A model generated the notes under the pieces. That model was not told the origin of the DNA. It made no database searches and saw nothing but the letters and a program-made list of their open reading frames with translations. Positions 1 to 64,000 of a DNA stretch of 64,000 bases are shown one piece after another. Each line of letters opens with the position of its first letter. Position 1 is the first letter of the stretch. Source of the DNA: Candidatus Anstonella stagnisolia (GTDB lineage Archaea; Micrarchaeota; Micrarchaeia; Anstonellales; Anstonellaceae); assembly GCA_902384585.1 (NCBI GenBank), contig CABMCJ010000004.1:770086-834085 (forward strand), read 5' to 3'. The position numbers were made by a program, and so were the translations under genes.

Positions 1-1481
1 GAAGAGAACTCCTCTGCCTTTGCGTGCAGCCTCCTTGAGATTTGCGGGGAGAATGGGACTTCGCCTTCGGGCGTGAGCAGCTTTTTGCAGCGGGGAAACA
101 TGCATTCGGGCGCGCCTTTTACAAACGAGATTGCTCCATCTGGCATGTTGCGCACCACGCTCATGAGCTTGCGCTCTGAGTCAAATGGGACTTCGCCAAG
201 AAGCTTGTATTCTGTGCGCTCTTCCGCAGCATCTATGCCGGCTTTTTGGGCTGCTATGAGGATTGCGGCTTCTGTCGGGTCGCCTGCAATGCTGGAAAGC
301 TTCTCGCCTTCGTATACAAAGGAGGCGGTATTGCAGAGCGCGCCTATTTGCAATGCTTTTTTTGCAAGCTGCAGGTCACCTTCTTTTTGGGAGGACATTT
401 TGCCTCCTTCAAGGCCTATTCCGTCGAACTCGAATGTTGAGTTTTCAACCCAGAGCCTCGTTACTGTCATGCGGTTTTGGGTAAGGGTGCCGGTCTTGTC
501 CGTGCATATCACGGTTGTGCTGCCCAATGTCTCAACTGCGGGCAATTTCCGCACTATTGCCTTTTGTTTTGACATTGCCTGCACGCCTACTGCGAGGGTT
601 ATTGTAATTATGGTGGGCAGGCCTTCGGGAATTGCGGCTACTGCAAGGGAAATCGCCACGACAAACATCTGGTCTATGGGCTCCGCTCGCAGCACGCCGA
701 ATGCGAAAAAGAGCACGCTGAGCATTATTGCGACTATGCCGATTTTCCTCCCAAGCTCTGCAAGCGAGCGCTGCAATGGGGCCTGCTCCTCCTCTGTTGC
801 GGAAAGCGAGCTTGCGATTTTGCCAAACTCGGTGAACTTGCCGGTTGAGGACACGAGGGCTTTCCCGTGCCCCCGCACCACCACTGTGCCTGCATAGAGC
901 ATGTTGGAGCGCTCTGCAAGCGGGGTGGAAAGCGGGAGCTCTGCAAGGCTCTTGTGCACTGCGTGGGACTCGCCTGTGAGGGAGGACTGGTCTATTGCGA
1001 GGTTTGCGTTTTCAAGCACGCGGCAGTCCGCAGGTATTTTGTCTCCCTCGGAAACAAGCAGGATGTCGCCGGGCACAAGCTCGCGCGCGTCTATGAGCTT
1101 TTCCTTTTTGCCCCGCACAACGAGCGCCTTGGGGTTTGTGAGGCTTTTAAGCGCCGCGAGCGCGCTCTCTGCCTTGTATTCCTGCAGGAAGCCGAAAAGC
1201 ACGCTTATGAGCACTGCAACGCAGATTGCGGACGCGTCTATGCGCTTTCCGACGTAAAATGATAGCGAGGCCGCGAGCGTGAGCATTATGATGAGGGGGT
1301 TGGAGAATTGGGCAACGAATATTTTAGGCCATTTGGGGCCTTCCACTTCAACAAGGATGTTTTTCCCGTATGTGGAGAGGCGCTTTTGCGCCTCATCTGC
1401 AGAAAGCCCGCCTTCGGAGGACTCTGAAATTGACAGCGCCTTGCTTATGGGCACGGAGTGGAAGTGTGCGCTCTCTGCCAT
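1..1481 (-). CDS. P-type cation-transporting ATPase (P2-type, Ca2+/cation-pump-like), N-terminal 493 codons; the 3' end lies beyond the window
   Basis: Open minus-strand frame from ATG 1481..1479 to the window edge. It is absent from the ORF track because it has no stop here. Own translation: MAESAHFHSVPISKALSISESSEGGLSADEAQKRLSTYGKN... It has the actuator motif LTGES and the phosphorylation motif ICTDKTGTLTQN (around 470-520). Plus-strand ORFs 73..897 and 867..1262 are its antisense shadows. Confidence 0.9.
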   Translation of the reverse strand, partial: MAESAHFHSVPISKALSISESSEGGLSADEAQKRLSTYGKNILVEVEGPKWPKIFVAQFSNPLIIMLTLAASLSFYVGKRIDASAICVAVLISVLFGFLQEYKAESALAALKSLTNPKALVVRGKKEKLIDARELVPGDILLVSEGDKIPADCRVLENANLAIDQSSLTGESHAVHKSLAELPLSTPLAERSNMLYAGTVVVRGHGKALVSSTGKFTEFGKIASSLSATEEEQAPLQRSLAELGRKIGIVAIMLSVLFFAFGVLRAEPIDQMFVVAISLAVAAIPEGLPTIITITLAVGVQAMSKQKAIVRKLPAVETLGSTTVICTDKTGTLTQNRMTVTRLWVENSTFEFDGIGLEGGKMSSQKEGDLQLAKKALQIGALCNTASFVYEGEKLSSIAGDPTEAAILIAAQKAGIDAAEERTEYKLLGEVPFDSERKLMSVVRNMPDGAISFVKGAPECMFPRCKKLLTPEGEVPFSPQISRRLHAKAEEFS

Positions 1482-1535
1482 GGAAGGAGAAAGGCAAAGA
1501 AAATTTAAAAGGGAGAGGCTGGAATGCAAAAAACG

Positions 1536-3185
1536 TTATTGGAACTCGTTGAATTCCTTCAGGCTTGTCTGTTTTTTTATTGCGGCGCGCGCCGGGGATT
1601 TTGAAAGGGCTGGCTCGGATTGTTTTTCCGGTGCTTGCGTTTCATGCTGCCGGGGGCTTTGCGCTCTTGCTGCCTCATTCGTTTTTGCTTGCTGTTTTTC
1701 ATAGGATGCGGGCGCTCTTGCTTCCTTTTTTGCCTTTAAAGAGCCTACCCCGTAATCAGCCATCCCCTGCACAAGGGTTTTCATTTTCTTTTCGCGGTTT
1801 TTTGAAGCCCAGTAGAATGCCTCATCGCGCGTCCCTTTTGTGAGGAGCACGAATACCTTGCCTGCCTTTGCGCGCCCTGCGCGCCCGCGCCGCTGTATTG
1901 AGCGGATTTCACTTGGGATTGGCTCGAAAAATACCACAGTGTCTACGAGCGGGATGTCGAGCCCCTCCTCGCCTATTGAGGTTGCTACCATCACGTCGAA
2001 CTCGCCGTTTCGGAAAGCCTCTATTGTGAGCTTTTGCTGCTCCTGGGTGAAACCTTCCTTTTTGCCCATGAAGGTGCGGGAGCGTATTTTGTGCGCAACA
2101 AGCTCCTGCGAAATGTGCTCCACTTGGTTTCTGTACTGCGCAAACACGAGGTATTTTTCTTCTGGCGAGGACTTTATGAGCTCAACAAGAGCTGCAAGCT
2201 TGGGGTGCTCGCCTGCCTCTTCCAAGAGATGCTCGAATTTTGCAAAGCGGTAGTCCTGCAAAAGGCGCGCGCTTGCTTTTGTTTGGGTGCGTGTGCGTAT
2301 TTTTTCTATGTACTTTTTGCAAGTGGAAACGCCTTGGGTTTCAAGAAGCTCAAGGATGTGCACTAAATTAAAGAGGGTGGAATGGTGCGAGAGCGCTGCG
2401 AATCTTCTTCCGCCCTTGTCTGCGAGGATGCGCGCACGAAGTTCTAGGAGGGGTTTTTTTGAGTAGAAGCGGCTGAAAAAGCCCATTCCCTTGAGTTTCT
2501 CTGCCTGCTCTTTTGCCATCTGGTCTGCGATTTCCTTTGCTGCGAGCATCTCTTTTCCAAGCTCTACTGGGATGTAGCGCACATCAAGGGCTTTTACGTA
2601 TTGGGAAATTTTAGGGTCGGATGCATCAAGGATTTGCACGTTTTTTATGAGGAGCGCATCTACGATTTCCTGTATTTTCTTCTTGTTGCCGCCTGGGGAG
2701 GCAGTCAATCCTGCAAGAAGTGCATTTTTTGCGGCTGCGGCTTTTGCGACTAGCGTGTAAGAGTAATTCCCGACTGCGCGGTGCGCCTCGTCAAAAATGC
2801 AAAGGGACGCCCCGTCAAGGGAAAGCCTGCCTGCAAGCAAATCATTCTTTATGCACTGGGGAGTGGAGATTATGATGCGCTTTTTGTAAAGCTCGGCGCG
2901 TTTCGCTGCTTGAATTTTTCCGCTAATGAGCTCGACGTCCTCTGCGGTTGCGCTTGTTTGCGCGAGAAGGGTCTTGAGGTGCTGCTCGCAAAGCGGGCGG
3001 GTGGGCGCGAGAAGGAAGCACCTTCCCTCTTTTGATTTTTGGGAGATGAGGAGGAATGCGATAAGGGTTTTCCCCAAGCCCGTGGGGAGCACTACGAGGG
3101 TGTTGCCGTTTTGGAGCACAGAATTCGCTATCTCAAGCTGGTAGGAACGGGGAGGAAGCTTGAGGGAAATATCTGCGGGTGCCAT
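1536..3185 (-). CDS. SF2 DEAH-box helicase of the Hef/FANCM (ERCC4-related helicase) family; helicase core only, no nuclease domain; low-complexity tail ending in a PIP-like box
   Basis: 549-aa ORF with Walker A VVLPTGLGKT, DEAH box IFDEAHRAVG and motif VI SIQRRGRAGR. The C-terminus is ...KKQTSLKEFNEFQ. Confidence 0.8.
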   Translation of the reverse strand: MAPADISLKLPPRSYQLEIANSVLQNGNTLVVLPTGLGKTLIAFLLISQKSKEGRCFLLAPTRPLCEQHLKTLLAQTSATAEDVELISGKIQAAKRAELYKKRIIISTPQCIKNDLLAGRLSLDGASLCIFDEAHRAVGNYSYTLVAKAAAAKNALLAGLTASPGGNKKKIQEIVDALLIKNVQILDASDPKISQYVKALDVRYIPVELGKEMLAAKEIADQMAKEQAEKLKGMGFFSRFYSKKPLLELRARILADKGGRRFAALSHHSTLFNLVHILELLETQGVSTCKKYIEKIRTRTQTKASARLLQDYRFAKFEHLLEEAGEHPKLAALVELIKSSPEEKYLVFAQYRNQVEHISQELVAHKIRSRTFMGKKEGFTQEQQKLTIEAFRNGEFDVMVATSIGEEGLDIPLVDTVVFFEPIPSEIRSIQRRGRAGRAKAGKVFVLLTKGTRDEAFYWASKNREKKMKTLVQGMADYGVGSLKAKKEARAPASYEKQQAKTNEAARAQSPRQHETQAPEKQSEPALSKSPARAAIKKQTSLKEFNEFQ

Positions 3186-3247
3186 TTTCTCACTGCACCA
3201 ATAATAAGAGCAAAATGGTTAAAAGGTGCAGGAGTTTGGGAGGCTCA

Positions 3248-4978
3248 TCAGGTTTGCGTCTGGAAGCCCATTCTGCTTGCCTGCTGGACTCGTTTGGGCG
3301 GCAGAACTTCGGAAACCTTCTGCGCATTTATCCTAAACAGGATGTTTGTTTTTGCAGGGCCGTCATTAAAGACGAGGTTGGAAAGTTGCGCGTCGAACAC
3401 TTTGTCCACCATGTGGTTGAGCGACCTGCAACCACCGCCTGCCTGCACTGCGCGTTCAGCCAGTGGGGCATATGCATCATCGCTGACTTCAACGTTTATT
3501 CCGAGTGCGTTCATCCTGTTTATGTTTCTTACAAGTGCATTGTCTTTGCCTTCCCTCAGCACCCTTTCCAAATCAGCTTGCCCAAGCTCGCCAAGGGGTT
3601 TTATCGATTCTATCCTGCCTGCCATTTCCTGTGTGAAGCCCACAAGATGGACCAGATCGTTCTGCGAGAGCATGTCAGTCGGCATTGGCTGCACAAACGA
3701 GAGTGAATCCGCGAATATTATCAAGCCGCTAAATGGCAATTCCTGTATTTCGTGCTGCGGCCCGGTTGAAACCGTAAGTTTTGCGCCCGGCTCCACAAGC
3801 TTGAGAAATTCATTTTGCAATTGGAAGGAAAACGAATCGTTCTGCGAGCCTTTTTGGAGTATTTTGGCAAATTCATCGAAATAAAATATCATCCTGTTTG
3901 GATAGCCCCCGCATTTTTCTATCATTGCCGTGAGCTTTGTGAATAGCAAATCTGAAACATTCACCCCTTTGTAACCTGATGCCGTGAAATTTGGGGAGGA
4001 AATCTCGGAAACAGGTATGCCTGAAATTGAGGAAATAATGCGGATTGAGAGGGTTTTGCCGCTTCCTGTGGGGCCGGAGAGCAACAAAGGGTGGGATTGC
4101 GCAGAAGGGTCGGCTATGTATTTGGCAATTTTTAGCACGATGCTTTTCAATTGCTCGTCTTGGGCAATCACGCTCTGCCTTACGGAAGTGTAAAGCCCTA
4201 GGCAATAATCGCTGAATGCTGCGAAATTGCATTGCAGGGAAGCCGCCATGCCGTTTGTAACGTCCACAAGGGGCAGGTTTGGGGGAAGTTCGGGCTGCTC
4301 AACGCTGCCTTTCTCAGCGCTTGTTTGGGGCGAGGCTGCTGTGATTGCCATGGGCGCGTGCTTGCGGACTATGGCCATGCGTGTTTGTTCATCAGGCAGG
4401 TTCAGGCAGATATCCTGTGCTAAATCACGGGTTGTCATTTTGCCGTTCAGCGTGTCGAATATGCTATCCACCAGGGTGTATTCCGTCCCTACCTTGGTAT
4501 TTCTGCAGATTTCGTAGAAAGAGCCTTTTTTATAAAAAAAATCAGCCAGCAAGCGGGCGTCAAGTTCCATGCTCTCGGGCATTACCGCCACGCAGACTTT
4601 TGCAAGGTCAAGGAGCAAGCCGACTGGCATGAGGTTTTTGCTAGTGGGGGGCGAAATGCTGTTTCCGCGGAATTTAAAGTGGTACTCCGGTTCATCTTCG
4701 CTATCAACTGATTTGACCAGTTCGAGCATGTGTTTTCTGCCTGAAGCAAATGGCAACGTTTCGTGTATGCTGTTTAATGGCACGAATTTCTCGTATATTA
4801 AGTAATAGATATAATCGATATAGTCGCGCTGGTTGAAAAATGTTGGCAAATTGTTAAGGTTATCCATGGCACCGGAGGACCTCATCAGCATCCTGAGGAA
4901 TTCATAGTCAAAATGAAAATAGCTGGGCGGGGATGCTGATGCCGGATTATTGTCTCTTTTAACCATTTGTATCAACAT
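3248..4978 (-). CDS. ClpX-like AAA+ ATPase with an unrecognised ~280-aa N-terminal domain
   Basis: 576-aa ORF. The C-terminal half tracks ClpX by eye. Walker A is LLLSGPTGSGKT; SGYKGVNV sits at the GYVG pore-loop position; Walker B is MIFYFDEFAKI. GRIESIKPLGELGQADLERVL matches ClpX GRLPV..L.EL....L, and GGGCRSLNHMVDKVF matches ClpX GARGLRSI. There is no N-terminal zinc-binding domain. The segment where the ClpP-docking IGF loop would sit looks too short. Confidence 0.7.
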   Translation of the reverse strand: MLIQMVKRDNNPASASPPSYFHFDYEFLRMLMRSSGAMDNLNNLPTFFNQRDYIDYIYYLIYEKFVPLNSIHETLPFASGRKHMLELVKSVDSEDEPEYHFKFRGNSISPPTSKNLMPVGLLLDLAKVCVAVMPESMELDARLLADFFYKKGSFYEICRNTKVGTEYTLVDSIFDTLNGKMTTRDLAQDICLNLPDEQTRMAIVRKHAPMAITAASPQTSAEKGSVEQPELPPNLPLVDVTNGMAASLQCNFAAFSDYCLGLYTSVRQSVIAQDEQLKSIVLKIAKYIADPSAQSHPLLLSGPTGSGKTLSIRIISSISGIPVSEISSPNFTASGYKGVNVSDLLFTKLTAMIEKCGGYPNRMIFYFDEFAKILQKGSQNDSFSFQLQNEFLKLVEPGAKLTVSTGPQHEIQELPFSGLIIFADSLSFVQPMPTDMLSQNDLVHLVGFTQEMAGRIESIKPLGELGQADLERVLREGKDNALVRNINRMNALGINVEVSDDAYAPLAERAVQAGGGCRSLNHMVDKVFDAQLSNLVFNDGPAKTNILFRINAQKVSEVLPPKRVQQASRMGFQTQT

Positions 4979-5076
4979 ATATATTTGTTATGAAAAGTTT
5001 AAAAAGATATAACATTAGTCCCACATTTATTCTTTCGCAGGGAAAGTATTTTATCCTGCATCTCCAATATAGTGCC

Positions 5077-5712
5077 ATGAACACTACCACGGTTGGCGGA
5101 GTGAAAATCACTTTTTTTGGGCATGCGAGCTTTACGCTGGAGGGAAACGGCGTGCTTGTTGCAGTTGACCCGTTCGCGCCCATGCATTTGCAGCACCCCG
5201 CGGACGTTGTGCTGCACACGCACAACCATTTTGACCATTGCGATGAGGAGAAGACTGAGAAAGTGTCTAAATTCAACACTGTGCTAATCGGCACGAACTG
5301 CAGGCATCCGTGTCGGCTTCTGAAAATAGGGGAGAGCATAAAGGTCGGGGGAATCGGGATACTTGCCGTGCCTGCGTACAACGTTGGGAAGCCATATCAC
5401 GCGCGGGATGCAAATTGCGCGGGGTATATCCTTGCGTTTGGGACTACGAGGATTTACGTTGCAGGTGACACGGACGAGATACCTGAGATGGAAAAATACA
5501 AGTGCGATGTTGCGCTTTTGCCAATTGGGGGCACGTACACCATGGACGCTGCAGCTGCTGCAAGGGCGTGCGCGAAAATAAACCCAAGGATAGCGATACC
5601 TGTGCACTATGGGTACCTTGATGAAACAAAGGGGGATGCAATACTCTTTAAGCAGCTTGTGGAAAGGGAAACTGCTGGAAAAACAGAAGTAAGAGTGCTG
5701 ACGCCTGCCTAG
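5077..5712 (+). CDS. MBL-fold metal-dependent hydrolase (UPF0173-like)
   Basis: ORF 4990..5712. Start moved to ATG 5077 (MNTTTVGGVKITFFGHASFTLEG...). HTHNHFDHCD metal-binding motif. A paralog lies at 48565..49227. Confidence 0.75.
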   Translation: MNTTTVGGVKITFFGHASFTLEGNGVLVAVDPFAPMHLQHPADVVLHTHNHFDHCDEEKTEKVSKFNTVLIGTNCRHPCRLLKIGESIKVGGIGILAVPAYNVGKPYHARDANCAGYILAFGTTRIYVAGDTDEIPEMEKYKCDVALLPIGGTYTMDAAAAARACAKINPRIAIPVHYGYLDETKGDAILFKQLVERETAGKTEVRVLTPA

Positions 5713-5746
5713 CTGCAGTTCTTTTTCCCATTGGGCGGGCAGATGC

Positions 5747-6268
5747 CTAATTGCCGTTGTTCTTTTTCTTTTTCTCGTCAGCCTCGGGCATTGTGTGAAC
5801 TCCGGGCTCTTTCGCAAGGAGCGCGGCGAATTTGCCTGCCTTTTTCTCATCTGTGATGTGGGACTGCACGACTTCGCCGAATACTACGGTGTGGTCCATG
5901 GAATAGTTCACGTAGGAAACGACTTTGCACTCAAGGTTCGCGGCTGCCTCAAGGACTAGCGGGGCTGCGACTTTTGTTGCTTTTAAGGGAGTGAGCTTGG
6001 ACTCGGAAAACTTGTCAAGGAATTTTCCTGAGGTGCTTGCGCAAAGCTCAACTGCCTGCGCGCAGCGCTCGTCTGGGAGCGCAACCACGAACTCCTTTGA
6101 GCGGCTTATCAAATCAAGGGTGAGCCCGTTGTTTGTGAGCGCGACTGCGAGCATTGGGGGCTTGCGCGAAACAGGCATGCTCCATTACACTGCGGTAACG
6201 TTCACGCGCTCGTTGTGGCAGCTCGTTATGAGCACGTATGGGCGGGGGTAGAAGAGTTTCCAGAACAT
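5747..6268 (-). pseudogene. Flavin reductase-like / flavoredoxin-like (FMN-binding split-barrel) gene interrupted by an in-frame TAA at 6185..6187; the downstream part (5747..6178) is an intact 143-aa ORF
   Basis: An ATG at 6268 preceded by AAAGGTGAACAC (GGTGA RBS) opens the same frame as ORF 5747..6178. The translation reads MFWKLFYPRPYVLITSCHNERVNVTAV*WSMPVSRKPPMLAVAL... The stop sits inside the conserved N.(M/T).(V/A).W....(E/K)PP..AV.L block of this family. Confidence 0.6.
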
Positions 6269-6280
6269 GTGTTCACCTTT

Positions 6281-7021
6281 TTAGTTCAGGCTTTTGTAAA
6301 AGAGCGCAAGCGCGCTCATTAGCACGGGCGCGAGCACGAACATGTTCACTATTGGGATGAAACCAAGCACCAGGGAAAGCACCCCGAAAAGTATTGTGAA
6401 GATTATGCACTGCACTATGTTGCGGGTAACGAGCTTGAGCGAGTGGCTGAGGGCGCCAAGGGGCGTTGCCTTGTCAATTGCCGCCGCAGGGAAGCAGAAC
6501 ATGAAGAAGAACTTCACAAGCGCCATGAGGAAGAGCCCGCAGGCCAGGAGGGCTGCGCTTATGAGCACGTTCTTTGTGAGCGCAAATGCGAGCAATGCAG
6601 GCATTAGGAAAATGCCGAAAATTGCGCACAGGATGAGCATGAGGATGAGGAACCTGCCGCCGTTCTTTATGCCGTATTCTATCATGCCGAGGATTGTCGG
6701 GACCTTGCCAGTTGCGATTGAATAGCAGGCATTAAGGTATGCGCCTATGCCTGAAGAGACGAAAAATGCCTGTATTATGAACACTGCGAGCATCCAGACG
6801 CCGAATATTATTGCAACCAGCGGGCTTGAGATGAGCGTTTGCGCAACGTCCCCGCCTGTTGAGATTGCCCCAAGGGCGAGCATGGAAAGCGCGAAAAGCC
6901 CGAAAGGAAGCCCTATTGCGACAAGCATCCAGATGAAATACACAAGCGAAGAGAGCAGGTATCCGACGATATTTTTGGAGTATGAGGAAAATGCGCCCTT
7001 TATTGAAGTTAATGCAGCCAA
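6281..7021 (-). CDS. Polytopic membrane protein, function unknown
   Basis: 246-aa ORF with about 6 hydrophobic helices. Its stop lies 12 nt upstream of the next gene's start, so it looks like an operon. Confidence 0.5.
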   Translation of the reverse strand: MAALTSIKGAFSSYSKNIVGYLLSSLVYFIWMLVAIGLPFGLFALSMLALGAISTGGDVAQTLISSPLVAIIFGVWMLAVFIIQAFFVSSGIGAYLNACYSIATGKVPTILGMIEYGIKNGGRFLILMLILCAIFGIFLMPALLAFALTKNVLISAALLACGLFLMALVKFFFMFCFPAAAIDKATPLGALSHSLKLVTRNIVQCIIFTILFGVLSLVLGFIPIVNMFVLAPVLMSALALFYKSLN

Positions 7022-7079
7022 GCCATCACCAACCGCATTGAACTGTCTAAAGTTAAAAATCTAACTGAGGAATAGAATC

Positions 7080-7961
7080 ATGGCGGATTTGGGGGGTTTT
7101 GTAAATGAAAATTTCGTGCAGCCCATAGCGGAACGCACGGGCTACAACGCCGTAAACACGCTCGCGTATGCGGCAATTGCGATTTTGGGGCTGTACGCGG
7201 TCTATAGGGTGTTTCGGGCAAGGGAAGTGAAATTCGACTCCCATTTCGTATCTACGCTGCTTCTTTTTGTACTGCTTGGAAGCACGGTCAGGGTAATCAC
7301 GGACTCGGTGGACTCCGGAGTGCTGGAATACAGGTTCGCATATGAAACAAACGAGGCGGTTGCGCACGCGCTTTATTTTGTGCTTAATTCGCACATCTAT
7401 GATTATGGGATGCTCACGGTTACGCCGGGCATTTATGTTGTGATAGCGCTCTTGTTTGTGTGCACTGTGCTGCTGTTCCACGAGATGCGCATAATGAGGC
7501 TTGCGAAATACGTGCCTGCGATGCTGCTTGCGCCAAATTTGCTGCTTGCGCTTGCGCTCGGGGTGAATTGGGCGTATGCCGCGCTTATTTTGGCGCTTGC
7601 GGCAGTTGCATATTTTGTCGTGAAACTTGCGTTTGGGGCGCTTAAGGTTGAAATGCCATTTTTGGGCAAACTTGCAGTGTTCTCGCAGGCGCTTGATGGG
7701 GCTGCGACTTTTGTTGCAATAGACTTGTTCCCAAAGGGCGCGTATTTTGAGCAGCACGTCCTTTCGAGGGCACTTGGGGGCACTGAGTTGGGGTTTGGAT
7801 TGTTTTTTGCGCTCAAAGTGCTGCTTGCTGCTGGCGCAGTGTACATAGTTGGCAGGGAAAAGGCAAAGCAGGAGGAAAAGGACTTTATATTGTTGGCTGT
7901 AATTGTAATGGGGCTTGCCCCGGGCATGCGGGATTTGCTGCGCCTGCTTATTGGGACTTGA
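7080..7961 (+). CDS. Archaeal integral membrane protein, DUF63-like
   Basis: 293-aa multi-TM ORF. The N-terminus FVNENFVQPIAERTGYNAVNTLAYAAIAILG resembles the DUF63 family as I remember it. Confidence 0.55.
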   Translation: MADLGGFVNENFVQPIAERTGYNAVNTLAYAAIAILGLYAVYRVFRAREVKFDSHFVSTLLLFVLLGSTVRVITDSVDSGVLEYRFAYETNEAVAHALYFVLNSHIYDYGMLTVTPGIYVVIALLFVCTVLLFHEMRIMRLAKYVPAMLLAPNLLLALALGVNWAYAALILALAAVAYFVVKLAFGALKVEMPFLGKLAVFSQALDGAATFVAIDLFPKGAYFEQHVLSRALGGTELGFGLFFALKVLLAAGAVYIVGREKAKQEEKDFILLAVIVMGLAPGMRDLLRLLIGT

Positions 7962-7983
7962 GGGGCACTTAGAGGGTGTTGGG

Positions 7984-8568
7984 ATGGTGGAAATTGCACT
8001 TGAGGCGATTTTGAAATCTCTTATTGCGTTTTTTGTCATAATGGACCCTTTTGCGTCCCTTCCGGCGTTTTTGGCGCTCACGAAAAAGATGAATGAGGTG
8101 CAGAGGGCGCAGGCTGCGTTTACTGCGACGGTTGTTGCCGGGGGCGTGATAATCGGATTCGCCCTTGTCGGGGTGCAGCTTTTGGGGGTGCTTGGAATAA
8201 GCATGCAGAGCTTCCAGATTGCAGGAGGGCTGCTGCTGCTCCTTACTGCGATACAAATCACGTTTGGGATAAACTTCGGGAAAGAAGAGAAAAGCGCGCC
8301 AAACGTTGCGATTGTGCTTATAGGGGTGCCGCTCCTTGCAGGGCCGGGCGCAATGACAACTGCGGTGCTGCTTACGGGCGCGGATGGGATTTTGGTAGTG
8401 GTGATTGCGGCGCTTGCGGCAACTGTGCTGTCGTACGTGATATTGATGTGCGCAAGCTTTATTGGGAAAATCCTTGGGGCGCGGGGGATGGAAATATCCT
8501 CAAGGCTCATGGGAATACTGCTTGCTGCAATCGGGGTTGAATTCATAAGGATGGGGTTGGGGGGCTAG
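7984..8568 (+). CDS. MarC family (UPF0056) integral membrane protein
   Basis: Start moved to ATG 7984 with a GAGGGTG RBS 7 nt upstream. It carries the family motif FFVIMDPFASLPAFLALT and about 6 TM helices. Confidence 0.75.
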   Translation: MVEIALEAILKSLIAFFVIMDPFASLPAFLALTKKMNEVQRAQAAFTATVVAGGVIIGFALVGVQLLGVLGISMQSFQIAGGLLLLLTAIQITFGINFGKEEKSAPNVAIVLIGVPLLAGPGAMTTAVLLTGADGILVVVIAALAATVLSYVILMCASFIGKILGARGMEISSRLMGILLAAIGVEFIRMGLGG

Positions 8569-8579
8569 GGGGTGCTCGT

Positions 8580-9461
8580 ATGCAAAAAGAGGAGAACGTG
8601 CAAAAAGGGAACAGGGTGCTGCTTTTTTCAGGGGACTGCGGTGACCTTGGGACGCCTAACATTGAGCTCAAGAACTTCCCAGACGGGGAAAAATACGTGA
8701 GGATGCCCATACTGCCCCAGTGCGCTGGGAAAGAAGTCACGCTTGTGCACCGCTGCTACCCCGAGCAGGACAAATCCCTCATACAGCTTCTCCTCATGAT
8801 ATCTGCACTCAAGAATGCGCAGGCAAAAAAAATCATTGCGATTGTGCCGTATTTGCCGTATGCGAGGCAGGACAAGATAAAGCTCGAGGGGGAAACGAAA
8901 AGCTCGGAGACCATTTGCTCGCTTATAAAAGGGGCGGGATGCGATTTGCTTGTAACGTTTGACTGCCATTTCATAAAGAAAGAGGGGTCTGTGAATTACG
9001 GCGGGCTTGCAATAGACAACATCACGATGAAGGACCCGCTGCTGAATTACTATTTGAGCACGCACCCTGATGCGCTTGTTGCGGCCCCGGACAAGGGCGC
9101 AACGTACATGATAGTGATGCACGGGGGAAACAGCATGAAGAAGGTGAGGGGGGAATACTCCGAAGGCGCGACTGCGGTGCGCCCTATTGAAACCCTTGAG
9201 ATGGAATTTGACGTCAAGGACAAGGATGTTATATTGGTGGATGACATGATTGCAAGCGGCGGGACAATGATAAGGGCTGCGCGGGAATGCAAGATGAAGG
9301 GCGCAAAAAGCGTTCTTTGCGCTGCAACGCACGGGCTATTTTTGGGGAATGCGCTGCAGGAAATGCTTGCTGCAGGCGCTAACGAAGTAGTAGTGTCGGA
9401 TGCGATTGTATCAGGGGTTTCGAGGGTGCCGATAAAGCCGTTCCTTGCGAAATACCTTTAG
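8580..9461 (+). CDS. prs: Ribose-phosphate pyrophosphokinase (PRPP synthetase)
   Basis: Motifs FPDGEKYVR, VPYLPYARQDK and the PRPP-binding loop VILVDDMIASGGTM. Confidence 0.9.
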   Translation: MQKEENVQKGNRVLLFSGDCGDLGTPNIELKNFPDGEKYVRMPILPQCAGKEVTLVHRCYPEQDKSLIQLLLMISALKNAQAKKIIAIVPYLPYARQDKIKLEGETKSSETICSLIKGAGCDLLVTFDCHFIKKEGSVNYGGLAIDNITMKDPLLNYYLSTHPDALVAAPDKGATYMIVMHGGNSMKKVRGEYSEGATAVRPIETLEMEFDVKDKDVILVDDMIASGGTMIRAARECKMKGAKSVLCAATHGLFLGNALQEMLAAGANEVVVSDAIVSGVSRVPIKPFLAKYL

Positions 9462-9468
9462 GGGAACC

Positions 9469-10008
9469 CTAGCCTGAAGAGAAGGAGAGGCAGAGCGTCT
9501 TTTCGTCTTCTGTTGCAAGCAGGCTGCACTCGGCCGGCTTCTTTGAGGAGATAGCAACGTTGCTTATGCACGTGTCGCGCACTTGCTTGCTTTTTACGCG
9601 GTCGCATATCAGGACTGCGGAGTTTTCCTTTGCCAGGGAAAAGAAGCAGGAATCGGAATCTGAAGATGCTGGGCAATTTGCAAGCGCTTTTTGCATGTCA
9701 GTCTGGTTTTCAGGCAAGGAGGGTGAAGCTGCCTGCGCTTGCTGCGCTGTCGGCTGCGGCTGCGCAAACGGCGCTATTGCCTGCCTGCCTTGGAGCTTCT
9801 TTTTCTCAAGTGGGTTTGCTGCCGCCTTAAAGCACACTTCGCGCTGGGATTCCGGCAAGTTGTAGCAGACGTACGGGTCCTGCTGGAGCACTGCCTGCGT
9901 GTATATGCAATTGGAATCTGCTGGCGGGCAAGTTGAGGAGGGAGCGTTTATGCAGCCAAAGAGGAAAAAGGAGAAAAATGCAGTGAGCGCGAGGAATGCG
10001 TATTTCAT
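9469..10008 (-). CDS. Secreted Cys-rich lipoprotein, function unknown
   Basis: Signal peptide with a lipobox-like FLFGC, then repeated C-x(9-11)-C units (CYNLPESQREVC, CDRVKSKQVRDTC, CSLLATEDEKTLC). Confidence 0.55.
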   Translation of the reverse strand: MKYAFLALTAFFSFFLFGCINAPSSTCPPADSNCIYTQAVLQQDPYVCYNLPESQREVCFKAAANPLEKKKLQGRQAIAPFAQPQPTAQQAQAASPSLPENQTDMQKALANCPASSDSDSCFFSLAKENSAVLICDRVKSKQVRDTCISNVAISSKKPAECSLLATEDEKTLCLSFSSG

Positions 10009-10066
10009 GAAGGGAAGGCTCGGTTAAGGTTTATTATCGTTTTGAGGCAGGGGAGGGCTGTTTGGG

Positions 10067-10074
10067 TTTTTAAA
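10067..10074 (+). promoter_or_regulatory. TATA-box-like element upstream of tRNA-Glu
   Basis: TTTTTAAA lies 33-40 nt upstream of the tRNA 5' end at 10107. Confidence 0.4.
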
Positions 10075-10106
10075 CTGTTTTTGCCACAATAATGGTACAG
10101 ACTGGA

Positions 10107-10257
10107 GCTCCAATAGTCTAGCCCGGTCAAGGACGCTGGCCTTTCAACCCTTTTGCTCGCTCCAGGCGGGCACGCTCGCAAAAGCGTTGACGGAAAATTA
10201 AGATGTCAACAAGGCAGAAGAAAGCCGGTAACCCGGGTTCGAATCCCGGTTGGAGCA
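10107..10257 (+). tRNA. tRNA-Glu (anticodon UUC) with a 76-nt intron at the canonical 37/38 position (about 10147..10222)
   Basis: Exons fold by hand. The acceptor is GCTCCAA/TTGGAGC and the D arm is GTCT-AGCCCGGTCAA-GGAC. The anticodon stem is CTGGC/GCCGG with loop CTTTCAA. The T arm is CCGGG-TTCGAAT-CCCGG, the discriminator is A, and no CCA is encoded. The intron contains two hairpins (CTTTTGC...GCAAAAG and GTTGAC...GTCAAC). Confidence 0.85.
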
Positions 10258-10266
10258 CTCTTTTTC

Positions 10267-10854
10267 TTATAGGATGTCAAGAAGGCACTCCTTCACTTTT
10301 GCGGATACTTCCTCCTTTTTCGCGCTTGCGTCTATTGTGCGCCAGCGCGGGCAGAGGAAATCCTCTTCTGCCATCTGGTGGTAGCGGGAGCGCACGCCTT
10401 CCAGGAATATGCGGTCCTCCTCGAACCGGTCAAGGGTTTTTTGCGCGCTCTTGCGGGCGAATGAGCCTTCTGCGGAAATGTCAAGAAGAATAACTACGTC
10501 GGGGTGGAGGTAACCTATTTGCTTTATTGCGTCCCGCGCACGCTCGTAGCCAAGCGCCCCGCCCTGGTATGCGACCGTGGAGAAAACATATCTATCGAGG
10601 ATTACGAATTTTCCTTTTGAGAGTTCGTCGTGCAGCATTCCCTGCTCTGCATTTATGTCCTTTGCAAACTCTGCAAAAAGCTCTTCGGGCGCGGCGGTTT
10701 TCTCCCCTTTTAGGTGCGCATGCACAACATGCGCTTTCGCCGTGGGGTATTTGTGGATAGATGGGATTGTATTTAGGGTTTGAAGATAGGCGCGCAGCAT
10801 ATCTATCTGGGTTCCCTTGCCGCTCCCATCTATGCCTTCGAAAACTACGAGCAT
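10267..10854 (-). CDS. tmk: Thymidylate kinase
   Basis: N-terminal P-loop MLVVFEGIDGSGKGTQ, a DRY motif (ILDRYVFS), 195 aa. Confidence 0.9.
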   Translation of the reverse strand: MLVVFEGIDGSGKGTQIDMLRAYLQTLNTIPSIHKYPTAKAHVVHAHLKGEKTAAPEELFAEFAKDINAEQGMLHDELSKGKFVILDRYVFSTVAYQGGALGYERARDAIKQIGYLHPDVVILLDISAEGSFARKSAQKTLDRFEEDRIFLEGVRSRYHQMAEEDFLCPRWRTIDASAKKEEVSAKVKECLLDIL

Positions 10855-10955
10855 GGGAAGTTATGGGCAGGAAAAGGTTAAAATTGCAGCTAAGAAGAGC
10901 GCTATTTATATTTTCTACTATTTATAAAAATGTAAAATAGTTATGAGGTATTGAT

Positions 10956-12296
10956 ATGGCTAAAAAAATTGAAATAAGCCCTGTGGATGGCAGGCTTGGG
11001 ATACTTCTTCCGGGATTGGGCGCAGTAAGCACCACATTCATAGCAGGGGTGATGCTCGCGCGCAAGGGCGCACTTAAGCCCTTTGGAAGCTTGACGCAGA
11101 TGCAGACGATACGGCTGGGCAAGAGGGACGAGAGCAAATCCCCGCTCATTCGGGATTTTGTGCCCCTTGCGAAGCTTTCGGACCTTGAGTTTGCAGCATG
11201 GGACATATTCCCCGACAACGCGTACGAGGCTGCGATGAAGGCGGGCGTGCTAAGCAAGGAGCATTTGGGGCTTGTGAAGGATGAGCTTGAGAAAATAAAG
11301 CCCATGAAAGCGGTATTCGACAGGAATTACGTGAAGAACATCGAGGGGGAAAATGTGAAGGAAGGGAAAAGCAAGCTTGAGCTTGCCAACCAGCTTCGCG
11401 AGGACATCCGAAAGTTCAAGCAGGAGAAAAAACTCTCAAGGATGGTTGCTGTGTGGTGCGCAAGCACTGAGACTTATACGGAAGCGCAGCCTGTCCATGC
11501 AACAATAGAATCTTTTGAGAAGGGGCTTGCGCAAAGCAATCCGGCAATCTCGCCCTCGATGATTTATGCGTACGCTGCGATAATGGAGGGAGTGCCGTAT
11601 GTGAACGGGGCGCCGCACCTCACACTTGACATCCCGGCACTTGGAGAGCTTGCAAGGCAAAAGGGGATTCCAATTGCGGGCAAGGACTTCAAGACAGGGC
11701 AGACTTTGGTGAAAACTGCCGTGGCGCCCATGCTCAAGATGCGCATGCTTGGGGTGCGTGGCTGGTTCTCCACAAACATACTTGGAAACCGCGACGGGCT
11801 TGTGCTGGATGATGCGGGGTCGTTCAAAAGCAAGGAAATGAGCAAGAAGTCCTCGCTTGAGTACATTTTCCAGCCTGACATGTATCCGGACCTTTACAAG
11901 GGGATGTACCATAAGGTAAGGATTGAGTATTACCCGCCAAAAAACGACGACAAAGAGGGCTGGGACAACATAGACATATTCGGGTGGATGGGATACCCGA
12001 TGCAGATAAAAATCAACTTCCTTTGCAAGGACAGCATACTTGCTGCGCCAATCGTGCTTGATTTGGCGCTTTTCATGGACCTTGCGCGCAGGGCAAAGAT
12101 GTCGGGCATGCAGGAATGGCTCTCGTTTTATTTCAAGGCGCCCATGCACGCGCCCTCTGTATATCCTGAGCACGATATTTCCATACAGCACATGAAGCTC
12201 AAGAACACGCTGAGGTACCTAATGGGCAAGGATTTGATAACGCACCTGGGCATGGAATATTATGATTATTGGGGCGAGGGGAAAATTGAGGGGTAA
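10956..12296 (+). CDS. ino1: myo-Inositol-1-phosphate synthase (archaeal type)
   Basis: 446 aa. The N-terminal Rossmann segment is GILLPGLGAVSTTFIAGV. Family-typical blocks seen are VWCASTE, YVNGAP and GKDFKTGQT. Confidence 0.85.
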   Translation: MAKKIEISPVDGRLGILLPGLGAVSTTFIAGVMLARKGALKPFGSLTQMQTIRLGKRDESKSPLIRDFVPLAKLSDLEFAAWDIFPDNAYEAAMKAGVLSKEHLGLVKDELEKIKPMKAVFDRNYVKNIEGENVKEGKSKLELANQLREDIRKFKQEKKLSRMVAVWCASTETYTEAQPVHATIESFEKGLAQSNPAISPSMIYAYAAIMEGVPYVNGAPHLTLDIPALGELARQKGIPIAGKDFKTGQTLVKTAVAPMLKMRMLGVRGWFSTNILGNRDGLVLDDAGSFKSKEMSKKSSLEYIFQPDMYPDLYKGMYHKVRIEYYPPKNDDKEGWDNIDIFGWMGYPMQIKINFLCKDSILAAPIVLDLALFMDLARRAKMSGMQEWLSFYFKAPMHAPSVYPEHDISIQHMKLKNTLRYLMGKDLITHLGMEYYDYWGEGKIEG

Positions 12297-12300
12297 GAGC

Positions 12301-12906
12301 ATGATAAAACAAATCCCATTTTTGAGAAAATTGCAGGAAGATGCGGGGAAAGCATTCACATTTTTGCCACTGAGCCCGACACAGATAACCATGCTTGCGC
12401 CTATTTTTGCGCTCGTGTCGCTTTATTTCATGTACCATAGGCAGATGGAATTTGCAATTGTTGCGTTTGTGCTTTCTGCGCTCATGGACGCGCTTGATGG
12501 CGCGGTTGCGAGAGCGAGGGGGCAGGTTACGAAAAAGGGCGGGTTCTTTGACGGGGTGTGCGACAGGTTCGTGGAATTCTTTGTGCTTGTGGGGCTGCTT
12601 GCATACGGAATTGGGACGTTCATACTGCCTGCGGACGTGTGGGTGCTCTTATTCGTGTTCTTTGGGACGTGCATGACGAGTTTTGTGAGCGCATATGCAG
12701 ACCATAGGGAAGTCATGCCTGCAAAAGAGGCTGCGGATTTGCCTGCGATGTTCCATAGGCCTGAGAGGGTTGTGTGCATATTCTTAGCGATGCTGGTTGC
12801 GCCTGCTTCTGCGGTCGGGGCAACCGCGATAATTGGGGCAGGGGCAATGCTCTCCATGCTCACGGTTGCGCAGAAAATTGTGCACGTGATGCTGTACAAG
12901 GAGTAG
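12301..12906 (+). CDS. CDP-alcohol phosphatidyltransferase, probably archaetidylinositol-phosphate synthase
   Basis: ATG 12301 lies 5 nt after the ino1 stop. The signature D-x2-DG-x2-AR...G-x3-D-x3-D is present as MDALDGAVARARG...GGFFDGVCDR. About 6 TM helices. Confidence 0.75.
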   Translation: MIKQIPFLRKLQEDAGKAFTFLPLSPTQITMLAPIFALVSLYFMYHRQMEFAIVAFVLSALMDALDGAVARARGQVTKKGGFFDGVCDRFVEFFVLVGLLAYGIGTFILPADVWVLLFVFFGTCMTSFVSAYADHREVMPAKEAADLPAMFHRPERVVCIFLAMLVAPASAVGATAIIGAGAMLSMLTVAQKIVHVMLYKE

Positions 12907-12925
12907 GGGCCGCTTGCGGAAAAAA

Positions 12926-13990
12926 TTAGGCTGCAGAGCGCAATAAAGCCGTCTTCCCCTTGCTCGTTATGCGGTAGTACACGAATTTCTTCCCTGGAGT
13001 TTGCACCTTTTCAACAAAGCCTGCCTCGCGCATCCTTTCAAGGTGCTCTATTATGGTTGCCTTGCTTTTTTTCAGGCGGCTGCTTAAGTCAGTTGGAATT
13101 TTTTCGTTTGTGGAAAGTTCGTTTAGGATTTCAACGCGGGTGGGGGAGGAGAGTATGCGGTGCGTTTCTATCTGCTCATTGTTGGGGGAGCGGAGCAGGA
13201 CTGCGACTATTGCGACGAGGATGACGGCTGCTGCTGTGAGCAGCGGGGCGAGCATGGAAGCGAGGTCGAAGATGCTTTTTTGGGATTGTTTGTTTGCATC
13301 AAAAGCGCCCGATGCTTTTTGTGGCGCGCCTTCTGCTGCTTTTTCGGATGCGGAGTTCGGGGCGGATGCACCGGTTGAGGGGAGCGATGTAGGTGACGGC
13401 TGCGCTGCTGCTTGTTTATTTTGCGGGGCTGTTTCTGGTGCGATGTTAGTTTGCTGGGCTGAAGGGGCGCTGATGGGCTGCGCATTTGATGCTTCGGATT
13501 GCACTCGTTCTTCCCATATTTTGGATGCGACTTGGGGGAGTTGGGCTGCGGCAGTTGTTTGGGGCGAAATCCAGCCTGAAGAGGAATAGGAAATTTCGCG
13601 CGAGTTTTGCGCGAGAGCGGCTATTTGGGAAATGTCGTTTTCGTCCATGCCGGACAATGCGCCTATTTTTGCAAGCCATTTGAGTTCTTCGGAAAGCGAA
13701 CCGGAGTATTTTGCCTCTATTTGGAAGTAAATTTCGCTTCCATCATTTCCGAGCACAACGAGCATTCCCTGCGTAGTCGGGCTTGAGTATGAGGCGGCTA
13801 TTCCGCCAACGCCTGAGCGCAGTTCGGTTGGAACCGCAAGTGTAAGAGGCTGCGCGGACAAAGTCAGGTTGGGCTTTGTAAGGTGCACGTAAATTAAATC
13901 CAAAGAAGGCTGGGATGACGGCGCTGTTTCCTGTGCCAAAGTTAGCGAACAGGCAAGCATGAGCGTTGCGAATAACACGTAAATTTTCAT
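12926..13990 (-). CDS. Single-pass membrane protein: secreted N-terminal domain, Ala/Gln/Ser/Pro-rich linker, TM helix, cytoplasmic ArsR-type winged-helix domain
   Basis: The signal peptide is MKIYVLFATLMLACSLTLAQE and the TM helix is LLTAAAVILVAIVAVLL. The C-terminus ILSSPTRVEILNELSTNEKIPTDLSSRLKKSKATIIEHLERMREAGFVEKV...YYRITSKG is a typical ArsR/wHTH. Confidence 0.6.
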   Translation of the reverse strand: MKIYVLFATLMLACSLTLAQETAPSSQPSLDLIYVHLTKPNLTLSAQPLTLAVPTELRSGVGGIAASYSSPTTQGMLVVLGNDGSEIYFQIEAKYSGSLSEELKWLAKIGALSGMDENDISQIAALAQNSREISYSSSGWISPQTTAAAQLPQVASKIWEERVQSEASNAQPISAPSAQQTNIAPETAPQNKQAAAQPSPTSLPSTGASAPNSASEKAAEGAPQKASGAFDANKQSQKSIFDLASMLAPLLTAAAVILVAIVAVLLRSPNNEQIETHRILSSPTRVEILNELSTNEKIPTDLSSRLKKSKATIIEHLERMREAGFVEKVQTPGKKFVYYRITSKGKTALLRSAA

Positions 13991-14044
13991 AGAAAAAGAT
14001 GGGGAAAACTGGAATATAAATCGTTTGGTTTTTGTAAGGCAAAA

Positions 14045-14242
14045 CTACATCCTTGCGAGGCGGATGTCTTCAGCCGTGACAGTTTTCCTTCCTGCGTGCT
14101 TTGCGAACTTGAGGGCTTTCTGGGAAATCTCCATCCCGATTTTCTCAAGCTCCTGCGCAAGCTCTATTGCTGCCTCGTCGCTTACCCTGCCTGCGCCTGC
14201 CTCGCGTATTATGCGCTCAACCGGTGCTTTTGGGAGTATCAT
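14045..14242 (-). CDS. Archaeal histone (HMf family histone fold)
   Basis: 65 aa. [63 protein letters not shown] matches the archaeal histone pattern along its whole length. Confidence 0.9.
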
Positions 14243-14302
14243 GGGGAACTATCCAAGCAAACAAATAAAAGCAGTTGTGGGGGCAATAAGTATGGTAGTC
14301 GC

Positions 14303-14755
14303 GTGGTTGAAAAATACGCAAAACGAGAAGAAGAGCAGCCGTTCCCAAAGCCCGAAGTGGAGCAGGCTTACCGCGCGATTGAGAGCAACACCAAAGAGGC
14401 GCTTGAAATTGCGCGCGAGGCAATAATGAGGGCGTATTCCCCTTTTAGGGAAATATGCGGCAAGCGGAAGATGGAAATTTCCAAGCTGCTGTCAAACGAG
14501 AAACTTTTTGAGAAAGCAAGCGGAGTGAGATACGGGATAGAAGAGAGGCTTGAGAAGGGAGGGGAAATAAGGAAATACGAAGTTTTCAGCGTGCGCGTGG
14601 AATTTGAAGGCATGAAGAGAAGGATAACTTCGGAAGTCGGGCCTGATTCTATGGCGGTTTGCCTCAACCAGACAGGAAGCGATGCGAAACTGCTTGAGAT
14701 GGTATCATACGGGAAGAATTGCGGTGTTGAGATATTTAGGGGGGGGAGAGCATGA
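14303..14755 (+). CDS. Hypothetical protein (start uncertain: GTG 14303 or ATG 14427)
   Basis: This is the 3' part of ORF 14096..14755; the 5' part overlaps the histone gene on the other strand. An AAATAAAA TATA-like element lies about 35 nt upstream of 14303. The stop overlaps the next ATG (ATGA). Confidence 0.4.
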   Translation: MVEKYAKREEEQPFPKPEVEQAYRAIESNTKEALEIAREAIMRAYSPFREICGKRKMEISKLLSNEKLFEKASGVRYGIEERLEKGGEIRKYEVFSVRVEFEGMKRRITSEVGPDSMAVCLNQTGSDAKLLEMVSYGKNCGVEIFRGGRA

Positions 14756-15237
14756 GCGTTGAAAAAGAGCAGCAAGTGCAAAAACCGAACGTTTTTGAGC
14801 AGATGCCGATGGCAAGGGCTGATGAGAAATTCGCGCCGGCAAAAGAGCAGCCAAAACAGGAACAAAAGCCTGTGTTGCTTGGGCTCAAGGTAAAAAAAGT
14901 TGGGGAACTCGTGTTCAAGCCGCAGGACTTGAAAGAAAGCACGACTGCGCGGGAAGTTGCAACAAAGGCGATTGAGGGCATGAAAAGCATTGCAACCGCA
15001 AGCAAGCACGAGCAGGAATTTGGCACGCTTGGGCTCAAAGTAAAGAACATTGATGAGCTGAGGGTTTCAAAAGACGGCAATTCCTACAGCGCGAAAATTG
15101 GGAACGGGGACAGCTATCTCACGCTTAGGCTTGGGGAAAACTCCACAACGCTTGCGCTAAGCGGCAGGGACGGGGCGCTTCGGGCTTATGCGGAGCAGAA
15201 GAAAGATGCAATAACTTTTGAGCAGCAAAGTGCTTGA
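14752..15237 (+). CDS. Hypothetical protein with an internal duplication
   Basis: 161 aa, translationally coupled to both neighbours. Repeat units are LLGLKVKKVGELVFKPQD and TLGLKVKNIDELRVSKDG. Confidence 0.5.
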   Translation: MSVEKEQQVQKPNVFEQMPMARADEKFAPAKEQPKQEQKPVLLGLKVKKVGELVFKPQDLKESTTAREVATKAIEGMKSIATASKHEQEFGTLGLKVKNIDELRVSKDGNSYSAKIGNGDSYLTLRLGENSTTLALSGRDGALRAYAEQKKDAITFEQQSA

Positions 15238-15238
15238 G

Positions 15239-15901
15239 ATGAACCTAAATATCCCTGAACCATGCTCAAGCTGCGGGGGGAAATGCTGCAACCGCTTTGC
15301 GGTCCCCATTACACACCTAGATGTCATGCGGCTTGCAGAGCATACGGGAAAAGAGCCGATTGAATTTTGCAGGCTGGAAGACTCGCAGAACATTTCCAAA
15401 AATCCTTATCCGAAAGTGTTTGTGGAAAATGAGCATGGGAAGCTTGTGGAGAAAATGCTTGTGCTCAAGAGGACAAAAACTGAGTGGTGCGTATTTTTTG
15501 CACGAAGCAACGGATGCACCGTGCATCAGGGAAGGCCTATGGTGTGCCGGACTTATCCTTTCTCGCTTTTCTCGGAATTTGCAAAGGAAAAAGGGATTGG
15601 AAGCAAGAGGCTTGAGAAAATATTGAATGCGTTTGCGCCTAAAGCAAAAAGCGCAGACATTTCAGGCGAGAAAGCGGCGGGGGAAGTGTATTATACAATG
15701 AACACTGCGTGCCCAAGGAGATGGGAGAAAGAGGAGTTTTCAATTGGGGATGTGATGAGTGACTTGAAAATGCAGGAAGAGCAATTGAAAAAATACTGGA
15801 AAGTCGCAAACGAGTGGAATGCGAAAAGGAGGAAGGAAGTAAAACCGGGATTTGAGGAGTTCTTGGAATTTGCAGTTGGGAAAGCTAAGGAAGAAAAATA
15901 A
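15239..15901 (+). CDS. YkgJ-family (UPF0153) cysteine-cluster protein
   Basis: ATG 15239 lies 1 nt after the upstream stop. It has a CSSCGGKCC cluster plus CVFF...NGCTVHQGRPMVCRTYPF. Confidence 0.7.
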   Translation: MNLNIPEPCSSCGGKCCNRFAVPITHLDVMRLAEHTGKEPIEFCRLEDSQNISKNPYPKVFVENEHGKLVEKMLVLKRTKTEWCVFFARSNGCTVHQGRPMVCRTYPFSLFSEFAKEKGIGSKRLEKILNAFAPKAKSADISGEKAAGEVYYTMNTACPRRWEKEEFSIGDVMSDLKMQEEQLKKYWKVANEWNAKRRKEVKPGFEEFLEFAVGKAKEEK

Positions 15902-15903
15902 AG

Positions 15904-17007
15904 TTAGCCTTGTTTTTTCACTATTGTGATAACGTCGCCGTCTTTTAGGGTGTGGTCCAAGCCTGCTTTTTGCCCTGGGAACTTTGCGGAAGGGCCCCAT
16001 ATCTGGGAATACTTGAAATCTCGCACCAAGTCCCTGTGCAATTTTGCGCATGCATCCGCAACTGTTGCGCCAGTGCGCATCATCATGGGCTTTTTCATGT
16101 CTGCCTCGCCCATGCGCGGTTTTGTGTAAATGCGAATCATCTCCAGGCGGTCGTAAATCGCATCCTTGAGCGCGTTTATGTTGAGGTTGCGGTCTGCGGA
16201 AATCGGGATAAAGGGAAATTTCAGGGAGCGGAGGTATTCCTCGGAAACAAGGTCGGTTTTGTTCAGTACTGTGACGGAATTCACGTAGCGCCGGTTAGCT
16301 GCCATGTAGTCAACAAGCTGGTCTATGGACACGTCCTCGCGGAAAACTATGGAGCCGTTGTGAATCCCGTATTCATTTATCACTCCGGTTATCATTTTTT
16401 CGTTTAGTTTTGTGAGTTTTATTGTGGCGTTTATTTCTATGCCGCCTCTTTCTTTTTTCGTGAGGTTTATCTGCGGCGGCTTTTGGTCTAAGCGGATGCC
16501 TATTCCGGAGAGCTCGTCCTTTATTGCAGAAAGCATGTTGGGCTCAAATACATCGAGGATTATGAGGATGAGGTCTGCATTGCGCGCAACTGCGAGCACT
16601 TCCCTTCCGCGCCCTTTTCCTGTTTTTGCGCCTGCAATAATGCCGGGAAGGTCAAGGAGTTGTATTTGGGCTCCTCTGTGCTCCATCACGCCGGGGATGC
16701 AGGTGAGAGTAGTAAATGCGTAGGAGGCAGTTTTGCTTTTTGCGCCAGTGAGAGCGTTTAAGAGGGTGGATTTTCCTACAGAAGGGAGGCCGATGAAGAC
16801 TACTGTTGCGTCGCCGCTCTTTTTTACGTCAAAGCCGCTTCCGCCGCCGCCTTTGCCGCCAAAGCTTTTCTTTGGGGTTTCTATTATGGAGCGCTTGAGC
16901 TTGGCGATTTTTGCCTTGAGCATTCCGATGTGGAACTCGGTCGCCTTGTTCTTCTGCGTCCGCGCCATCTCGTCTTCTAGCTCTTTTATTTTCTCGTGCA
17001 AGCCCAT
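15904..17007 (-). CDS. Developmentally regulated GTP-binding protein (DRG/Rbg, Obg superfamily) with a TGS domain
   Basis: 367 aa. The N-terminus is EDEMARTQKNKATEFHIGMLKAKIAKL, the G1 motif is GLPSVGKSTLLN, and DLPG and NKTD are present. The C-terminal TGS-like segment is GDVITIVKK. Confidence 0.9.
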   Translation of the reverse strand: MGLHEKIKELEDEMARTQKNKATEFHIGMLKAKIAKLKRSIIETPKKSFGGKGGGGSGFDVKKSGDATVVFIGLPSVGKSTLLNALTGAKSKTASYAFTTLTCIPGVMEHRGAQIQLLDLPGIIAGAKTGKGRGREVLAVARNADLILIILDVFEPNMLSAIKDELSGIGIRLDQKPPQINLTKKERGGIEINATIKLTKLNEKMITGVINEYGIHNGSIVFREDVSIDQLVDYMAANRRYVNSVTVLNKTDLVSEEYLRSLKFPFIPISADRNLNINALKDAIYDRLEMIRIYTKPRMGEADMKKPMMMRTGATVADACAKLHRDLVRDFKYSQIWGPSAKFPGQKAGLDHTLKDGDVITIVKKQG

Positions 17008-17120
17008 GTGAGAGTAATGGGAGGCGGCGTTTAAAATCAGTAGCTATTGGGCAGTTATTTCTGGGGATTTTGCATGCGCGCTTTCCTTGCCTTGCGCTGC
17101 CCCATCCGGCTCTTCCTGCT

Positions 17121-19517
17121 CTATTGGGGCTTCTGCGCGGCTTCTGTTTCTTCCTCTTCCTCCGCGAGCTCTTCCTGCACTGGGGCGGATTTCTTTGCGC
17201 GGGAGGGGGCGGGCTCCTGGACAAGGGCTGGCGCCTTTATGCCAACCGCTGCGCGCTCTGCAATGTCCTTTTTCACAAGAAGCGGGAATTCCTTTTGCCA
17301 TTGGGCGTCTATTTTTGCAAAATCTATTTCACCCTTGCTGTCCGCGAGCTTTATCATGTTTGAAACAAGGGAGAGGCATTTGAGCACGAAATCAATCTCA
17401 AGGAGCATCTTGTCGTTGTATTTGCGGCTTGCGTCAAGTATCTGGGAGTATATTTTTCCCTTGAAGAAGGCTTCGAGGATGAAATGCTCGGGTGAAAAGC
17501 CGCTCTCTGCAGCGCGCCTTTGAAGCGCAGGGGGGACGAATTTTATTTTCAGGGTTTTCTTGAGTTTTGAGAGGTCTATATTGGAAAGCGATGCTGCGGA
17601 TGCTTCTGGGTTGTCAAGGAAATCGCATTTAACGATTGTTCCTTCAAGGGTATCGGAGCGCTGCAGGGTGAACACTTCCACGAACTTGCGCGCCTCCTGG
17701 TCTGTTTCGTATTCCGTGCCAAGCATGCGGTATACCCTGCTCTTTCTTCCAAAGCGCACTTTGCGCAGGAAAGAGTACCTGTCCGTGTTCAGCATGCTTG
17801 CGGCCGGGATGCCGAACACGAGCTCAAAGCGGTCTTGGACGTCCTTTAGGGACTGCGAGTGCAGGTTGTAGAGAAGGAAAATGCCCGGCTGGGTGTTTAT
17901 GAGGTTCATCACCCCCTGCACTGCAACGCGCGAGCGCACCTCGTTTATAATCACGCAGGCGTCCCCCATGCGAAGCGCCGCGTTCACCATTGAAACCAAA
18001 TCCAGCTCGTTGTTGCCCATGCCGCCCATTTCCTCTTTTTCAGAGCTTTGCACGCGCATTGGGCCTATGTGGAAGCCGCGCTTTCGGAATGCGCGTGAGG
18101 GGATTTCCTCTATGTCTTGAATTGGAAGGATGCGCCGCTTTGTGCCTATTGCGGAAATTTTTGCTGCTGTGAAGCAGGTTTTTCCTACGCCTTTTAAGCC
18201 AAGAACTGCTTCGGAGCAGCCCAGGGAAACCATCACGTCATCGTAGCCTGCAAAGAATGGGGTAAATGAGTTGAGGTTGAGGTATTGGGGATATGTGAAT
18301 GGAGTGGGCCGCATAATGCGCAGTGCTGCCTGCAGCTCGCCGAAAGTTGCGGGTGAGCGCTGGAGATGGCAACGCATTGAGAGGCGCGTGAGGACGATGT
18401 CCACAACAGGGTTCTTGTCGTCGAATTTGCGGGAGCGGTCTGTGGAAGCGACGACGTTGTCGAATGCCTTTTGGAGCATTTCCTTGTTGTATCTCCAGAG
18501 CGTGTGGCACAGGCCGAACTTTGCGTGCTCTATGTAAATGGGGGAATTTTCAGAATCTATGTAAATGTCGGTTATGTTTTCGTCGTCAAGTGCCATGTTC
18601 TCAATTGGGGAGCCCAGCCCCACCACCCATGCGGCTGCCTCGCGCCCCATTGCAAGCGCCTGCGGGTGGGTTATTTGGATTTTTGCAAGCGCTGCCTTGT
18701 CTATGAACTGCTGGGTGTATTCGCGCATGCGCGAATCGAAAATAGTTGTGTAGTCCACTATTTCCCGCGACTCTTTCATGCCTTCTGCGATTGCGTCCTT
18801 GAGCATTTTCTGGAGCTCCTGGGGCAGGTTTTCTATTGCAGGGTTTTCCTGAACATACAGGTTTGCCTCTGCCCCCTCCACCTCGTACACTTTCGCCTTT
18901 ATGCCAAAGCCCAGGTCTATTGGGTTGAAAGGGGAATCTATGAGCTTGGAATTTGCAGGGATTGTGAGAAGGAAATTCTGCAGGAACTGAAGGCTCTTTA
19001 GGCCGAGCGTGGAAAGGAATGCGCCGCGCAAATCCCCGCTTTGCTTTGTGAGCAAATAGAGGCGGCTCTTTTTGTAGGTTGCGAGAATCCCGTTCACCCA
19101 TGCGCGGAAAGTATTGTGCCCCTCCACAAAGACCTGTTTTTCGGGGTAGGGTTCCTCGTATTCTTCGAGCGTGCGCGCTGCTATGAGGGGGTTCATGAAA
19201 AGGAAATCGTAAAAGTCGCGCATGAGTTTCTTGCGCTTGGCGTATGCGTCGTCTTCCTGGCGGCCGTAAATTTTCTGGTCTATTATTATTGCCTCTACCT
19301 GGCGCACAATGCCTGCGTATTCGGAGAAGATCTTGGACTTTTCCTCGTCCAAATCAACTACGGTTTCCTCCTCGTAGCGCATTGTTTTCCAGGGGGATTC
19401 GAGAGTGGAAATTGTCTTGAGGTGCGAATTTAAGCAGGCGGAAGTGGTAAGCCCCAAACCGCACGTTGGGCAGTCCATCACGAGGCGGCTTCCTTGGTAA
19501 GATGGGCGGCATGCCAT
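17121..19517 (-). CDS. Large, divergent secretion-type ATPase of the FlaI/GspE/VirB11 superfamily
   Basis: 798 aa. Walker A is GLKGVGKT and it is followed by ILPIQDIEEIP. ACVIINEVRS sits at the Walker-B/Glu position and NLHSQS at the His-box position. The N-terminus has CPTCG...C and the tail is acidic. Confidence 0.6.
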   Translation of the reverse strand: MACRPSYQGSRLVMDCPTCGLGLTTSACLNSHLKTISTLESPWKTMRYEEETVVDLDEEKSKIFSEYAGIVRQVEAIIIDQKIYGRQEDDAYAKRKKLMRDFYDFLFMNPLIAARTLEEYEEPYPEKQVFVEGHNTFRAWVNGILATYKKSRLYLLTKQSGDLRGAFLSTLGLKSLQFLQNFLLTIPANSKLIDSPFNPIDLGFGIKAKVYEVEGAEANLYVQENPAIENLPQELQKMLKDAIAEGMKESREIVDYTTIFDSRMREYTQQFIDKAALAKIQITHPQALAMGREAAAWVVGLGSPIENMALDDENITDIYIDSENSPIYIEHAKFGLCHTLWRYNKEMLQKAFDNVVASTDRSRKFDDKNPVVDIVLTRLSMRCHLQRSPATFGELQAALRIMRPTPFTYPQYLNLNSFTPFFAGYDDVMVSLGCSEAVLGLKGVGKTCFTAAKISAIGTKRRILPIQDIEEIPSRAFRKRGFHIGPMRVQSSEKEEMGGMGNNELDLVSMVNAALRMGDACVIINEVRSRVAVQGVMNLINTQPGIFLLYNLHSQSLKDVQDRFELVFGIPAASMLNTDRYSFLRKVRFGRKSRVYRMLGTEYETDQEARKFVEVFTLQRSDTLEGTIVKCDFLDNPEASAASLSNIDLSKLKKTLKIKFVPPALQRRAAESGFSPEHFILEAFFKGKIYSQILDASRKYNDKMLLEIDFVLKCLSLVSNMIKLADSKGEIDFAKIDAQWQKEFPLLVKKDIAERAAVGIKAPALVQEPAPSRAKKSAPVQEELAEEEEETEAAQKPQ

Positions 19518-19538
19518 GGGAAGAAAACTGCTGTGAGG

Positions 19539-19548
19539 TTTTTATAGA
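19539..19548 (-). promoter_or_regulatory. TATA-box-like element for the ATPase gene (leaderless-type spacing)
   Basis: The minus strand reads TCTATAAAAA 22-31 nt upstream of ATG 19517. Confidence 0.45.
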
Positions 19549-19605
19549 TGACTATTGGCTGCCGCTTGTGCAAAGCTTTAATGTTTTAGTTGAGAAAACC
19601 TGCAT

Positions 19606-21093
19606 ATGGTGAAGGTTTACAATACGATGGGCAAAAAGGTCGAGGAGCTCAAAGTGCCCAAGGGAAAAAAGCTGGGCGTTTATGTGTGCGGGCTCACTAC
19701 TTATGATTATTCGCACATGGGGCATGCGAGGACGTACGTTGCGTTTGACATTGTGATAAGGTATTTGAAGAAAGCTGGATTTGAGGTCAAATTTGTGCAA
19801 AATGTCACGGACATCGATGACAAGATACTCAAGCGCGCTATGGAGCGGGGAGAGGAACCGCTTGCACTTTCTGCACGCTTTGACAGGCTTGCAAGAGAAG
19901 ACATGAAGGCGCTGAACATTATGCCTGCGGACGTGTATCCAAAGGCAAGCGAGAATTTGGGGCAGATTGCAAAAATGGTAAGGGAACTTGAGGAAAAGGG
20001 ATTTGCGTACAAAACAAAAAGCGGGATTTATTTTGAGGTCGGAAAGTTCAGGGAGTATGGGAAACTGTCCGGGCAGAAACTGGGGGAGCTGAACGCGGGC
20101 GCGCGGGTTGCGGTGGACGAGAGCAAGAAAAACCCCGAGGACTTTGCGCTCTGGAAATTCACTAAAGTTGGGGAATGGGGGTTTGAAAGCGGACTTGGGA
20201 AAGGAAGGCCTGGCTGGCACATTGAGTGCAGTGCGATGGCAAGGGAGCATTTGGGAGAAACGGTTGATATTCACGGAGGCGCGCGGGACCTGGTGTTCCC
20301 GCACCATGAGAACGAGATTGCGCAAAGCGAGGCTGCGAATGGGAAAAAATTCGTAAAGCACTGGATGCACACTGGATTTCTTACTGTTAACGGGGAGAAA
20401 ATGGCGAAATCACTTGGAAATTTTGTCACTATAAGGGACGCACTCTCAAAGTTTGATGCGAATTCCATTCGCATGTTCTTTGCAATGGCGCATTATCGCA
20501 GCCCGGTTGACTATTCGGAAAAGAGCATTGAGACCGCACGGAACACGCTGGAGAAAATATTTGGGAATATTGCAAGGGCTAAAGGTGCTGTTGGGGGCAA
20601 AAGCGGGAGCATTGTGGGGGATGCGCAAAAGGCTGCAGCTGAATTTGATGCTGCAATGGAAAATGATTTTGACACCCCGAATGCGGCAGCCACCATGATT
20701 GCGTTAAGCAAGAAGCTGGGAGAGGCGGCTGCTGAAGGGAAAGCAAAGGAAGTTGGCGAGGCGCTTGGTGTGCTGTATGGAATGCTCGATGTTTTTGGCA
20801 TTGATTATTCGAACGTGAGGACACACCATATGCTGGAGTTGGGGGAATCGGCGGGAAAAGAAAGTGATGCGGGCGCGGAAGGGATGCCTGGCGTGAAATC
20901 AATCGAGGAAAAGCTCGCAAAAATACAGGGGGGGATTTCTGATTCCGACATACAATGGCTGCTTAAGGCGCGGAATGCTGCGCGGGCAAAAAAGGATTTT
21001 GCGCTTTCAGACAGGATAAGGAAGGAACTCGCTGCCGCAGGGATTGAAGTGGAGGACGCAAAGGGCGGCGCGAGCTGGAAAAGGAAATCCTAG
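19606..21093 (+). CDS. cysS: Cysteinyl-tRNA synthetase
   Basis: HIGH-type motif YSHMGHARTY, KMSKS-type motif KMAKSLGN, and WHIECSAM. Confidence 0.95.
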   Translation: MVKVYNTMGKKVEELKVPKGKKLGVYVCGLTTYDYSHMGHARTYVAFDIVIRYLKKAGFEVKFVQNVTDIDDKILKRAMERGEEPLALSARFDRLAREDMKALNIMPADVYPKASENLGQIAKMVRELEEKGFAYKTKSGIYFEVGKFREYGKLSGQKLGELNAGARVAVDESKKNPEDFALWKFTKVGEWGFESGLGKGRPGWHIECSAMAREHLGETVDIHGGARDLVFPHHENEIAQSEAANGKKFVKHWMHTGFLTVNGEKMAKSLGNFVTIRDALSKFDANSIRMFFAMAHYRSPVDYSEKSIETARNTLEKIFGNIARAKGAVGGKSGSIVGDAQKAAAEFDAAMENDFDTPNAAATMIALSKKLGEAAAEGKAKEVGEALGVLYGMLDVFGIDYSNVRTHHMLELGESAGKESDAGAEGMPGVKSIEEKLAKIQGGISDSDIQWLLKARNAARAKKDFALSDRIRKELAAAGIEVEDAKGGASWKRKS

Positions 21094-22826
21094 AAAACAG
21101 AAACTGTGCTTTTTACCGCTTTTACCAGGCGAAGCAGCAGCAGCGCTGCAAAAGAAAGCGCGGGCAATATTGCGAGCGATGTGGGAAGCACGCTGTTTGC
21201 AAACAGGAAGGCAAGCGAGAAGAGGGCGAATGCAAGCACGCCTGAGAACTGGAGCGCGACCACGAGGAACTTGTTTGAGATGCTCCTTCCAAGCACGCGG
21301 AAAAGCGAGGAAACCGAGGAATTGAGGTTTATTGCGAATATTGTTGAGGAAAGCACGAATGCGAAGAGCAGGAGCGCGGAGGCCACGTAGCCCGACTCGG
21401 TTTGGGAAAAGCCCTGAAGGAAAAATATGGCGCCAAAGGAAAGGAGCGAGATTGCGGCAAAGAAAATGCAGTTGTTTGTGAGCAGGCTTAGGTGGTCGTT
21501 TGTAGGAAGGGTCTCCTGCACCTGCCCTATTTGCGGCAAATGCGAGATTATGGAGTTGTAGCGGATGTTCTGCTCCGCGCTGCGGTGGAGCTTTATGGAA
21601 GTTGCGCGCAGAAGCCGCGCGTTTGTGATGAAGAAGCGCGGGACTGCAGCATTGAGAAGGAAGTATGTCTCGTTTTCCTTGTTTATCAGGAATACGGAAA
21701 CGATTGTGGAAATCACGATTGTGGTTGCCATTATGCCGAGCATGCTGCTGGAAAGTATCCCAAGTGAAACTCCTTTTGCGCCTATGAGGAGGGAAAGTTC
21801 GCTTAGGGGGAGAAGGGAGATTGCGGCAAAGCACGCGCTGCGCCCCGTAAAGCCCGAAATGTAGGCGGAAATCGCCGAGGAAAAGAACTTGCCCAAAATT
21901 GCAAGCAGGAGTATTGAGATTATGAGCGTGAGGTGAGTGAAAGTCGCGCCGATGTCAACAAGCATGCCGATTGAGAAAAAGAAGAAGGATGCGAACAATA
22001 GGTTGAAGGGCTTTATCGCCTCCTCTATTTTGTTTGCCTGAAGCGAGCTTGCAATTGCACTGCCCGCAAGGAAGGCGCCCACTGAAAAGCCCATGCCAAG
22101 CGCCTCGGAAAGGTAGCTCACAATGAGCACCACGCTCACGGTCGCAAGCACCAGGATATCGTTGCTGCCTGAGATGTGGGAGAAGAAAATTTTCACAAGG
22201 CGCGAGAGTATCATGTACGTGAAGATGAACGTGAGGATTACCTTGAAGATTGAAATCATGAGGGCATAGTTGTCAAGCAATATGTTTGGGGTGGAAAGTA
22301 TGCCCAGTGCGAACACCGCGACAAGGTCCTCAAGAACCAGCACTGTAATTATGAAGGGCACTTCGGGGCGGCGGATTTTGTCCTTTTGCTCAAGTATTTT
22401 TGTTATTATGGGCGTGCTTGAAAGCGAGAGTATGAGCGCGAGGTACATTGCGGCTATCGGGGGAAAACCGAGCTGGGAAACAACTACGTAACTTATGAGG
22501 TAGGCAAGCCCGATTTTTATCATGCCGCCAAGCATTGTGAAAATGCCCATCTGCGAGAGGCGCACCACTGAGAACTCAAGGCCGATTCCAAAAAGGATGA
22601 GGGTTGCGCCAAGGGACGCGAATATGTTCACTAGGTCAAACTCGGTTATGAGGACGTCGGAAAATGAGAAGGGGCCGAGCTGGAAGCCCTTGAGCGGGCT
22701 TGCAGGCCCAACCAGTATGCCTGCAACGAGAAGCCCGAGCACGAGGGGCATGCGAAGCCGCTGCGCAAGCAGCGAGATGAGAAGAATCGCAGTCACGCTT
22801 ATTGCGATTATGAAAATCGGTTCCAT
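21090..22826 (-). CDS. Cation:proton antiporter (CPA2/Kef-NapA type) with an additional C-terminal membrane region
   Basis: 578 aa, polytopic. The N-terminus is LLAQRLRMPLVLGLLVAGILVGP, typical of the Na_H_Exchanger family. Confidence 0.8.
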   Translation of the reverse strand: MEPIFIIAISVTAILLISLLAQRLRMPLVLGLLVAGILVGPASPLKGFQLGPFSFSDVLITEFDLVNIFASLGATLILFGIGLEFSVVRLSQMGIFTMLGGMIKIGLAYLISYVVVSQLGFPPIAAMYLALILSLSSTPIITKILEQKDKIRRPEVPFIITVLVLEDLVAVFALGILSTPNILLDNYALMISIFKVILTFIFTYMILSRLVKIFFSHISGSNDILVLATVSVVLIVSYLSEALGMGFSVGAFLAGSAIASSLQANKIEEAIKPFNLLFASFFFFSIGMLVDIGATFTHLTLIISILLLAILGKFFSSAISAYISGFTGRSACFAAISLLPLSELSLLIGAKGVSLGILSSSMLGIMATTIVISTIVSVFLINKENETYFLLNAAVPRFFITNARLLRATSIKLHRSAEQNIRYNSIISHLPQIGQVQETLPTNDHLSLLTNNCIFFAAISLLSFGAIFFLQGFSQTESGYVASALLLFAFVLSSTIFAINLNSSVSSLFRVLGRSISNKFLVVALQFSGVLAFALFSLAFLFANSVLPTSLAILPALSFAALLLLRLVKAVKSTVSVF

Positions 22827-22872
22827 TGCAAAAAACTTTGTGCGCGTTGTTTTTAATCGTTGGCAATTGGCA

Positions 22873-23388
22873 TCAGGGCAGCAGGCGCCTTATCCTTGAG
22901 AAGATGGAGGAGATTTTTGGGGCATTTTCCGCGCGCATTTGTGCGCGTGCTGAGGGCGAATTTTGCGCGCACTCCATGCACAGCGCGTTGCCGTTTTCGT
23001 CCAGGAATTTTAGGGAGGACGGTTTTTTGCACACTGAGCAGACCTTGGGCGCGAACTTCCCTGTGCGCTCTTCGTTGCACTTTTTGCATATGATGCCGCC
23101 ATTTGGCATCTTGAATTTCTCTTCCCATTCGCCAAGTTCCTTTTTGCACAGGGTGCAATGCACGATGCGTTCGATGCGCTGCATTTCTGAAAAGCAATAC
23201 GAGCACAGGAGCGAGCCCTTGTAGTTTCTTGCCTCGTCCGCGCGTATGCTGCGTCCGCAGCGGGAGCATGAGCGTGCGGACACTTCGGTTTGCTTGCGGT
23301 TGTAACAGGGAATGCAGTTCATTGAACGCGCGTAGTAACCGCTGTCGTACTCGTCTATCATTGAGCCGCAGTTGAGGCAGTAAACCAT
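22873..23388 (-). CDS. Multi-zinc-ribbon protein, function unknown
   Basis: 171 aa with at least five CxxC pairs (CLNCG, CIPC, CSRCG, CSYC, CTLC, CKKC, CSVC, CMEC). Confidence 0.55.
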   Translation of the reverse strand: MVYCLNCGSMIDEYDSGYYARSMNCIPCYNRKQTEVSARSCSRCGRSIRADEARNYKGSLLCSYCFSEMQRIERIVHCTLCKKELGEWEEKFKMPNGGIICKKCNEERTGKFAPKVCSVCKKPSSLKFLDENGNALCMECAQNSPSARAQMRAENAPKISSIFSRIRRLLP

Positions 23389-23405
23389 GTGCGCACCGTG
23401 CTGTT

Positions 23406-23912
23406 TCAGTCAAAGCTTATTTTGGAAATTTTCAAAAATGCAATGCCCGCGCCTTCCGGAAAGGCAAGCACGAGCTCCTTGCGCATGAAATGCGCGACTG
23501 CTATTTCACGCAAAAGGGATGCGCGGGAGAATTTCCAGCCTTTATCGCACACGCGCACTATTGTTTGCGCGCGCTCCTCTTCGCGCCCAATGCCGCGCGA
23601 GTACACGCGGAGATAAGGGGAAGGAATTGAGTGTTCGCGGCATATGCGGCCCTGCGCGCGCAAATGCTCAAAGCAGCGGTAGCGAAGAGGGAGGTATTTG
23701 TCCTTTTTTGAGAGAAGCTTTTCAAGGGCTGCGTGGGGGAGGGGCTTTTTGCCGCTGGAAATTTTTATGCCGAGCCGTTTGCACAAATAGAGGGCTTCGC
23801 AGGGTGAGAGGCGGAGGAGTGTTGGGGAAACAAGCGAGCCAAAGCCGCGGGTGCGCAGGAATTCTATTTCTTTTGGGCTGCTTTCGGTTATTTTGTTTTT
23901 TTGGAGTTCCAT
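23406..23912 (-). CDS. endA: tRNA-intron (splicing) endonuclease homolog, single-unit size
   Basis: Start moved to ATG 23912 (MELQKN...), 1 nt after the upstream stop. LRLSPCEALYL, YLRVYSRG and VAHFMRKELVLAF match the EndA C-terminal domain. The catalytic-His position appears substituted (EERAQTIVRV against KEHSVYLVKV in M. jannaschii). Confidence 0.75.
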   Translation of the reverse strand: MELQKNKITESSPKEIEFLRTRGFGSLVSPTLLRLSPCEALYLCKRLGIKISSGKKPLPHAALEKLLSKKDKYLPLRYRCFEHLRAQGRICREHSIPSPYLRVYSRGIGREEERAQTIVRVCDKGWKFSRASLLREIAVAHFMRKELVLAFPEGAGIAFLKISKISFD

Positions 23913-23913
23913 T

Positions 23914-24414
23914 TTATGCCTCGTTGCCTGCCTTGCTGTGGCTTGCCGACACCAAATCAATGATATGGGAAATGCTGCTGTTTTCAAAATCAACAAGTTC
24001 TGCCTCGTATCCGTAGCCGCCGGGGGTGTCTATGTGCAGCGTGCCGAGCCCCAGTATGCTTTGGAGGGGTGAGCGGGAGACTGAAAAATTGTCAACGTGG
24101 GAAAGCGGTATGCTCCTTGTGTTTTTTGAGAGGATGCCGCTTGTGAGCGAGAGCTGCTGCGGGCTTATGCTGCAGTAAACGCTGCGGGAAATCAAGATGG
24201 ACGCTGCAGCCGCAAGAAGGGCGAGGAGCAGGAGCGCGGCTTGTGAGTAAAGCCAGAAAGTTTCCAGAGCAAAGAGGGACGGGGCAAACAGGTATGGGGC
24301 GGAAAAGAGCATGAGTGCGTATGAGGCCAGAAAGGCGGCAAAAACATATATGAGAGTTGGGAGCGGAGACTGGAAAAATGTTTTTTCCCCTGTTTTTTCA
24401 ACTGGCTGCGCCAT
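23914..24414 (-). CDS. Membrane protein with a bacterial-PH (bPH_2/YdbS-like) domain
   Basis: Start moved to ATG 24414 (MAQPVEK...). Two TM helices are followed by LTSGILSKNTRSIPLSHVDNFSVSRSPLQSILGLGTLHIDT. Confidence 0.6.
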   Translation of the reverse strand: MAQPVEKTGEKTFFQSPLPTLIYVFAAFLASYALMLFSAPYLFAPSLFALETFWLYSQAALLLLALLAAAASILISRSVYCSISPQQLSLTSGILSKNTRSIPLSHVDNFSVSRSPLQSILGLGTLHIDTPGGYGYEAELVDFENSSISHIIDLVSASHSKAGNEA

Positions 24415-24432
24415 ATGTGCGATATCCGCACG

Positions 24433-24443
24433 TAATATAAAAA
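24433..24443. promoter_or_regulatory. TATA-like element in the 49-nt divergent intergenic region
   Basis: TAATATAAAAA lies 21-31 nt upstream of ATG 24464 and 19-29 nt from ATG 24414 on the other strand. Confidence 0.45.
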
Positions 24444-24463
24444 CCCTTGCGCAAAGCAAAGGC

Positions 24464-25636
24464 ATGATAATCGGGATAGTGGGTGCGCCTAACAAGGGCA
24501 AGAGCACATTCTTTTCGGCTGCCACAATGGTGGATGCGCAGATTGCGGACTACCCTTTCACCACGATTGACCCGAACAAGGGAGTTGCGTATGTGAGAAG
24601 CCCGTGCCCGCACGTTGCACTGGGGCTGAAAAAATGCGACGCAAGGAACTCAAAATGCGAAGGGGGGGTGCGGCTCATTCCCATAAACATGGTGGACGTT
24701 GCGGGATTGGTGCCTGATGCGCACCTTGGAAAAGGCATGGGAAACCAGTTTTTGGGGGACCTTGCGCAGGCGGACGTTCTTATACAAGTGGTGGATGCAA
24801 GCGGGCGCACTGATGTGCAGGGGAACCGCGTGGAGGGCGCAGATGTATGCGAGGAAGTGAGGATGCTGCAGCGCGAAATTGAATATTGGATAAAGGCAGT
24901 GTTGGACAAGAACTGGGCAAAAATAAAGGGCAGGGGGATTGCGGATGTTGCGCTTGCGCTTTCCGGAATGAACGTGGGAGCGGCGGCATGCGAGGCTGCT
25001 GCGCGCGAGTGCGGATTGCAAATTGAGAAAATAGAATGGGATGATGGGGAAAAAATGGAGTTCTGCAAAAAAATAAGGGAGGCAAGCAAGCCCATTGTTG
25101 TTGCCGCGAACAAGTGTGATGCGCAGGGGGCTGCTGCAAATGTGGAAAAATTAAGAAATGATTTCCCGGAAATGCTTGTTGTGCCAACGTGCGCCGTTGG
25201 GGAGCTTGCGCTTCGGAAAGCGGCGCTGGGCGGGAAAATAAAATACGTGCCAGGGGCTGCAAACTTCGAGATTTGCGCTGAAATTGAAGAGAAGCAGGCA
25301 AAGGCGCTTGAGGCGATTGGGAAGATAATGCGTGCAAACGGGGAATGCGGGATGGGGGTGCAGGAGCTTATAGGGAAGGCTGTTTTTGAATATTTGAAGC
25401 TGGCGGACGTTTATCCGGTTGAGGACGAGCACAAGTTTTGCGACAACGCGGGCAGGGTGCTGCCGGATGCCTTCCTCATGAAAAAAGGCGCGACTGTTTT
25501 TGACTTGGCGGGAAAAGTGCACACAGATTTGCAGCAGCATTTCATAGGGGCAGTTAATGCAAAAACTAAGATGAGGGTGGGGCGGGACACGCTGCTTTTG
25601 CGCGGGGACGTAATACGCATAATTGCGGGGAAGTAA
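24464..25636 (+). CDS. Obg-family GTPase (YchF/Ygr210-related) with a C-terminal TGS domain
   Basis: Start moved to ATG 24464. The G1 motif is GIVGAPNKGKST, followed by YPFTTIDPN, DVAGLV and NKCD. The C-terminal segment is GDVIRIIAGK. Confidence 0.85.
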   Translation: MIIGIVGAPNKGKSTFFSAATMVDAQIADYPFTTIDPNKGVAYVRSPCPHVALGLKKCDARNSKCEGGVRLIPINMVDVAGLVPDAHLGKGMGNQFLGDLAQADVLIQVVDASGRTDVQGNRVEGADVCEEVRMLQREIEYWIKAVLDKNWAKIKGRGIADVALALSGMNVGAAACEAAARECGLQIEKIEWDDGEKMEFCKKIREASKPIVVAANKCDAQGAAANVEKLRNDFPEMLVVPTCAVGELALRKAALGGKIKYVPGAANFEICAEIEEKQAKALEAIGKIMRANGECGMGVQELIGKAVFEYLKLADVYPVEDEHKFCDNAGRVLPDAFLMKKGATVFDLAGKVHTDLQQHFIGAVNAKTKMRVGRDTLLLRGDVIRIIAGK

Positions 25637-25715
25637 GTTGCATCAGGCGGCGAGCCTTGCAAAGAGGCAAAAGATAAAAAGCGGGACTGAGAATATAGGG
25701 AAACGCGGTGATATC

Positions 25716-27206
25716 ATGGAGAATAATGAAAATGCCAGGAATGCACATGAAGCTGGCGCGAAAAAGAATTATGCGGTTTATGCAGTTGTTGTGATACTTG
25801 CCATTGTTGCGCTTGCTGCAGTTGTTCTTGGGATGCAAAAGCCTGCGGAAACAAAGCAGGCGACCCCGTCTGAATTTTTCTTTGCGTCCATGGACAAGAT
25901 GATGAACGCCACCGAATATTCGCTTGCGTTTAGCGAGAACGTGAGCGGGGTGGAAAACAAATACGCGATCGTGCGGGCCAAGAACGGGATGTTCGCATCG
26001 GCTGAAAACCCCGTAGATATGCGGGAGTTTTACGTGCTGGATGGCGGGAAATATGCGTGCGAGAAATTCGGGAATTACAGCGTGTGCGCGGACATGAGGG
26101 AAAACAGCAGCGCGCTTAATTTTTTCAATGCAAAGCTTGCCCCGAAATTCTTTGGGAAGCAGCAGGTGGAGCAGGACAAGGAATTTGTTGCGGCACTGGA
26201 AAAATTCGGTGCTGCAACTTTTGACGGGAACTTCGTGGAAAAGACAGTGGGAGGCATCAAGTGCAGGCAGGTCACTTATGCGCTGGATTATGGGAAACTC
26301 AGCCTGGACCAGCTAAATCAGCTTGGGATTTCGGCAAGCAGCCCGGTTGTCACGCAATTTAGCGACTACAGGATAAGCCTGTGCATAGATGAGGCAAGCG
26401 GCATTGCGGTGCAAACTGTGCTTTCGTACAAATTCAACAATGAGCAGAGAGTTTATACAAGGGAATATACCGGGCTGGAAGTAGGCGGCGTCGGGGAACT
26501 TAAAGCCCCGCTCAAGCTTGAGAATGTTGCCAAGTTCGAGGACGTTTTTGCGCAGGCAAATGCCGAGCTTGCGGTATATTCTGCATGCAGCGGGCTCGTT
26601 GAGAGCGAGGCTTCAAAATGCTACATAGGGATTGCACTGGACAGGTGGGACAGCAGTTTCTGCTCGAGAATAAGCGCGCCAAACGAGGCGGACAGGTGTT
26701 ACCTCATGGTCGCAGTGCAGGCGTCGCAGCCGCAAACGTGCGAAAGTGCGGGAAAATTGAGGGATGACTGCCTTTTTGAGATTGGGGCGGGAAGCAAAAA
26801 CCCAAGTGTATGCGGGATGATAGGCAATGCGAGCATGGTTGCGCAATGCAATGGGATTGCGGGGAACGGGACTGGGAAAAGCCCTGCGAACCAGACCCAG
26901 GCGCCGGCAAAGAAGGTTGAATGCGCCCAAGACAGCGACTGCGCGCCGACGGGGTGCAGCAACATTGTGTGCGCACCCCTGAACTCCACGGTTGCCACGA
27001 CGTGCGAATACAAATCGGTATACGCATGTTTTGAAAAAGCATTCTGCGGATGCAGGCAGGGCGCGTGCAGCTGGTATAAGGGGGAAGAGTACAATGCATG
27101 CGTAAGCGACTTTGAAAGCTCTGCCATGGAAAGCATAATCAAGGAAAAAATAGCTGAGCTCAACCAGACTGCCGGAAACGTTTCTGCAGGCAACTCAACA
27201 AAATAA
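25716..27206 (+). CDS. Membrane-anchored or secreted Cys-rich protein, function unknown
   Basis: Start moved to ATG 25716. The N-terminal TM anchor is YAVYAVVVILAIVALAAVVLG. The C-terminal third has repeated C-x(9-11)-C units and a dense Cys cluster (ECAQDSDCAPTGCSNIVCAP...CGCRQGACSWY). Confidence 0.55.
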   Translation: MENNENARNAHEAGAKKNYAVYAVVVILAIVALAAVVLGMQKPAETKQATPSEFFFASMDKMMNATEYSLAFSENVSGVENKYAIVRAKNGMFASAENPVDMREFYVLDGGKYACEKFGNYSVCADMRENSSALNFFNAKLAPKFFGKQQVEQDKEFVAALEKFGAATFDGNFVEKTVGGIKCRQVTYALDYGKLSLDQLNQLGISASSPVVTQFSDYRISLCIDEASGIAVQTVLSYKFNNEQRVYTREYTGLEVGGVGELKAPLKLENVAKFEDVFAQANAELAVYSACSGLVESEASKCYIGIALDRWDSSFCSRISAPNEADRCYLMVAVQASQPQTCESAGKLRDDCLFEIGAGSKNPSVCGMIGNASMVAQCNGIAGNGTGKSPANQTQAPAKKVECAQDSDCAPTGCSNIVCAPLNSTVATTCEYKSVYACFEKAFCGCRQGACSWYKGEEYNACVSDFESSAMESIIKEKIAELNQTAGNVSAGNSTK

Positions 27207-27216
27207 AAAGAAAAAG

Positions 27217-27387
27217 CGGGCCCAGAGGGATTTTCAACCGCGGCTTCACGCACCCTAGTTTTCGGAAAACGAAAAGGGGGTGAAACCACAGGGGGGACTT
27301 CCGGAATGCCTGATGCCCCCCTAGGTTTTCGAACCCTCGACATGTTGATTAAGAGTCAACCGCTCTACCAAGCTGAGCTATAGGCCC
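27217..27387 (-). tRNA. tRNA-Lys (anticodon CUU) interrupted by a ~97-nt intron inside the T-loop (about 27231..27327; position 59/60, junction ambiguous within GAAAA)
   Basis: The minus strand from 27387 reads GGGCCTA-TA-GCTC-AGCTTGGTA-GAGC-G-GTTGA-CTCTTAA-TCAAC-ATGTC-GAGGG-TTCGAA. Then ~97 nt intervene. T-CCCTC-TGGGCCC-G follows at 27230..27217 and completes the T-stem and the 7-bp acceptor stem (one G:U pair). Confidence 0.8.
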
Positions 27388-27434
27388 AAGGATATCTTTA
27401 TATCCAGGCAAAAATATAAACCATATGTTTGGTG

Positions 27435-28316
27435 AAGATGATGGCAAGGCAGAGGGAACTGTGCATTGAAGCGGCAGCTAAGCTGCAGGAAGAAGGGTAC
27501 GAATACGCCCAGTGCTGCGTGAGCGGCGGGTTTTTTGACATTGCAGCAAGAAGGGACGGGATGCTCCTCATAAAAGTCCTTGAGGACATAAACGCGTTTG
27601 CAGGGGCGCAGGCAAGCGGGATGAAAAACGCGGCTGCGATGCTGGAGAGCGGATGTTTTGTGCTGGGCGAATTCGCGGGCGGGCAGAGGCTGCGCGAAGG
27701 GGTGCTCTACCAGCGCCACGAGGTGGACGCGGGAGGGGTGGGCACGCTCGGGATGCTTATTGAGGAGCAGAAGATTTTTGTGCGAAAAAACAGGCGCGAA
27801 TACGTGAGGCTGGATGGGAAAAGGCTCTCGCAGGCAAGGGAAGAGGCGGGCATGGCGCTAAGGGAGCTTGCAAGGAAAAGCGGCATTTCAAAGGACACGC
27901 TGTGCAGGTATGAGAACAACGCAGGCATGGCGCTTGAGAGGCACGTGGACGCGCTTGAGGAAATAATGCGCACGGGGCTTAGGGCTGGTTTTGACGGGAT
28001 GCGCGCAAGCGCAGTGGGGTTTGATTTTTACGGGATGGCGGCAGCAAGGCTTGCAAAGCCTTTTGAGCTTGTTGCACGTGAAAAAGAAGACGGCGCGAAA
28101 ATTGTTTTTGGGGCAGGGCAGAACAAGAGGGCATTGCGCGCAAAAGCCGCGCTTTGCGGGGAATTCTCAAGGATAAGCAAGGCGGATTGCTGCTTCATGG
28201 TGGAAAAGTCAAAGGAAGACAATATTTTCGGCGTGCCAATAATACGCAAAAGCGAGCTTGAGGAAATGGGAAGGGTGGGGAGGATTGCGAAGCTTGTGAG
28301 GGAAAGGAAAGGGTGA
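27435..28316 (+). CDS. Archaeal putative HTH-type (Cro/C1/XRE) transcriptional regulator, ~300-aa family
   Basis: It has a central HTH (LSQAREEAGMALRELARKSGISKDTLCRYENN). The overall size and layout resemble the conserved archaeal 'putative HTH-type transcriptional regulatory protein' family. GTG 27429 is an alternative start. Confidence 0.65.
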   Translation, partial: KMMARQRELCIEAAAKLQEEGYEYAQCCVSGGFFDIAARRDGMLLIKVLEDINAFAGAQASGMKNAAAMLESGCFVLGEFAGGQRLREGVLYQRHEVDAGGVGTLGMLIEEQKIFVRKNRREYVRLDGKRLSQAREEAGMALRELARKSGISKDTLCRYENNAGMALERHVDALEEIMRTGLRAGFDGMRASAVGFDFYGMAAARLAKPFELVAREKEDGAKIVFGAGQNKRALRAKAALCGEFSRISKADCCFMVEKSKEDNIFGVPIIRKSELEEMGRVGRIAKLVRERKG

Positions 28317-28320
28317 GACT

Positions 28321-28914
28321 ATGAGAATTGCCGTTATTGCGGCTGCATTTGCAATGTTTGTGCTTTTGTTTGGGTGCGTGGGAGGCGGGCCCATACCTTC
28401 AGGCGTGGATGCGCATGGCGCGCAATACCGCGGTACAGACGGGGCGAAAGCCACCATTGTTGAATTTTCAGATTTCCAGTGCCCGTACTGCGCGCAGGCA
28501 GAGCCGACTGTGGAGAGGCTGTTGCGCGAGTATGCTGGGAAGGTGAAGCTCGTTTACAGGCATTATCCGCTGCCTGCGCACGAAAATGCATACATCGCAG
28601 CAGAGGCGTCAGAATGCGCGGCTGATGGGGGGAAATTCTGGGAAATGCACGACATCATGTACGCAAACCAGGAATCGCTGGATGAGGCGGGGCTGAAAAA
28701 GCTTGCCGCGCAGGTGGGGCTGGATGGGAACGCATTCGCAGCATGCATGCAGAGCGGGAAAAAGGCAGAAAAAATAAACAAGGACATGGAAGACGGGCGG
28801 ATTTTTGGGGTAAGGGCAACGCCTACGTTTTACATTGGCAGCCAGATGTTTGAGGGCGCGCCATATGACAAGATGAAGGCGGCAATTGAAGCTGAGCTGA
28901 ACGGGGCGAACTAG
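28321..28914 (+). CDS. DsbA-like thiol:disulfide oxidoreductase, lipoprotein-type signal
   Basis: The lipobox-like signal is LLFGCVGG and the thioredoxin active site is FQCPYCAQ. Confidence 0.75.
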   Translation: MRIAVIAAAFAMFVLLFGCVGGGPIPSGVDAHGAQYRGTDGAKATIVEFSDFQCPYCAQAEPTVERLLREYAGKVKLVYRHYPLPAHENAYIAAEASECAADGGKFWEMHDIMYANQESLDEAGLKKLAAQVGLDGNAFAACMQSGKKAEKINKDMEDGRIFGVRATPTFYIGSQMFEGAPYDKMKAAIEAELNGAN

Positions 28915-29460
28915 ATGCTTCCTGAATTGGGCGAGATTGGGAAAAGGCGCAGGCAGGCAGGGATGACGCAGCAGCAGCTTGCAAGCTGCGCAGGGATTTC
29001 CCAGTCACTTGTTGCAAAGATAGAGAGCGGCACGCTTGCGCCAAGCTACGAAAATGTCAAGAGGATTTTTGAGTGTTTTGAAAGGGAGCAGAAAAAAGCC
29101 GGGAGAAGCGCAGGTGAAATCGCAAGCAGGAAAATTTTTTATGCAAAGCCTGAGGAGACTGTGGAGAAGGCGATTGAAACCATGAGAAAGCACGGGTTTT
29201 CCCAACTGCCTGTTTTGAGGCAGGGGAGGATCGTGGGGAGCATAAGCGACGAGAACATAGTGGGGTTTTTGCGCGATGGAAAAGAAGCAGGGAAGGCGAA
29301 AGTCGAGGACATAATGGGGGAGCCGTTTGCGCGCATATCAAAGGACGCGCAGGTCGAGGCGGTTGTCGGGCTGCTGAAATACGAAAAGGCGATAGTGGTG
29401 ACAGAGGGGGAGGAAGTAAAGGGGATAATAACCAGGGCGGATTTGTTCAAGCTTTTTTAG
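28915..29460 (+). CDS. XRE-type HTH plus CBS-pair domain regulator
   Basis: The ATG directly abuts the upstream stop. The N-terminal HTH is RRQAGMTQQQLASCAGISQSLVAKIESG. CBS-like repeats follow (GFSQLPVLRQGRIVGSISDENI, VVTEGEEVKGIITRADL). Confidence 0.75.
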   Translation: MLPELGEIGKRRRQAGMTQQQLASCAGISQSLVAKIESGTLAPSYENVKRIFECFEREQKKAGRSAGEIASRKIFYAKPEETVEKAIETMRKHGFSQLPVLRQGRIVGSISDENIVGFLRDGKEAGKAKVEDIMGEPFARISKDAQVEAVVGLLKYEKAIVVTEGEEVKGIITRADLFKLF

Positions 29461-29468
29461 GCGTTTAA

Positions 29469-29855
29469 ATGGATGTTGAAACTGCGGCAGACGTGCAGGA
29501 AATAATGGATGACATAGTGAGAACGCTTGGGCTTGGGCACATCAATGAGTTCCGCATAATATGCATGCGTTCGCGCAATGCAAAGGCGCACGCATATGCA
29601 AGGATATGGAACCTGCCTGACATCTGGCAGAAGGCACTTGAAGTAAAGGCGTTTTATGTCATAGAGGTCCTGTCGGAAAAGTTTGACGTGCTGGGCGAAA
29701 CTGAAAAAAAGAAGGTAATAATACATGAGCTGCTGCACATACCAAAAACTTTCTCGGGTGCGCTTTTGGGGCATGCATACGGGAACAAGAGGATAGATGG
29801 CAGGACTGTTGAATCTATTTACAAAGAGTACATCAGGCGCAAGCAATCAGAATAG
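29469..29855 (+). CDS. Putative zinc metallopeptidase (HExxH; COG4900-like)
   Basis: 128 aa with VIIHELLHIP (HExxH). Confidence 0.6.
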   Translation: MDVETAADVQEIMDDIVRTLGLGHINEFRIICMRSRNAKAHAYARIWNLPDIWQKALEVKAFYVIEVLSEKFDVLGETEKKKVIIHELLHIPKTFSGALLGHAYGNKRIDGRTVESIYKEYIRRKQSE

Positions 29856-30305
29856 TTTTAGGGTGAAATCGCCAAGAAGATGCGAGAGGTAGCCGATTGA
29901 AAGGCCGGCTGCCGCGGTGGCGCCAAAGGCGAAAAAAACAGGCACGCACAGCAATGCAAAGAAGAAAAAGGAGTGCGTAATGCCGCGGTGGCGCGGGCGC
30001 AGCAGCGCCAGGAAAACATGCAGGGCTGCTGCAAGCAGGATGAACGAGAGCAAAACCAACTGGAGTTTCTCTGCAAGAGGCTGTTGTGTTTGGGACACAA
30101 AAACAACCGAGAGTGCGCACAGGAAAACCAGCGAAATGAAAAAAGAGAGCCTTGATATTTTGCTGTTTTTGTGGTCTATGTCAGGCAGGATGGAGGCAGT
30201 GAGGCAAAGAAGGATGGGGGAAGGGGAAGTTAGAAGGCTTGGGTAAAACGCGCATGCTGCAAGAAAAAGCGCAAGGGAAAACGCAAGGTGCGCAATCCAG
30301 TTCAT
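29847..30305 (-). CDS. Membrane-bound metal-dependent hydrolase, YdjM/DUF457 family
   Basis: Family motifs are present in order: MNWIAHLAFSLA, SILPDIDH, HRGITHS and SHLLGDF. Confidence 0.65.
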   Translation of the reverse strand: MNWIAHLAFSLALFLAACAFYPSLLTSPSPILLCLTASILPDIDHKNSKISRLSFFISLVFLCALSVVFVSQTQQPLAEKLQLVLLSFILLAAALHVFLALLRPRHRGITHSFFFFALLCVPVFFAFGATAAAGLSIGYLSHLLGDFTLKLF

Positions 30306-30881
30306 TTACACACTGTCCGTTGCGCGCAGCAGGGATTTGAAAGAAGAGTGGAGATGGAGCGCCTGCTCCTCAGGCTTGTTGTGGGTGGACCTTGCCGCCT
30401 GCAGCACGTTGTAATATGCCTCGCCGAATGCTGCCTGGAAGAGCAGCGCCTCGTCGTTTGTGAAAGAGGAGGTTGCGGAGCAAAGGGCTGCGAGGTATTT
30501 CAGCTGCTTGAGGGCAAGGGCGCCCTGGCGGCGGCGCTGGGCATATTTTGAGCTGAAGAGAACCAGGATGAGCGCGAAAAGGGAATTGAGCCGCTCGCGA
30601 AAATGCGCGGCAAGGGCAGGCATTGTGAACTCTGTTTTTTGCTGCATGGGTAGGATTGTTTGCTGCGCAAGCAAGGGTGTTTGGAACAGTTCCGTTGCCG
30701 GGGCGGAGGTTTTTTCCTGCGCGAAAGCCTGGGCAGGTTTTGCCTCGGCGTATTTTTGCCCTGGGAAGAAATATTTGGAAGAAAAACGGGTTGTGGGCAC
30801 GGCTAGTTGTTTTTCTCCGGATTGTTTTTGTGTGAGGTCTGGCATAGCCAACCACGGTCGCGTCCATAATGTGGAACGCAA
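30306..30881 (-). CDS. Hypothetical protein (start uncertain; alternative ATG 30845)
   Basis: Its stop abuts the ydjM-like start (TAA-ATG). No recognisable motifs. Confidence 0.4.
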   Translation of the reverse strand: MRSTLWTRPWLAMPDLTQKQSGEKQLAVPTTRFSSKYFFPGQKYAEAKPAQAFAQEKTSAPATELFQTPLLAQQTILPMQQKTEFTMPALAAHFRERLNSLFALILVLFSSKYAQRRRQGALALKQLKYLAALCSATSSFTNDEALLFQAAFGEAYYNVLQAARSTHNKPEEQALHLHSSFKSLLRATDSV

Positions 30882-30951
30882 TGTTTAAAAAGAAAAGCCG
30901 GGCGGCGAAAACAAAGGGGTGTTTAATAAGTTTGCAGGTGAATTTTGTGGC

Positions 30952-31944
30952 ATGGATGTTGAGAAATTCTTTGTTCAAAAATCAGGGCTTGTGGAAAAAA
31001 AGATAGGGGAGATAGTGCCCAAAGGGAGCGAGCCTGCCGAAGTGTACGGGCTCATATGGGACCTTGTTGACAGGGGCGGAAAGAGGCTGAGGCCTGCGCT
31101 TTGCCTGCTTTCGTGCGAGGCAGTTGGGGGAAGGGAGGAAGATGCGCTTGGGGCTGCGGCGGCAATTGAAATGTTCCATAATTTTACGCTCATACATGAT
31201 GATATTGAGGATTGCTCGCTCCTTAGGAGGGGAAAGCCGTGCCTGCATGTGCAGTATGGCGTGCCGCTTGCGCTCAATGCGGGGGACGGGCTGTTCATGA
31301 TGGTGTGGAAAGCAGCGATGGGTGTTGGAAGGAATTTTGAGGAGAATAAAATCGCGCAAAAGATGCTGCTTGAGGCATTTACAAAAGTGCTTGAGGGGCA
31401 GGCGATTGAGCTTGGTTGGTATTATAAAAACAAATGGGATGTTAGTGAAGGCGAATATAGGAAAATGGTGGAAGGGAAAACCGGGGCCCTCATAGGGGTG
31501 AGCTGCGCGGTTGGGGCATTTTTAGGCGGCGCGGAAAAAGAAGAGGTCGAGAATTTGATGGGGTTTGGGATGGAAGTGGGAGTTGCATTCCAGATACAGG
31601 ATGATGTTTTGAATATTGTAGGGGATGAAAAAAAATACAAGAAAGAAATTGGCGGGGATATTGTTGAGGGGAAAAGGACGCTCATTGTGATTGAGGCGCT
31701 TAGGAGGCTTCCAAAAAATGAGGCTGGAAGGTTGGAAAATCTGCTTAAGAAGAAAAAGAAAGCCAAGAAAGATGTTAAAGAAGTTATTGCGCTCCTTAAG
31801 AAAAGCGGCGGGGTCGGGGCTGCCCAGAAAGAGGCGATGCGCCTTGTGGCAAGCGCGCGGGAAAAATTGGAGTTTGTTAAAAACCCCGCAGCAAAAGAGA
31901 TGTTTGAGGGGATTGCGGATTATTTGATAATGAGGGAAGTTTAG
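30952..31944 (+). CDS. Polyprenyl (geranylgeranyl) diphosphate synthase
   Basis: The first Asp-rich motif is LIHDDIED and the second is FQIQDDVLN. Start moved to ATG 30952 with an AGGTGA RBS upstream. Confidence 0.85.
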   Translation: MDVEKFFVQKSGLVEKKIGEIVPKGSEPAEVYGLIWDLVDRGGKRLRPALCLLSCEAVGGREEDALGAAAAIEMFHNFTLIHDDIEDCSLLRRGKPCLHVQYGVPLALNAGDGLFMMVWKAAMGVGRNFEENKIAQKMLLEAFTKVLEGQAIELGWYYKNKWDVSEGEYRKMVEGKTGALIGVSCAVGAFLGGAEKEEVENLMGFGMEVGVAFQIQDDVLNIVGDEKKYKKEIGGDIVEGKRTLIVIEALRRLPKNEAGRLENLLKKKKKAKKDVKEVIALLKKSGGVGAAQKEAMRLVASAREKLEFVKNPAAKEMFEGIADYLIMREV

Positions 31945-32044
31945 TTTTATTTTGGGAAAATGGCGCGAAGATAGTTTTTTAAAATGGAAGATAGTAATAG
32001 GGACGCAATTTGCAATACTGCTGCAAAATTACGAGGGTGAGAAG

Positions 32045-32302
32045 ATGGTAACGAAAGCGTCAAAATTGTATGATATGGATATCTACACAGACGGCGGCAA
32101 GTTTTTGGGAAGGGTGCATGAGATTTTGATTGATTTGGAAAGAGGGGAAGTGGTGCGCCTTACAATGGAGCCGCTTAGCTCTGTATCAAAAGATGAGGCA
32201 AAGAGGATTTTGAGGGATAAGAGCATCTTGTACAAAAATGTAAAATCTGTTGAAGATGTTGTGGTTGTTGGAAAAGGCCTTACTGGTTTGCCAAGCGAAT
32301 AA
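32045..32302 (+). CDS. PRC-barrel domain protein
   Basis: ATG 32045 has a GAGGGTGA RBS. The sequence ASKLYDMDIYTDGGKFLGRVHEILIDLERGEVVRL fits the PRC-barrel pattern. Confidence 0.6.
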   Translation: MVTKASKLYDMDIYTDGGKFLGRVHEILIDLERGEVVRLTMEPLSSVSKDEAKRILRDKSILYKNVKSVEDVVVVGKGLTGLPSE

Positions 32303-32312
32303 GTTTGTTTGT

Positions 32313-32516
32313 AGAGAGGGCACACTTCCACTATTTTTTTCTTTTATTACGGTCTTTTTTTAGGTTTTTGAGGTTTTTAGTGAAAAGCTGCTATTTTTGT
32401 TGTTTTTTGTTTTTGGGTGTTTATATTGTTTATTGTAACTATAGTTACATAATAATAAATAATAAACTAATCAAACTAACAAACACAATGTAAAATAGTG
32501 GAACTATGCCCTCTCT
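32313..32516. repeat. AT-rich (~25% GC by eye) element bounded by 25-nt imperfect inverted repeats, with an internal 16-nt perfect palindrome
   Basis: The left repeat is AGAGAGGGCACACTTCCACTATTTT (32313..32337). The right repeat is AAAATAGTGGAACTATGCCCTCTCT (32492..32516). They match 23/25 as reverse complements. The left half of the spacer is T-rich and the right half is A-rich on the plus strand. TGTAACTATAGTTACA lies at 32434..32449 and AGGTTTTT occurs twice. Confidence 0.85.
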
Positions 32517-32542
32517 TCTCTAATTAAAAACAAAGACAATAA

Positions 32543-32617
32543 TAGCGGGAGGTGGATTTGAACCACCGGTCTCTGGGTTATGAGCCCAGCGGGCACTCCA
32601 AACTACCCTATCCCGCT
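32543..32617 (-). tRNA. Initiator tRNA-Met (anticodon CAU)
   Basis: The minus strand reads AGCGGGA-TA-GGGT-AGTTTGGAGT-GCCC-G-CTGGG-CTCATAA-CCCAG-AGACC-GGTGG-TTCAAAT-CCACC-TCCCGCT-A. It has the A1:U72 pair and three G:C pairs closing the anticodon stem, both initiator hallmarks. Confidence 0.9.
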
Positions 32618-32658
32618 TTTATAATAAAAATTAGCACACACACCTTAAAAACCAATCT

Positions 32659-33297
32659 TTACTTTTTTTTCTCAAAAAAACTTAAATCATTCCCACAACT
32701 TGAGCACTTAAACTGCCTGTCCATGGCGGTTTCAAAATCAACCACACTTTCTTTTCCACACCCTGCGCAAAAATACTGGTCCCCTTCGCCACTTGCAACG
32801 CATTTTTCCCCAACATACCCTTCTGCGCCCTTGTTTTGGTAAACAGGCATCAAAATTTCCTTTTCCTTCCCCTCATCAAGCCGCCATACATATGAATACC
32901 AACCACTGTCTTTGTCCCTGCTGCGCGCGTATTGCGCCATCCCCAAGCTATGCAGCTTATTGAGCACAATGCGCACATCGCTCACTTTCATCTTGGCTTT
33001 CTTCGCAAGCTCCTCATCTGAGAGCTCGCATGTGAATTCCCTTAAAACATTAATTGTGTTTTCACCTGCAACATCTATCAAATGGCTCCGCACCATGGAA
33101 TTTGCAAGCAGGGTTTTTTGCAGCGTGTATTGCTGTTTTTTTATCCTGATTTTTTCAACACCCGCTGGCCTGGTGGTTTTTCCAACAACAGCTTTCTGGT
33201 GTTTTTTTGTAATCTTCCTTATTTTGGGCGCAGCGCTCCGCTTAAATTGCTTTTTCCCAACCTTAATTTTTTTAGCAGATTTTTTTGCTTTTGCCAT
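32659..33297 (-). CDS. tfe: Transcription factor E (TFE alpha) with a ~55-aa Lys-rich N-terminal extension
   Basis: The winged helix is NVLREFTCELSDEELAKKAKMKVSDVRIVLNKLHSLGMAQY...WYSYVWRL. The C-terminal zinc ribbon is FCAGCG...FKCSSCG. Confidence 0.75.
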   Translation of the reverse strand: MAKAKKSAKKIKVGKKQFKRSAAPKIRKITKKHQKAVVGKTTRPAGVEKIRIKKQQYTLQKTLLANSMVRSHLIDVAGENTINVLREFTCELSDEELAKKAKMKVSDVRIVLNKLHSLGMAQYARSRDKDSGWYSYVWRLDEGKEKEILMPVYQNKGAEGYVGEKCVASGEGDQYFCAGCGKESVVDFETAMDRQFKCSSCGNDLSFFEKKK

Positions 33298-33327
33298 GAC
33301 ACCAACACCAGCTTAAACTACATTTTA

Positions 33328-33885
33328 TTAACACATCTCTCCTTTATATTGCTTGGCGCCCTTATTACACACTAAAACACTCTTTCCACACTTATTTGGC
33401 ACGATTTTCACTTTTGCCCCCCCAAATTCCCTTCCCAGCTCGTTCCCCTCAAAATACCTGTCTAAAAATATCGTGAGTGCAGCAACTTCCGAGTGAGGCT
33501 GGCTGGTTACTGCCACATTATAATCTGCCGCAAGATACATTTCTTTTTCAACCTTTTCAGCCCCAACAACAACCAGCAACTTTTTTTCCTTGCGGATTTT
33601 TCCAACAACATCCTGCACCTTCTCCCCATACATTGTAAGGTGCGCAATTTTTCCGCCCTGCCCTTTCCATTCCTTCACAAACGCAACCCAGTTCCCTATC
33701 TGCTGCGCAAAAAACTTCCCGCCCCATTTCCCAACGACTTTTGTTACGCCCTCCACGAGCTTCTCATCCTTCTCCCCATGGATGTACACTCCCTCTGCCC
33801 CAAATGCCCTCGCAGCAAGGCACACATGGGTAGTAAGCCTCTGGTCACGCACGCACCTGTGCCCAATCCTCAATACAACAACCAT
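33328..33885 (-). CDS. trm56: tRNA (cytidine56-2'-O)-methyltransferase (aTrm56, SPOUT)
   Basis: Start moved to ATG 33885. Motifs are VVLRIGHRCVRDQRLTTHVCLAARAFGA, HLTMYG and VVVGAEKV. Confidence 0.8.
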   Translation of the reverse strand: MVVVLRIGHRCVRDQRLTTHVCLAARAFGAEGVYIHGEKDEKLVEGVTKVVGKWGGKFFAQQIGNWVAFVKEWKGQGGKIAHLTMYGEKVQDVVGKIRKEKKLLVVVGAEKVEKEMYLAADYNVAVTSQPHSEVAALTIFLDRYFEGNELGREFGGAKVKIVPNKCGKSVLVCNKGAKQYKGEMC

Positions 33886-33935
33886 GCCTAACTCTCCCCA
33901 CCTAAAATTATATACCCCTGCCCCCAAACAACCCT

Positions 33936-34307
33936 ATGAAGAAAATACTCCTTGATGCGAACTTCCTGCTCCTTCCCTTCGAGTCCAAGCTGGATTTGTT
34001 CGGCGAAATCGAGCGCATTGTGGGCGAGCCCCATTCTTTTTTCACAACAAAAAGCGTAAAGCTCGAGCTTGAGAGGTTCGCAGACTTAAAAAACAAAAAA
34101 GCCGTTGCAGCGGGCTGCGCGCTGTCGTACCTGCTCCCTAAAATCGCACTCATCGAAGACGCCGGCTATGCGGACGATTCGCTCTTCGCGCTTGCAAAAA
34201 AGGAAAAATTCATCGTGTGCACAAACGACGCCGGCCTGCGTTCGCGCTTGCGCGCCGAAAAAATCCCCACCATAATAATGCGCAACCACAAGCTTGCGCT
34301 GCTATAG
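33936..34307 (+). CDS. PIN-domain ribonuclease, Fcf1/Utp24-like
   Basis: 123 aa. The N-terminus is ILLDANFLL and VCTNDAGLRSRL is also present. Confidence 0.65.
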   Translation: MKKILLDANFLLLPFESKLDLFGEIERIVGEPHSFFTTKSVKLELERFADLKNKKAVAAGCALSYLLPKIALIEDAGYADDSLFALAKKEKFIVCTNDAGLRSRLRAEKIPTIIMRNHKLALL

Positions 34308-34315
34308 GCGTTTTT

Positions 34316-35647
34316 ATGGAGCCCGACCTCCCTGCTTTTCTTGAGCGCTGCGCGCAAATACGGGAGCACATCTTGCAAATGAAAAACCCGCACATACTAA
34401 GCCACTTTGATTGCGACGGGCTTGCAAGCGCCTCAATCACAACCGCCTTTTTAACGCAACACAACATCCCCCACACCCTCCAAATAGTGAAAAAACTTGA
34501 TGCAGCCGCACTCTCTTCCCTCTCGGGCAAAAAGGAGATAATTTTCACTGACCTGGGGAGCGGCTGCCGGGAAATTTCCAACCTGCATGGCGACATAGTC
34601 GTGCTCGACCACCACCAACGCGCCGGCATCCCACACCTCGAGGCAAACCCATATCTTTTTGGCTTTAATGGCGACACGCACATAAGCGCAAGCGGCGTGT
34701 GCTACTTTGTTTTCAAAACCCACGTGCATTTGGGCATTGTGGGTGCAGTCGGGGATGTGCAAACCCCCCTCTCCTCACCTGAAAGTCTAAACTGCCTGAT
34801 GCTTCAGGACGCCGAAAATTCCAATGCCGTGAAAAAATACACCGGCATCCGCCTCTTCGGGCGCGCAAGCAGGCCACTCTCCCAAATGCTTTTTTTTGCA
34901 GACGACCCGTATCTTCCTGGCTTGAGCGGCGATGAGCAGCGCTGCTCCCAATTCCTCTCAACCTGCAACATCCCGCTGAAAGAAGGCGAACGCTGGCGCA
35001 CCTACCTGGACCTCACACAATCCGAGCAGGCAGCACTCATAAGCGCGCTCGCGGAATTCCTCTCAAAAGACGGCTCCCCAACAAAACCCCAACAACTTCT
35101 CTCCGAGAACTACCTTCTCCTCTCCCAGCCAAAAGGAAGCGAGCTTTCAGACGCAGGCGAGTTTTCAACCCTTCTGAATGCATGCGGCAGGAACAACAGG
35201 CCGCAAACAGGGATTGGTGTGTGCCTTGGCGAAGCAGGCGCAGTGCAGGAAGCCCTCTCACTCCTCGCGCTTCACCGCAAAAACCTGCGCGCCGGCATAG
35301 AATATGCGCAGGCAAACCTGCTTGATTTCGGCAAATTTTTCCTCCTTGACGGGCGCGGCATAATACCTGACGGAATAATCGGCGTAGTCGCAGGCATGCT
35401 TGTTGGCAGGGGGCAAAAACCAATACTTGCGCTCGCACTTGATTCGGACTCAAAAAACACACTAAAGCTTTCCACCCGCGCAACAAAATCCCTTGTCGAA
35501 TCCGGTTTAAATTTAGGCAAAATACTCAACGAAACAACCCCTTTGCTTGGCGGCGTTGGCGGCGGGCACAAAATAGCCGCAGGCGCCTCAATCCCAAATG
35601 AAAAACTGGAGGAATTCCTGCTTCTTTTTGCAGAAAAACTACAATAA
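34316..35647 (+). CDS. DHH-family RecJ-like nuclease (archaeal RecJ/Cdc45/GAN homolog)
   Basis: Start moved to ATG 34316. It has SHFDCDGLASA, VVLDHHQ (DHH) and the DHHA1 motif GGVGGGHKIAAG. Confidence 0.8.
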   Translation: MEPDLPAFLERCAQIREHILQMKNPHILSHFDCDGLASASITTAFLTQHNIPHTLQIVKKLDAAALSSLSGKKEIIFTDLGSGCREISNLHGDIVVLDHHQRAGIPHLEANPYLFGFNGDTHISASGVCYFVFKTHVHLGIVGAVGDVQTPLSSPESLNCLMLQDAENSNAVKKYTGIRLFGRASRPLSQMLFFADDPYLPGLSGDEQRCSQFLSTCNIPLKEGERWRTYLDLTQSEQAALISALAEFLSKDGSPTKPQQLLSENYLLLSQPKGSELSDAGEFSTLLNACGRNNRPQTGIGVCLGEAGAVQEALSLLALHRKNLRAGIEYAQANLLDFGKFFLLDGRGIIPDGIIGVVAGMLVGRGQKPILALALDSDSKNTLKLSTRATKSLVESGLNLGKILNETTPLLGGVGGGHKIAAGASIPNEKLEEFLLLFAEKLQ

Positions 35648-36397
35648 CACTTTCCTTCCAGCGCAGTCGCGGTGGAATTTCCCGAATTCGGGGTGCTCCA
35701 CAATTTTTGCGTCAAAAACAGGCCCGTCAAAACACACTAAAATTTCCCCAATAGAGCACTGCCCGCACATCCCAAATCCGCATTTCATGTACCGTTCCAA
35801 AAGAAGCTGGCATTTTATTTTTTTCTCAATGCAAAGTTTCCCTACCGCGCCCATCATCTTCTCAGGCCCGCACGCATACACCTCATCAATTTTCTCTTCC
35901 TGCAAAATTTTCTTAAGCGCATCCACAACGTTTCCCTTCATGCCTTCAGACCCGTCATCCGTTGTAAAAACAGTGCGCACCCCCGTCTCCCCTTTCATGA
36001 GCTTGTCCTTTGAGCGCGCCCCAATAACCACGATTGGCTCATCCCCTTTTTTCTTTGCAATCCTTGCGGCATATCTCATCGGCCCGGTCCCGTACCCGCC
36101 CCCAATCGCAACAATCTTCTTTCCCTGCGGCTCAAAAAAGTTCCCGTACGGCCCAAACAGCCAAATCTTTTCGCCTTTTTTCATGGAGGCAAATTTCCTG
36201 CTGAATTCCCCAACTGCACACACGGAGAACCTAAGGGGCGAAACCCCTGCAACGCTAAACGGCTTTTGCCCAACGCCCGGAACCCACACCATGTAAAATT
36301 GCCCAGGCTGCGGCTTGTCCTTGCACTCAACAAAAATAGTCTTGGTCGCCTGGTTCTCATCCTCAACTTTGCTTATTTTGCATTCTTTTGGAAGCAT
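35639..36397 (-). CDS. pyrK: Dihydroorotate dehydrogenase electron-transfer subunit
   Basis: It has the FAD/NAD-binding fold and a C-terminal 2Fe-2S ligand block, CGFGMCGQCS. It lies immediately downstream of pyrD. Confidence 0.85.
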   Translation of the reverse strand: MLPKECKISKVEDENQATKTIFVECKDKPQPGQFYMVWVPGVGQKPFSVAGVSPLRFSVCAVGEFSRKFASMKKGEKIWLFGPYGNFFEPQGKKIVAIGGGYGTGPMRYAARIAKKKGDEPIVVIGARSKDKLMKGETGVRTVFTTDDGSEGMKGNVVDALKKILQEEKIDEVYACGPEKMMGAVGKLCIEKKIKCQLLLERYMKCGFGMCGQCSIGEILVCFDGPVFDAKIVEHPEFGKFHRDCAGRKVLL

Positions 36398-36401
36398 TTT
36401 C

Positions 36402-37340
36402 TCACTCTTGCAATTTCAACCCGCTTATTTTTGAATACCCGTTTTCCTTCATGAATGCAAAAAGCTCGTCGCGTATTTCCCCAAGCGCATTTTTCCTATA
36501 AGAAATTGCGCTTCCCACCCCAACTGCGCTTGCGCCTGCCATGAGCATCTCAACTGCATCAAGCCCGCTCATCACTCCGCCCGTCCCTATTATCGGTATT
36601 TCAACTTCCCTCGAAACGCTATACACCGCGCGCAGCGCAATCGGCTTTAGCGCAGCACCCGAAAGCCCGCCCTCCCTGTTGCTTAAAATAGGCCTTCTCG
36701 CCTTGGCATCAATGAGCATTCCAGGCATTGTGTTTATTGCAACAATCCCGTCCGCCCCTGCTTCCTCAACTGCTTTTGCAACTTCCACGATGTCCGTTAC
36801 GTTTGGCGTGAGTTTCGCAAACACCGGCACGCTGCAAACGTTTTTCACCGCCACTACGACTTTCGCGGCATCTTCGCTCACGCACGCAAACATCCTTCCC
36901 TCGCTCCCAACATTCGGGCACGACATGTTAAGCTCAATCGCATCCGGCTTTGCCTCCATTACAATCTGCGCGGCCTGCGCAAACTCCTCCACAGAGCGCG
37001 CGAATATGCTCGCAATTACGGGCACGCCTTCCTTTAGGCAGCCTTTTTTTGCCTCTGCAAGCTCCTCTACTTCGGTTTTTGCGCCCGGATTCGATAATCC
37101 AACCGCATTTAGCACATACCCGTCAAGAAGCACTATTGTGGGGTTCTTATGCCCCTCCCGCGGCTGCAGGCTGCATGATTTTGACGTTACCGCGCCCGCG
37201 CCGCTCTTTGCAGCCCTTACAAGAAGAAGCCCGCTTGTGCCCCAAATTCCCGATGCAAGGACAAGGGGGTTGCCCATCCTCATCCTGCACATTTCAACAG
37301 ACAAATCCGGGTTTCCCAAACAAGCACCAGAATATTGCAT
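36402..37340 (-). CDS. pyrD: Dihydroorotate dehydrogenase (class 1B catalytic subunit)
   Basis: Family motifs NPLVLASG, ELNMSCPN, VFAKLTPN and IIGTGGV are present. Confidence 0.9.
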   Translation of the reverse strand: MQYSGACLGNPDLSVEMCRMRMGNPLVLASGIWGTSGLLLVRAAKSGAGAVTSKSCSLQPREGHKNPTIVLLDGYVLNAVGLSNPGAKTEVEELAEAKKGCLKEGVPVIASIFARSVEEFAQAAQIVMEAKPDAIELNMSCPNVGSEGRMFACVSEDAAKVVVAVKNVCSVPVFAKLTPNVTDIVEVAKAVEEAGADGIVAINTMPGMLIDAKARRPILSNREGGLSGAALKPIALRAVYSVSREVEIPIIGTGGVMSGLDAVEMLMAGASAVGVGSAISYRKNALGEIRDELFAFMKENGYSKISGLKLQE

Positions 37341-37377
37341 CAGAAGATGTTTTTAACCTTAATTGCCAAATGCTTAC

Positions 37378-38859
37378 ATGCTTTTCACGCAGAAATACTC
37401 GCCCCATTCCCTCGCCGAGCTGGCAGGGAACGAGGAGGCATTTTCAAAAATGCGCCGCTGGGCGTTCCTGTGGGCAAAAGGGGAACGCCCGCAGCCGCTT
37501 CTTCTTTTTGGCCCCTGCGGCGTTGGGAAAACATGCAGCGTGCATGCCCTTGCAGAGGAGTTCAGTTGGGACCTTCTCGAGCTCAACAGTTCCTCGAGCC
37601 GAACCTCCGAGGCAATCTCGGATTTCCTTGGCGCAGCCTCTTCTTCCTCGGGCCTTTTTGGCAACAAAAAACTCCTTCTTATAGATGACGCTGATTTTGC
37701 TGCAGGCGAAGACCGCGGCAGTGCGTCTGCATTCGCAAAAATAGCATCGTCCGCGCAGCAGCCGCTCATCATAACCGCAACAGACGCATACAACAAAAAC
37801 CTTGCACCGCTTCGCGGAATTTGCGAAAAAACCGAGCTCAAGAAGGTGAATGTGCACGCGCTCCTTTTAGTCCTCAAGCGCGTGTGCAAGGCTGAAAAAA
37901 TCCAGCTTTCAGACGAAGAACTTTCCCTTATCGCGCAGAATTCGCAAGGTGACGTGCGCGCAGCCCTGAACGATTTGCAGGCGCGCAATTTCTCCCCTCT
38001 CTCGCGCGAGCGCGAAAAAAACATTTTCGAGGTCGTGCGCGGCATCTTCAAGGCAACAAAATATTCCGAGTGCCGCCCTCTAATGATGTCATGTTCCGTC
38101 CCAAACGACACGCTCAAGCTCTGGATAGAGGAGAACATCCCCATAGAATACGAAAAGCCCTCGGACATCGCAGCCGCGTTCAATTCGCTCTCGCGCTCCG
38201 ATATGTTTGACGGCAGGATAAGAAACCGCCAGTACTGGGGCTTTTTGCGCTACTCAACCGACCTCATGGGCGCGGGCGTTGCACTTTCAAAGGAGGCGCC
38301 CTACCGGAAATTCACCGCATACGCGTACCCCTCCTACATACGCACAATGGGCGCAACAAAGGAAAAGCGCTCCATACGCAAATCCCTCTCGCGCAAGTTC
38401 GCAACAAACTTCCACTGCTCGCTTTGGGCAGGCATGGACTATGTGCAACTTTTTACCTTGTTTGCAAAGCAGGACGCAGCGCACACCTGCGCAGCATACT
38501 CAATAGAGGTTCCGGAACTCGCATACCTTCTTGGCACTACTTCTGAAAAAGCGCAAAAGCTTCTTGAAGGCAAAGGGGAAAACCCCAAAAAACCCAAAAA
38601 ATCAAACGCCGCAGCAAGCGAAAAACCGCAAGAAGTTCCCGCCGTACTTCCCCCCGGCAAAAAAACCCGGCAAAAGAGCGCGAAAAAAGAAACCGTTGCA
38701 GGAAAAACCGCAGAAAAAACACCCATGCCAGAAAAAGGCCCCGCATCCGGCGCAAAAAACGAACCCCCAAAATCCACCCCTGCCGAAAAAACAGGCAAAA
38801 ACCCTCCTGAGGAAAAACAAAAATCTTCTGGCAGGCAGTCAACACTGGGGTTCGACTAG
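37378..38859 (+). CDS. rfcL: Replication factor C large subunit with a Lys/Pro-rich tail and a C-terminal PIP-like box
   Basis: Start moved to ATG 37378 (MLFTQKYSPHSLAELAGNEEA). Walker A is LLFGPCGVGKT, Walker B is LLLIDDAD and SRSD is present. The C-terminus is ...GRQSTLGFD. Confidence 0.85.
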   Translation: MLFTQKYSPHSLAELAGNEEAFSKMRRWAFLWAKGERPQPLLLFGPCGVGKTCSVHALAEEFSWDLLELNSSSSRTSEAISDFLGAASSSSGLFGNKKLLLIDDADFAAGEDRGSASAFAKIASSAQQPLIITATDAYNKNLAPLRGICEKTELKKVNVHALLLVLKRVCKAEKIQLSDEELSLIAQNSQGDVRAALNDLQARNFSPLSREREKNIFEVVRGIFKATKYSECRPLMMSCSVPNDTLKLWIEENIPIEYEKPSDIAAAFNSLSRSDMFDGRIRNRQYWGFLRYSTDLMGAGVALSKEAPYRKFTAYAYPSYIRTMGATKEKRSIRKSLSRKFATNFHCSLWAGMDYVQLFTLFAKQDAAHTCAAYSIEVPELAYLLGTTSEKAQKLLEGKGENPKKPKKSNAAASEKPQEVPAVLPPGKKTRQKSAKKETVAGKTAEKTPMPEKGPASGAKNEPPKSTPAEKTGKNPPEEKQKSSGRQSTLGFD

Positions 38860-38951
38860 CCCTTCATCTTCGTTCCACCGCCGATAAAAAGCGAACGTTT
38901 AAAAAACAATACGGCGTATTTACCCCGTTATTTATTGTGGAGGTGTCTTTA

Positions 38952-39167
38952 ATGGGAAAGAAAATTGGAACAGAGAAAATAAAGAGAGAAGACGGCTACC
39001 TTTACTACATCGGTAAAGACGGCTACGTATGGGCAGCCCCAATGAAACACAACAAATCCGGCAGGAAGAAGAAAGTCGGAGGAGAGAAGGTTTCAAAGGA
39101 ATCCGGCTTCATGTACTATCTTGGAAAGGATGGCTACGTGTACAGCGCAAAGCTGAAAAACGCTTAA
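38952..39167 (+). CDS. Small (71 aa) very basic protein made of two copies of a [D/S]G[Y/F].YY.GKDGYV motif
   Basis: ATG 38952 has a GGAGGTG RBS 7 nt upstream and a TTTAAAAA TATA-like box at about 38899. The repeat units are REDGYLYYIGKDGYVWAAPMK and KESGFMYYLGKDGYVYSAKLK. A strong hairpin terminator follows. Confidence 0.55.
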   Translation: MGKKIGTEKIKREDGYLYYIGKDGYVWAAPMKHNKSGRKKKVGGEKVSKESGFMYYLGKDGYVYSAKLKNA

Positions 39168-39185
39168 GTAACTTTTTTCTTTGGG

Positions 39186-39220
39186 GCGGATTCGCAAGAA
39201 TCCGCTTTTCTAATTTTTTA
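39186..39220 (+). terminator. Hairpin plus T-tract terminator
   Basis: GCGGATTC-GCAA-GAATCCGC (39186..39205) is followed by TTTTCTAATTTTTTA. Confidence 0.5.
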
Positions 39221-39291
39221 TGCGTGCGTCTATCCATCGTTCTTCTCACCACAAGACACATGGTTAAAAATCTGCCATTTTAAATCCTGCC

Positions 39292-40080
39292 ATGGACATT
39301 TACGAGCGAGCATATTTTGACCGATGGCGCAACATGATAGGGGACAAAAACCTTGGCAGTGCAATCATAATGTCCTCGGATTACGCATTCTTGTTCCACT
39401 TTGGCAAAAAGAGGCACCACGGGCAGCTGGTGGTTGATTTTGGCGGCAACATCGGGGCGAATTCGCGGCAAATCGAAAACACCGTTGTAGTTGAAATAAG
39501 CGACGCGGCGCGCGAATGGATGAACGCCAACGGCGTCAAGTGCGAAAAATCCATTGATTCCTTTGCAGACGGCTCAATAGATACGATATACTGCTCCCAT
39601 GTGCTTGAGCATTTGGAAGAGCCCGTGCGCTACCTGCGCCTTTTCAGGAAAAAACTGAAAAAAGGCGGCAAGCTCCTCCTTGTGCTGCCCTCTGAAAACC
39701 AGATGTTCGAGCCGCAAGCGCCGCTCTTTGACGAAAACGGGCATTTGCAAACCTGGAATTTTGTGCATATCGCAACAAGCCTGCGCCTTGCCGGATTTTC
39801 CATCACACACCAAAGGCTTATCCCGCGGCCGCACTTGCTTTTTTTCCTGCCGGAAAGGGTGCTGCGCACATCCAGGCTGCGCCCTGCCTTCCTCAACGCA
39901 GTCCATTCGCTCTACAATTTCAAGCCCGTAAGGTATTTCTTTTACCAGGCTGCGCTATTTGAGCTGTTCATAAAAAGCCTGCGCCTGTTCGCATACTCGC
40001 TTTTTGGGAAAATGCCCGGCAGCGGAAAATACGGCTATGTTTTCGGCGAGAACCTCATAGAAGCCGCAAAAACCGATTGA
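39292..40080 (+). CDS. Class I SAM-dependent methyltransferase
   Basis: Motif I-like VVDFGGNIG, then YCSHVLEHLEEP and KKGGKLLLVLP. Confidence 0.7.
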   Translation: MDIYERAYFDRWRNMIGDKNLGSAIIMSSDYAFLFHFGKKRHHGQLVVDFGGNIGANSRQIENTVVVEISDAAREWMNANGVKCEKSIDSFADGSIDTIYCSHVLEHLEEPVRYLRLFRKKLKKGGKLLLVLPSENQMFEPQAPLFDENGHLQTWNFVHIATSLRLAGFSITHQRLIPRPHLLFFLPERVLRTSRLRPAFLNAVHSLYNFKPVRYFFYQAALFELFIKSLRLFAYSLFGKMPGSGKYGYVFGENLIEAAKTD

Positions 40081-40136
40081 CCTTTCCAACGCCGCAATCG
40101 CAAACATTTATATTATAACTATTCGCACTTCCATGC

Positions 40137-40874
40137 ATGCGACCAATGCTCCTGATTTTTTTCTCAGCCTTGGCAGCCTCTGCCTGCCTAGCCGAGCCGC
40201 TCAACATAGCAGTTTCAGGCGCAAACGTGCAAAACCTTGTTTCCATCTCATGGGCAAACAGCAGCAGTGCTTTCCTGCCGAATTACCCGTACCGCTCAAG
40301 TTTCACGGTTTCATGGGCAATCCCGAATTCGGCGCTCATAGGCCTTGATGCAAAACAAGTGGACGTTTACGTTGTTGCAACCGCGCAGGAAAACTCCACT
40401 GTTTCATTCACGGGCTCGCCCAACAACAAGCGCTCCGAGTTCACCCTTACCTGCATCCTGCAGGACGGCGCGTGCGGCCCTGGTTCAGAGCTTAACAAAA
40501 AGGTCGAGTTCACAATAGTCCCCTCCTCATCCCAGCCATCCACACACGAGCTCATAATCATAAATGCCTCGCTCTCCCAGCAGGGAAGCCAGCTCAACCC
40601 CGCAAGCATCCTCTCTTCGCTCTCAAATTCAAATTACCCAAACCTTGCAAACCTCTCAGGCATAAGCGAAAACAACACGATTGGTAAAATAAGCGACTTT
40701 GGCAGCCAGTTCGCAGCCGGCATTTCCCCGAATTCCTCCCCAAAGGAACCAGCTTCCCAAACCGCTTCGCCGCAGTCCCTTTCCTTCCTTTTGCAAAACC
40801 CGCTTGTTTCGCTTGTAGCGTTTGCCCTAGTGATAATAGTTACCGGCGCATACCTTCTGAAAAACAGGGATTAG
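40137..40874 (+). CDS. Secreted protein with a C-terminal TM anchor, function unknown
   Basis: The Sec-type signal is LLIFFSALAASACLAEP. A Ser/Asn-rich body is followed by the C-terminal helix LVSLVAFALVIIVTGAYLL plus KNRD. Confidence 0.5.
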   Translation: MRPMLLIFFSALAASACLAEPLNIAVSGANVQNLVSISWANSSSAFLPNYPYRSSFTVSWAIPNSALIGLDAKQVDVYVVATAQENSTVSFTGSPNNKRSEFTLTCILQDGACGPGSELNKKVEFTIVPSSSQPSTHELIIINASLSQQGSQLNPASILSSLSNSNYPNLANLSGISENNTIGKISDFGSQFAAGISPNSSPKEPASQTASPQSLSFLLQNPLVSLVAFALVIIVTGAYLLKNRD

Positions 40875-40877
40875 CCC

Positions 40878-41930
40878 CTAATCCAGCTTCGCGCTGCCCA
40901 CTTTTACTACGAACTCAATCGTTTTGTCAATGTCCTTAAGGCTGCACACGGACACATTCGAATGTATGTACCTCGCAGGCACCCCCACTGCAATTGACGG
41001 TATGCCTCCCCTTACGTTGTACACGCTCGCGGCGTCCGTTGCCCCGCCCTCTATTACTTCTATTTGCAGCGCAATCTTCGCCTTTTTCGCAACTTCCATT
41101 ATGCGCGCGCGCAATTTCTCATCTGCGATGTTTCCCATCCCTCCTGCCTCTACAAGCGTGAGCGCGGGGCCCTTTCCAAGGTGCACTATGCTGTCATCCT
41201 CGCTCATTTCCGGATGGTCGCCCGCAATCGCAGTGTCAATTGCAACAAACGCCGCCGGCAAATGGTGGTATGCGCTCAGCGCTGCCCCTTTCCCAAAGGT
41301 CGAAACTTCCTCCTGCGCAGTCCCGACAAATACTATGTTCTTCCCCCGAAGCTTTTTCGCAGCCTCAAGGAGCACGTAGCACCCAACCCTGTTGTCCAGC
41401 GCCTTTCCAGTAACCAGTTTTCCGTTAAGGGTTTTCAGCTCCATGTCAAAGCAAATCGGGTCGCCCACCGCGACGCCCATGGCTTCGGCATCCTTCCTGC
41501 TTGCAGCCCCGATATCTATGAAAAGCTGCTTATTGTCAATCGACTCTTTTGCCTCTTCCCTCTTTTGCATGTGCGGCGGCTTGTGCCCGATTACCCCGTA
41601 TATCTTCCCCTTTGCAGTCCTCACCACTACCCTCTGGTTAAGCAGCACACGGTTGTCAATGCCGCCCACTTTTATGAACCGTATGAACCCCTTGTCATTT
41701 ATGAATTTCACCATGAGCCCTATTTCATCCATGTGCGCACCCAGCATGAGCGCGCCCTCCTTCACTTTCTTTTCCTTTGCAACAACGTTCCCAAACCTGT
41801 CCACGTGCGCATCGTACCCGATCTTCCTGAATTCCCCCATCATGATTTCCCGTATCTCCCCTTCCTGGCTTGGGATGCCGAATGCGTTTGAGAGCCTTGC
41901 CAATAGTTTGATATCCACCATGAGAACCAC
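40878..41930 (-). CDS. M42 family peptidase (TET/FrvX-type aminopeptidase)
   Basis: 350 aa with AHMDEIGLMV, GKALDNRVG and the typical size. Confidence 0.85.
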   Translation of the reverse strand: MVLMVDIKLLARLSNAFGIPSQEGEIREIMMGEFRKIGYDAHVDRFGNVVAKEKKVKEGALMLGAHMDEIGLMVKFINDKGFIRFIKVGGIDNRVLLNQRVVVRTAKGKIYGVIGHKPPHMQKREEAKESIDNKQLFIDIGAASRKDAEAMGVAVGDPICFDMELKTLNGKLVTGKALDNRVGCYVLLEAAKKLRGKNIVFVGTAQEEVSTFGKGAALSAYHHLPAAFVAIDTAIAGDHPEMSEDDSIVHLGKGPALTLVEAGGMGNIADEKLRARIMEVAKKAKIALQIEVIEGGATDAASVYNVRGGIPSIAVGVPARYIHSNVSVCSLKDIDKTIEFVVKVGSAKLD

Positions 41931-42070
41931 CTTGCATAGAATTTGAGGGGAGGCATTTAAAAGGTTTTAAACAAGTCGCTAAAAACGCAATAAAAAGTAT
42001 TCATCTTCCCACTATTGGCGAAAGCTTTATATTGCCAAACTTTGCATATTGATAACAGAATAGTGTTACC

Positions 42071-42601
42071 ATGTCATTTTTAGCTTCGCACGCAACAGGG
42101 GCCACATACGCCCCCGAACGCCTCAAAACTCCATTCGCTCTCCTGCGCAGCCTTGCCAATTCCATCAGGCGGCGCACCCATTCCCTGGCAAGCCTGGACA
42201 TGTCGCTAATAAGGCAGTTCAATTGCGGCTTTCCAAAGGGCGAAGTAAAGGCATCTGACTTATCTGGCCTTTTCGAACAGGCATTCAAGGATGGCGCGTC
42301 CATGCGCCAAGTTTACATCGCGGCGACAAAGAATCCAGCTTTGGCAGAAGGCAAAAATGAGCTTTTAACCGCACTTTTGCAGGCGCTCCGCGAGGCCGAG
42401 CCTGGAAAACTCCATCGCGCATTCACATTTGCAACCCACAAGCTCGACCTGTTTTCCGAAGAGCCTGCGCTGCTTCTTTGCCATATCCGCTCATGCGACC
42501 AGACATTGTACCTGATACTGCAATCAAGGCTGCTCTCAGGCTCCCAATACGAGCGCGCCCTTGCCCAAGAAGCGCAAACTCTTTTTCAAAACAGGGCCTA
42601 A
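42071..42601 (+). CDS. Hypothetical protein
   Basis: 176-aa ORF with a TATA-like CTTTATATT about 35 nt upstream. No recognised motifs. Confidence 0.4.
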   Translation: MSFLASHATGATYAPERLKTPFALLRSLANSIRRRTHSLASLDMSLIRQFNCGFPKGEVKASDLSGLFEQAFKDGASMRQVYIAATKNPALAEGKNELLTALLQALREAEPGKLHRAFTFATHKLDLFSEEPALLLCHIRSCDQTLYLILQSRLLSGSQYERALAQEAQTLFQNRA

Positions 42602-42683
42602 GCAAGTTTTCCCAAAAAAACAGCAGCGGCGCAACCCCCGCAAAAGGCGCACCTATTTATAATCCGCAGCAAAAATCCAACAC

Positions 42684-43550
42684 ATGTTCAAAATAATTTT
42701 TCTCGGGACAGCCGCCTCTACCCCTTCAATAGAGCGCAACCTGCCCTCAATCGCCCTTGTGCGCGAAGGCAGCGCATACCTTTTTGACTGCGGCGAGGGC
42801 ACGCAGCGGCAAATGCTCAAATTCGGCATTTCCTATGCAAAGGTGCGCTCAATTTTCCTTTCGCACCTGCACTTAGACCACGTGTTAGGCATCTTCGGGC
42901 TATCCCAGACAATAAAGCTCAATTTGCAGGGGAAAAAACTCCAGGTGCTCGGCCCCAAGGGAACATCCCAGTTTGCCTCTTCAAACCCCCAGCTCATTGC
43001 AACCGAGCTTGCCCCAGGAAAGCAACTTGACATGGGGGATTTCACAATCACTCCGGTAAAGAACAAACACAACTGCAAGGAGAGCTTTGCGTTCATAATG
43101 CAGGAAAAGCCCAGGATACGCTTCCATGAGGAAAAGGCGAAGTCCCTCGGCTTAAAAGGCCCGCTTTTCACAGAAATACAAGAGAAAGGCAAGCTCAAAA
43201 TAAACAACAAGACAATAAAACTCAAGGATGTCACCTACATCCAAGAAGGCAAAAAAATAGTGTATTCCGGCGACACCGCACCCTGCGCCCCAATGCTCAA
43301 GGCAGCAAAAAACGCCGACATTCTTATCCACGAATCAACTTTCTCAAAAGCCGACAACGCGCTTGCAAAAGAGTGCCTGCACTCAACTGCGGAGGATGCG
43401 GCGCTGCTTGCAAAAAAAGCAGGCGTAAAAATGCTCATCCTCACGCACGTTGGCAACCGCTACCCGCCTTCCCAGCTTGAGGGGGAGGCAAAGGCAATTT
43501 TCCCAAACACTATACTTGCGCGCGATGGGATGTGCGCTGAAATCCGTTAG
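42684..43550 (+). CDS. rnz: Ribonuclease Z (tRNA 3' endonuclease)
   Basis: FLGTAASTPS, FDCGEGTQRQ and SHLHLDHVLG are present; MBL fold; 288 aa. Confidence 0.9.
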   Translation: MFKIIFLGTAASTPSIERNLPSIALVREGSAYLFDCGEGTQRQMLKFGISYAKVRSIFLSHLHLDHVLGIFGLSQTIKLNLQGKKLQVLGPKGTSQFASSNPQLIATELAPGKQLDMGDFTITPVKNKHNCKESFAFIMQEKPRIRFHEEKAKSLGLKGPLFTEIQEKGKLKINNKTIKLKDVTYIQEGKKIVYSGDTAPCAPMLKAAKNADILIHESTFSKADNALAKECLHSTAEDAALLAKKAGVKMLILTHVGNRYPPSQLEGEAKAIFPNTILARDGMCAEIR

Positions 43551-44218
43551 AAGAGCGCAGCCTGCAAGAAATAGAAAATGTGCCTCCACCTTATTTTGCT
43601 CTTCCCATCTTCCCTTTTTCCCATGCAAAATTGGACTTCCGAAATTTGCGCGTCCCTTGGCGCATATTTTAGCATCTCAAAAAGCACCTTGTAGCCTTTA
43701 CCAACAAATTTCCCTTTCTGCGCAACCACTTGCGCAAGCGCCGCCCTTGCCCCAAAAAACCCGCTCATGGGGTCTTTCACAGTTTTCTTCCCACGCAGAA
43801 ACAGCGACGCGTTGGCAATTGCAGTCGCCCCAAGCGAAATAACCTTCCGATGCAATTTCATCGTTTCCCAATCTTCCCTTGCCCCAATCGCAAAATCCGA
43901 GCCGTTCTTGAGCGCTTCAACAAGTTCCCTTGCTTTTGCAACAGGGTGCTGCCCGTCCGCGTCCATCACAACAACAAATTCCCCTTTTGCAAATTTCAGC
44001 GCATGCAGCACGCTTATGCAAAGCCCGTGCTCCTCTTCTTTGCTTCTGTCCAAAAAAAGAACCCGCTTGCTGTGGAGTTTTTCAATTTCTTCCCTTGTCC
44101 CATCAGTTGACCCGTCATCCGCAACAATTGCAAAACATTCCTCATCTTCAAGCAGCGCCCGTACTATTGCTCTTATGCTTCCCGCCTCATTCAAAACCGG
44201 CAAAATTACGCTGTACAT
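43547..44218 (-). CDS. GT2 glycosyltransferase, dolichyl-phosphate mannose/glucose synthase-like
   Basis: VILPVLNEAGSI, VADDGSTDGT and VVMDADGQH are present. It is the last gene of the pilin-like operon. Confidence 0.8.
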   Translation of the reverse strand: MYSVILPVLNEAGSIRAIVRALLEDEECFAIVADDGSTDGTREEIEKLHSKRVLFLDRSKEEEHGLCISVLHALKFAKGEFVVVMDADGQHPVAKARELVEALKNGSDFAIGAREDWETMKLHRKVISLGATAIANASLFLRGKKTVKDPMSGFFGARAALAQVVAQKGKFVGKGYKVLFEMLKYAPRDAQISEVQFCMGKREDGKSKIRWRHIFYFLQAALF

Positions 44219-44224
44219 GGAAAA

Positions 44225-44551
44225 TCAGCAGTGGATGGAGCTGCCCCCATTCATTACTTGCAAAACCTGCGGTGCAATGGTTGCAATCAATATGCCCACA
44301 ATCGCCCCCGTAAGGCACGAAGTAGCCCATACGTTCGCCCTTGCCCTTGTTTCCGCGCCCATCATCTGCCCTGCCGCATATATGACGGACGCAAGAAGCA
44401 CCATAAGCATTGCAGCAACCGGCACAAGCCCGTTCACCGCAGCGCATAATCCGCTCAGTGCCGAAGAGAGTGCGGAAGTCTGCGCATAGGAAATTCCTGC
44501 AAAAAGGACGCCCAATACAAATATGGCATGCAATAGTTGCCTGTTTTTCAT
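44225..44551 (-). CDS. Small secreted two-helix membrane protein with VirB2/TrbC-like (conjugative-pilin-like) layout
   Basis: Start moved to ATG 44551 with an AAGGTG RBS 7 nt upstream. The Sec signal is MKNRQLLHAIFVLGVLFAGISYA|QTS. Helix 1 is LVPVAAMLMVLLASVIYAAG, the charged loop is AETRARANVW, and helix 2 is LTGAIVGILIATIAP. The C-terminus is Gly-rich. Confidence 0.5.
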   Translation of the reverse strand: MKNRQLLHAIFVLGVLFAGISYAQTSALSSALSGLCAAVNGLVPVAAMLMVLLASVIYAAGQMMGAETRARANVWATSCLTGAIVGILIATIAPQVLQVMNGGSSIHC

Positions 44552-44594
44552 GTTCTTGCACCTTGTTTCCTTTCTGGACAAAAGATTATTTAAA

Positions 44595-44996
44595 TCATTG
44601 TCCGCCCTTCCAAACCGCAACGCGCACCCGCGCAAACCCGTTTTTCAGGACAACAATCCGCCCAACGGAATAAACGTCACCCTCTTCCCGCCCGCCCCCA
44701 ATCCCATCTGCGCAGGAAAACGCGTTTTTTCCATCCATTGAAATCCCAACGCATTTTCCTGAAAGCTCCGCAATTCCATGCAAATCATTTTCAAAAGAGC
44801 CAGCCGTCCCATGCTCTCCTTTAACCCAATTTGCAAACCCATCAAGCGCCCCCTTTTTCGCAAGCACGCTTGCGGCATCCTGCGCAAGCCGCTGCCCATA
44901 AACTGCATCCCCTGCGCACTGCGCCTCCGGTTGTGCCAGCATCGCAATCACTATAAGGAGCGCAAGCAGGGAAAACAGAGCCTCAAACGTCATCAT
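44595..44996 (-). CDS. Pilin-like protein (short N-terminal hydrophobic helix, then a globular domain)
   Basis: An AGGTGA RBS lies 8 nt upstream. The N-terminus is MMTFEALFSLLALLIVIAMLA. Confidence 0.5.
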   Translation of the reverse strand: MMTFEALFSLLALLIVIAMLAQPEAQCAGDAVYGQRLAQDAASVLAKKGALDGFANWVKGEHGTAGSFENDLHGIAELSGKCVGISMDGKNAFSCADGIGGGREEGDVYSVGRIVVLKNGFARVRVAVWKGGQ

Positions 44997-45074
44997 CCCA
45001 GCTCACCTTGAAAAAGCGCCCCGCGCCCCAAGCTTAACTCGTTTGCCGCGCTTTGCAGCCCGCTCACTGTACGC

Positions 45075-45494
45075 TCAAACACTCCCATAGCCGCACACCC
45101 GAACCGCGCAAATTTCCGCATCGCAAAGCGCAATCCTTTTCACGCAAAAATAGTTTCCAGCCCCGCTGCTTTCCGCACCCCTTTTAATTTCAATTTCCCG
45201 CTCATCTGCATAAGAAACAAAAACATCAAACCCTCTGCCCTGCCCGCCAATCCTCCCCAAATCCACCTCATGCTGCAAATAATACCCTCCCCCATCCGCA
45301 TTCTTCTTTGATGCCGTGCCACCCTCTTTCACAAACCAATCCGCATAAGAGTGCAGCAAATTCTTTTGCGCGCAGGCGGCTGAAATTTCCATCTTATCCC
45401 TCCCTGCTTTTTCAAGCGCCCCAAATCCGCTTGCAGCAACAAGCATGAGCACAAGGAACGCCCCAGCCAAATCAACAAACATTTGTGCTTTCAT
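45075..45494 (-). CDS. Pilin-like protein with a class-III-type signal
   Basis: The N-terminus is MKA|QMFVDLAGAFLVLMLVAASG, with Q at +1 and an acidic residue at +5. The ATG directly follows the stop of the upstream frame. Confidence 0.5.
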   Translation of the reverse strand: MKAQMFVDLAGAFLVLMLVAASGFGALEKAGRDKMEISAACAQKNLLHSYADWFVKEGGTASKKNADGGGYYLQHEVDLGRIGGQGRGFDVFVSYADEREIEIKRGAESSGAGNYFCVKRIALCDAEICAVRVCGYGSV

Positions 45495-45624
45495 TTATTG
45501 CCCGCCCGCGCCAAAAACATCCGCGCCCGCCATTTTTTTCCATACCTGCGCCCGCCGCCAATGCAAAACTACGACCCCCTCAGCCTGCTTTTTGCAAGCT
45601 GCCAAATCCTCCGCGCCCAGCCCA

Positions 45625-46044
45625 TCATGCGCCCTCCAGCCCGCTTTTTTCAATCTGCCGCACGTTTGCATCCGAATAAGCCCGCACAACCCCGCGCACG
45701 CTTGCATTGTTTTTCACGGATGCGATTACTTCCCCGTTTGCCCTCCATTCTTCCCATTGCAATTGCACGCGCGCCCCCCTTCCGCTGCCTGCATATTCCT
45801 GTGCAAGCAGCGCCTGCCCAGAGAGCATTTCCTTTTCGCCCCAATACTGCGCCCGTTCCCTGTCTCCCTGCCCGATTTTCCCAAGCGTTCCAAGGAAAAT
45901 CCCAACGCACACAACAAGTACAAGCACTGCAAAAAGGATTTCTAGCGAAGCCTGCCCAAGTTTCCTGCCGCCAAGCACGCGGTTCCCACTGCCCATCCGC
46001 ACGAAATTCCCATCCACTCCAATCCTCCCCATCCTCTCCCTCAA
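45625..46044 (-). CDS. Pilin-like protein with a class-III signal peptide (likely start at 45996)
   Basis: ...GGRKLG|QASLEILFAVLVLVVCVGIF has Gly at -1, Gln at +1 and Glu at +5. It overlaps the upstream gene by 4 nt. Confidence 0.55.
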   Translation of the reverse strand: MRERMGRIGVDGNFVRMGSGNRVLGGRKLGQASLEILFAVLVLVVCVGIFLGTLGKIGQGDRERAQYWGEKEMLSGQALLAQEYAGSGRGARVQLQWEEWRANGEVIASVKNNASVRGVVRAYSDANVRQIEKSGLEGA

Positions 46045-46631
46045 TATTTGATTTCAAGCCAGGGCGGGAAATACGATTCAAAATAAACCTCCCCATTTTT
46101 TTCCGCTGCCCCAAACCCAATTGCGGAAATTTCACCAGTGCCCAAAAACACATCCCCTTTCTGCAGCCGCACAACCCTTCTTGCAAAATCAACATCCACA
46201 AACCCGCCGCACCCTTCCTTTGCGCTTTTGCATTGCACGCACATTGCAGTTGCAGGATTCCCGCGCAGCGCAATCCCTTCAAGCTCATCCCCGCTTGTTT
46301 TGCCGCACCACAGGGCAATGTCCCAATCCCTATCTCCCTCAAGGTATAGCGCAAGCGTGGAAATCCTCTCCCCAATTTTCTCCCTCATGTATTCCGAAAG
46401 CCCTTTTTTGCAGTTCCCTTCCGCTGCGCATTTTGCAAATTCCGCTTCAGCTTCCGCCGCCCCCTGCCTCACGCCCTCCCCAATCGCCCGCTTCACATCC
46501 ATCTCAAAATAGTATTTTTTTTCAAGCTTTTGCACCTGCGCCGCGCTATCCTCCGTTTTCGCAGCGCCATAAATAGAAAAAACAGCAAGCACGAATGCAG
46601 CAGCCAAAACAAAAGTTATAAAGCCCCTCAC
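46041..46631 (-). CDS. Pilin-like protein, first gene of the operon
   Basis: The N-terminus is MRG|FITFVLAAAFVLAVFSIYG, followed by a 170-aa Cys-containing globular part. Confidence 0.5.
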   Translation of the reverse strand: MRGFITFVLAAAFVLAVFSIYGAAKTEDSAAQVQKLEKKYYFEMDVKRAIGEGVRQGAAEAEAEFAKCAAEGNCKKGLSEYMREKIGERISTLALYLEGDRDWDIALWCGKTSGDELEGIALRGNPATAMCVQCKSAKEGCGGFVDVDFARRVVRLQKGDVFLGTGEISAIGFGAAEKNGEVYFESYFPPWLEIKY

Positions 46632-46646
46632 GGGATATACTTACCT

Positions 46647-48143
46647 ATGAAGATAAAAAATATTCCCTCCACAGCGCAGTGGCTCATCATAATCCTCCTG
46701 CTCTACTTCCTGCTTCGCCTTCCTTTCATAACTACGCTGCCGCTTCTCAAGGACGAAAACCTCTATTCCCTCATGGCTGATGAAATGCTCTCAAGCCCCG
46801 GGCTGCTTCCAACAATGTTCGGGCAGCAGCTTGCATGGCGCCCCGCCCTCCCCTTTTACATCCTCGCCCCAGCCTCCTCGCTGCTGCTCAACCTCCCTCT
46901 CCCTGTAGAATTCGCATACCGCTTCCCCTCAGTGCTCTTTGGCGCAGCCTGCGTGCTCCTGCTTTTCCAATTCGTGCGCGAGCTTTACGGAAACGAAGAG
47001 CTTGCCCTAATTTCTGCGGCAATCTTCGCATTCAACCCCCTTGTGATTTACGTGAACAACACTGTGCTTGTGGATTCCCTGCTGCTTTTCTTCATGCTTC
47101 TCTCGCTCCTTTGTTACGTGCGCGGCATTAAAAAAGAAAAATATTTCCTTGCAGCAGCCGCATTCGCGTTCCTCGCCTTCATGGTAAAAACAGTGGTTGC
47201 GCTCATAATCCCCTTCCTTGCAATCGCGCTGCTCTTTTTCCACTCCAGGAAAAGCCTTTCAAACAAATATTTCCTGCTTTCCCTTCTCGCAATCCCCCTC
47301 GCACTGGGCGTTTATTGCCTTATGTTCCCTGACAAGCAAATGCTGTTTGACGAGCTTTCAAAAAACGTGACCCAGAAGCTCCCTTCAGTCGCCGCGGATT
47401 CCCAGCTTCTCACGCTGCTAAACCGCTTCTGGGGCTCCTTGTGGATTTTCCTTGCGTTCTGCATCGTGTGGCTGGGCTTTTATGCAAGCGGCATTTTCCT
47501 CTACTGGCGAAAGTACCCCTTCCTTGTTTTCTGGTGCCTCTTCATTGCGTTTGCAATTTCCGGAGGCGCCGGAATGCCCTGGTACTACCTGCCCATTATG
47601 CCTGCACTTAGCGTTTTTGCAGCCCTGCCCATTCTCGCAGGCCAGCGCGCAGACAAATTCACCTTCGTCGCAATCTCCTCCCTTCTTCTTGTTTCCGCAG
47701 GCCTTTCAGCGTATTTCTACGTGCAAAACACGTTCGGCTTTTCCACAATGCACGAAAAAAACGCAGGCATATACCTGCAGGGAAAAAACAACACGCTCCT
47801 GATAGGCAGCTACCCCGCGGGCATCCTGTTTTACAAAACGCACTTTGAAAATCCGCGTACAACTTTCTGCTGGGTGAACATGTTCGCGCCCCAAAACGCA
47901 AGCGAGGAAATGGTCCGCAGCTACGTTTACAACTATTCCGGTTTCTCCCCGCCAACAAGCTACTCTCGCCTCACGGATTTCTTCTGGGAACAGCGCGATT
48001 TCAAGCTGCCTTGCAATGCGCCCGTAAAATTCGATTACATCGCATCCGTTGGCATCAACCGCAGCATCCTAAGGTCGCTTCCCGATTACAAATTTTCCTC
48101 TGCCTTCGGCTCCAACATCACGGTTTACGAAAGGATAAAGTAG
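46647..48143 (+). CDS. GT-C fold glycosyltransferase (ArnT/PMT, GT39/83-like), polytopic
   Basis: Start moved to ATG 46647. It has about 11 TM helices and an early loop with DENLYSL, as in the dolichyl/undecaprenyl-phosphate-sugar transferases. It is divergent from the pilin-like operon. Confidence 0.7.
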   Translation: MKIKNIPSTAQWLIIILLLYFLLRLPFITTLPLLKDENLYSLMADEMLSSPGLLPTMFGQQLAWRPALPFYILAPASSLLLNLPLPVEFAYRFPSVLFGAACVLLLFQFVRELYGNEELALISAAIFAFNPLVIYVNNTVLVDSLLLFFMLLSLLCYVRGIKKEKYFLAAAAFAFLAFMVKTVVALIIPFLAIALLFFHSRKSLSNKYFLLSLLAIPLALGVYCLMFPDKQMLFDELSKNVTQKLPSVAADSQLLTLLNRFWGSLWIFLAFCIVWLGFYASGIFLYWRKYPFLVFWCLFIAFAISGGAGMPWYYLPIMPALSVFAALPILAGQRADKFTFVAISSLLLVSAGLSAYFYVQNTFGFSTMHEKNAGIYLQGKNNTLLIGSYPAGILFYKTHFENPRTTFCWVNMFAPQNASEEMVRSYVYNYSGFSPPTSYSRLTDFFWEQRDFKLPCNAPVKFDYIASVGINRSILRSLPDYKFSSAFGSNITVYERIK

Positions 48144-48146
48144 CGC

Positions 48147-48536
48147 CTATTTCTTTGCAACCTCGATTCTTGGAGGTATCATGGGCGGGGAAAGGTTGAC
48201 TGCCCTCACAACGAGCGTGCCGTTTGCGCCGCACGCATAGTTCACGTTGTTAAGCACCGCCTCTGCAAACAGGTCCGGCAGCTTCTTTTCTTTTTTCCAC
48301 CTGTCCTCAATTTCCTTCAGGAGCTTGTGGTCTTCCTTTGCCGTAAGCTCGCCCTGTATCGTGAGCTCCCCAACGCCTTCCTGGTAGTCCGCGGTATAAG
48401 TGTATTTTATCGTGGCTTCCCCGCCGCTTACGCTTACCTCGTCAAGCGCGATGTTTATCCCAAGCCCCTTTATCTCGCCATCTTTCATCCTTTTTGCTTC
48501 CACGCGGCTTATTTTCATGTTCGTTATCATATTCAC
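48147..48536 (-). CDS. Hypothetical conserved-looking protein
   Basis: 129-aa ORF predicted to be beta-rich. No motif recognised. Confidence 0.5.
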   Translation of the reverse strand: MNMITNMKISRVEAKRMKDGEIKGLGINIALDEVSVSGGEATIKYTYTADYQEGVGELTIQGELTAKEDHKLLKEIEDRWKKEKKLPDLFAEAVLNNVNYACGANGTLVVRAVNLSPPMIPPRIEVAKK

Positions 48537-48564
48537 TACCTCGCTTTTTTCCTGTGTTTTAACT

Positions 48565-49227
48565 TTACATCTTTATGCCCTCTCCGGGCTTCAGTATCAC
48601 GCCGCGCACATTCCCCAAGTCGGAAACAAATTCCTGCGGGTCCTGCTCAATCCTGTCATAAGTGTTGTAATACATTGGAACCGCGATTTTCGGGCGCATT
48701 TCCTTGCATATTGTAGCGGCAGCAAACGGGTCCATGGTGTGCCCGCCGCCAATCGGAAGCAGCGCAACGTCCGCCTTTATCTGCGCCATGTCAGTGTAAC
48801 TGTACGTGACGCCTGCGTGGTACACGCCCACGCCGCCGCCCCGCACAAGGTACCCTACAGGATACTCGCTTTGCGGGTTGAGCGCCTTCACTACCTCAAC
48901 GTCCAGCCCTTTTATTGAGAACTTGTCGCCTGTTCTGACGTCCACCTTGAGCCTGTCTGAAATGTCCAGCTTTGCCAGGGACGGCTTTGGCGCAACAACC
49001 GACGCAAACGTCCTTTCCGCAATTTCCGCAATTGTTGAGACCTCGCAGCATGCTTCATGCGTGATGAATATGACGTCGCAGCGCTTCACAAGGTGCGGCT
49101 GCAGCGTGCTTGGTATTTTGCGCACGCTCCCCCTTATGTTCATGTTCACGCACGGGTCCACAAGCGCAATCGTGCCGCCCAGCTCCAGCTCAAAACTCGA
49201 GTGCCCATGATATTTTATTATCGCCAC
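48565..49227 (-). CDS. MBL-fold metal-dependent hydrolase (UPF0173-like), paralog of 5077..5712
   Basis: MAIIKYHGHSSFELELGG and ITHEACCE are present, with a similar C-terminal PIGGGHTMD block. Confidence 0.75.
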   Translation of the reverse strand: MAIIKYHGHSSFELELGGTIALVDPCVNMNIRGSVRKIPSTLQPHLVKRCDVIFITHEACCEVSTIAEIAERTFASVVAPKPSLAKLDISDRLKVDVRTGDKFSIKGLDVEVVKALNPQSEYPVGYLVRGGGVGVYHAGVTYSYTDMAQIKADVALLPIGGGHTMDPFAAATICKEMRPKIAVPMYYNTYDRIEQDPQEFVSDLGNVRGVILKPGEGIKM

Positions 49228-49287
49228 ACTATCCCTAAAAACTAATGCAACTACATCTTTAAATACGTATTCTTCGCACTTATCCCC

Positions 49288-50154
49288 ATGAATGAAAACG
49301 CGCGATTTTCGCAGCTTTTGCTCTGCATTTTCCTGCTTGCTGGAATAGCCGCAGCAGGCTTTGAACTCCGCTCCTTCTCAGTGAACGTGAACATAAACAA
49401 CGACGGAAGCTCGCACGTGGAGGAGCGCGCGCTCATATTCATAACGACCCCGCAGTCCCGCGAGCTCTATGAGGCAAGCCGCCTTAACAACGACCTCTCC
49501 TCCTGGCGCGAGCTTCTTGGAATAGAGGAAATCCGCCAGCACGTGAGCCGCGCAAGCGTGGAAGTTGCGCGCTTCCGCTTCCGCGCAGAGGCCCCTGAAC
49601 GCTGCAATTCAATCGCGGGCACGTGTTTTGCCTCCATAGTGTTCGACTACGATGCAATACCAGTCCAAAAGAACGATTCCTCGCGCTCGGGCATAATCAG
49701 CACGTACACCTACAAGCCGCGCACAACCCGCTATTCGCTAAACCCGCAGGCATTTTCCTTTGAGACGTCAAATGCGGGCGACATAATACTCTCAAAGCAA
49801 ACGACCCTTTCCATAGCAATCCCTCAGGATTCGCAGAAAATATTCTTCTCGCGCGACCCTGACAACCTAGCGGACAAGACCGGCAACGTGATTTTTGACA
49901 GCAAGGACAACCTGAACTACTACTACGGGTCGCTTCGCACATTCAACTGGGAAGGCCAGACCCTTTCCCAATTCGAGCTTTCCTTTGAGCGCGAGGAAAG
50001 CCTTGAAAAGGAAGTCCTGCAGTTCTTCAAGACCGCCCAAGAGCGCGTTTCCTCGCTTCTCTTTAGCAGCGAAGGGCCCGCAATACTGATAATACTCGCA
50101 GTGGCGGCAGCTTCCGTGATTTACATAAACCACATGCGCAAGCGCGTTGCCTGA
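49288..50154 (+). CDS. Membrane-anchored extracellular protein, function unknown
   Basis: The N-terminal signal/anchor is LLLCIFLLAGIAAAG and the C-terminal TM helix is PAILIILAVAAASVIYI. Confidence 0.5.
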   Translation: MNENARFSQLLLCIFLLAGIAAAGFELRSFSVNVNINNDGSSHVEERALIFITTPQSRELYEASRLNNDLSSWRELLGIEEIRQHVSRASVEVARFRFRAEAPERCNSIAGTCFASIVFDYDAIPVQKNDSSRSGIISTYTYKPRTTRYSLNPQAFSFETSNAGDIILSKQTTLSIAIPQDSQKIFFSRDPDNLADKTGNVIFDSKDNLNYYYGSLRTFNWEGQTLSQFELSFEREESLEKEVLQFFKTAQERVSSLLFSSEGPAILIILAVAAASVIYINHMRKRVA

Positions 50155-50167
50155 AAAGGTAGATAAC

Positions 50168-51628
50168 ATGCTCCACCAATACGAAAAGCTCATCCTCGCA
50201 GCACTCGCAAAGTCAAACAACAAGCTTGCGCTTCCGCAGCTTCTTGCGCAAACCTCGCTCAATGCGGATGCGGCAACAAAAGCGTCGCTTTGGCTGTGCG
50301 ACAAATCCCTTGCAAAAATGGACCGCACGCAAAAAACCACCTACTCGATTACGGACGAAGGCAAGGAATTCTCAAAGCGCGGCTTCCCTGAAATGCGCGC
50401 GCTGCTCAAGGCTGATGCAGGCGCCTCAATGTCCGACCTGAGCGAGGACGAAAAAAAGTTCGGGCTTTCCCGTGCCCTTAAGAACGGCTGGCTTGCAATA
50501 GAGGGCGTGCCAAACTCGCCCAACAAGCGGCTTTCCATTTCCCCAAAAGGAAGGCTTGCAATGCGCGACAACCTTCTCTCAAAAGCGCTCCACACAGTGC
50601 TTGCAGGCAACGAGCCTTCCCAATCCGAAATAGAGATTCTCTCAACACGCGGCATCCTTGCCCAAAAGCAGGAAAAAACCTTCACTCTTTCCCTCACGCC
50701 CGCAGGCGAGAAAACCGCCTCCTCGCCCGAAGTCGCAAACGCAGGCGCAGAAATAAACCAGCTAACCCGCGAAATGCTCCTTGACGGCTCATGGAAAGGC
50801 GCCCAGCTTCGCGAGTACGACGTGAGCGCGCCAGCGGATTCCATTTTCGGGGGGAAGCGGCACATGATAAACCGGCTTCAGCGGCGCATACGCGACATTT
50901 TCCTGCAAATGGGCTTTGAGGAAATGCAGGGGAGCATAATGGAGAGCAGCTTCTGGAATTTCGACGCGCTCTTCCAGCCGCAGGACCACCCCGCGCGCGA
51001 GCTTGCGGATACATTCTACCTGAAAGGCACTGCGCAGCTTCCAGAGGAAAAGCTCGTTTCAAAAGTAAAAGCAGCTCACGAAAAAGGCTGGAAATATGAT
51101 TGGCTTGAAAGCGAGGCGCAAAAACAGGTGCTTCGCACGCACACGACCGCTCTTAGCGCGCGTTATCTTGTGCAAGAGTGCCCCAAGGGCTCCCCTCCAA
51201 GAAAATTCTTTGCAATAGGCAAAGTTTTCCGGAACGAGGCAACTGATTTCAAGCACCTTGCAGAGTTCTACCAAGTGGAAGGCATCGTAGTTGATGAAAA
51301 TGCAAACTTTTCCCAGCTGCTCGGGCTGCTGCGCAAATTTTACGAGTCCCTGGGCTTCAAGAAAATCCGCTTCCGCCCGTCTTTCTTCCCCTACACCGAG
51401 CCCAGCCTTGAAATAGAAGTCTATTTCGAGGAGAAAAAACAGTGGTTTGAGCTTGGCGGCGCGGGCATTTTCCGCCCCGAGGTGAGCATTCCCCTTTGCG
51501 GAAGGTATCCGGTTCTCGCATGGGGGCTTTCCCTTGAGCGCCCGCTCATGCTTCTCAACAACATAAACGACATCCGCTCCTTTTACAAAAACAACGTTGG
51601 CTGGCTGCGCGGGTCAAAGTTGCGCTGA
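50168..51628 (+). CDS. pheS: Phenylalanyl-tRNA synthetase alpha subunit
   Basis: Class II motifs are HPARELADTFY, FRNEATDFKHLAEFYQVEG and GAGIFRPEV...GLSLERP. Archaeal-length N-terminal wHTH repeats. Confidence 0.9.
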   Translation: MLHQYEKLILAALAKSNNKLALPQLLAQTSLNADAATKASLWLCDKSLAKMDRTQKTTYSITDEGKEFSKRGFPEMRALLKADAGASMSDLSEDEKKFGLSRALKNGWLAIEGVPNSPNKRLSISPKGRLAMRDNLLSKALHTVLAGNEPSQSEIEILSTRGILAQKQEKTFTLSLTPAGEKTASSPEVANAGAEINQLTREMLLDGSWKGAQLREYDVSAPADSIFGGKRHMINRLQRRIRDIFLQMGFEEMQGSIMESSFWNFDALFQPQDHPARELADTFYLKGTAQLPEEKLVSKVKAAHEKGWKYDWLESEAQKQVLRTHTTALSARYLVQECPKGSPPRKFFAIGKVFRNEATDFKHLAEFYQVEGIVVDENANFSQLLGLLRKFYESLGFKKIRFRPSFFPYTEPSLEIEVYFEEKKQWFELGGAGIFRPEVSIPLCGRYPVLAWGLSLERPLMLLNNINDIRSFYKNNVGWLRGSKLR

Positions 51629-51674
51629 AGCGCCGCAAACCAAACCTTTTTTATTTCAGGATGCATAACGTTGC

Positions 51675-52496
51675 GTGGTTAGCGTAAAGTTCCGTGCGCA
51701 AAAGGCGCAGGCAGCAACAGAGTACCTAGTCCTTGTAAGTGTAGTTCTCATGATTGCGCTCGTTTGCATTGCAATACTTGTCTGGCCAACCGGCGCAACA
51801 AAAGACACAAAACAGTCGCAGGCTGACATAAAGCTCGGGCTTGGGAAAATCGCATACCCTGAACTTGCCGACGGGCTTGCTGGGTACTGGAAATTTGACG
51901 CATCTCCGGGTGTAGGCGTAAACAGCGTAGTGCCCGGAGTTGATGCAAGCCTTATAAACGGCACAACATTCAACGCAAGCGGCAGGAGCAATGGCGCGCT
52001 GCAGTTCGATGGCATTGATGATTATGCTGACAGCAACAGAGATTATAGCTGGGGCGTAAATGGCAGTTTCACAATTTCCTACTGGGTTTATCCATATAAC
52101 CCGGCTGGATCGCGCGGCATATTCGGCAAGCCCGCGCCAAACTGGGAATGGGGAACGTACATAAATGGAAACTCACCGGTCTTTTACTATTACAATACCA
52201 CAGGCTCCAATTACATAATAAATCTTCAGCCCACTACGCTTGGCACAAACGCCTGGACGCACATCGCAATAACTTATGGGGGCAACCAGGCGAATTTTTA
52301 CAAAGACGGCGTTCTTCTCCAAACCCAATCAAACATAGGCGGGACGTTCAAGGACAACTCTGCCTCAGTTATTTTTGGGAGGGACTATAACGTAGGCGGC
52401 TATTTCAGCGGCTTGCTTGATGACGTCCACTTCTACAACCGCGCCCTCTCAGCGGACGAAATAGAACTCCTTTACGAGCATCCCGGATATCCATAA
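51675..52496 (+). CDS. Type IV pilin-like protein carrying a LamG (concanavalin-A-like lectin) domain
   Basis: GTG start. The class III signal is MVSVKFRAQKA|QAATEYLVLVSVVLMIALVCIAIL, with Q at +1 and E at +5. The LamG_3 hallmarks are GALQFDG.DDY, W.HIAITYGG and LLDDVHFYNRALSADEIELLY. Confidence 0.75.
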   Translation: MVSVKFRAQKAQAATEYLVLVSVVLMIALVCIAILVWPTGATKDTKQSQADIKLGLGKIAYPELADGLAGYWKFDASPGVGVNSVVPGVDASLINGTTFNASGRSNGALQFDGIDDYADSNRDYSWGVNGSFTISYWVYPYNPAGSRGIFGKPAPNWEWGTYINGNSPVFYYYNTTGSNYIINLQPTTLGTNAWTHIAITYGGNQANFYKDGVLLQTQSNIGGTFKDNSASVIFGRDYNVGGYFSGLLDDVHFYNRALSADEIELLYEHPGYP

Positions 52497-52607
52497 CGGA
52501 TACCCCCCTACTGCGCTGAAAGTTCGTCCATCGCCGTAAAATAACAGAATTTTGTGACAACGTATTATAAACCCGTTTTTTCAAACCTCCCAAAAAGAGG
52601 TGTAAGT

Positions 52608-52844
52608 ATGTCAACTCTACGCACAATGCAACCAATAAGGAACCTGCATCCAACAGAAGGCGGCAGTACCGTGCAACCGCCAAAAACAGAAGGTATAATG
52701 AAAACAATCAGCGACCCTCGCACGCGCGCGCCAGAAAGGGACAATGAAAGATATGCAGCATTTGAAGAAAAAGGGCAGCCAAACGAAGAAGGGCAGCCAA
52801 ATACAAAAAAACCAGAAACGTACCGCTGCGACGCGCCAACCTGA
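52608..52844 (+). CDS. Small hydrophilic hypothetical protein (78 aa)
   Basis: ATG 52608 has a GAGGTG RBS 6 nt upstream. The protein is low-complexity and contains a GQPNEEGQPN repeat. Confidence 0.35.
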   Translation: MSTLRTMQPIRNLHPTEGGSTVQPPKTEGIMKTISDPRTRAPERDNERYAAFEEKGQPNEEGQPNTKKPETYRCDAPT

Positions 52845-52849
52845 TTTTT

Positions 52850-53518
52850 TTATTTGAAAATCTCGCCAGTTTCTTGCGACCAGAAAAGCAAGTCAAGATG
52901 GTGCATTGGGATTTTGTTTTTCCTGCAAAATCCCTCCATCTTCTTTTCAATCTCATCATATCTCTTGTGCGTGAGCGAGCGGGGGACATCTGCAATAACC
53001 CCCGCGCTCTCCAAATTCTTCAGAATATGCCTATCAAGTATCGCAAGATTGCTCCCGTGCCCGACATTTCTCAGGAAATGCCCTGCCTCTTTTTTCCCAA
53101 TGCCCAAAACATTTGCGACTATGAAATCCCGCGCCTTTTTCTGCCCGCTTTCTTTTTTTGGCAAAATTTCAAGGATGGCGCAATAGTCCCCGCCGCAAAA
53201 TTTTTTCCGTGCAAGCACAATGTACTTTGACTTGTTCCTGTGGAACCGCACTCCTGCCCAAAGAAGCGATTTTTCAATTTCCGAAGCATCCGCGCAATAC
53301 AACCTATCTTCCTCAAGCAGTTTTTTTATCGCAGCATCCGCAACCCTCGCCTTTGTCTGCGGCGTCAGGATGCAAAAGCAAAGCTCAGCAAATATTTCCC
53401 TGCCGCTTCCCTTCCCGGCTTTCTCAAAATAAGAAAGCCGCTCCTCTATGCGTTTCTTTTTCCCCAAATGCGCAGCTTTGATTTCACGTATTCTCATCAA
53501 CGCACCCTGCAAGCGCAC
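52850..53518 (-). CDS. ogg: 8-oxoguanine DNA glycosylase/AP lyase, archaeal Ogg2 type (HhH-GPD)
   Basis: The HhH motif is VLGIGKKEAGHFLRNVG, followed by AILDRHI. An alternative start is ATG 53497. Confidence 0.8.
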   Translation of the reverse strand: MRLQGALMRIREIKAAHLGKKKRIEERLSYFEKAGKGSGREIFAELCFCILTPQTKARVADAAIKKLLEEDRLYCADASEIEKSLLWAGVRFHRNKSKYIVLARKKFCGGDYCAILEILPKKESGQKKARDFIVANVLGIGKKEAGHFLRNVGHGSNLAILDRHILKNLESAGVIADVPRSLTHKRYDEIEKKMEGFCRKNKIPMHHLDLLFWSQETGEIFK

Positions 53519-53520
53519 CC

Positions 53521-54060
53521 TTACTTTTCCCTCTCCTCAATCCCATCATGCCCGGGGCAAAGCAGCTTGTACGGTATTTTCTCAATAAGCGCAAGGCTTT
53601 CCTGCATGAGTTCATCGCTCCCCTGCAAGTCCGTCCTCCCATGCTCCCCACCCGAAAATTTCGTGTCCCCGCTAAAAAGAATGCCGCTTTTGCGCTCAAA
53701 TATGCACACGCTTCCCATGGTGTGCCCGGGTGTGTGGAAAATTTCAAGCTCAAATTCCCCGAACTTTTTCTTCTTCCACTCAAGCGCTTTCGCATTTTTA
53801 GGCACAAAAATAAACGGCGCATCCTTTTTCTCTTCAGGATGCAAATAAACTTCCTTCCAGCTCTCTTCCACCCCTCTCGTATGGTCATAGTGCCCGTGAG
53901 TAAGAATGCACATTTTCGGCTCAAAATCAAGCAGTACTTTCCCATCCCCGCTGTCAATTATCGCTTTCCCTTCTTTGCCCCCATCCAGCATGTAAATAGT
54001 GGAGCACACTCTCTCGTCTGTTTGCAGCATGTAAATTCCTTTTGCAATTTTTTCAAACAT
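53521..54060 (-). CDS. MBL-fold hydrolase (glyoxalase II-like)
   Basis: ILTHGHYDHTRG and HTPGHTMGS are present. Confidence 0.75.
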   Translation of the reverse strand: MFEKIAKGIYMLQTDERVCSTIYMLDGGKEGKAIIDSGDGKVLLDFEPKMCILTHGHYDHTRGVEESWKEVYLHPEEKKDAPFIFVPKNAKALEWKKKKFGEFELEIFHTPGHTMGSVCIFERKSGILFSGDTKFSGGEHGRTDLQGSDELMQESLALIEKIPYKLLCPGHDGIEEREK

Positions 54061-54068
54061 AAATTTCC

Positions 54069-54833
54069 CTACAATTTTTTTATCTGGAAATTCCCAGCAG
54101 GCAGGACCTGCAACACCTCATCCACGTGCACGCCCAATTCCTTTGCAATCTGCGCAGCCGCTTTCCCCTTTTCAACCTCCCCAGGCACAAGCAAAAGCGC
54201 ATTCCCCAGTTTCCTTTGGCAAATCGCAGGCTGCACGCACGCAATCCCTTCCTCATCCTTCCCAATCACAAGTTCAAGCTTCGTGCCCCTAAACCAAAGC
54301 CGCTCTCCCTCAATCGCATATCCTCCCTGCCCCACATACCCGCCCTGCGAATGCTTTGAAATCTGCGTTGGCTTTACGCAATAAGCGTCAACCGCAGCCG
54401 TGCTTTTCCACGCATTTGAATAGCACGCTGCAAACTGTGCAGCCTCTTTCCCGTCTTCCATGCCTGCCTTTTCCCCGCCTTTCAAAATCACTACGCTTCC
54501 TCCCTGTATGTCAGCATGGAAAAACAAATCCCCCTCTTCCATATGCCTTGCAACAAGCGCATCGTTCTGCTTTGCATCCTTGCCCCCAATCGCAAGCAAC
54601 CCCGAGCTTGTGAAGAAATGCCTGAATTTCTCGTGCGCCTTTTTCTCCCGCTTCACGCGCGGCTGTTTTTCTTTTTCAGTGCTTCCCCTGCGAGCCTCGT
54701 CCTCAATTTCCTCCTGCGTTTTCGCTATCGCCTTTTTCATGCCTTCGGCTTTTCCCCGAAGCTTTTTCGCCATTTCAAAATAAGCGGCAGCATTCCCATA
54801 TGCATTTTTCCTTATGTCATACCTGACTCTCAT
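54069..54833 (-). CDS. NFACT-R (DUF814) domain protein, equivalent to the C-terminal half of Rqc2/FbpA-type proteins
   Basis: Start moved to ATG 54833. A coiled-coil/Lys-rich segment is followed by FFTSSGLLAIGGKDAKQNDALV...DLFFHADIQGGSVVILK. Confidence 0.7.
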   Translation of the reverse strand: MRVRYDIRKNAYGNAAAYFEMAKKLRGKAEGMKKAIAKTQEEIEDEARRGSTEKEKQPRVKREKKAHEKFRHFFTSSGLLAIGGKDAKQNDALVARHMEEGDLFFHADIQGGSVVILKGGEKAGMEDGKEAAQFAACYSNAWKSTAAVDAYCVKPTQISKHSQGGYVGQGGYAIEGERLWFRGTKLELVIGKDEEGIACVQPAICQRKLGNALLLVPGEVEKGKAAAQIAKELGVHVDEVLQVLPAGNFQIKKL

Positions 54834-54844
54834 TTTCAAAACCC

Positions 54845-55468
54845 TCAAAGGTAAGCCGCCCCAAGCAGCGCGCCCACAATCGCGCATATCGCGTTCGTGG
54901 TTGCCTTGTTGCCCACCCCCTTTTCCTCTATCACGCCAACAAGGCTGTCCGCCATGCTACCTGCAAGCCCTATAAGCCCGATTTTGAGCACTCCCCATGC
55001 CCCATACCCACCTACGAGGAAATACGCGCCAATCCCTATTATGAGCGCCCCGTTAAAGCTCATGAGCGTGCCAAAAAAGCTTATTGCACCCGATACCCCT
55101 TTTTTCGCTTTCTTAAAATCAAGCAATGATACGGGCTCCCCGCCAAGCACTCCCATCTCGGATGCGAATTTGTCCGCCGTAATTGCAGCAAGCGAGCCAA
55201 TGTAAGGCCCAACCCCCACGACCGGATAAAGGACTGCGCACGCAGCAGGAACAATGCCGTTTGCAAGCACGTTCTCCCAGCTTCGCTCGTGCTCATACAG
55301 CCCAATCTCCCGCTTTTCCTCATACCCATATTTTGTGGCGAGTACGCTTGCAGCCAGAAATATGAGCATGAGGGGCAGCGACGCCGGGTGCCCGAAATAA
55401 AACACGATTACCGCAAACACGGCAGCAAGCGCAAGGCCTGCAAAATCCAAAAGCGCAATGTTCGCCAT
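54845..55468 (-). CDS. Integral membrane protein, DUF92/TIGR00297-like
   Basis: 207 aa with about 6 TM helices. GVSGAISFFGTLMSF resembles the family motif as I remember it. Confidence 0.5.
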   Translation of the reverse strand: MANIALLDFAGLALAAVFAVIVFYFGHPASLPLMLIFLAASVLATKYGYEEKREIGLYEHERSWENVLANGIVPAACAVLYPVVGVGPYIGSLAAITADKFASEMGVLGGEPVSLLDFKKAKKGVSGAISFFGTLMSFNGALIIGIGAYFLVGGYGAWGVLKIGLIGLAGSMADSLVGVIEEKGVGNKATTNAICAIVGALLGAAYL

Positions 55469-56503
55469 CTACATCACTTCGCTTGTTACAATGAAATTCC
55501 CGCCTTCTTCCTTTACGCTGAATTTCGCAGCCTTGAACTTTTCAATTACCCGCATGTTTGTTTTCAGGTGATTGCTCACTGCAGGCGTTCTTATGCTGCA
55601 CTTCCCATTCGCGCCCGCCATATATAAAAGCAATTGGTCCGCGCAGTGCGAGTCCACGGCTGCCTTGCTTCTTTTTTCGCCCAAGAAATACATGGCAGCT
55701 TCCTGCGCAACATTTTCAGCCTTTTTCCCAACCTCCCCAAGCCCGCAAGCCCCTAGTCCGCCCTCCCAAATTGCAATTGCATTCCCTGCGCACGCTGCTT
55801 TGCATTCAATTATTTCAGTTTCAATTGCCGCATTGCCTGCAAGCGCGTTCTCAATAGCCCCCTTTTCCCTTTGTGCAACGTGCGCAGGCAAGCCGCACGA
55901 ATATATCCTGCATTTTGTTTTTCCGCCCTTCTGCTCCAGAAAATCCGCACCCCTGATTTTGCACGGCTTCACAAAAAGCTCAATCTCCCCTCCTCCTTTG
56001 GGGTAAAACCCAGCTCGTTTCAGCTTCCCCCCAGCCTCCACCCCAAATTTAGCAGCGCACCCCAAAAATACGTTCTCAAAATAGTCCCAAAAAGGCGCGC
56101 CCTTCACGTGCGTGCCGCCCTTAAGCACGATCCTGCTCCCTTCCTTTGCATTGCAAAGAACGGGAAGTATGGCCTGCGCAAGCAGCGTAATTGCCCCTGC
56201 GCTCCCAATATCAAACTCATATTCGCCGCCCCTTATCCCGCCAGGCTCAAATTCCACGCACGTGCTTCCAAGCTGCGCGCCCTTCACTTTTGCATTGCTT
56301 ATTTTCCCAAGCGCATTCACAACCGCAAGATGCTGCCTCGCAAGCCCGGCGTTGCTCCTTCCTGCCCTTATGTTGCAAATCCGAGCCGGAATGCCCTGCA
56401 TGCACGAAAGCGACAGGCTGGTCCTCAATACCTGCCCTCCCCCCTCGCCTGCGGAACCGTCGATTTCAACTATTTTTCCATTCCCCGCCTTATCCATGCT
56501 CAT
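55469..56503 (-). CDS. rtcA: RNA 3'-terminal phosphate cyclase
   Basis: EIDGSAGEGGGQVLRTSLSLS is present, and the expected adenylylated-His region is CADQLLLY. Confidence 0.9.
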   Translation of the reverse strand: MSMDKAGNGKIVEIDGSAGEGGGQVLRTSLSLSCMQGIPARICNIRAGRSNAGLARQHLAVVNALGKISNAKVKGAQLGSTCVEFEPGGIRGGEYEFDIGSAGAITLLAQAILPVLCNAKEGSRIVLKGGTHVKGAPFWDYFENVFLGCAAKFGVEAGGKLKRAGFYPKGGGEIELFVKPCKIRGADFLEQKGGKTKCRIYSCGLPAHVAQREKGAIENALAGNAAIETEIIECKAACAGNAIAIWEGGLGACGLGEVGKKAENVAQEAAMYFLGEKRSKAAVDSHCADQLLLYMAGANGKCSIRTPAVSNHLKTNMRVIEKFKAAKFSVKEEGGNFIVTSEVM

Positions 56504-56557
56504 TTCTTTCCCTCTCTCTTTTTATTTTTTCTTGCCATACTATACCCAGTGTAACTT

Positions 56558-56755
56558 ATGATAGAGATCGCAGCGCGCTATATTTTGCTTCTGGCAGTCG
56601 CATTCCTGCTCTGGCAGCTTATAACCAACCAAGACATGAACGCGCGCTTTGTTTGCGCGCTTTTGCTCATACTTGCGGGGCAGTTGCGCGAAATATTGCT
56701 GCTTAGGCAGGCATCAGTCCACACGAAAACGCAAAATTCAAAGGTGAAACACTAG
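56558..56755 (+). CDS. Possible small two-helix membrane protein (65 aa)
   Basis: A TTTTTATTTTTT element lies 25-35 nt upstream (leaderless-type). It has two hydrophobic segments. A nested hairpin plus T-tract follows the stop. Confidence 0.3.
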   Translation: MIEIAARYILLLAVAFLLWQLITNQDMNARFVCALLLILAGQLREILLLRQASVHTKTQNSKVKH

Positions 56756-56937
56756 GACGATAGAACAGAAAAGAAGGCCAGCGCGCGAAGCGCTGGCAAG
56801 GCGACCAGTTTTCTGTCTTTACGACAGAACAAAAGACGGAGATCTGCGTCACTATTTCGTTGGCTTGATATATAAACATTTGCGAAGGATTATCCACACA
56901 CTGACACACATTTATAAATGAAAAAAGGAGTGAAAGC

Positions 56938-57852
56938 ATGGCAGAAAATACGAATGAAACCCCAATCGCGCAGCAAAAGCAAACGCAGCAAAAACAAAAC
57001 GAAAATGCCATGCAAAAAGATGCGCCAGAAACTGCGCACCAAAAGCAGGCTGAAAATGCGCAGAAAAGCGCGCCCGCTTCGCAAAAAGATGCGCAAAAAG
57101 AGCAGGAAAAAACGCAGCCCGCTGCGCAAAAGCCCTCTTCCCAAAAGGAACTTTCCCTTCTCATGCAACTAAAGGCTCAAAAAGACGCGCTTCTGGAAGA
57201 GGCGAAAGCGCTCAACCCCAAACTTTCCGCGCTTCGCGCCCAGCTTGCACCGCTTGCAGCCGAGCTCAAGAGCGCAAAAGGCTCAAATTCCTCGCGCCTG
57301 CGCTCGCAGATTGACGAAATAGAATTCAAGATAGCGACCGAGGCGTTTACCTCAAAACAGGAAAAGGAGCTCATAAAAAGCAAAAAAGTGCTTGAGGAGC
57401 AGCTCAAAAGCGCATCCGCGGCCGACACGCTCTACAAAAAGGCATCCGAGCTTCGCGCGCAGCTAAAGCCGCTTTCTCAGCGGCGCGACGAAATAGACGC
57501 ACAGCTTGATTCGCTTCGCTACCAGATGTCCGCGGAATACGAGAAAACAAAAACCGAATACGAAAAAGGCAAAAAAGACCGCGAGAAACGCGCTTACGAA
57601 TCCCTGAAAGCCAGATACGGAAAAAAAGATACAGGCAAAACAGCCGGTGCTCCAAGTGCAAAAGAAGGCTCCACAAGCTCACGCCCAGAACGCCGCGATT
57701 TTGGCCGCAAACCCCATCGCGAAAAGCTTGATGCCGACGAGGCAAAATACCTCAAAAAGCACGACGATTTCGTGTCCCTTGAGGACATCGTAATAATGGA
57801 GAAAAAGGAAAAGAAGGAAGAAAAGGAAGAGGCGCAGGAAGGCAGTTCTTAA
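56938..57852 (+). CDS. Coiled-coil protein with a Gln/Lys/Ala-rich N-terminus (COG1340-like archaeal coiled-coil protein)
   Basis: An AAGGAGTGA RBS lies 6 nt upstream and a TTTATAAAT box lies upstream of that. Heptad-like segments occur throughout. Confidence 0.55.
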   Translation: MAENTNETPIAQQKQTQQKQNENAMQKDAPETAHQKQAENAQKSAPASQKDAQKEQEKTQPAAQKPSSQKELSLLMQLKAQKDALLEEAKALNPKLSALRAQLAPLAAELKSAKGSNSSRLRSQIDEIEFKIATEAFTSKQEKELIKSKKVLEEQLKSASAADTLYKKASELRAQLKPLSQRRDEIDAQLDSLRYQMSAEYEKTKTEYEKGKKDREKRAYESLKARYGKKDTGKTAGAPSAKEGSTSSRPERRDFGRKPHREKLDADEAKYLKKHDDFVSLEDIVIMEKKEKKEEKEEAQEGSS

Positions 57853-58598
57853 TTTTTAACCCCAAGCAGCGCCCCAACAGCATATCCTGCGATTCCCGCA
57901 AGCCCTCCAATCATGAGCATCTCAAGCCCGCTCTTGAACCAGTTCCCAATAGTTATTTTCGCTTTTATTGCACCTGCAGCGAATAGCGTGAGCAGCGAAA
58001 TCCCAGCAGCCATGAGCATGGCAAGCTGCACGTCCCCTATGAGCACAAACGGCACAAGCGGTATAAGCGAGCCTGCAAAAGACGAAATGCCTACCACAAG
58101 CCCCTCCCTTCTCGGGTTTATGTCCTTCACATCCCCAAACCCTAGTTCCTCGTTCATCATCACATCCACCCAAATTTTCTCGTCCGATGTGATGTGCTTC
58201 ACAACATCTGAAAGCGCCTTTCCCCGAAAGCCCTTCTTGTAATAAATGAGCTCGACTTCCTTCCTCTCAATCTCAGGCACTTCCTTTACTTCCCGCTTTT
58301 CGCGCGCAAGCTCTGCATGATAGTGGTCCTCTTCAGCCCTTGAGGACGTATATGCAACAGCCGCCATTGAAAGCGATTCCGCAAACGTTGCTGCAATCCC
58401 GGCAACAATAATTATCTGCGAATCCTTTGTTGCGCTCGCAACGCCCAGCACAAGCCCGAGCACGTTCACAAGCCCGTCCTGGCCTCCCAATATTATCTGG
58501 CGCAGCAGCACCCCCTTGTTCCCCCCTTTTGCATTTTCGCCGTAAATGTGCTTCTGCTCCCTCTCAGTAAGAATTAACGGGTCGTATTCTCCATCCAC
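57849..58598 (-). CDS. VIT1/CCC1 family iron/manganese transporter
   Basis: ILGGQDGLVNVLGLVLGVASA is present, followed by a central cytoplasmic helical domain and 5 TM helices. Confidence 0.8.
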   Translation of the reverse strand: MDGEYDPLILTEREQKHIYGENAKGGNKGVLLRQIILGGQDGLVNVLGLVLGVASATKDSQIIIVAGIAATFAESLSMAAVAYTSSRAEEDHYHAELAREKREVKEVPEIERKEVELIYYKKGFRGKALSDVVKHITSDEKIWVDVMMNEELGFGDVKDINPRREGLVVGISSFAGSLIPLVPFVLIGDVQLAMLMAAGISLLTLFAAGAIKAKITIGNWFKSGLEMLMIGGLAGIAGYAVGALLGVKN

Positions 58599-58664
58599 AA
58601 TATCACCGATTTGTTATGTAATTCCACCTTCCCTTTTTATTAAGTTTGCTTGCGCCGGATATTT

Positions 58665-61049
58665 ATGGTTTTGAGAAAGGCATTCCTGCTTGATGTAGAC
58701 TACACACACAAGAAGGGCAAGACGTACGTGCGCCTGCTGCTCAAGGGAAAGCACACCTTCCGCCTGTACGATTCCTACGAGCCCTATTTCTACGTTGATG
58801 CGCCCGAATCCGAAAAAGAAAGCATAATGAAAATCTCCCTTGAGCACAACGGGGAAAAAATCGCCCCGGTGCGCGTTGAAACCGCGCACAAAACCGTTTT
58901 TGGGAAAGAAAAAAAGCTACTAAAGGTTTTCTGCTCCTCCCCCTCACACGTTCCCCACATTTCCGCAAAAATACAGCATCCTGTATTTGAAAACAACATC
59001 CTTTTCGGCAGGCGCTACATGATAGACAAAGGGCTCTCGCCCTTCTCGCTTCTCATATACGAACGAGATGGAAAATTCCTCAAAAAAATTGTGAAAGTAA
59101 AGGACGGAATTCCCAAGCTCAACTCGCTCGCATTCGACATAGAAACCTACAACCCAATAGGCGCGCCCCGCCCGGAAAAGGACCCTGCGATAATGATAAG
59201 CTACGCAAACGGGATGCAGGGCGTGCTCACTTACAAAAAAATAAACAAGCCCTTTGTGCTTGCGAAAAAATCCGAGGCCGAAATGATTTCCTCTTTCTGT
59301 TCCGTGCTGAACGAAACAGACACGGACATACTTTTCGGCTACAATAGCTCCAATTTCGACCTTCCCTACCTCCAAGCGCGCGCGGATGCGCTCAAAATAA
59401 AATTCCCAATAGGGCGCGACAAGCGCTCTTTCATTCTCCGCAAGGCAGGCATGCGCGAAATGGCAAAGATAGGCGGAAGGGTGCACATAGACCTCTACCC
59501 CGCAATCCGCTTCCTATCTTTCATAGGCGCGCTCAAGGCATCCAAGTTCACCCTCGAAGCCGCATACTCTGAAATAACCGGCAAGCAAAAATACATGGTA
59601 AAGCGGCTCGAAATCCACCAGATGTGGGACAGCAAGGACGAGGCGGTGCGCGAGGAGCTTGCCCACTATTCAATGCAGGATTCCATTGCAACAAAGGAGC
59701 TCGGCGCGATTGTTCTCCCGCTTCTTATGGAAATAAGCCGCCTCACAAAAATGCCCCTCTTTGACACCGCATACGCAACCGCTGGGCAGCTCGTGGAATC
59801 CCTCCTGATATACCGCTCATACGAGGCAAACACAATCGTCCCCCCAAAACCAACTGACATGCAGGCAAAGGAGCGCGAGGCGCACCCGATAGAGGGTGCA
59901 TTCGTAAAGCTCCCCACAGCCGGCATATACGAGAACATCGCAGTATTTGACTTCCGCGGCCTGTACCCCTCCATAATTACCTCGCACAACATAGACCCCT
60001 ACACGCTCAACTGCTCCTGCTGCACAAAGGCTGAAAGTTTTGTTTCGCCCCTTGGGCACCGCTTCTGCAAAAAGAAAAAAGGGCTCATCCCGACCGTGCT
60101 TGGCGACGTGGTCGCAAAACGCGCAGCGCTTAAGGACAAGCTCAAGCACGTGCAAAAGGACACAGAGGAATACCGCACGCTCTTTGCAAGGGTGCAGGCG
60201 CTCAAGATAATCGCCAACTCCTACTACGGCTACCTCGCGTACGCGCGCTCGCGCTGGTACGCGCGCGAGGCAGGCGAGTCCGTAACCGCGTGGGGCCGCC
60301 ACTACATCCAGGAGACAATAAAGAAAGCAGAAGATGCAGGCTTCCAAGTGCTCTACGGCGACACAGACTCTGTTTTCCTGCTCTTAGGAAAAAAAGGAAA
60401 AGAAGACGGGCTCGCATTCATGAAAAAAATAAATTCCGAGCTCCCCGAGGGAATGGAGCTTGAGCTTGAGGGCTTTTTCAAGCGCGCGGTGTTTGTCTCA
60501 AAAAAAGGCGGCGAGGCAGGCGCAAAGAAAAAATACGCAATGCTTGGCGAGGATGGGCGCATAAAAATCCGCGGCTTCGAGCTCGTACGGCGCGACTGGT
60601 CCTCAGTTGCAAAAGACACGCAGCGGAAAGTGCTCGAGGCAATACTTGTGCACGGCAGCAAGGAAAAGGCGGTCGGGATTGTACGCGACGTTGTGGAAAG
60701 ATTGCGAAGCGGAAAAGTCCCACTTGAAGAACTCGCAATTTACACCCAGATAAGCAAGGACCCAAAAAAATACGAAATAACCTCCCCCGAAATTTCAGCC
60801 GCAAAAAAAGCAATAGCGCGCGGGGTGCACGTTGAAAAGGGTAGCATAATCGCATTTGTAATCTCAAAGGGCGGCTCCACGATTTCCGAAAAGGCAACTC
60901 CCCTTGAGTTCGCAACAAACTACGATGCCCAGTACTACATAGACCACCAGATACTTCCCAGCGTGCTGAAAATACTCAAGGAGCTCGGCTTTTCCGAGGA
61001 CGATTTAAAATTCAAAGGGACGCAAAAAGGGCTCGAGCATTTCATGTAG
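58665..61049 (+). CDS. polB: Family B DNA polymerase with a C-terminal PIP box
   Basis: Exo I is LAFDIETY, motif A is DFRGLYPSII, motif B is KIIANSYYGY and motif C is YGDTDSVF. The C-terminus is ...GTQKGLEHFM. Confidence 0.95.
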   Translation: MVLRKAFLLDVDYTHKKGKTYVRLLLKGKHTFRLYDSYEPYFYVDAPESEKESIMKISLEHNGEKIAPVRVETAHKTVFGKEKKLLKVFCSSPSHVPHISAKIQHPVFENNILFGRRYMIDKGLSPFSLLIYERDGKFLKKIVKVKDGIPKLNSLAFDIETYNPIGAPRPEKDPAIMISYANGMQGVLTYKKINKPFVLAKKSEAEMISSFCSVLNETDTDILFGYNSSNFDLPYLQARADALKIKFPIGRDKRSFILRKAGMREMAKIGGRVHIDLYPAIRFLSFIGALKASKFTLEAAYSEITGKQKYMVKRLEIHQMWDSKDEAVREELAHYSMQDSIATKELGAIVLPLLMEISRLTKMPLFDTAYATAGQLVESLLIYRSYEANTIVPPKPTDMQAKEREAHPIEGAFVKLPTAGIYENIAVFDFRGLYPSIITSHNIDPYTLNCSCCTKAESFVSPLGHRFCKKKKGLIPTVLGDVVAKRAALKDKLKHVQKDTEEYRTLFARVQALKIIANSYYGYLAYARSRWYAREAGESVTAWGRHYIQETIKKAEDAGFQVLYGDTDSVFLLLGKKGKEDGLAFMKKINSELPEGMELELEGFFKRAVFVSKKGGEAGAKKKYAMLGEDGRIKIRGFELVRRDWSSVAKDTQRKVLEAILVHGSKEKAVGIVRDVVERLRSGKVPLEELAIYTQISKDPKKYEITSPEISAAKKAIARGVHVEKGSIIAFVISKGGSTISEKATPLEFATNYDAQYYIDHQILPSVLKILKELGFSEDDLKFKGTQKGLEHFM

Positions 61050-61064
61050 TTACATTTGATGCAG

Positions 61065-61916
61065 CTACATTCTCACTATGAGCATGAGCACGTCCCCAAA
61101 GAAAAGCGTGATGAGCAGCCCAAGGAGAATATGGGGCAAAAACGGCGGCATTTTCGTATACACGCAGTATTTTTTTAGCGGCAGTTTTGCAAGCCTTGCA
61201 AGTTCCTTTGAATCCGCAACCCTTCTCAAGTTGTATTTTTTCACAACTGACTCGTCCATGTACTCAAGCGCAATTACGTCTTCTTCCTCTATTTTTGAGA
61301 ACGGGACCTCCTCCACCATCATCCTTGCAATCCGATTCTTGAACAAGAGGAAAAACAGGGAAACAAAAACAACAAACCCGACAAGCACAAAATACGCTGG
61401 CCCAAACACGCCGTTCTTCCCGGCAACATACACGAAAACCGCATACGCAGCCGCAACCAAAACCGCCCCAAGCGCAGTCTTTGCGTCCACTTTCATCTTT
61501 TCCCTTCTCGCATCCCTTACTGCCCTCGCGCCGTAAAACGCAAGCATGTACAGCATAAAAGTTATCCCCGACGCCGCAATAACGGAGAACACATACGGAT
61601 ACGGCGCAGGCGCAACGTTTGCAAACACCGTGGGCTGCACAGGAAGCAAAAGCGCTATTGCGCTCAGGATGTACACGTCCGCGCCTCCAAGCTGCCCTGC
61701 CCTATAAAGCAAATACCCAGCAACAAAAATCGCAATTGCAACAGCGAAAGCAAGCAGGCTTCCCTGCCCCCAAAACACCAAATCGAAGAGCACCCCGAGC
61801 GCAAGCATCGCATACAAAAGGATATTCGGAATATTCCGGTTGTTCCTCAAATCATAATATGCGCCCGCAGCGCATCCCGCAATTGCTATCAAAACCCGTG
61901 CCAGTTCAAATTCCAT
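61065..61916 (-). CDS. A24-family prepilin/preflagellin peptidase (PibD/FlaK/EppA-like) with an extra C-terminal soluble region
   Basis: The first catalytic Asp context is GAYYDLRNNRNIPN and the second is GQLGGADVYIL. About 6 TM helices are followed by an ~80-aa hydrophilic segment and a final TM helix. Confidence 0.75.
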   Translation of the reverse strand: MEFELARVLIAIAGCAAGAYYDLRNNRNIPNILLYAMLALGVLFDLVFWGQGSLLAFAVAIAIFVAGYLLYRAGQLGGADVYILSAIALLLPVQPTVFANVAPAPYPYVFSVIAASGITFMLYMLAFYGARAVRDARREKMKVDAKTALGAVLVAAAYAVFVYVAGKNGVFGPAYFVLVGFVVFVSLFFLLFKNRIARMMVEEVPFSKIEEEDVIALEYMDESVVKKYNLRRVADSKELARLAKLPLKKYCVYTKMPPFLPHILLGLLITLFFGDVLMLIVRM

Positions 61917-61941
61917 GCCCCCACCGCCTTAAACTGATTCC

Positions 61942-63126
61942 TCATATTACTGTTTTCAAAAATTCATCATGTATCTTTATAACGTCAAGCTGCCTGCATG
62001 CAGCCTTGCATCCCAGCACGAGCGCAATGCTGGGTTTTGTCCTCCCCTCATCCGAGCTTGCGAACTCCTTCACGTACGTGCCCGCATCAGTTTTCAGATG
62101 CACCCTAAGGAGCCCGCCTTCCACTTTCGCCCCAAGCAAATACACGTTCCTTTTGCGCGCCAAATCGCTTCTTCTATGCAGCACCCTCGTGGGAGTCTGC
62201 TGCACAAGCTCCACAAACCCCCCTGAAAACATTTTTTGCATCTTCTCCACGTCGCTCTCCAATGCATCCCGCTGCAAATCCACGAGCATGTCATACTCCT
62301 TTTCAAAGTGGGACGTGCACACGATTTCAATCGCATTCTTGTTCGTTGCCTTAACGCCGCCCACCTTTATTTCTTTCCCGGCGTTCAGTTCCTTTTCAAA
62401 ATTCCCTCTTCTCTTTTTTGGCGAAATTACCTCAAGCACGAACGGCCTGCCGCTTCCCTTCATGCACACGTCCACGTCCTCCCTCCCGCTCGCATGCAGT
62501 GACGCATCCGTTGCCCCAAAAACCTTTTTCGCAGCCTCGCGCATGACATCCTCAATCGCAACATACATCCTTCCAGTCCCGTTGCATTTTGCGCATAAGG
62601 CCCCTCTTGCCTTACCGCTCCCGTTGCATTCATTGCAGCCCCAGCTGCTCTGCGCCATGCTCCTTGAGAATTTGCAGTAATGCCCAAAAAGATAAAGCGG
62701 CGCAGCACTCGCGCTTCCCTTCCCCTTAAGGAAATCAACTGAAAAAAGCGCATCGGGGTTTTTCGCGTCCATTTTTTTCCCAGTCCGTTTTTCTATTTCC
62801 GCAGCCGCAGCACGGTTCACGACGTTCTTTATGCACATGCATTTTTCCGGTGCGCACACATCAAAAAGCTCCTCTTCGCGCGCAAAAATTTCCCGCTGCA
62901 TGCTGCTGCTCACTGCAAACGTTTCCCACTCAAATCCTTTGGACTGCAAAATTGCCTCATCCAAAAGCTGCCCCATTTTTGCAAAAACCCCCCTGCACAA
63001 AAAGCATTTTTCATCCGCCACCCTCAGTATTTTTTCATGCGCAGCAGCGCAGAATTTGCAAATGCCTGTTTTTTCCATATTCCCAATCCCCTTCTTCCCC
63101 GTGTCGGCGTTGATATGGGTGAGCAT
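61942..63126 (-). CDS. pus10: tRNA pseudouridine-54/55 synthase Pus10
   Basis: The N-terminal zinc motif is CKFC...CFLCRG and the catalytic block is SGREDVDVCMKGSGRPFVLEV. An alternative start is ATG 63078. Confidence 0.85.
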   Translation of the reverse strand: MLTHINADTGKKGIGNMEKTGICKFCAAAHEKILRVADEKCFLCRGVFAKMGQLLDEAILQSKGFEWETFAVSSSMQREIFAREEELFDVCAPEKCMCIKNVVNRAAAAEIEKRTGKKMDAKNPDALFSVDFLKGKGSASAAPLYLFGHYCKFSRSMAQSSWGCNECNGSGKARGALCAKCNGTGRMYVAIEDVMREAAKKVFGATDASLHASGREDVDVCMKGSGRPFVLEVISPKKRRGNFEKELNAGKEIKVGGVKATNKNAIEIVCTSHFEKEYDMLVDLQRDALESDVEKMQKMFSGGFVELVQQTPTRVLHRRSDLARKRNVYLLGAKVEGGLLRVHLKTDAGTYVKEFASSDEGRTKPSIALVLGCKAACRQLDVIKIHDEFLKTVI

Positions 63127-63287
63127 ATTTAAATGTTGCGCTCATAAAAATTTCCAGCAACGGCGGGAGGCTGTGTTGCCCGAAATACCAAAAGGCTTAT
63201 AAATAAGTTGTGGTCTAAAATAGTAATATTATGGTTATAAGCATTTTGGCAGCACGCGCGACCAGCATAGTTGCCAAAGGTGATTTA

Positions 63288-64000
63288 CATGCCACGCGGA
63301 AAGCGAATAGTAATTGAAAAGAAAATAAAAGACCCCGTGATAGGGAAGCTCAAAGGGATTACCATAGACAGCCTCGGCTCTGCGCGCGGCGAGGTTGCAG
63401 ACACTCTCAACGAATCAATCGAGAATATCGTTTCACAGGCAAAGTCCCTCTACGAACAGGACAAGCTTGAGAAAGAGCGCCTGAAAAGCCTTGGGCTTTT
63501 CACGCTCGAAGAGGCATACGACGAGCTCAAGAAAGGAGGCGTAAACCTCTCGTTCCGCGCATTCGGCGGCCGCGTAGAGCGCCGCTCAGTCCGCTCCGAG
63601 AAAATCGGCAAGAAGCGCCTCATTCCCAAACCCGTTATCCACGACTGGGTTGCGCTCAACAAGGATTTCTATTCAGTAAAGCAGGCGTACAAGGAGCTTG
63701 CAAAAGTAGAGAAGCTCAACCTTCGTGCCTTTATCGGCAGGATAGAAAAGCGCTCAATGCCAAGCATAAAAATCGGCACAGCGCGCTGGGTCCCCAAATC
63801 CGCGGTTGAAGCTCTCGTTCACGTGAACAAGAACTACTACTCAGTGGGGAACGCAGTGGGCGTGCTCTCTGCAAAGGGCGTGAAAATAAAGCGCAATGCA
63901 TTTGAGCGCAGGCTTGACCGCAACCGCATCCCGCACGAGAAAATCGGCGGAAAGCGCATGATTGCAAAAGAAGTGATGGACGAGCTCATCCAGAAGGAGC
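63288..64000 (+). CDS. Protein with three tandem excisionase/MerR-type HTH (HTH_17-like) repeats; 3' end beyond the window
   Basis: ATG 63288 has an AAAGGTGA RBS. It is not in the ORF track because it has no stop in the window. Own translation: MPRGKRIVIEKKIKDPV... Three ~55-aa repeats each end in KIG(K/T/G)(K/A)R(L/W/M)(I/V)(P/A)K..(I/V/M)...(V/I). Confidence 0.6.

Follow-up and report, generated by a model that had tools for sequence, protein, structure and literature searches.

In the described Orc1/Cdc6 origins of archaea, among them Sulfolobus oriC1, Pyrococcus oriC, and H. volcanii oriC1 and ori-pHV3, an AT-rich spacer of ~130 nt is bracketed by inverted repeats that carry a GGAA core and, distally, a G-run, the skew inflects sharply, and replication genes lie near (PMC1868953, PMC3528665, PMC6742236). 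The euryarchaeal ORB consensus is GTTCCAGTGGAAAC-AAA----GGGGG, in which a gap of 9 separates GGAA from the G-run; GT-stretches have been noted after ORBs, and H. volcanii origins lie between divergent genes (PMC1868953). In ori-pHV3, the inverted repeats have their cores proximal and their G-strings distal to an AT-rich patch. Bacteria, eukaryotes, and Pyrococcus as a rule have a leading strand with excess G+T (PMC1868953), whereas haloarchaea have an inverted GC skew, with a C-rich leading strand and mapped origins at skew maxima (PMC1868953, PMC2841640). Thermococcales show a sharp skew peak at oriC and a broad one at the terminus (PMC2958812). Archaeal dif sites, as in Thermococcales and M. 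stadtmanae, have AT-rich flanks and inverted repeats (PMC2958812, PMC4640148) and have been reported at a skew inversion (PMC2958812).

We analyzed a 64-kb stretch of DNA (the window) from Candidatus Micrarchaeota, in which the original prediction had placed an inversion of skew polarity at ~32.4 kb. Plus-strand GC skew in 2-kb windows ranged from +0.05 to +0.36 over 1-32 kb and from -0.04 to -0.40 over 33-64 kb, and the cumulative skew peaked at ~32-33 kb. In 200-nt windows, the skew passed from +0.39/+0.48 at 32.1-32.4 kb to -0.33/-0.58 at 32.5-32.8 kb, a sign reversal spanning ~200 nt that leaves the plus strand G-rich over 1-32.4 kb and C-rich over 32.5-64 kb. Blocks of 500 nt were positive in 63 of 64 cases left of the switch and negative in 58 of 63 to its right. 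The cumulative excursion was 12.1, while 10,000 block permutations gave a mean of 2.2 and a maximum of 5.7, which bears out the predicted inversion. The skew was uniform for >30 kb on either side, with its highest amplitude immediately beside the switch.

Since genes near the switch converge and first codon positions favor G on coding strands, such a skew might be unlinked to replication and arise from gene-orientation bias and coding-strand composition, as has been argued for archaea in general (preprint 10.1101/2023.11.15.567178). Third positions do not behave in this way. On the left, plus-strand skew at third positions was +0.29 for plus-strand genes and +0.22 for minus-strand genes, and on the right it was -0.23 and -0.33, respectively. 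Thus, the sign is the same for both gene strands within each side and flips between sides; the outcome that the original prediction had set against itself, orientation-separated skew with no sign change near 32.4 kb, was not what we found. The coding lengths running toward and away from the switch were nearly equal (28.9 vs. 27.8 kb), and the arms of the non-coding spacer at the switch share the polarity of their sides at greater amplitude. We consider an orientation artifact very improbable and, for the window, ruled out by the orientation-separated third-position skew. The skew of the window is very strong and depends on position, whatever the orientation of the genes.

The third positions of the G-rich strand are also T-rich, and codon usage is divided accordingly between strands: genes on the G-rich strand use GGG for 54% and GGC for 25% of Gly and AGG for 54% and CGC for 17% of Arg, while those on the C-rich strand use GGG for 20%, GGC for 62%, AGG for 12%, and CGC for 68%. 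The counts match the Gly/Arg split already predicted, and Pfam agrees with the identities given earlier to prs, ino1, cysS, tmk, DRG, a Hef-like helicase, pyrD, an M42 peptidase, a RecJ-like gene, RNase Z, pheS, and polB. Earlier spot counts were reproduced at 8521-8580 (G26/C8) and 59941-60000 (G8/C23); at 45721-45780 we counted G9/C26 rather than G8/C26. An orientation-independent third-position skew of this strength, a division of codon usage and of amino acids between strands, and symmetric inversions around the switch all resemble bacterial strand asymmetry with its G+T-rich leading strand, although the host belongs to a DPANN archaeal lineage with eukaryote-type replication proteins.

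The same polarity and junction recur in relatives. At the switch lies a palindrome with the consensus (A/T)TGTAAC-YATR-GTTACAT, in which Y and R are the only variable core positions. Of 25 Micrarchaeota genome loci, 16 had it as a single copy; it was also found in 38 metagenome loci, giving 54 Micrarchaeota loci from independent assemblies, and it was absent from 55 Bacteroidota loci. Across the 54 loci, it is nearly always at the cumulative-skew maximum. One might suspect that the switch is a chimeric assembly or a recent inversion with its joint at 32.4 kb, an outcome that the original prediction had itself raised, because several assemblies are broken at the element or close to it, which shows how hard the palindrome is to assemble. 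The same junction (PRC-barrel on one side, initiator tRNA-TFE-Trm56 on the other) and polarity occur, however, in dozens of independent assemblies from varied studies and habitats, and the homogeneity of the skew on either side also speaks against a join. We therefore reject this explanation, which we hold to be exceedingly improbable. The claim of a replication-type switch independent of gene orientation is upheld by the third positions and by the relatives, and the switch marks a replication landmark at a fixed place on the chromosome of Candidatus Micrarchaeota, a group of DPANN archaea.

The left compositional arm (1..32302), whose plus strand is G+T-rich at neutral sites, and the right arm (32543..64000), whose plus strand is C+A-rich, both regardless of gene strand, are separated by a 240-nt non-coding spacer (32303..32542) of 21-25% GC (0.25 at 32300-32499) that constitutes a long imperfect palindrome. 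Its single-stranded fold was one long hairpin (z = -4.66), and comparison with Rfam matched no family. Two ORB-like boxes stand in inverted orientation within it, a long-arm box on the left (32313..32337, plus strand; AGAGAGGGCACACTTCCACTATTTT) and a short-arm box on the right (32492..32516, minus strand; plus-strand sequence AAAATAGTGGAACTATGCCCTCTCT). Their 25-nt arms are 92% complementary and 154 nt apart, and the inverted partner of the left box is unique, with a chance expectation of 0 matches. Between the boxes are a GT-rich arm with TTGTT-type tracts (32338..32433, plus strand), a candidate DNA-unwinding element that includes an 80-nt stretch of A10 C3 G18 T49; the perfect 16-nt palindrome TGTAAC-TATA-GTTACA (32434..32449), at which composition flips; and an AC-rich arm (32450..32491, plus strand). 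The 80 nt that start 10 nt right of the palindrome center and run through the right box contain A39 C15 G5 T21. In the pooled profile of 43 loci, GC skew was +0.10 to +0.64 and AT skew -0.13 to -0.53 at -70 to -30, GC skew was -0.30 to -0.71 at +10 to +30, and the flip at the palindrome took place within ~20 nt. The AC-rich arm keeps its composition even in loci whose right-hand gene points away.

In relatives, the left box reads CCCC-NN-AC-TTCC-NN-TAAT and the right box TAGTGGAAGT-NN-GGGGGTCT, which gives the box consensus ATTA-NN-GGAA-GT-NN-GGGG with the G-run outermost, at conserved positions +43 and -80 to -84 from the palindrome center. Among 83 distinct boxes, the invariant part was ATTA-NN-GGAA-(G/C)T-NN-GGGG, whose G-run lay on the side away from the spacer. 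The window's own two boxes lack this G-run; we had anticipated it from the ORB idea ahead of looking at the relatives, and it was then present in their boxes. The C-run lies on the G-rich side and the G-run on the C-rich side, so the boxes run counter to the local skew and are thus kept in place by selection. The likeness to ORBs is partial: the heptamer AGTGGAA occurs in only 21 of the 83 boxes (25%), and the GGAA-to-G-run gap of 4 nt is shorter than that of the euryarchaeal consensus. In crenarchaeal ORBs, this gap is ~5-6.

On balance, we slightly favor the reading that the spacer is an Orc1-type chromosomal replication origin of ORB-DUE-ORB anatomy with reversed skew polarity at neutral sites. 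An Orc1/Cdc6-type initiator would bind the two inverted GGAA...GGGG boxes as ORB equivalents and load MCM onto the AT-rich spacer between them, and leading-strand synthesis would begin near the central palindrome and proceed outward on T-rich templates. We infer forks that would leave the element, Orc1 that would sit on the boxes, and some role for the palindrome. Two inverted boxes around so AT-rich a spacer, boxes that selection maintains against the skew, a flip precise to ~20 nt, and skew strongest beside the element all suggest an origin. The validated H. volcanii ori-pHV3 is a parallel: it has comparable repeats and an AT-rich patch, and its 100-nt TTGTT-type GT-rich tract resembles the Micrarchaeota GT-rich arm. 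As at haloarchaeal origins, the cumulative maximum falls at an ORB-type element. Recomputation of pHV3 reproduced the inverted total skew; its orientation-controlled third-position difference between left and right, in contrast, was -0.007 +/- 0.015 for plus-strand genes and +0.039 +/- 0.013 for minus-strand genes. The pHV3 skew is thus weak (+/-0.02), follows gene strand rather than side at third positions, and is essentially of the gene-orientation kind. The window's skew exceeds it tenfold and does not depend on gene strand, so likeness to pHV3 does not establish a shared mechanism, and pHV3 is a weak precedent. As a further precedent for the polarity, a preprint reports for archaea an anti-correlation between the leading-strand excess of genes and the excess of G in non-coding DNA and at third positions (10.1101/2023.11.15.567178).

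The immediate flanking genes converge on the element, unlike those of the described divergent origins. On the left, the PRC-barrel protein gene (31952..32302, plus strand; Pfam PF05239) adjoins and faces it, as in 42/42 loci where the gene was found (median distance, 205 nt). The conserved left neighbor, a polyprenyl (GGPP) synthase gene (30919..31944, plus strand; PF00348, E=7e-69), also faces the element and has homologs in 38 of 54 loci, 31 of which face it (median distance, 525 nt). On the right, an initiator-type tRNA-Met gene (32543..32617, minus strand; ARAGORN; Rfam tRNA, 63 bits) adjoins the element and is transcribed toward it; A1:U72 and a GGG/CCC anticodon stem, read from the sequence, are its initiator marks. 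It faces the element in all nine relatives with an ARAGORN call, including the flipped locus L012, and in 40 of 47 loci a conserved piece of it occurs no more than 4 kb from the palindrome. The TFE (TFIIE-alpha) gene (32659..33297, minus strand; PF02002) and the aTrm56 tRNA methyltransferase gene (33328..33927, minus strand; PF01994, E=1e-48) face the element here and in 42/42 and 39/39 loci, respectively.

Three genes for replication-type proteins point away. RecJ/GAN is a replisome-associated family, and the RecJ/GAN-like DHH nuclease gene (34217..35647, plus strand; Pfam DHH_CID, DHHA1, and DHH) does so in 5 of the 6 loci where it was found. Homologs of the replication factor C large subunit gene (37363..38859, plus strand; Pfam AAA, RFC1/5 lid, and Rad17) lie ~4.5 kb from the element on either side and, in 18 of 19 loci, are oriented away from it; a family B DNA polymerase gene (58650..61049, plus strand; Pfam DNA_pol_B, E=6e-64, plus exonuclease domain) is 26 kb distant. 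This neighborhood of conserved informational genes (RFC-large, RecJ/GAN, TFE, initiator tRNA, PRC-barrel, and PolB) argues for an origin. By number, ~60% of genes face the element, which argues against one. Genes leaving it are longer than those facing it (medians of 422 vs. 252 amino acids in the window, p=0.0017; p=6e-8 over all genome loci), which fits long genes co-directional with outgoing forks and short genes preferring the G-rich coding strand. No orc1/cdc6 was found within 32 kb in the window or in ~700 kb in total at the 54 related loci, nor did the ~700 kb of flanks encode a tyrosine recombinase. We saw no mobile elements in the element's neighborhood.

The polarity argues against an origin: it is opposite to that of Pyrococcus, and with the usual G+T-rich leading strand, forks would converge on the element. 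Alternatively, then, the element is a replication terminus of normal polarity, where the forks of G+T-rich leading strands meet and the palindrome is a dif-like site for a XerA-type recombinase, a tenable reading that we hold to be somewhat improbable. The flanking boxes would be accessory or fork-arrest sites, and the origin would be expected beside orc1/cdc6, roughly half a genome distant. This reading fits the near-universal skew rule (PMC1868953), and T-richness of the G-rich strand at third positions is the classical leading-strand deamination signature. With convergent flanking genes in every locus where they were found, ~60% of genes would be co-directional with forks. The lack of orc1/cdc6 in the window and in the ~700 kb of related flanks agrees with this, and the skew-predicted origin of a Diapherotrites genome fell beside cdc6 (PMC5905446). 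Like the bacterial XerCD/dif and Thermococcales XerA/dif sites, the palindrome is a single-copy, near-palindromic, intergenic core, nearly invariant over the 54 genomes and placed between convergent genes exactly at a terminus-polarity switch. Read as 11-6-11, it gives TAA-N6-TTA, with the variable Y and R inside the putative 6-nt spacer, and our own alignment to Thermococcales dif (TTTAGATATAA-TCAGCC-TTATATCTAAA; PMC4640148) shows agreement at 13 of 22 arm positions. The most conserved part of the element is thus dif-like in form, and since origins are not known to require such a central palindrome, it counts against the origin reading.

Several features fit a terminus poorly. Only 13 of the 22 arm positions match, the conserved part is ~18-20 nt rather than 28, the inner arm is GTAA/TTAC and not ATAA/TTAT, the spacer is far more AT-rich and structured than at dif sites, and the recombinase is hypothetical. 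The missing flank recombinase is weak evidence, since xer genes are as a rule not linked to dif. We know of no fork trap in archaea. A terminus would require archaeal termination precise to ~20 nt, although Thermococcales terminate replication over a broad region (PMC2958812) and Sulfolobus does so apart from dif (as cited in PMC4640148). It would offer no account of the ORB-like boxes (GGAA...GGGG, G-runs distal), of GT-stretches like those of a validated origin in a spacer of 21% GC, or of the conserved RFC-large, GAN, and PolB neighborhood. Long genes would be mostly head-on, and the bacterial pattern is reportedly the reverse (attributed to Omont & Kepes 2004 and Price et al. 2005). The terC of Bacillus subtilis is an inverted-repeat fork trap with RTP bound to IRI/IRII; it likewise has two inverted protein-binding repeats tens of nt apart at a skew maximum, protein binding being only putative for our element. 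To our knowledge, archaea have no RTP or Tus homolog. Moreover, the element's composition flips at its center and not at its boxes, which resemble initiator sites, and a fork trap at the outer boxes would probably not produce such a flip.

The original prediction had offered a terminus of usual polarity or an AT-rich origin of reversed polarity. An AT-rich element with origin anatomy is indeed present and also carries a dif-like palindrome, which sharpens the choice in both directions. The absence of an adjacent orc1/cdc6, the presence of only two boxes, and the invariant central palindrome set the element apart from described Orc1/Cdc6 origins. If the element is an origin, as we slightly favor, the strand mutation pressure of this lineage would be opposite to the rule in bacteria, eukaryotes, and Pyrococcus, and its leading strand would be C+A-rich.

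The GC skew of the plus strand changes sign within a few hundred nucleotides of 32.4 kb. In 2-kb windows it ranged from +0.05 to +0.36 between 1 and 32 kb and from -0.04 to -0.40 between 33 and 64 kb, and 200-nt windows gave +0.39/+0.48 for 32.1-32.4 kb and -0.33/-0.58 for 32.5-32.8 kb. When the sequence was divided into 500-nt blocks, 63 of the 64 blocks left of the switch were positive and 58 of the 63 to its right were negative; the cumulative skew excursion was 12.1, against a highest value of 5.7 among 10,000 block permutations. The sign change is abrupt and statistically significant, and the flip claimed near 32.4 kb in the original prediction held at all three scales and under permutation. 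Two of the G/C spot counts offered with it were exact (26/8 for 8521-8580 and 8/23 for 59941-60000), and the third, for 45721-45780, came to 9/26 rather than 8/26.

We measured skew at third positions on refined gene calls, separating genes by strand and by side of the switch. Left of the switch, plus-strand skew at third positions was +0.29 for plus-strand genes and +0.22 for minus-strand genes; to the right, the corresponding values were -0.23 and -0.33. The flip between sides for genes of both strands upholds the predicted independence from gene orientation and rules out an artefact of gene orientation: at neutral sites (third-codon and non-coding), the asymmetry is set by position. At third positions, the G-rich strand is also T-rich.

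The consequences reach codon usage and protein composition. Genes on the G-rich strand used GGG for 54% and GGC for 25% of glycines and AGG for 54% and CGC for 17% of arginines, while the corresponding values on the C-rich strand were 20% and 62% and 12% and 68%, so the strand-specific codon split described from the sequence was correct. Pfam matches also agreed with the gene names proposed there, leaving aside the pilin operon. Across the window, Gly and Val made up 9.6% and 7.9% of residues encoded by G-rich-strand genes vs. 6.3% and 5.4% for C-rich-strand genes, whose proteins were enriched in Leu, Ser, Pro, and Thr. Because the skew is strong, long antisense "shadow" open reading frames (ORFs) of up to 497 aa lie opposite real genes (7053-8546 on the minus strand; 45483-46349 and 53548-54384 on the plus strand). 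They have negative first-position G skew and an odd amino acid composition, and naive longest-ORF gene calling chooses the wrong strand at these sites. We also noted an ORF starting MPRGKRIVIEKK (63271-63999, plus strand) that has internal repeats and no Pfam match; three more distant relatives (L012, ~11955; L013; L025, ~11910) have homologues that begin ~1 kb downstream of GGPP synthase.

The switch falls in a 240-nt non-coding spacer (32303-32542) with a GC content of 21-25%, compared to 51% for the window, and the cumulative skew maximum of the window coincides with this element. A PRC-barrel gene on the left and an initiator-type tRNA-Met gene on the right (32543-32617, minus strand, with A1:U72 and a GGG/CCC anticodon stem) are both transcribed toward the spacer. 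Within it lie a 25-nt inverted repeat, AGAGAGGGCAnnnTTCCACTATTTT, that is unique (32313-32337 and 32492-32516; arms 154 nt apart; 0 matches expected by chance), and a perfect 16-nt palindrome, TGTAACTATAGTTACA, at 32434-32449; the left arm of the spacer is GT-rich and its right arm AC-rich. The motif of the element for whole-contig copy searches is TGTAACYATRGTTACA. The entire spacer can be folded as a single hairpin (z = -4.66). A structured RNA was ruled out, as an Rfam search of the spacer returned no RNA family apart from the adjoining tRNA. Promoters or terminators were likewise rejected as the sole cause of the T/A asymmetry: a scan of this archaeal DNA for bacterial-type promoters and terminators gave nothing above background, and the AC-rich arm persists where the adjoining gene points away. 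The same tRNA gene has 35-75 nt inserted in its T-arm region in four relatives (L001, ~6700-6860; L003, ~11597-11715; L004; L009), possibly a non-canonical intron, and ARAGORN makes no call there.

Using the GGPP synthase adjoining the spacer as a probe on GTDB species genomes, we recovered 25 loci of Candidatus Micrarchaeota, of which the nearest has 68% identity. The cumulative skew maximum lay 300-700 nt downstream of the GGPP synthase gene in ten of these loci, and the spacers of the relatives have the same architecture as that of the window. The palindrome, (A/T)TGTAAC-YATR-GTTACAT, was present as a single copy in 16 of the 25 and was not found in 55 bacterial loci from the same scan; at three loci (L006, L012, and L015), it sits at the skew maximum despite different neighbor genes. 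Scanning metagenomes for the palindrome together with one box (an arm of the inverted repeat) added 38 loci, nearly all with positive skew to the left and negative skew to the right. Third-position skew in most relatives shows this same polarity regardless of gene orientation, at a magnitude of ~0.03-0.3. An assembly chimera or a local inversion, raised in the original prediction as another way to produce the switch, is contradicted by the recurrence of the same element, with the same polarity, in these 54 independent loci (16 genome and 38 metagenome). We conclude that the switch is a conserved trait of the lineage and not of one assembly.

Some loci depart from the common layout. In L012 (6537-7160), from a low-GC relative, the locus is flipped, with tRNA-Met on the left, and one box lies ~450 nt from the palindrome rather than the usual ~45-85 nt. 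One clade (L100, 2950-6420; L116, 740-2500; L118, 275-1240) has other genes flanking the element, encoding an NAD(P)HX-dehydratase-like kinase, a KaiC/RecA-like ATPase, and a membrane protein; the tRNA is 1-3.5 kb away, and the element and its polarity are nevertheless retained. Six assemblies (L019, L089, L093, L102, L106, and L112) terminate within ~300 nt of the element, as would fit assemblers failing at a palindrome of 200 nt that can form a hairpin, and such breaks could affect the completeness of Micrarchaeota genome bins.

Comparison of 83 distinct boxes gave an invariant part, ATTA-NN-GGAA-(G/C)T-NN-GGGG, with the G-run directed away from the spacer. Relative to the palindrome center, boxes are located at +43 on the tRNA side and at -80 to -84 on the other; these distances, and also their sum, are approximately whole numbers of helical turns. 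The left and right boxes are distinct conserved variants, one per side, and since they oppose the local skew, they are under selection. In the window and in L001 (6477-6501 and 6658-6684), which represent the two most strongly skewed genomes, the distal G-run of both boxes has become CCCTCTC and follows the local skew rather than opposing it; these boxes are either eroding or recognized by a binding protein whose specificity has changed. A pooled profile of 43 loci placed the flip from G+T-rich to A+C-rich sequence at the palindrome itself.

Gene arrangement around the element is also constrained. PRC-barrel and TFE genes point toward it in 42 of 42 loci each, Trm56 in 39 of 39, and the initiator tRNA-Met in all nine loci where ARAGORN called the gene. 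The gene for the RFC large subunit, ~4.5 kb off, points away in 18 of 19 loci; it is to the right in the window and in L001 and to the left in most other relatives, a change of side that is the signature of symmetric inversions about a replication landmark. Genes pointing away were longer than those pointing toward the element, both in the window (medians of 422 vs. 252 aa; p=0.0017) and across all genome loci (p=6e-8), and genes facing the element were the more numerous class (~60% by count).

We lean toward the view that the element is a replication origin. The balance between this reading and a terminus depends mainly on the weight given to the ORB-like boxes and on the strength of the prior for a universal skew polarity, and all other explanations together share a small remainder of the probability. 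Evidence for an origin includes the pair of inverted GGAA-core boxes with distal G-runs on either side of an AT-rich intergenic spacer, a candidate DNA-unwinding element at the switch; this arrangement of inverted boxes around a spacer is that of a textbook archaeal origin (PMC3528665, PMC6742236). The Micrarchaeota boxes share GGAA and the G-run with the ORB consensus, GTTCCAGTGGAAAC-AAA----GGGGG (PMC1868953), but the heptamer AGTGGAA is present in only 21 of the 83, and the window's own boxes lack the G-run. In the validated Haloferax volcanii origin ori-pHV3, the inverted repeats likewise flank an AT-rich patch, with their cores toward it and their G-strings away from it, and a 100-nt TTGTT-type tract there resembles the Micrarchaeota GT-rich arm. 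The nucleotide-precise composition flip also counts for an origin; Thermococcales genomes have a sharp skew peak at oriC and a broad one at the terminus (PMC2958812). So does the clustering of replication and other informational genes at the site, as does the much greater length of the genes leaving it, a bias that fits long genes avoiding head-on collisions and short ones favoring a G-rich coding strand.

Archaeal oriC usually, although not universally, lies next to orc1/cdc6. We found no orc1/cdc6 within 32 kb in the window or in the sequence analyzed at the 54 related loci, an absence that favors a terminus, and tblastn with the genuine Orc1 of H. volcanii (Orc6) gave no match better than E=0.05 in the window and related loci. 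The AAA+ candidates were rejected, as P-loop scans and Pfam identified RFC-large, SRP54, FtsY, and ClpX-like proteins.

The alternative, that the element is a terminus with a dif site, is a serious contender that we rate as less probable. The skew has the polarity of bacterial and Pyrococcus termini, and the enrichment of T on the G-rich strand points the same way. The most conserved part of the element, moreover, is a palindrome of the Xer-type TAA-N6-TTA form, single-copy in the sequence analyzed at each locus and located at the skew maximum. Written in dif-like form, GTTTATTGTAA-CTATAG-TTACATAATAA, it has ~11-nt arms with an inner TAA/TTA around a 6-nt spacer; the arms are 7/11 self-complementary in the window, and the inner 6-7 nt do not vary between loci. 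The arms match the Thermococcales dif (PMC4640148) at 13 of 22 positions, vs. ~7.5 expected by chance in AT-rich DNA, and archaeal dif sites have been reported with AT-rich flanks and inverted repeats (PMC2958812). Without exception, the flanking genes face the site, as do the majority of genes by count, while the H. volcanii origins described in PMC1868953 sit between divergent genes. A tyrosine-recombinase motif pair was absent from ~700 kb of flanks, and rRNA genes, sought as markers of fork direction, were found in none of the loci. An integrase or integrated element at the palindrome was ruled out, as none was found. That the site is the first site-specific archaeal terminus, a dif site flanked by initiator-like boxes, seems to us rather unlikely.

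An origin here would have an unusual polarity. The Pyrococcus oriC has a G-rich leading strand, whereas the element lies at a cumulative maximum, the polarity reported for haloarchaeal origins (PMC1868953), which Norais et al. and Hartman et al. placed at inverted skew with a C-rich leading strand (PMC1868953, PMC2841640). We examined this precedent in 200 kb around ori-pHV3 (loci L081, L082, and L121-L124). Total skew was +0.025 to the left and -0.022 to the right of the origin, reproducing the published inversion. Third-position skew, however, followed gene strand (coding strand ~-0.2) and not the side of the origin; the effect of side was not significant after control for orientation, and neither co-orientation nor gene length was biased within ±100 kb. 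Because pHV3 skew tracks gene strand, it is a precedent for origins at skew maxima but not for a reversed mutational bias, and haloarchaeal inverted skew was ruled out as a mechanistic precedent. We give even chances to the fuller proposal that Micrarchaeota replicate bidirectionally from an Orc1-type origin unlinked to orc1, with neutral skew reversed and the leading strand rich in C and A; under this same joint reading, the reversed neutral-site asymmetry would have an amplitude like that of the most skewed bacteria.

Replication-linked skew switches at specific cis elements are already known as a kind of feature. In archaea, skew has generally been reported as weak and as following gene orientation (10.1101/2023.11.15.567178), and our literature search found no report of a replication map, skew, origin, or terminus for the DPANN Micrarchaeota. 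What is new is bacterial-strength, orientation-independent skew in an archaeal phylum, the composite box-spacer-palindrome-spacer-box element, and the conflict of origin-like anatomy (boxes and spacer) with terminus-like polarity and a dif-like core. The palindrome and boxes form a simple landmark by which Micrarchaeota genome assemblies can be oriented and checked, give read-depth estimates of growth rate a defined locus, and offer defined DNA substrates on which to test the binding of Orc1 and XerA. In Micrarchaeota, skew reshapes codon usage and even amino acid composition, and it reverses at an element of ~200 nt that is conserved throughout the phylum. Either outcome is new, a reversed-polarity archaeal origin or a nucleotide-precise archaeal terminus. 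If the element is an origin, the sign of replication-driven mutational skew would not be universal, and a lineage-specific cause would be indicated, for example leading-strand template exposure, polymerase error spectra, or lost repair.

Follow-up and report, generated by a model that had tools for sequence, protein, structure and literature searches.

A ClpX/HslU-branch AAA+ protein family of Micrarchaeota with an unassigned N-terminal module and an IGF-like motif on the C-terminal tail

Results

Gene and locus

The DNA analyzed here is a 64-kb window of a 1.33-Mb assembly (89% complete) from a small, symbiotic member of the Micrarchaeota. At positions 3248–4978 of its minus strand lies a single open reading frame encoding a ClpX-like AAA+ protein of 576 amino acids (P0001), as described in an earlier, first-pass annotation made from the sequence alone. 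The 576-residue product begins at the ATG at 4978; an alternative ATG at 4966, the one selected by the gene caller, yields 572 amino acids and is the likelier start. A TATA-like candidate, TTTTTAAA (4998–5005, minus strand), was recognized by eye 20–27 nt upstream of the ATG at 4978 and 32–39 nt upstream of that at 4966. It sits within an AT-rich divergent promoter region, the GC content being 0.38 between 4801 and 5100. Coordinates are those of the window, and all features of P0001 given below are on the minus strand.

The gene occupies a variable slot between genes for a Hef-like helicase and an MBL hydrolase. The helicase gene is on the same strand and begins 62 nt downstream, as previously noted. 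In the congener G001, the same slot is taken by an unrelated SLFN_AlbA_2 gene. The flanking genes have housekeeping functions according to Pfam, and no mobile-element genes are found among the neighbors. All-versus-all BLAST of the ORFs in 11 loci carrying a family member detected no recurrent neighbor gene, and a peptidase does not occur as a conserved neighbor in these 11 loci. The gene is accessory and is not in a conserved operon.

The gene had been considered compositionally foreign. Among 1015 long ORFs of the genome, its GC content of 0.483 ranks at the 19th percentile (z = −0.73) and its GC3 of 0.559 at the 33rd; its synonymous-codon typicality, a codon likelihood evaluated against 545 long ORFs, ranks at the 17th percentile (z = −0.68). 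AGA and AGG, said to make up nearly all Arg codons, account for 15 of 24 (62.5%, 75th percentile; 43% in the genome), and seven others are CGC. The low-GC stretch (0.38) near 4800–5100 is largely the ~100-nt divergent promoter region. As all composition values are within ~1 SD, foreignness is rejected; GC, GC3, and codon typicality are ordinary for the genome, and by composition the gene is a long-standing resident. As to the related suggestion of horizontal acquisition, the gene is accessory, absent from the slot in the congener, and patchy in its occurrence in the order; nothing indicates a recent transfer or a bacterial donor.

A possible role in defense, also raised in the first-pass annotation, found no support. 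The best PADLOC match of P0001 was to DolB (E = 4.7e-4, 17.5 bits), involved only the P-loop, and was not significant, and the Pfam assignments of flanking genes revealed no defense-gene context around this locus or the homolog loci. In PHROGs, P0001 matched only uncharacterized ClpX-like families (phrog_4339, E = 3e-18), and matches in a phage collection were remote (E of at least 8e-10). On the basis of these searches, an origin in defense systems or viruses was rejected.

The AAA+ core

The final ~330 residues of P0001 constitute a complete ClpX/HslU-type AAA+ module. The large AAA+ subdomain (~residues 240–460; 3599–4261), located by profile and PDB sequence searches, the structure model, and Foldseek, contains the Walker A motif GPTGSGKT (residues 302–309; 4052–4075), the pore-1 loop GYKG (residues 335–338; 3965–3976) at the position of the ClpX/HslU GYVG, the Walker B motif IFYFDEF (residues 364–370; 3869–3889; D368 and E369, FDE being 367–369), and the Arg-finger block MAGRIES (3605–3625), in which R455 is equivalent to ClpX R307. 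Walker A, Walker B, and the Arg-finger block were placed by alignment. In the family alignment, the pore-1 Tyr is almost invariant and MAGRIES is invariant. The motif MAGRIESIKPLGEL spans residues 452–465. The small AAA+ subdomain (~residues 461–558; 3305–3598), recognized by a weak ClpB_D2-small match along with the PDB search, alignment, and model, includes the sensor-2 block GGGCRSL (residues 514–520; 3419–3439), with R518 equivalent to ClpX R370. The ClpX-type motif set previously listed (GPTGSGKT, GYKG, the FDE of Walker B, MAGRIESIKPLGEL, and GGGCRSL) is thus present in full.

ClpX was the best match and HslU the second in an NCBIfam search, and a PDB phmmer search likewise returned ClpX (1e-13) and then HslU. 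With the P0001 model as the query, the Foldseek matches ranked 1 to 50 were all ClpX, with a TM-score of ~0.7 on the target. These profile, PDB, and Foldseek matches support the earlier view of P0001 as an AAA+ unfoldase of ClpX-like type and set it apart from the AAA families common in archaea (PAN, Cdc48, Lon). P0001 is a stand-alone AAA+ protein of the ClpX/HslU branch: it has the similarity, GYxG loop, Walker A and B motifs, Arg finger, and sensor-2 Arg of an HCLR-type single-module unfoldase. As judged from its sequence, it carries every element needed by an ATP-driven hexameric translocase, and ATPase activity and hexamer formation are predicted for it.

P0001 is not a ClpX orthologue. 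It scored 67.7 bits against the ClpX equivalog NF003745 (cut-off 359) and 55.6 bits against TIGR00382 (cut-off 370.75), the two profiles that, with PDB entries including 3hws, 6wrf, and 8e91, served as ClpX references; these scores are far below the family cut-offs, and P0001 falls in a separate clade in the tree (see below). Against the HslU profile TIGR00390, it scored 33.3 bits (cut-off 362). The ClpX zinc-binding domain (zf-C4_ClpX, PF06689) gave no Pfam match in P0001, and its CxxC...CxxC block is missing from the alignment with ClpX. At the RKH loop, the alignment places the P0001 segment TGPQH-EIQ opposite ClpX GGRKHPQQEF, a shortened segment with no R-K-H, and no insertion occurs at the HslU I-domain site.

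Family and distribution

P0001 had been called an orphan, but it is part of a separate, unnamed family of ~25–30 sequence clusters, chiefly from the same order of Micrarchaeota. An exhaustive phmmer search with P0001 yielded 17 matches at ≤1e-30, with alignments restricted to residues ~255–540. The nearest relatives are from other Micrarchaeota, at 30–44% identity. The members from named genomes all come from a single order of Candidatus Micrarchaeota; further relatives are metagenomic. Carriers amount to 11 of 176 genomes of the order (~5%), and to seven of 401 genomes in a sample of the phylum, all seven in that same order. In a quick-search tree, from which we read clade membership and which does not resolve deep branching order, the P0001 family is a single clade (SH-aLRT 100, stem 1.49) apart from HslU, and zinc-finger ClpX forms its own clade (97), with P0001 outside. 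Four features define the family: the N-terminal module; the missing zinc finger; the deletion of the internal IGF segment together with a short RKH loop; and a flexible, basic tail with a GF motif. Literature searches found nothing combining ClpX with Micrarchaeota, and only unrelated topics for ClpX with DPANN or for 'ClpX-like' with archaea.

The N-terminal module

The family-specific N-terminal module of P0001 (~residues 18–205; 4364–4927), delimited by alignment with relatives, begins at a YFHF motif (4910–4921) and includes DFFYKKG (4523–4543). It aligns with the ~140-amino acid module of relatives, with insertions in P0001. The module is common to the family and is duplicated in some members. 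In P0001 it is followed by a Pro/Ser/Ala-rich linker (residues 209–236; 4271–4354) predicted to be disordered (pLDDT <50 for residues 201–225). Residues 1–120 of P0001 have pLDDT <40 in the model and residues 121–200 a pLDDT of about 70; the module of the relative P0023 models at a pLDDT of 84.9.

No Pfam match was obtained for the ~260 N-terminal residues of P0001 or for 17 such modules taken from the family. A word-indexed search with P0001 residues 1–240 found only P0001 itself, and a profile search for stand-alone copies of the module found none. Foldseek with the confident P0023 model identified no match, the best E values being 1.2 in PDB and 0.45 in BFVD. The family has an α/β module of ~140 amino acids without detectable sequence or fold relatives. 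The first-pass description of a novel, unassignable domain in place of the zinc finger holds to this extent, but the domain is not unique to P0001, being common to the family.

The internal IGF loop and the C-terminal tail

ClpX docks by means of its IGF loop (PMC7112951). At the corresponding position P0001 has the sensor-1 strand LIIFADSLSF and a short linker (residues 419–440; 3659–3724); there is no internal IGF motif, and ~25–35 residues are missing relative to ClpX. The spacing between Walker B and the Arg finger is 83 amino acids in P0001 as compared to 117–119 in ClpX, and 73–83 in most family members as compared to 90–119 elsewhere. The next-nearest relatives, which are also zinc-less, retain the internal IGF that is deleted in the P0001 family.

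An IGF-like tripeptide occurs instead on the C-terminal tail. The tail of P0001 (residues 559–576; 3251–3304), flexible and unstructured in the structure model, ends in ...SRMGFQTQT and has a basic-flanked MGF at residues 570–572 (3263–3271). A basic-flanked [I/V/M/F]-G-F is located 0–7 residues from the C-terminus in 24 of the ~30 closest relatives, most tails reading K/R-K/R-x-[IVM]-G-F. Searched as [ILVMF]GF within the last 12 residues, the motif is present in 24 of the ~30 best relatives, none of ~120 weaker ClpX-like proteins, and none of 17 ClpX proteins; the background in the genome is eight of 1015 ORFs (0.8%). G571 and F572 are invariant in a 20-member family alignment that has only 14 invariant columns. 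Four clade members (P0034, P0045, P0005, and P0046) are without the tail, which is therefore dispensable for some function. The earlier statement that the IGF-loop region is missing was correct for the internal loop, but overlooked the conserved IGF-like motif on the tail.

Candidate partners

No ClpP was found in the window, as noted before, nor in the whole 89%-complete assembly (no match to PF00574; best E value 1.4 for tblastn with E. coli ClpP). ClpP is likewise missing from G020, and the remaining carriers show only partial, SppA-like matches; these weak PF00574 matches are to membrane-anchored S49 peptidases of the SppA type and not to ClpP. In G174, a 98-bit ClpP-like match with an in-frame stop lies on another contig. 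HslV is excluded as a partner, with HslV queries reaching only the 20S β gene.

The genome encodes 20S proteasome subunits, with the α gene at C2:130032–130580, and a Cdc48-like protein, and PAN is absent. All 11 carriers have 20S α and β subunits. The PAN equivalog exceeds its cut-off in one of 176 genomes of the order. With PAN missing from 175 of 176 genomes and the gene present in only ~5%, the protein is not a general substitute for PAN, and the idea of PAN replacement is weakened.

Discussion

The prevailing view assigns ClpX/HslU-type unfoldases to bacteria and organelles, where they are bound to ClpP or HslV as partners, and holds that regulated proteolysis in archaea relies on PAN, Cdc48, and Lon. 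Here a ClpX/HslU-type motor is found in genomes without ClpP or HslV, and among the genomes searched it is confined to Micrarchaeota. Bacterial ClpX is its best match in sequence and fold, sharing a single AAA+ module of the same branch, GPTGSGKT, G-Y-x-G, the Arg-finger and sensor-2 arginines at equivalent positions, and an IGF-type tripeptide with small or basic flanks. P0001 differs from ClpX in scoring five to seven times below the cut-offs and forming a separate clade; in lacking the C4 zinc domain and in the reduced length of its RKH loop and pore-2 region; in the deletion of the internal IGF loop, with the motif on the tail, in a genome without ClpP; and in the ~260-amino acid N-terminal region, which is unassigned and of unrelated fold. 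The nearest neighbors outside the family are zinc-less ClpX-like proteins of Firmicutes and phages (phrog_4339; P0048–P0170). These have the same ATPase core and also replace the zinc finger with a variable N-terminal region, but most of those with a regex-locatable loop keep an internal IGF, with 90–112 amino acids between Walker B and the Arg finger, and none has a GF tail.

Among characterized ATPases of the ClpX/HslU branch, HslU, the second-best family match, has the docking architecture closest to the one proposed here, as it combines a sister-type AAA+ module with tail docking. The C-terminal tail of HslU, which contains a critical aromatic residue, mediates both docking onto the peptidase and activation of that peptidase (PMC4106860). 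Unlike P0001, HslU has an I-domain and a tail ending in ...FIL with a buried terminal carboxylate, and the P0001 genome lacks HslV. A further group for comparison is formed by the proteasomal ATPases. In these hexameric unfoldases, among them PAN/Rpt and Cdc48 with HbYX and mycobacterial Mpa with GQYL, flexible C-terminal tails fit into pockets on the α-ring of the 20S proteasome. These ATPases belong to the classical AAA clade, and their motif, in which the penultimate residue is Tyr, always occupies the very end of the chain, whereas the P0001 family has a hydrophobic-G-F motif 0–7 residues from the end. The tail of P0001 (...SRMGFQTQT) and those of its family, with GF at these distances, do not have HbYX at the extreme C-terminus. 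Classical HbYX docking into the 20S α pockets requires the terminal carboxylate, and the 0–7-residue distance would therefore call for a different binding mode. Location of the docking tripeptide on the tail is the arrangement of HslU and the proteasomal ATPases.

We consider the best overall explanation, to which we assign a probability of roughly 60%, to be that P0001 represents a tail-docking family of ClpX/HslU-branch unfoldases that is accessory and long resident. The N-terminal module would select substrates or adaptors at the top face of the hexamer, the pore loops would thread and unfold the substrate, and the C-terminal IGF-like tails would dock the ring onto a partner, doing the job of the internal IGF loops in ClpX and of the C-terminal tails in HslU, PAN, Cdc48, and Mpa. 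Given that ClpP and HslV are missing from the genomes and PAN from the order, the 20S proteasome is the likeliest partner, for which P0001 would be an accessory second unfoldase beside Cdc48. This choice of partner is a leading guess that we hold to be rather doubtful. More tentative still is the notion of a third, previously unrecognized kind of archaeal proteasome-associated unfoldase, which would have exchanged ClpP for the 20S proteasome or another ring peptidase. If true, this exchange would have come about by the IGF motif moving from an internal loop to the C-terminal tail, in a DPANN lineage without PAN, and the fold-novel N-terminal module would pick a private set of substrates.

The first-pass annotation favored a ClpP-independent remodeler. 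The missing ClpP does show ClpP independence, but the conserved IGF-like tail suggests that the protein still docks onto some partner. A remodeler or disaggregase working without any peptidase, its hexamer unfolding or taking apart specific complexes and its GF tail serving self-regulation, ring assembly, or adaptor binding, is an unlikely though credible reading. ClpX itself remodels substrates without ClpP, as with MuA and in mitochondrial CLPX, and such a function would suit a genome devoid of ClpP and HslV, loci with no peptidase among the conserved neighbors, and clade members that lack the tail or have a large C-terminal domain in its place (P0005 and P0046). Against it, the G-F of the tail is conserved as strongly as the catalytic arginines, and its basic flanks resemble those of the IGF/IGL loops of relatives and ClpA, for which peptidase docking is, to our knowledge, the only role. 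An internal regulatory role also leaves unexplained why the motif reappears exactly upon loss of the internal loop.

The tail might instead be a degenerate PIP-like peptide, through which PCNA would recruit the unfoldase to sites of replication or repair, to strip or remodel proteins there alongside the Hef-like helicase. In this genome, the RFC large subunit ends in ...RQSTLGFD, with L-G-F within a shortened PIP, the Hef-like helicase 62 nt downstream ends in KKQTSLKEFNEFQ, and PolB ends in QKGLEHFM; Gln residues just precede the P0001 motif (QQASRMGF), and DEAD-type helicases are neighbors at two other homolog loci. We think this improbable, since family tails do not conserve the Gln, the spacing in P0001 misfits Q-x-x-[LIM]-x-x-[FY]-[FY] while other PIPs of the genome are canonical, the congener has Hef without the ClpX-like gene, and the helicases at the other loci belong to different families. 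Hardly plausible at all is a bacterial or viral ClpX gene, recently transferred and decaying for want of its ClpP partner. The patchy distribution and the existence of phage ClpX-like proteins (the phrog_4339 and remote phage matches) would fit such an origin, but the frame is intact with all catalytic residues retained, neither composition nor codon usage stands out from the rest of the genome, the neighbors are housekeeping genes with no mobile elements, the Micrarchaeota relatives at 30–44% identity form a deep, well-supported clade, and the N-terminal module and tail are conserved across the family.

The tail-docking unfoldase reading offers a concrete and testable example of a possible evolutionary route by which an unfoldase changes its peptidase partner. 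The family also brings an N-terminal domain for which the relative P0023 gives a confident model and PDB and BFVD contain no counterpart. For DPANN archaea, it would represent an accessory proteostasis factor, and its presence in ~5% of the order's genomes may relate to particular hosts or niches.

AAA+ module of P0001

The ClpX-like AAA+ protein P0001 (576 amino acids) is encoded on the minus strand at 3248–4978, the only long ORF found there; the public gene call (P0004, 572 amino acids) starts at the ATG at 4966, four codons downstream of 4978. The motifs quoted in the first-pass annotation, which described the gene as an orphan ClpX-like unfoldase of foreign composition, are all found in the translation. 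These are the Walker A sequence GPTGSGKT (residues 302–309), GYKG (335–338), the Walker B residues D368 and E369, MAGRIESIKPLGEL (452–465), and GGGCRSL (514–520). Pfam yielded a generic AAA domain and a weak ClpB_D2-small match, and nothing else. The top two NCBIfam models are ClpX equivalogs (67.7 and 55.6 bits) and the third is HslU (33.3 bits), all scores far beneath the cut-offs of ~360 bits for these models. The nearest PDB sequences are likewise ClpX (E ~1e-13), followed by HslU. Residues ~230–560 are confidently predicted in an AlphaFold model made from a 20-sequence family alignment, and the top 50 Foldseek matches of this model in the PDB are ClpX chains without exception. ClpX is thus closest to the ATPase half by profile, sequence, and fold.

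P0001, when aligned with ClpX and HslU of E. coli, lacks both the zinc-binding domain of the former and the I-domain of the latter. Relative to ClpX, P0001 has a shorter RKH loop and pore-2 region, and the IGF-loop segment is deleted; the Walker B to Arg-finger spacing is 83 amino acids in P0001, as against 117–119 in ClpX. The absence of the zinc-binding N-domain and of the internal IGF loop, both proposed from the sequence at first reading, is borne out by these comparisons. The Arg finger and sensor-2 Arg of ClpX are retained (R455 and R518). The AAA+ module is therefore nearest to ClpX and lies outside ClpX proper: the label ClpX-like holds if it refers to the AAA+ branch, but P0001 falls short of ClpX itself in score, loops, domain content, phylogeny, and partner.

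A Micrarchaeota-restricted family

P0001 is no orphan. When 1.8 billion representatives were searched exhaustively with phmmer, 17 proteins reached E ≤ 1e-30 and 659 reached E ≤ 1e-10, nearly all matching just residues ~255–540 and differing in N-terminal length. The family occurs in 11 of 176 species-representative genomes of the same order (two of these matches are weak and tail-less) and in 7 of 401 genomes sampled over the phylum, all seven within the same order. Across 185,579 species scanned for the family pattern, close matches came from Micrarchaeota only, a DPANN lineage that includes the source organism. When 59 AAA+ modules were placed in a tree (quick IQ-TREE search, LG+C20), the family formed a single clade (SH-aLRT 100) on a long stem, separate from both HslU and the zinc-finger ClpX clade (97), with poor resolution of the deeper branching order; FastTree on 168 rows agrees. 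Phylogeny thus supports a ClpX/HslU-branch AAA+ module, but one in its own clade outside zinc-finger ClpX. Judged from sequence, the family consists of predicted ClpX/HslU-type unfoldases that are restricted to Micrarchaeota, have a fold-novel N-terminal module and an IGF-like putative docking tail at the C-terminus, and occur in genomes without ClpP.

Several relatives vary in architecture. The metagenomic P0031 (707 amino acids) has two tandem ClpX-like AAA+ modules and one terminal IGFR tail. P0005 (L003, 2368–4617) and P0046, from AT-rich contigs, form a sub-branch within the clade. They have neither N-module nor GF tail: an N-terminal AAA+ module leads into a coiled-coil-like stretch rich in Lys and Glu, with a ~250-amino acid domain at the C-terminus. 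Pfam matched none of the four completely called neighbor genes on the 5.3-kb L003 contig (two contig-end genes left out). A second copy in G070 is fragmented over two contig ends (C35:3827–4297 and C27:27–509), so that some genomes have paralogs.

N-terminal module

Residues ~18–205 of P0001 align, with insertions, to a ~140-amino acid module common to most family members, with the pattern YF.F...W....DF.Y ... RL.R..GYL ... DI..F..KG.I..FL ... YV.G. The module is doubled in tandem in the metagenomic relatives P0035 and P0038. While it is poorly modeled in P0001, that of the relative P0023 (pLDDT 84.9, pTM 0.77) forms a sheet of five strands and then five helices. No relatives were detected in Pfam, in the PDB by Foldseek (best E 1.2, TM ≤ 0.28), or in BFVD (best E 0.45), and searches gave no stand-alone homologs. 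The N-terminal region, initially considered unassignable, indeed has no relative in these databases, but it is not private to P0001. By its position, the module is likely to be a substrate or adaptor-recognition domain.

C-terminal tail and potential partners

Nearly all family members end in [I/V/M/F]-G-F, with Lys/Arg-rich residues before and 0–7 residues after. P0001 ends ...SRMGFQTQT (motif at residues 570–572), and relatives end ...KKIGF, ...QRVGF, ...KRIGFRS, ...RRIGFG, and ...YKMGFAAT. Of the ~30 closest representatives, 24 have the motif within their last 12 residues, whereas ~120 more distant zinc-less ClpX-like proteins and 17 canonical ClpX proteins all lack it there; its background in the source genome is 8 of 1015 ORFs (0.8%). 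It also occurs in the genomic homologs of G020, G061, G085, G142, G062, G174, and G070. G571 and F572, along with the Arg finger and sensor-2 Arg, are among only 14 invariant columns of the 20-sequence alignment, and the tail is unstructured in the model of P0001 (pLDDT ~56). The nearest relatives outside the clade retain the internal IGF loop with similar basic flanks (...NSIGFS..., ...KYIGFG..., ...SRPMGF...). In the family, then, the docking-type motif is found on the tail and not in the loop.

The C-terminal tails of PAN, Cdc48, and Mpa dock these ATPases onto the 20S proteasome. In the sister ATPase HslU, the C-terminal tail docks on and activates HslV, with an aromatic residue being critical (PMC4106860). 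The sole known function of IGF/IGL loops is ClpP docking (PMC7112951). From these precedents, we infer that the P0001 tail is a docking element.

The absence of ClpP, noted earlier for the window, extends to the whole assembly (1.33 Mb, 6 contigs, 89% complete): neither has a PF00574 match, and tblastn with E. coli ClpP gave a best E-value of 1.4 on the assembly. HslV queries matched only the 20S beta gene. Genes for 20S alpha and beta subunits are present in all 11 genomes scoring for the family. As ClpP and HslV are absent, the ring-shaped 20S proteasome would be the obvious candidate partner of the tail. Against a classical alpha-pocket docking mode or a general role stand the variable distance from GF to the terminus, the occurrence of the family gene in just ~5% of genomes although PAN is missing order-wide, and four tail-less clade members. 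Among 176 genomes of the order, the PAN equivalog TIGR01242 exceeds its cut-off just once, in a match located at a contig end in G085. Its other matches are just ATPase domains of ~720-amino acid Cdc48-type proteins, which seem to be the sole classical proteasomal ATPases of the order. Besides a Cdc48-like protein with the terminus ...DSMFR, the source genome codes for a TPR-AAA protein and a membrane-anchored double-AAA protein.

P0001 might instead remodel substrates independently of any peptidase, as proposed at first reading; we consider this less likely than docking but quite possible. Less probable is a PIP-like tail that recruits the motor to PCNA. The RFC large subunit (37378–38859, plus strand; C4:807463–808944) does have a shortened PIP-like tail with L-G-F (...RQSTLGFD), and a PIP-bearing Hef-like helicase adjoins the P0001 gene, but the Gln and the spacing vary among family tails. 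Docking to a ring-shaped partner is the preferred reading of the tail.

Weak PF00574 matches in other carriers were rejected as ClpP, being SppA-like, membrane-anchored peptidases. The sole real ClpP-like match among carriers (98 bits; L014, G174:C16:17368–17775), perhaps a pseudogene or a contaminant, contains an in-frame TAA and does not share a contig with the ClpX-like gene. In the source genome, three further proteins have basic-flanked [I/L]GF ends: ...KKPAASIGFVKMLN (C2:37235–38560, plus), ...RKKSLGFSIFDLRH (C4:503388–504938, minus), and ...RRESRLGFL (C4:130828–131391, plus). These could have a partner in common with the ClpX-like tail, or reflect chance. PolB (~58650–61049) ends QKGLEHFM, and the Hef-like helicase (1536–3185) ends KKQTSLKEFNEFQ.

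Genomic context and composition

The P0001 gene has housekeeping neighbors: a P-type ATPase, the Hef-like SF2 helicase with its C-terminal PIP box, an MBL hydrolase, a flavin reductase, PRPP synthetase, thymidylate kinase, and inositol-1-phosphate synthase. Among 11 family loci there is no conserved neighbor; flanks elsewhere include RuBisCO, purD, a DEAD-box helicase, a beta-CASP nuclease, a class I tRNA synthetase, and SRP54. The same-genus genome G001 is collinear (P-type ATPase, Hef, slot, MBL; 70–78% nucleotide identity). Its slot, syntenic to ~3190–5040, holds an unrelated 453-amino acid SLFN_AlbA_2, HATPase_c_4, and DIP2311-like_C gene on the opposite strand (L061, G001:C23, 4867–6228). 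The slot between the helicase and the hydrolase is therefore variable and replaceable, and the P0001 gene is accessory.

Against 1015 long ORFs of the genome, the gene has ordinary GC (0.483, 19th percentile, z -0.73) and GC3 (0.559, 33rd percentile). AGA/AGG account for 15 of 24 Arg codons (62.5%, 75th percentile; genome average 43%) and CGC for 7, so that AGG/AGA do not make up nearly all, as they had seemed to among the codons checked at first reading. Synonymous-codon likelihood is at the 17th percentile among 545 genes of ≥300 amino acids (z -0.68) and is alike in the N- and C-terminal halves. Composition is thus within the ordinary range and not foreign, the very outcome that the first-pass annotation had named as counting against its compositional claim. 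Long residence in the lineage, rather than recent acquisition from a bacterium, is favored by the ordinary codon usage and by the restriction of relatives to Micrarchaeota; we likewise disfavor a decaying recent transfer. Of the observations in the first-pass annotation, those on motifs, loop loss, and ClpP absence stand while that on composition does not, and the interpretation given there is partly supported.

The divergent MBL-fold hydrolase ORF (Lactamase_B_3; 4990–5712, plus strand) is probably over-extended at its 5' end, as its congener ortholog starts at the equivalent of Met30, at about 5077. This would leave an AT-rich divergent promoter region of ~100 nt between the two genes rather than an 11-nt gap, and much of the AT-richness ascribed to the 5' end of the P0001 gene would come from it (GC 0.38 at 4801–5100). 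A TATA-like TTTTTAAA element upstream of the gene (4998–5005), read by eye, would suit an archaeal TATA box whose transcript has a short leader or none. Between the ClpX-like and Hef-like genes, the 62-nt spacer has an inverted repeat, CTGCACC-N25-GGTGCAG (3193–3231), with a TTTTAA element in its loop, which may be a terminator or promoter element.

Follow-up and report, generated by a model that had tools for sequence, protein, structure and literature searches.

A gene for tRNA-Lys(CUU) lies on the minus strand, from 27387 to 27217, of the window, i.e., the whole stretch of 64,000 nt of Candidatus Anstonella stagnisolia DNA that was analyzed. The gene is 171 nt long and is composed of a 60-nt exon 1, a 97-nt intron in the T-loop and a 14-nt exon 2, so that the mature tRNA is 74 nt long; CCA is absent from the gene. 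An earlier note on this DNA had described a tRNA-Lys(CUU) split in the T-loop by about 97 nt, and the complete parse bears this out, with an insert of exactly 97 nt. The features of the locus are the following.

27414 to 27420, minus strand: TATA-like box TTTATAT, 27-33 nt upstream of G1 (direct reading)
27328 to 27387, minus strand: exon 1, 60 nt, with the acceptor 5' strand, D arm, anticodon arm, variable region, 5' strand of the T stem and T-loop positions 54-59 (parsed by hand)
27387 (G1) onward, minus strand: acceptor stem, GGGCCUA paired with UGGGCCC, followed by UA before the D arm
Within exon 1, minus strand: D arm GCUC-AGCUUGGUA-GAGC, followed by G
Within exon 1, minus strand: anticodon arm GUUGA-CUCUUAA-UCAAC
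27351 to 27353, minus strand: anticodon CUU (Lys), within the 7-nt loop CUCUUAA on a 5-bp stem, with U33 and a purine at 37
Within exon 1, minus strand: variable region AUGUC
27334 to 27338, minus strand: 5' strand of the T stem, GAGGG, followed by UUCGAA, which ends at 27328
27231 to 27327, minus strand: intron at 59/60, 97 nt, with bounds taken from bulge-helix-bulge (BHB) geometry, intron-less orthologs and the T arm of the Lys(UUU) paralog
27217 to 27230, minus strand: exon 2, 14 nt, with U60, CCCUC (27225-27229), UGGGCCC and the discriminator G73 (27217)
27200 to 27215, minus strand: T-runs TTTTT C TTTTT A TTTT, beginning 2 nt past the discriminator (direct reading)

Upon folding, the spliced 74-mer forms a perfect cloverleaf (-28.3 kcal/mol) with the T-loop UUCGAAU, and ARAGORN called the product spliced in silico tRNA-Lys(ctt), with a 97-nt intron. 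The predicted splice junction reads ...GGUUCGAA/UCCCUC..., i.e., GGUUCGAA joined to UCCCUCUGGGCCCG(CCA). The same genome encodes a Lys(UUU) paralog (C4:311092-311208) that has a 42-nt intron at 37/38 and the same acceptor and T stems as Lys(CUU); its T-loop is uninterrupted and reads UUCAAAU, vs the UUCGAAU predicted for Lys(CUU). Exon 2 is identical to the 3' end of this paralog (C4:311092-311106) and to the corresponding part of the Lys(CUU) ortholog in the congener G001.

Judged from its sequence, the TATA-like box would act as the promoter of tRNA-Lys(CUU); the ortholog in G001 (L028) likewise has a TTTATATTTTTGCC motif, 33 nt upstream. The T-runs, which are found downstream of the G001 ortholog too, are likely to represent an archaeal terminator. 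An ORF of 214 aa on the minus strand (26699-27343) overlaps the tRNA gene and was judged spurious; it is antisense to an ORF of 527 aa (25623-27206).

The assembly amounts to 1.33 Mb in 6 contigs, has 50% GC and is 89% complete. A separate, intact Lys(CUU) gene elsewhere had been named in advance as a possible refutation of the split gene, and no second gene was found in this 89%-complete assembly by ARAGORN, Rfam, the splice scan described below, BLAST or an anticodon-arm pattern. The last retrieved 23 stem-loops with CUU in the genome, only one of which, this locus, is tRNA-like.

Predicted splice junctions and splicing enzymes

The archaeal BHB motif, as described in PMC3239211, consists of two 3-nt bulges that flank a 4-bp helix (3-4-3). 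Folding of the exon-intron junctions, also named beforehand as a test, gave a textbook hBHBh' motif made of the following elements.

27334 to 27338 with 27225 to 27229, minus strand: outer helix h, i.e., the T stem GAGGG/CCCUC, 5 bp
27330 to 27333 with 27233 to 27236, minus strand: central helix, U54-G57, UUCG/UGAA, 4 bp
27327 to 27329, minus strand: 5' bulge, A58, A59 and the first intron base, A; predicted cut after 27328
27230 to 27232, minus strand: 3' bulge, A, A and U60; predicted cut between 27231 and 27230
27324 to 27326 with 27237 to 27239, minus strand: inner helix h', ACC/GGU, 3 bp

Applying the 3-4-3 geometry to the junctions places the predicted cut sites at 59/60, and the motif restores exactly a 7-nt T-loop. 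Because A-runs flank both junctions, the exact phosphodiester bonds that are cut are not readable from the sequence of the product alone. The position at 59/60 instead of the canonical 37/38, as first proposed, agrees both with the BHB geometry and with the intron-less orthologs discussed below.

The 171-mer has an MFE of -74.3 kcal/mol (z = -4.5 vs shuffles), and the intron was confirmed as GC-rich and structured, with the AGGGGGG...CCCCCCT and TTTTCG...CGAAAA stems pointed out earlier both appearing in the MFE fold. Constrained folding of the same 171-mer gave -72.0 kcal/mol for the strict hBHBh' conformer, a gap of 2.3 kcal/mol from the MFE. The BHB conformer is not the MFE fold, and in the protein-free ensemble the probability of the central helix is about 0.2 and that of the inner helix about 0.8. 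Genome-wide, strict BHBs occur at a frequency of about 1.8e-4 of the (site, length) combinations, which corresponds to 121,067 candidates. At this rate, and given the exact restoration of the T-loop, the motif in Lys(CUU) is not what chance alone would produce.

The splicing endonuclease EndA (393 aa, C4:881747-882925) contains the N-terminal and catalytic Pfam domains and aligns over residues 1-393 with residues 1-387 of the ARMAN-2 ε2 structure 4fz2 (E=2.7e-128). Thus, by its sequence, EndA is a three-unit ε2 (αp-α-β) splicing endonuclease, and an ε2 EndA was found in all 61 relatives searched. The genome also encodes RtcB (C4:84248-85549, 587 bits). The earlier note had assumed that such an intron needs an endonuclease with relaxed BHB recognition. 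This holds in part: the genome does encode the broad-specificity ε2 enzyme, but no relaxed recognition is needed for the Lys(CUU) intron, since its motif is a strict 3-4-3 hBHBh'.

From these elements we infer transcription, cleavage, ligation and intron circularization at tRNA-Lys(CUU), by a route that would start with a single 171-nt precursor made from the gene's own TATA-type promoter and ended at the oligo-T terminator. The precursor would fold so that the T stem, the U54-G57/UGAA helix, the two 3-nt bulges and ACC/GGU form the strict hBHBh', within both bulges of which the three-unit ε2 endonuclease would cut. RtcB would then ligate the exons and probably circularize the intron as well, and addition of CCA would complete the 74-nt cloverleaf tRNA with its UUCGAAU T-loop. 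A circular intron, if formed, would join ...GGUUGAAAA to AACCUAGGGG....

A near-repeat, GGUUCGAAAA/GGUUGAAAA, flanks the intron and was considered as a target-site duplication. This reading was rejected, because in the Pro copies of the intron (see below) UGAA on the 3' side is complementary to UUCA and does not repeat it; thus, what is conserved at the junctions is the BHB and not a duplicated target. Consistently, no direct repeats of 10 nt or more were found at any T-loop copy among the 60 distinct copies of the hairpin core that were checked.

Detection by standard tRNA finders

The Lys(CUU) gene was not found by ARAGORN, either with default settings or when introns of 0-200 nt were allowed in the anticodon loop; within the window, this program reported a tRNA-Met (32543-32617) alone. 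At the Rfam gathering score, the tRNA model recovered the same tRNA at 32543-32617 and an intron-bearing tRNA at 10107-10257, and missed Lys(CUU). In E-value mode, the model scored the gene at 28.1 bits, vs a cut-off of 29 bits, and with a false T arm. The earlier expectation that standard finders would overlook this gene was therefore correct for both ARAGORN and the Rfam tRNA model. The tRNA at 10107-10257 is a tRNA-Glu(UUC) and holds the one canonical 37/38 intron of the window. Canonical 37/38 BHB introns share with the Lys(CUU) intron the 3-4-3 substrate and the endonuclease plus RtcB pathway, but their outer helix is the anticodon stem, whereas in Lys(CUU) it is the T stem, so that finders modeling only 37/38 introns fail.

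The effect extends beyond one gene. To ARAGORN and Rfam, the Lys(CUU) isoacceptor looks absent, as do at least seven more tRNAs encoded in the genome: those for Gly, Leu and Ser, two for Pro, one with a CAU anticodon and one further. With at least eight tRNAs invisible to standard finders, inferences on completeness or codon usage that are based on the tRNAs of Micrarchaeia MAGs will be systematically too low unless BHB-aware tools are used.

Orthologs and the T-loop intron family

The predicted mature tRNA was compared by BLAST with 60 relatives, and the loci were then inspected. The records of the relatives read Candidatus Micrarchaeota, Micrarchaeia or Anstonellaceae, which puts the genome in a DPANN lineage; DPANN genomes were among those that the earlier note named for noncanonical introns. 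In the congener G001, the exons of Lys(CUU) are identical at 74 of 74 positions (60 of 60 in exon 1), while the homologous 93-nt intron, inserted at the same site, is identical at only 72 of 105 aligned columns (about 69%); identical exons with a diverged intron are the pattern expected when the exons are under selection and the intron is freer to change.

Uninterrupted genes with a CUU anticodon occur in eight genomes of other families of the order (G056, G048, G050, G038, G042, G037, G060 and G052) and in G014. These orthologs are colinear with the predicted 74-mer over positions 1-74, at 82-91% identity, and in G037 the sequence across the junction is exactly GAGGGTTCGAATCCCTCTGGGCCCG. Other genera of the same family have unrelated introns at 59/60 (G031, 14 nt; G026, 22 nt; G005, about 32 nt; G033, about 63 nt), while the Lys(CUU) orthologs of G008, G002, G024, G016, G032 and G027 carry an intron at 37/38 instead. 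Furthermore, the genes for Leu(UAG) and Lys(UUU) have no T-loop intron in this genome (G000) and bear one in G001. The intron-less and intron-bearing alleles differ exactly by the 59/60 insert, and this fixes the position.

Taken with the junction motif, these comparisons make it very probable that this member of the Micrarchaeia (DPANN) has at this locus a real, functional intron-containing gene for tRNA-Lys(CUU), spliced as proposed.

The intron is one of at least eight homologous T-loop introns in this genome, 91-99 nt in length except for one longer copy, a family that had escaped the earlier note. A whole-genome scan, in which all strict BHB candidates were spliced in silico and the products were run through ARAGORN, recovered five further tRNAs with homologous T-loop introns of 91-97 nt, and nhmmer added other copies.

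Found by the BHB/splice scan: Pro(GGG), Pro(CGG), Gly(GCC), Leu(CAA) and Ser(GCU), the last called Cys by ARAGORN
Found by nhmmer: a CAU tRNA with two introns; a longer copy in a tRNA (G000, C4:760267-760418); a half-copy

The half-copy sits right after a stop codon, outside any tRNA. Strict BHBs are present in six T-loop introns, five of which restore the 59/60 junction and one, in Leu(CAA), a 58/59 junction. An HMM built from five other T-loop introns of the genome, with the Lys intron left out, had a single match in the window, at 27336-27227 (nhmmer, E=7e-19). The covariance model R1, built from seven copies of this genome, gave 111 bits for the Lys intron and detected 16 copies in G001 and weaker ones in 20 of 61 relatives that span several genera and families. 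Strict 59/60 BHBs also recur in Gly, Pro, Leu, Lys and other tRNAs of many Micrarchaeota MAGs.

The Lys intron itself contains two hairpins.

27290 to 27322, minus strand: P2, AGGGGGG...CCCCCCU, the conserved "module" core
27240 to 27289, minus strand: P3, GUGGUUUCACCCCCUUUUCG...CGAAAACUAGGGUGCGUGAAGCCGC

P2 is kept in all seven genome copies, with one covarying closing pair, and 93.9% of it is paired in 35 distinct sequences. P3 takes the family form GAGGUYUCA-CCCCCUCUUCG...CGAAGAG...UGAAAYCUC, with sequences that differ between members. When 12 members were folded separately, 11 adopted a Y shape made of the BHB stem, P2 and the long P3; the exception is the Gly(GCC) copy of G001, which folds differently. 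An alignment of 40 introns, which was fitted to the structure of the model and is hence biased toward pairing, has 92.2% of its cells paired vs 74.4% when shuffled. The same alignment has compensatory changes in 19 of its 24 pairs, and the paired fraction drops to 45-68% when the partners are slid by 1-3 columns. Across 35 distinct members, all five pairs of the T stem covary; so do the first pair of the inner helix h' (CG in 15, AU in 8) and the tip helix of P3. A K-turn in the P2 loop was also considered and rejected, as the stem-adjoining non-bulged strand is AG and not GA.

Such an architecture, held across host tRNAs and genera with compensatory changes, may be taken to mean that the gene is spliced as proposed and that the excised 97-nt intron, probably circular, is in addition a stable RNA with a function of its own, e.g., in binding a protein or in regulating tRNA maturation. 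The length is in keeping with this possibility, as 97 nt is far above what the BHB needs, and G031 and G026 make do with introns of 14-22 nt at this position. There is also a precedent in the pre-tRNA-Trp intron of Euryarchaeota, which contains a box C/D guide RNA (cited in PMC4090602). However, the Lys intron matches no Rfam family, even with E-values up to 10, and no box C/D motifs (RUGAUGA, CUGA) were seen in it by eye. Moreover, the set of intron-bearing tRNAs differs between the congeners, and the orthologs of other genera have unrelated introns or none, which is easier to reconcile with a selfish or neutral element than with an RNA that the cell requires, while the conserved structure could equally serve mobility or the presentation of the BHB. 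An added function of the intron RNA is for these reasons unlikely.

The family also bears on whether the two exons belong to one transcript. Archaea that have broad-specificity endonucleases include some with split tRNAs, the junctions of which resemble BHBs (summarized in PMC3239211), and the two parts of Lys(CUU) could accordingly be independent pieces, either the halves of a tRNA joined in trans or 5' and 3' fragments that are neighbors by chance. Yet the halves follow each other in the right order on one strand, with 97 nt between them; the DNA between them is a member of the conserved intron family and has no internal TATA-like box or T-run terminator; the sole TATA-like box precedes exon 1 and the sole T-runs follow exon 2; and the arrangement in G001 is identical. 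Two separate pieces are thus extremely improbable, and a single interrupted gene is the preferred reading.

Copies outside T-loops and comparison with known systems

The hairpin core of the intron is not confined to T-loops. A search with its pattern of a species-representative collection (185,579 species) returned 59 stretches, all of them from Candidatus Micrarchaeota, Micrarchaeia or Anstonellaceae. Among named MAGs, 15 of 67 occurrences passed the T-loop context test; the other contexts are anticodon-loop introns, sites directly past the 3' ends of tRNAs, tandem arrays and intergenic DNA. Of 60 distinct copies of the core, 9 are flanked by perfect direct repeats of 10 nt or longer, vs 1.6% in mismatched controls; for three of them the setting is a tandem array or a duplicated segment. 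The six clean copies are all outside T-loops and have repeats of 11-20 nt that abut the 5' end (five copies) or lie close to it (one copy).

At one location, three modules in tandem (about 160 nt) are present in G001, and the site is empty in G000. A free-standing copy of G001 (L032) was also compared with C2:132379-132764 of G000; the two intergenic sequences are non-homologous and of similar length, so that this pair gave no clean empty site.

The T-loop introns of Micrarchaeia may well be a mobile family. A more specific proposal is that a mobile hairpin element, specific to the Micrarchaeia and with AGGGGG-loop-CCCCCUGAGGUYUCACCCCC as its core, gave rise to the Lys intron through domestication of one copy. 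Insertion of the element at the DNA level would duplicate 11-20 nt of target, and the sites used would include T-loops, anticodon loops, the 3' flanks of tRNAs and intergenic regions. A copy that landed in a tRNA loop, or evolved there, such that a BHB formed would then be tolerated because the ε2 endonuclease removes it. The chances of this proposal being right are about even.

A rival reading is that a mobile hairpin element has inactivated tRNA-Lys(CUU) by inserting into its T-loop, leaving a pseudogene that is not spliced, with AAG codons read by tRNA-Lys(UUU). The core does behave like an inserting element, given its occurrence outside tRNA genes with target duplications and the empty site in one congener, and Lys(UUU) is present and could in principle read AAG. 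Against this, the exons of the two congeners are identical at 74 of 74 positions, with only about 69% identity left between their introns, and both genomes have kept the promoter and the terminator. In addition, a strict BHB lies exactly where it restores the 7-nt T-loop, with a 3' junction piece that is complementary to positions 54-57 instead of being a duplicated target. The same logic would also kill at least seven other tRNAs, including Pro(GGG), Pro(CGG), Gly(GCC), Leu(CAA), Ser(GCU) and the CAU tRNA. Loss of the gene by insertion is therefore very improbable, and the spliced, functional tRNA-Lys(CUU) remains the favored reading.

The closest known system is that of ARMAN-2 (Candidatus Micrarchaeum acidiphilum), the tRNAs of which are generally intron-rich and include 59/60 introns in tRNA-Cys(GCA) (13 nt, hBH) and in tRNA-Pro(GGG) (53/54 and 59/60), as reported by Fujishima et al. 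2011 (PMC3239211). The ε2 enzyme of ARMAN-2 cleaves both a 37/38 and a 59/60 intron in vitro (PMC3239211). With introns at 59/60 and their cleavage by ε2 already published for ARMAN-2 (PMC3239211), the Lys(CUU) gene on its own is what one would expect in this lineage. The two systems share the phylum, the 59/60 position in the T-loop and the ε2 type of EndA (see the alignment with 4fz2 above). They differ in the host, which is Lys(CUU) here, in the length of the intron (97 vs 13 nt), in the motif (strict hBHBh' vs relaxed hBH) and in the presence here of at least eight homologous, structured copies per genome. None of the 59 matches of the hairpin-core pattern falls in a record titled Micrarchaeum acidiphilum.

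A second comparison is with the Thermoproteales, in which tRNAs that differ in identity share near-identical introns, located at canonical and noncanonical sites alike (Fujishima 2010, Mol Biol Evol 27:2233, as described in PMC4090602 and PMC3239211), and this has been taken to indicate spread or transposition at the DNA level, in the summary given by PMC4090602. Both systems have homologous introns across tRNA identities in a host with a broad-specificity endonuclease. However, the Thermoproteales belong to the Thermoproteota and have an (αβ)2 enzyme, whereas the Micrarchaeia are DPANN with an ε2 enzyme. Unlike the Thermoproteales introns, the Micrarchaeia core is also found outside tRNAs, at intergenic sites flanked by direct repeats of 11-20 nt, in tandem arrays and at tRNA 3' ends; no account of an intron core outside tRNAs was found in the literature on Thermoproteales introns, as far as the summaries cited above describe them. 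The family is also distinct from a 37/38 hairpin family of the same genome, which has the core CCCTTTTTGCGC...GCGCAAAAAGCG and, in this genome, favors the anticodon loop over the T-loop; its sequence is unlike the AGGGGG...CCCCCUGAGGUYUCACCCCC of the T-loop family.

Neither a long (91-99 nt), structurally conserved family of T-loop introns in Micrarchaeia nor the occurrence of its hairpin core on its own, between duplications, was found in the literature searched. What may be new here is a long, structurally conserved intron family that extends over many tRNAs, is gained or lost between congeners, is restricted to the Micrarchaeota within the species-representative collection of 185,579 species and has free-standing copies of its core with target duplications. 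The pattern of this family offers an unusually direct comparative handle on how noncanonical tRNA introns of archaea arise and move. If the mobile-element proposal is true, this lineage would be a live system for following how introns are gained, enlarged and lost in the tRNA genes of archaea.

Open reading frames near the tRNA-Lys gene

A second EndA-like ORF is present in this genome, at a distance of about 3.5 kb from the tRNA-Lys(CUU) gene.

Window 23406-23912, minus strand: small EndA-like ORF, second in the genome, 168 aa counted from the first ATG

The predicted product matches the Pfam domain tRNA_int_endo_N with 29 bits and the catalytic domain with 35 bits, and in the PDB it matches best, with E values of about 1e-10 to 1e-9, the EndA proteins of M. 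kandleri and M. jannaschii. At the position aligned to the catalytic His it possesses an Arg. The ORF was found in 43 of 61 relatives and, in many genomes, tRNA-Lys(CUU) lies about 4 kb away from it. Its within-genus identity is 65%, versus 93% for the ε2 enzyme, the three-unit EndA of this genome; the small ORF is fast-evolving. The account of the ARMAN-2 endonuclease (PMC3239211) makes no mention of such a small paralog.

Another ORF overlaps the tRNA-Lys gene itself.

Window 26699-27343, minus strand: 214-aa ORF

This frame is antisense to a 527-aa ORF (25623-27206) and is most likely spurious, although it could mislead gene callers.

Introns of other tRNA genes

Introns were also seen in two further tRNA genes, one of them outside the window on contig C4 of the same genome.

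Window 10107-10257, plus strand: tRNA-Glu(UUC) with a 76-nt intron at 37/38
C4:874030-874260, minus strand: CAU-anticodon tRNA with two introns

The tRNA-Glu(UUC) intron belongs to a second conserved family with the pattern CCCTTTT.GC.CGCTCCAG..GGG.ACGC.CGCAAAAGCGTTGACGGAAA; within the genome, the introns of Glu(CUC), Gln(UUG) and Ala(UGC) are members as well. In the CAU tRNA, the junction of the T-loop intron is relaxed, with a 3' bulge of 5 nt, CUAAU. Two sequences in the 37/38 intron of this tRNA, GUGAUGAGC and CGAUGAAG, resemble box C and C'.

The hairpin core outside the T-loop

The hairpin core of the T-loop intron family also occurs away from tRNAs, as in a free-standing copy outside the window.

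C4:382363-382468, minus strand: hairpin core, 5' half only

This half-copy starts immediately 3' of a TAA stop codon, with no surrounding tRNA. In the congener, three tandem hairpin modules (about 160 nt) lie just 3' of a stop codon (L036, G001:C38:360-755); the counterpart in the present genome (C2:~87500) is an empty site without the modules, and comparison of the two revealed no clear target duplication.

The core was also found at the ends of tRNA genes. At the 5' end, in L046 and L047 of Micrarchaeota MAGs, the first 14-15 nt of the tRNA are duplicated and flank the inserted core on both sides (AATGGGCCTGTGGC, TGGGCTCGTGGCGCA), so that an intact tRNA 5' end is regenerated downstream of it. 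At the 3' end, in many Anstonellaceae and Micrarchaeota MAGs (L057, L058, L072, L089, L090 and other loci), it lies 2-3 nt past the tRNA, as ...GCGCGGGCCCATT followed by CCCTAGGGGG..., often with more tandem copies coming next, a pattern suggesting that the hairpin core also has a preference for tRNA 3' trailers.
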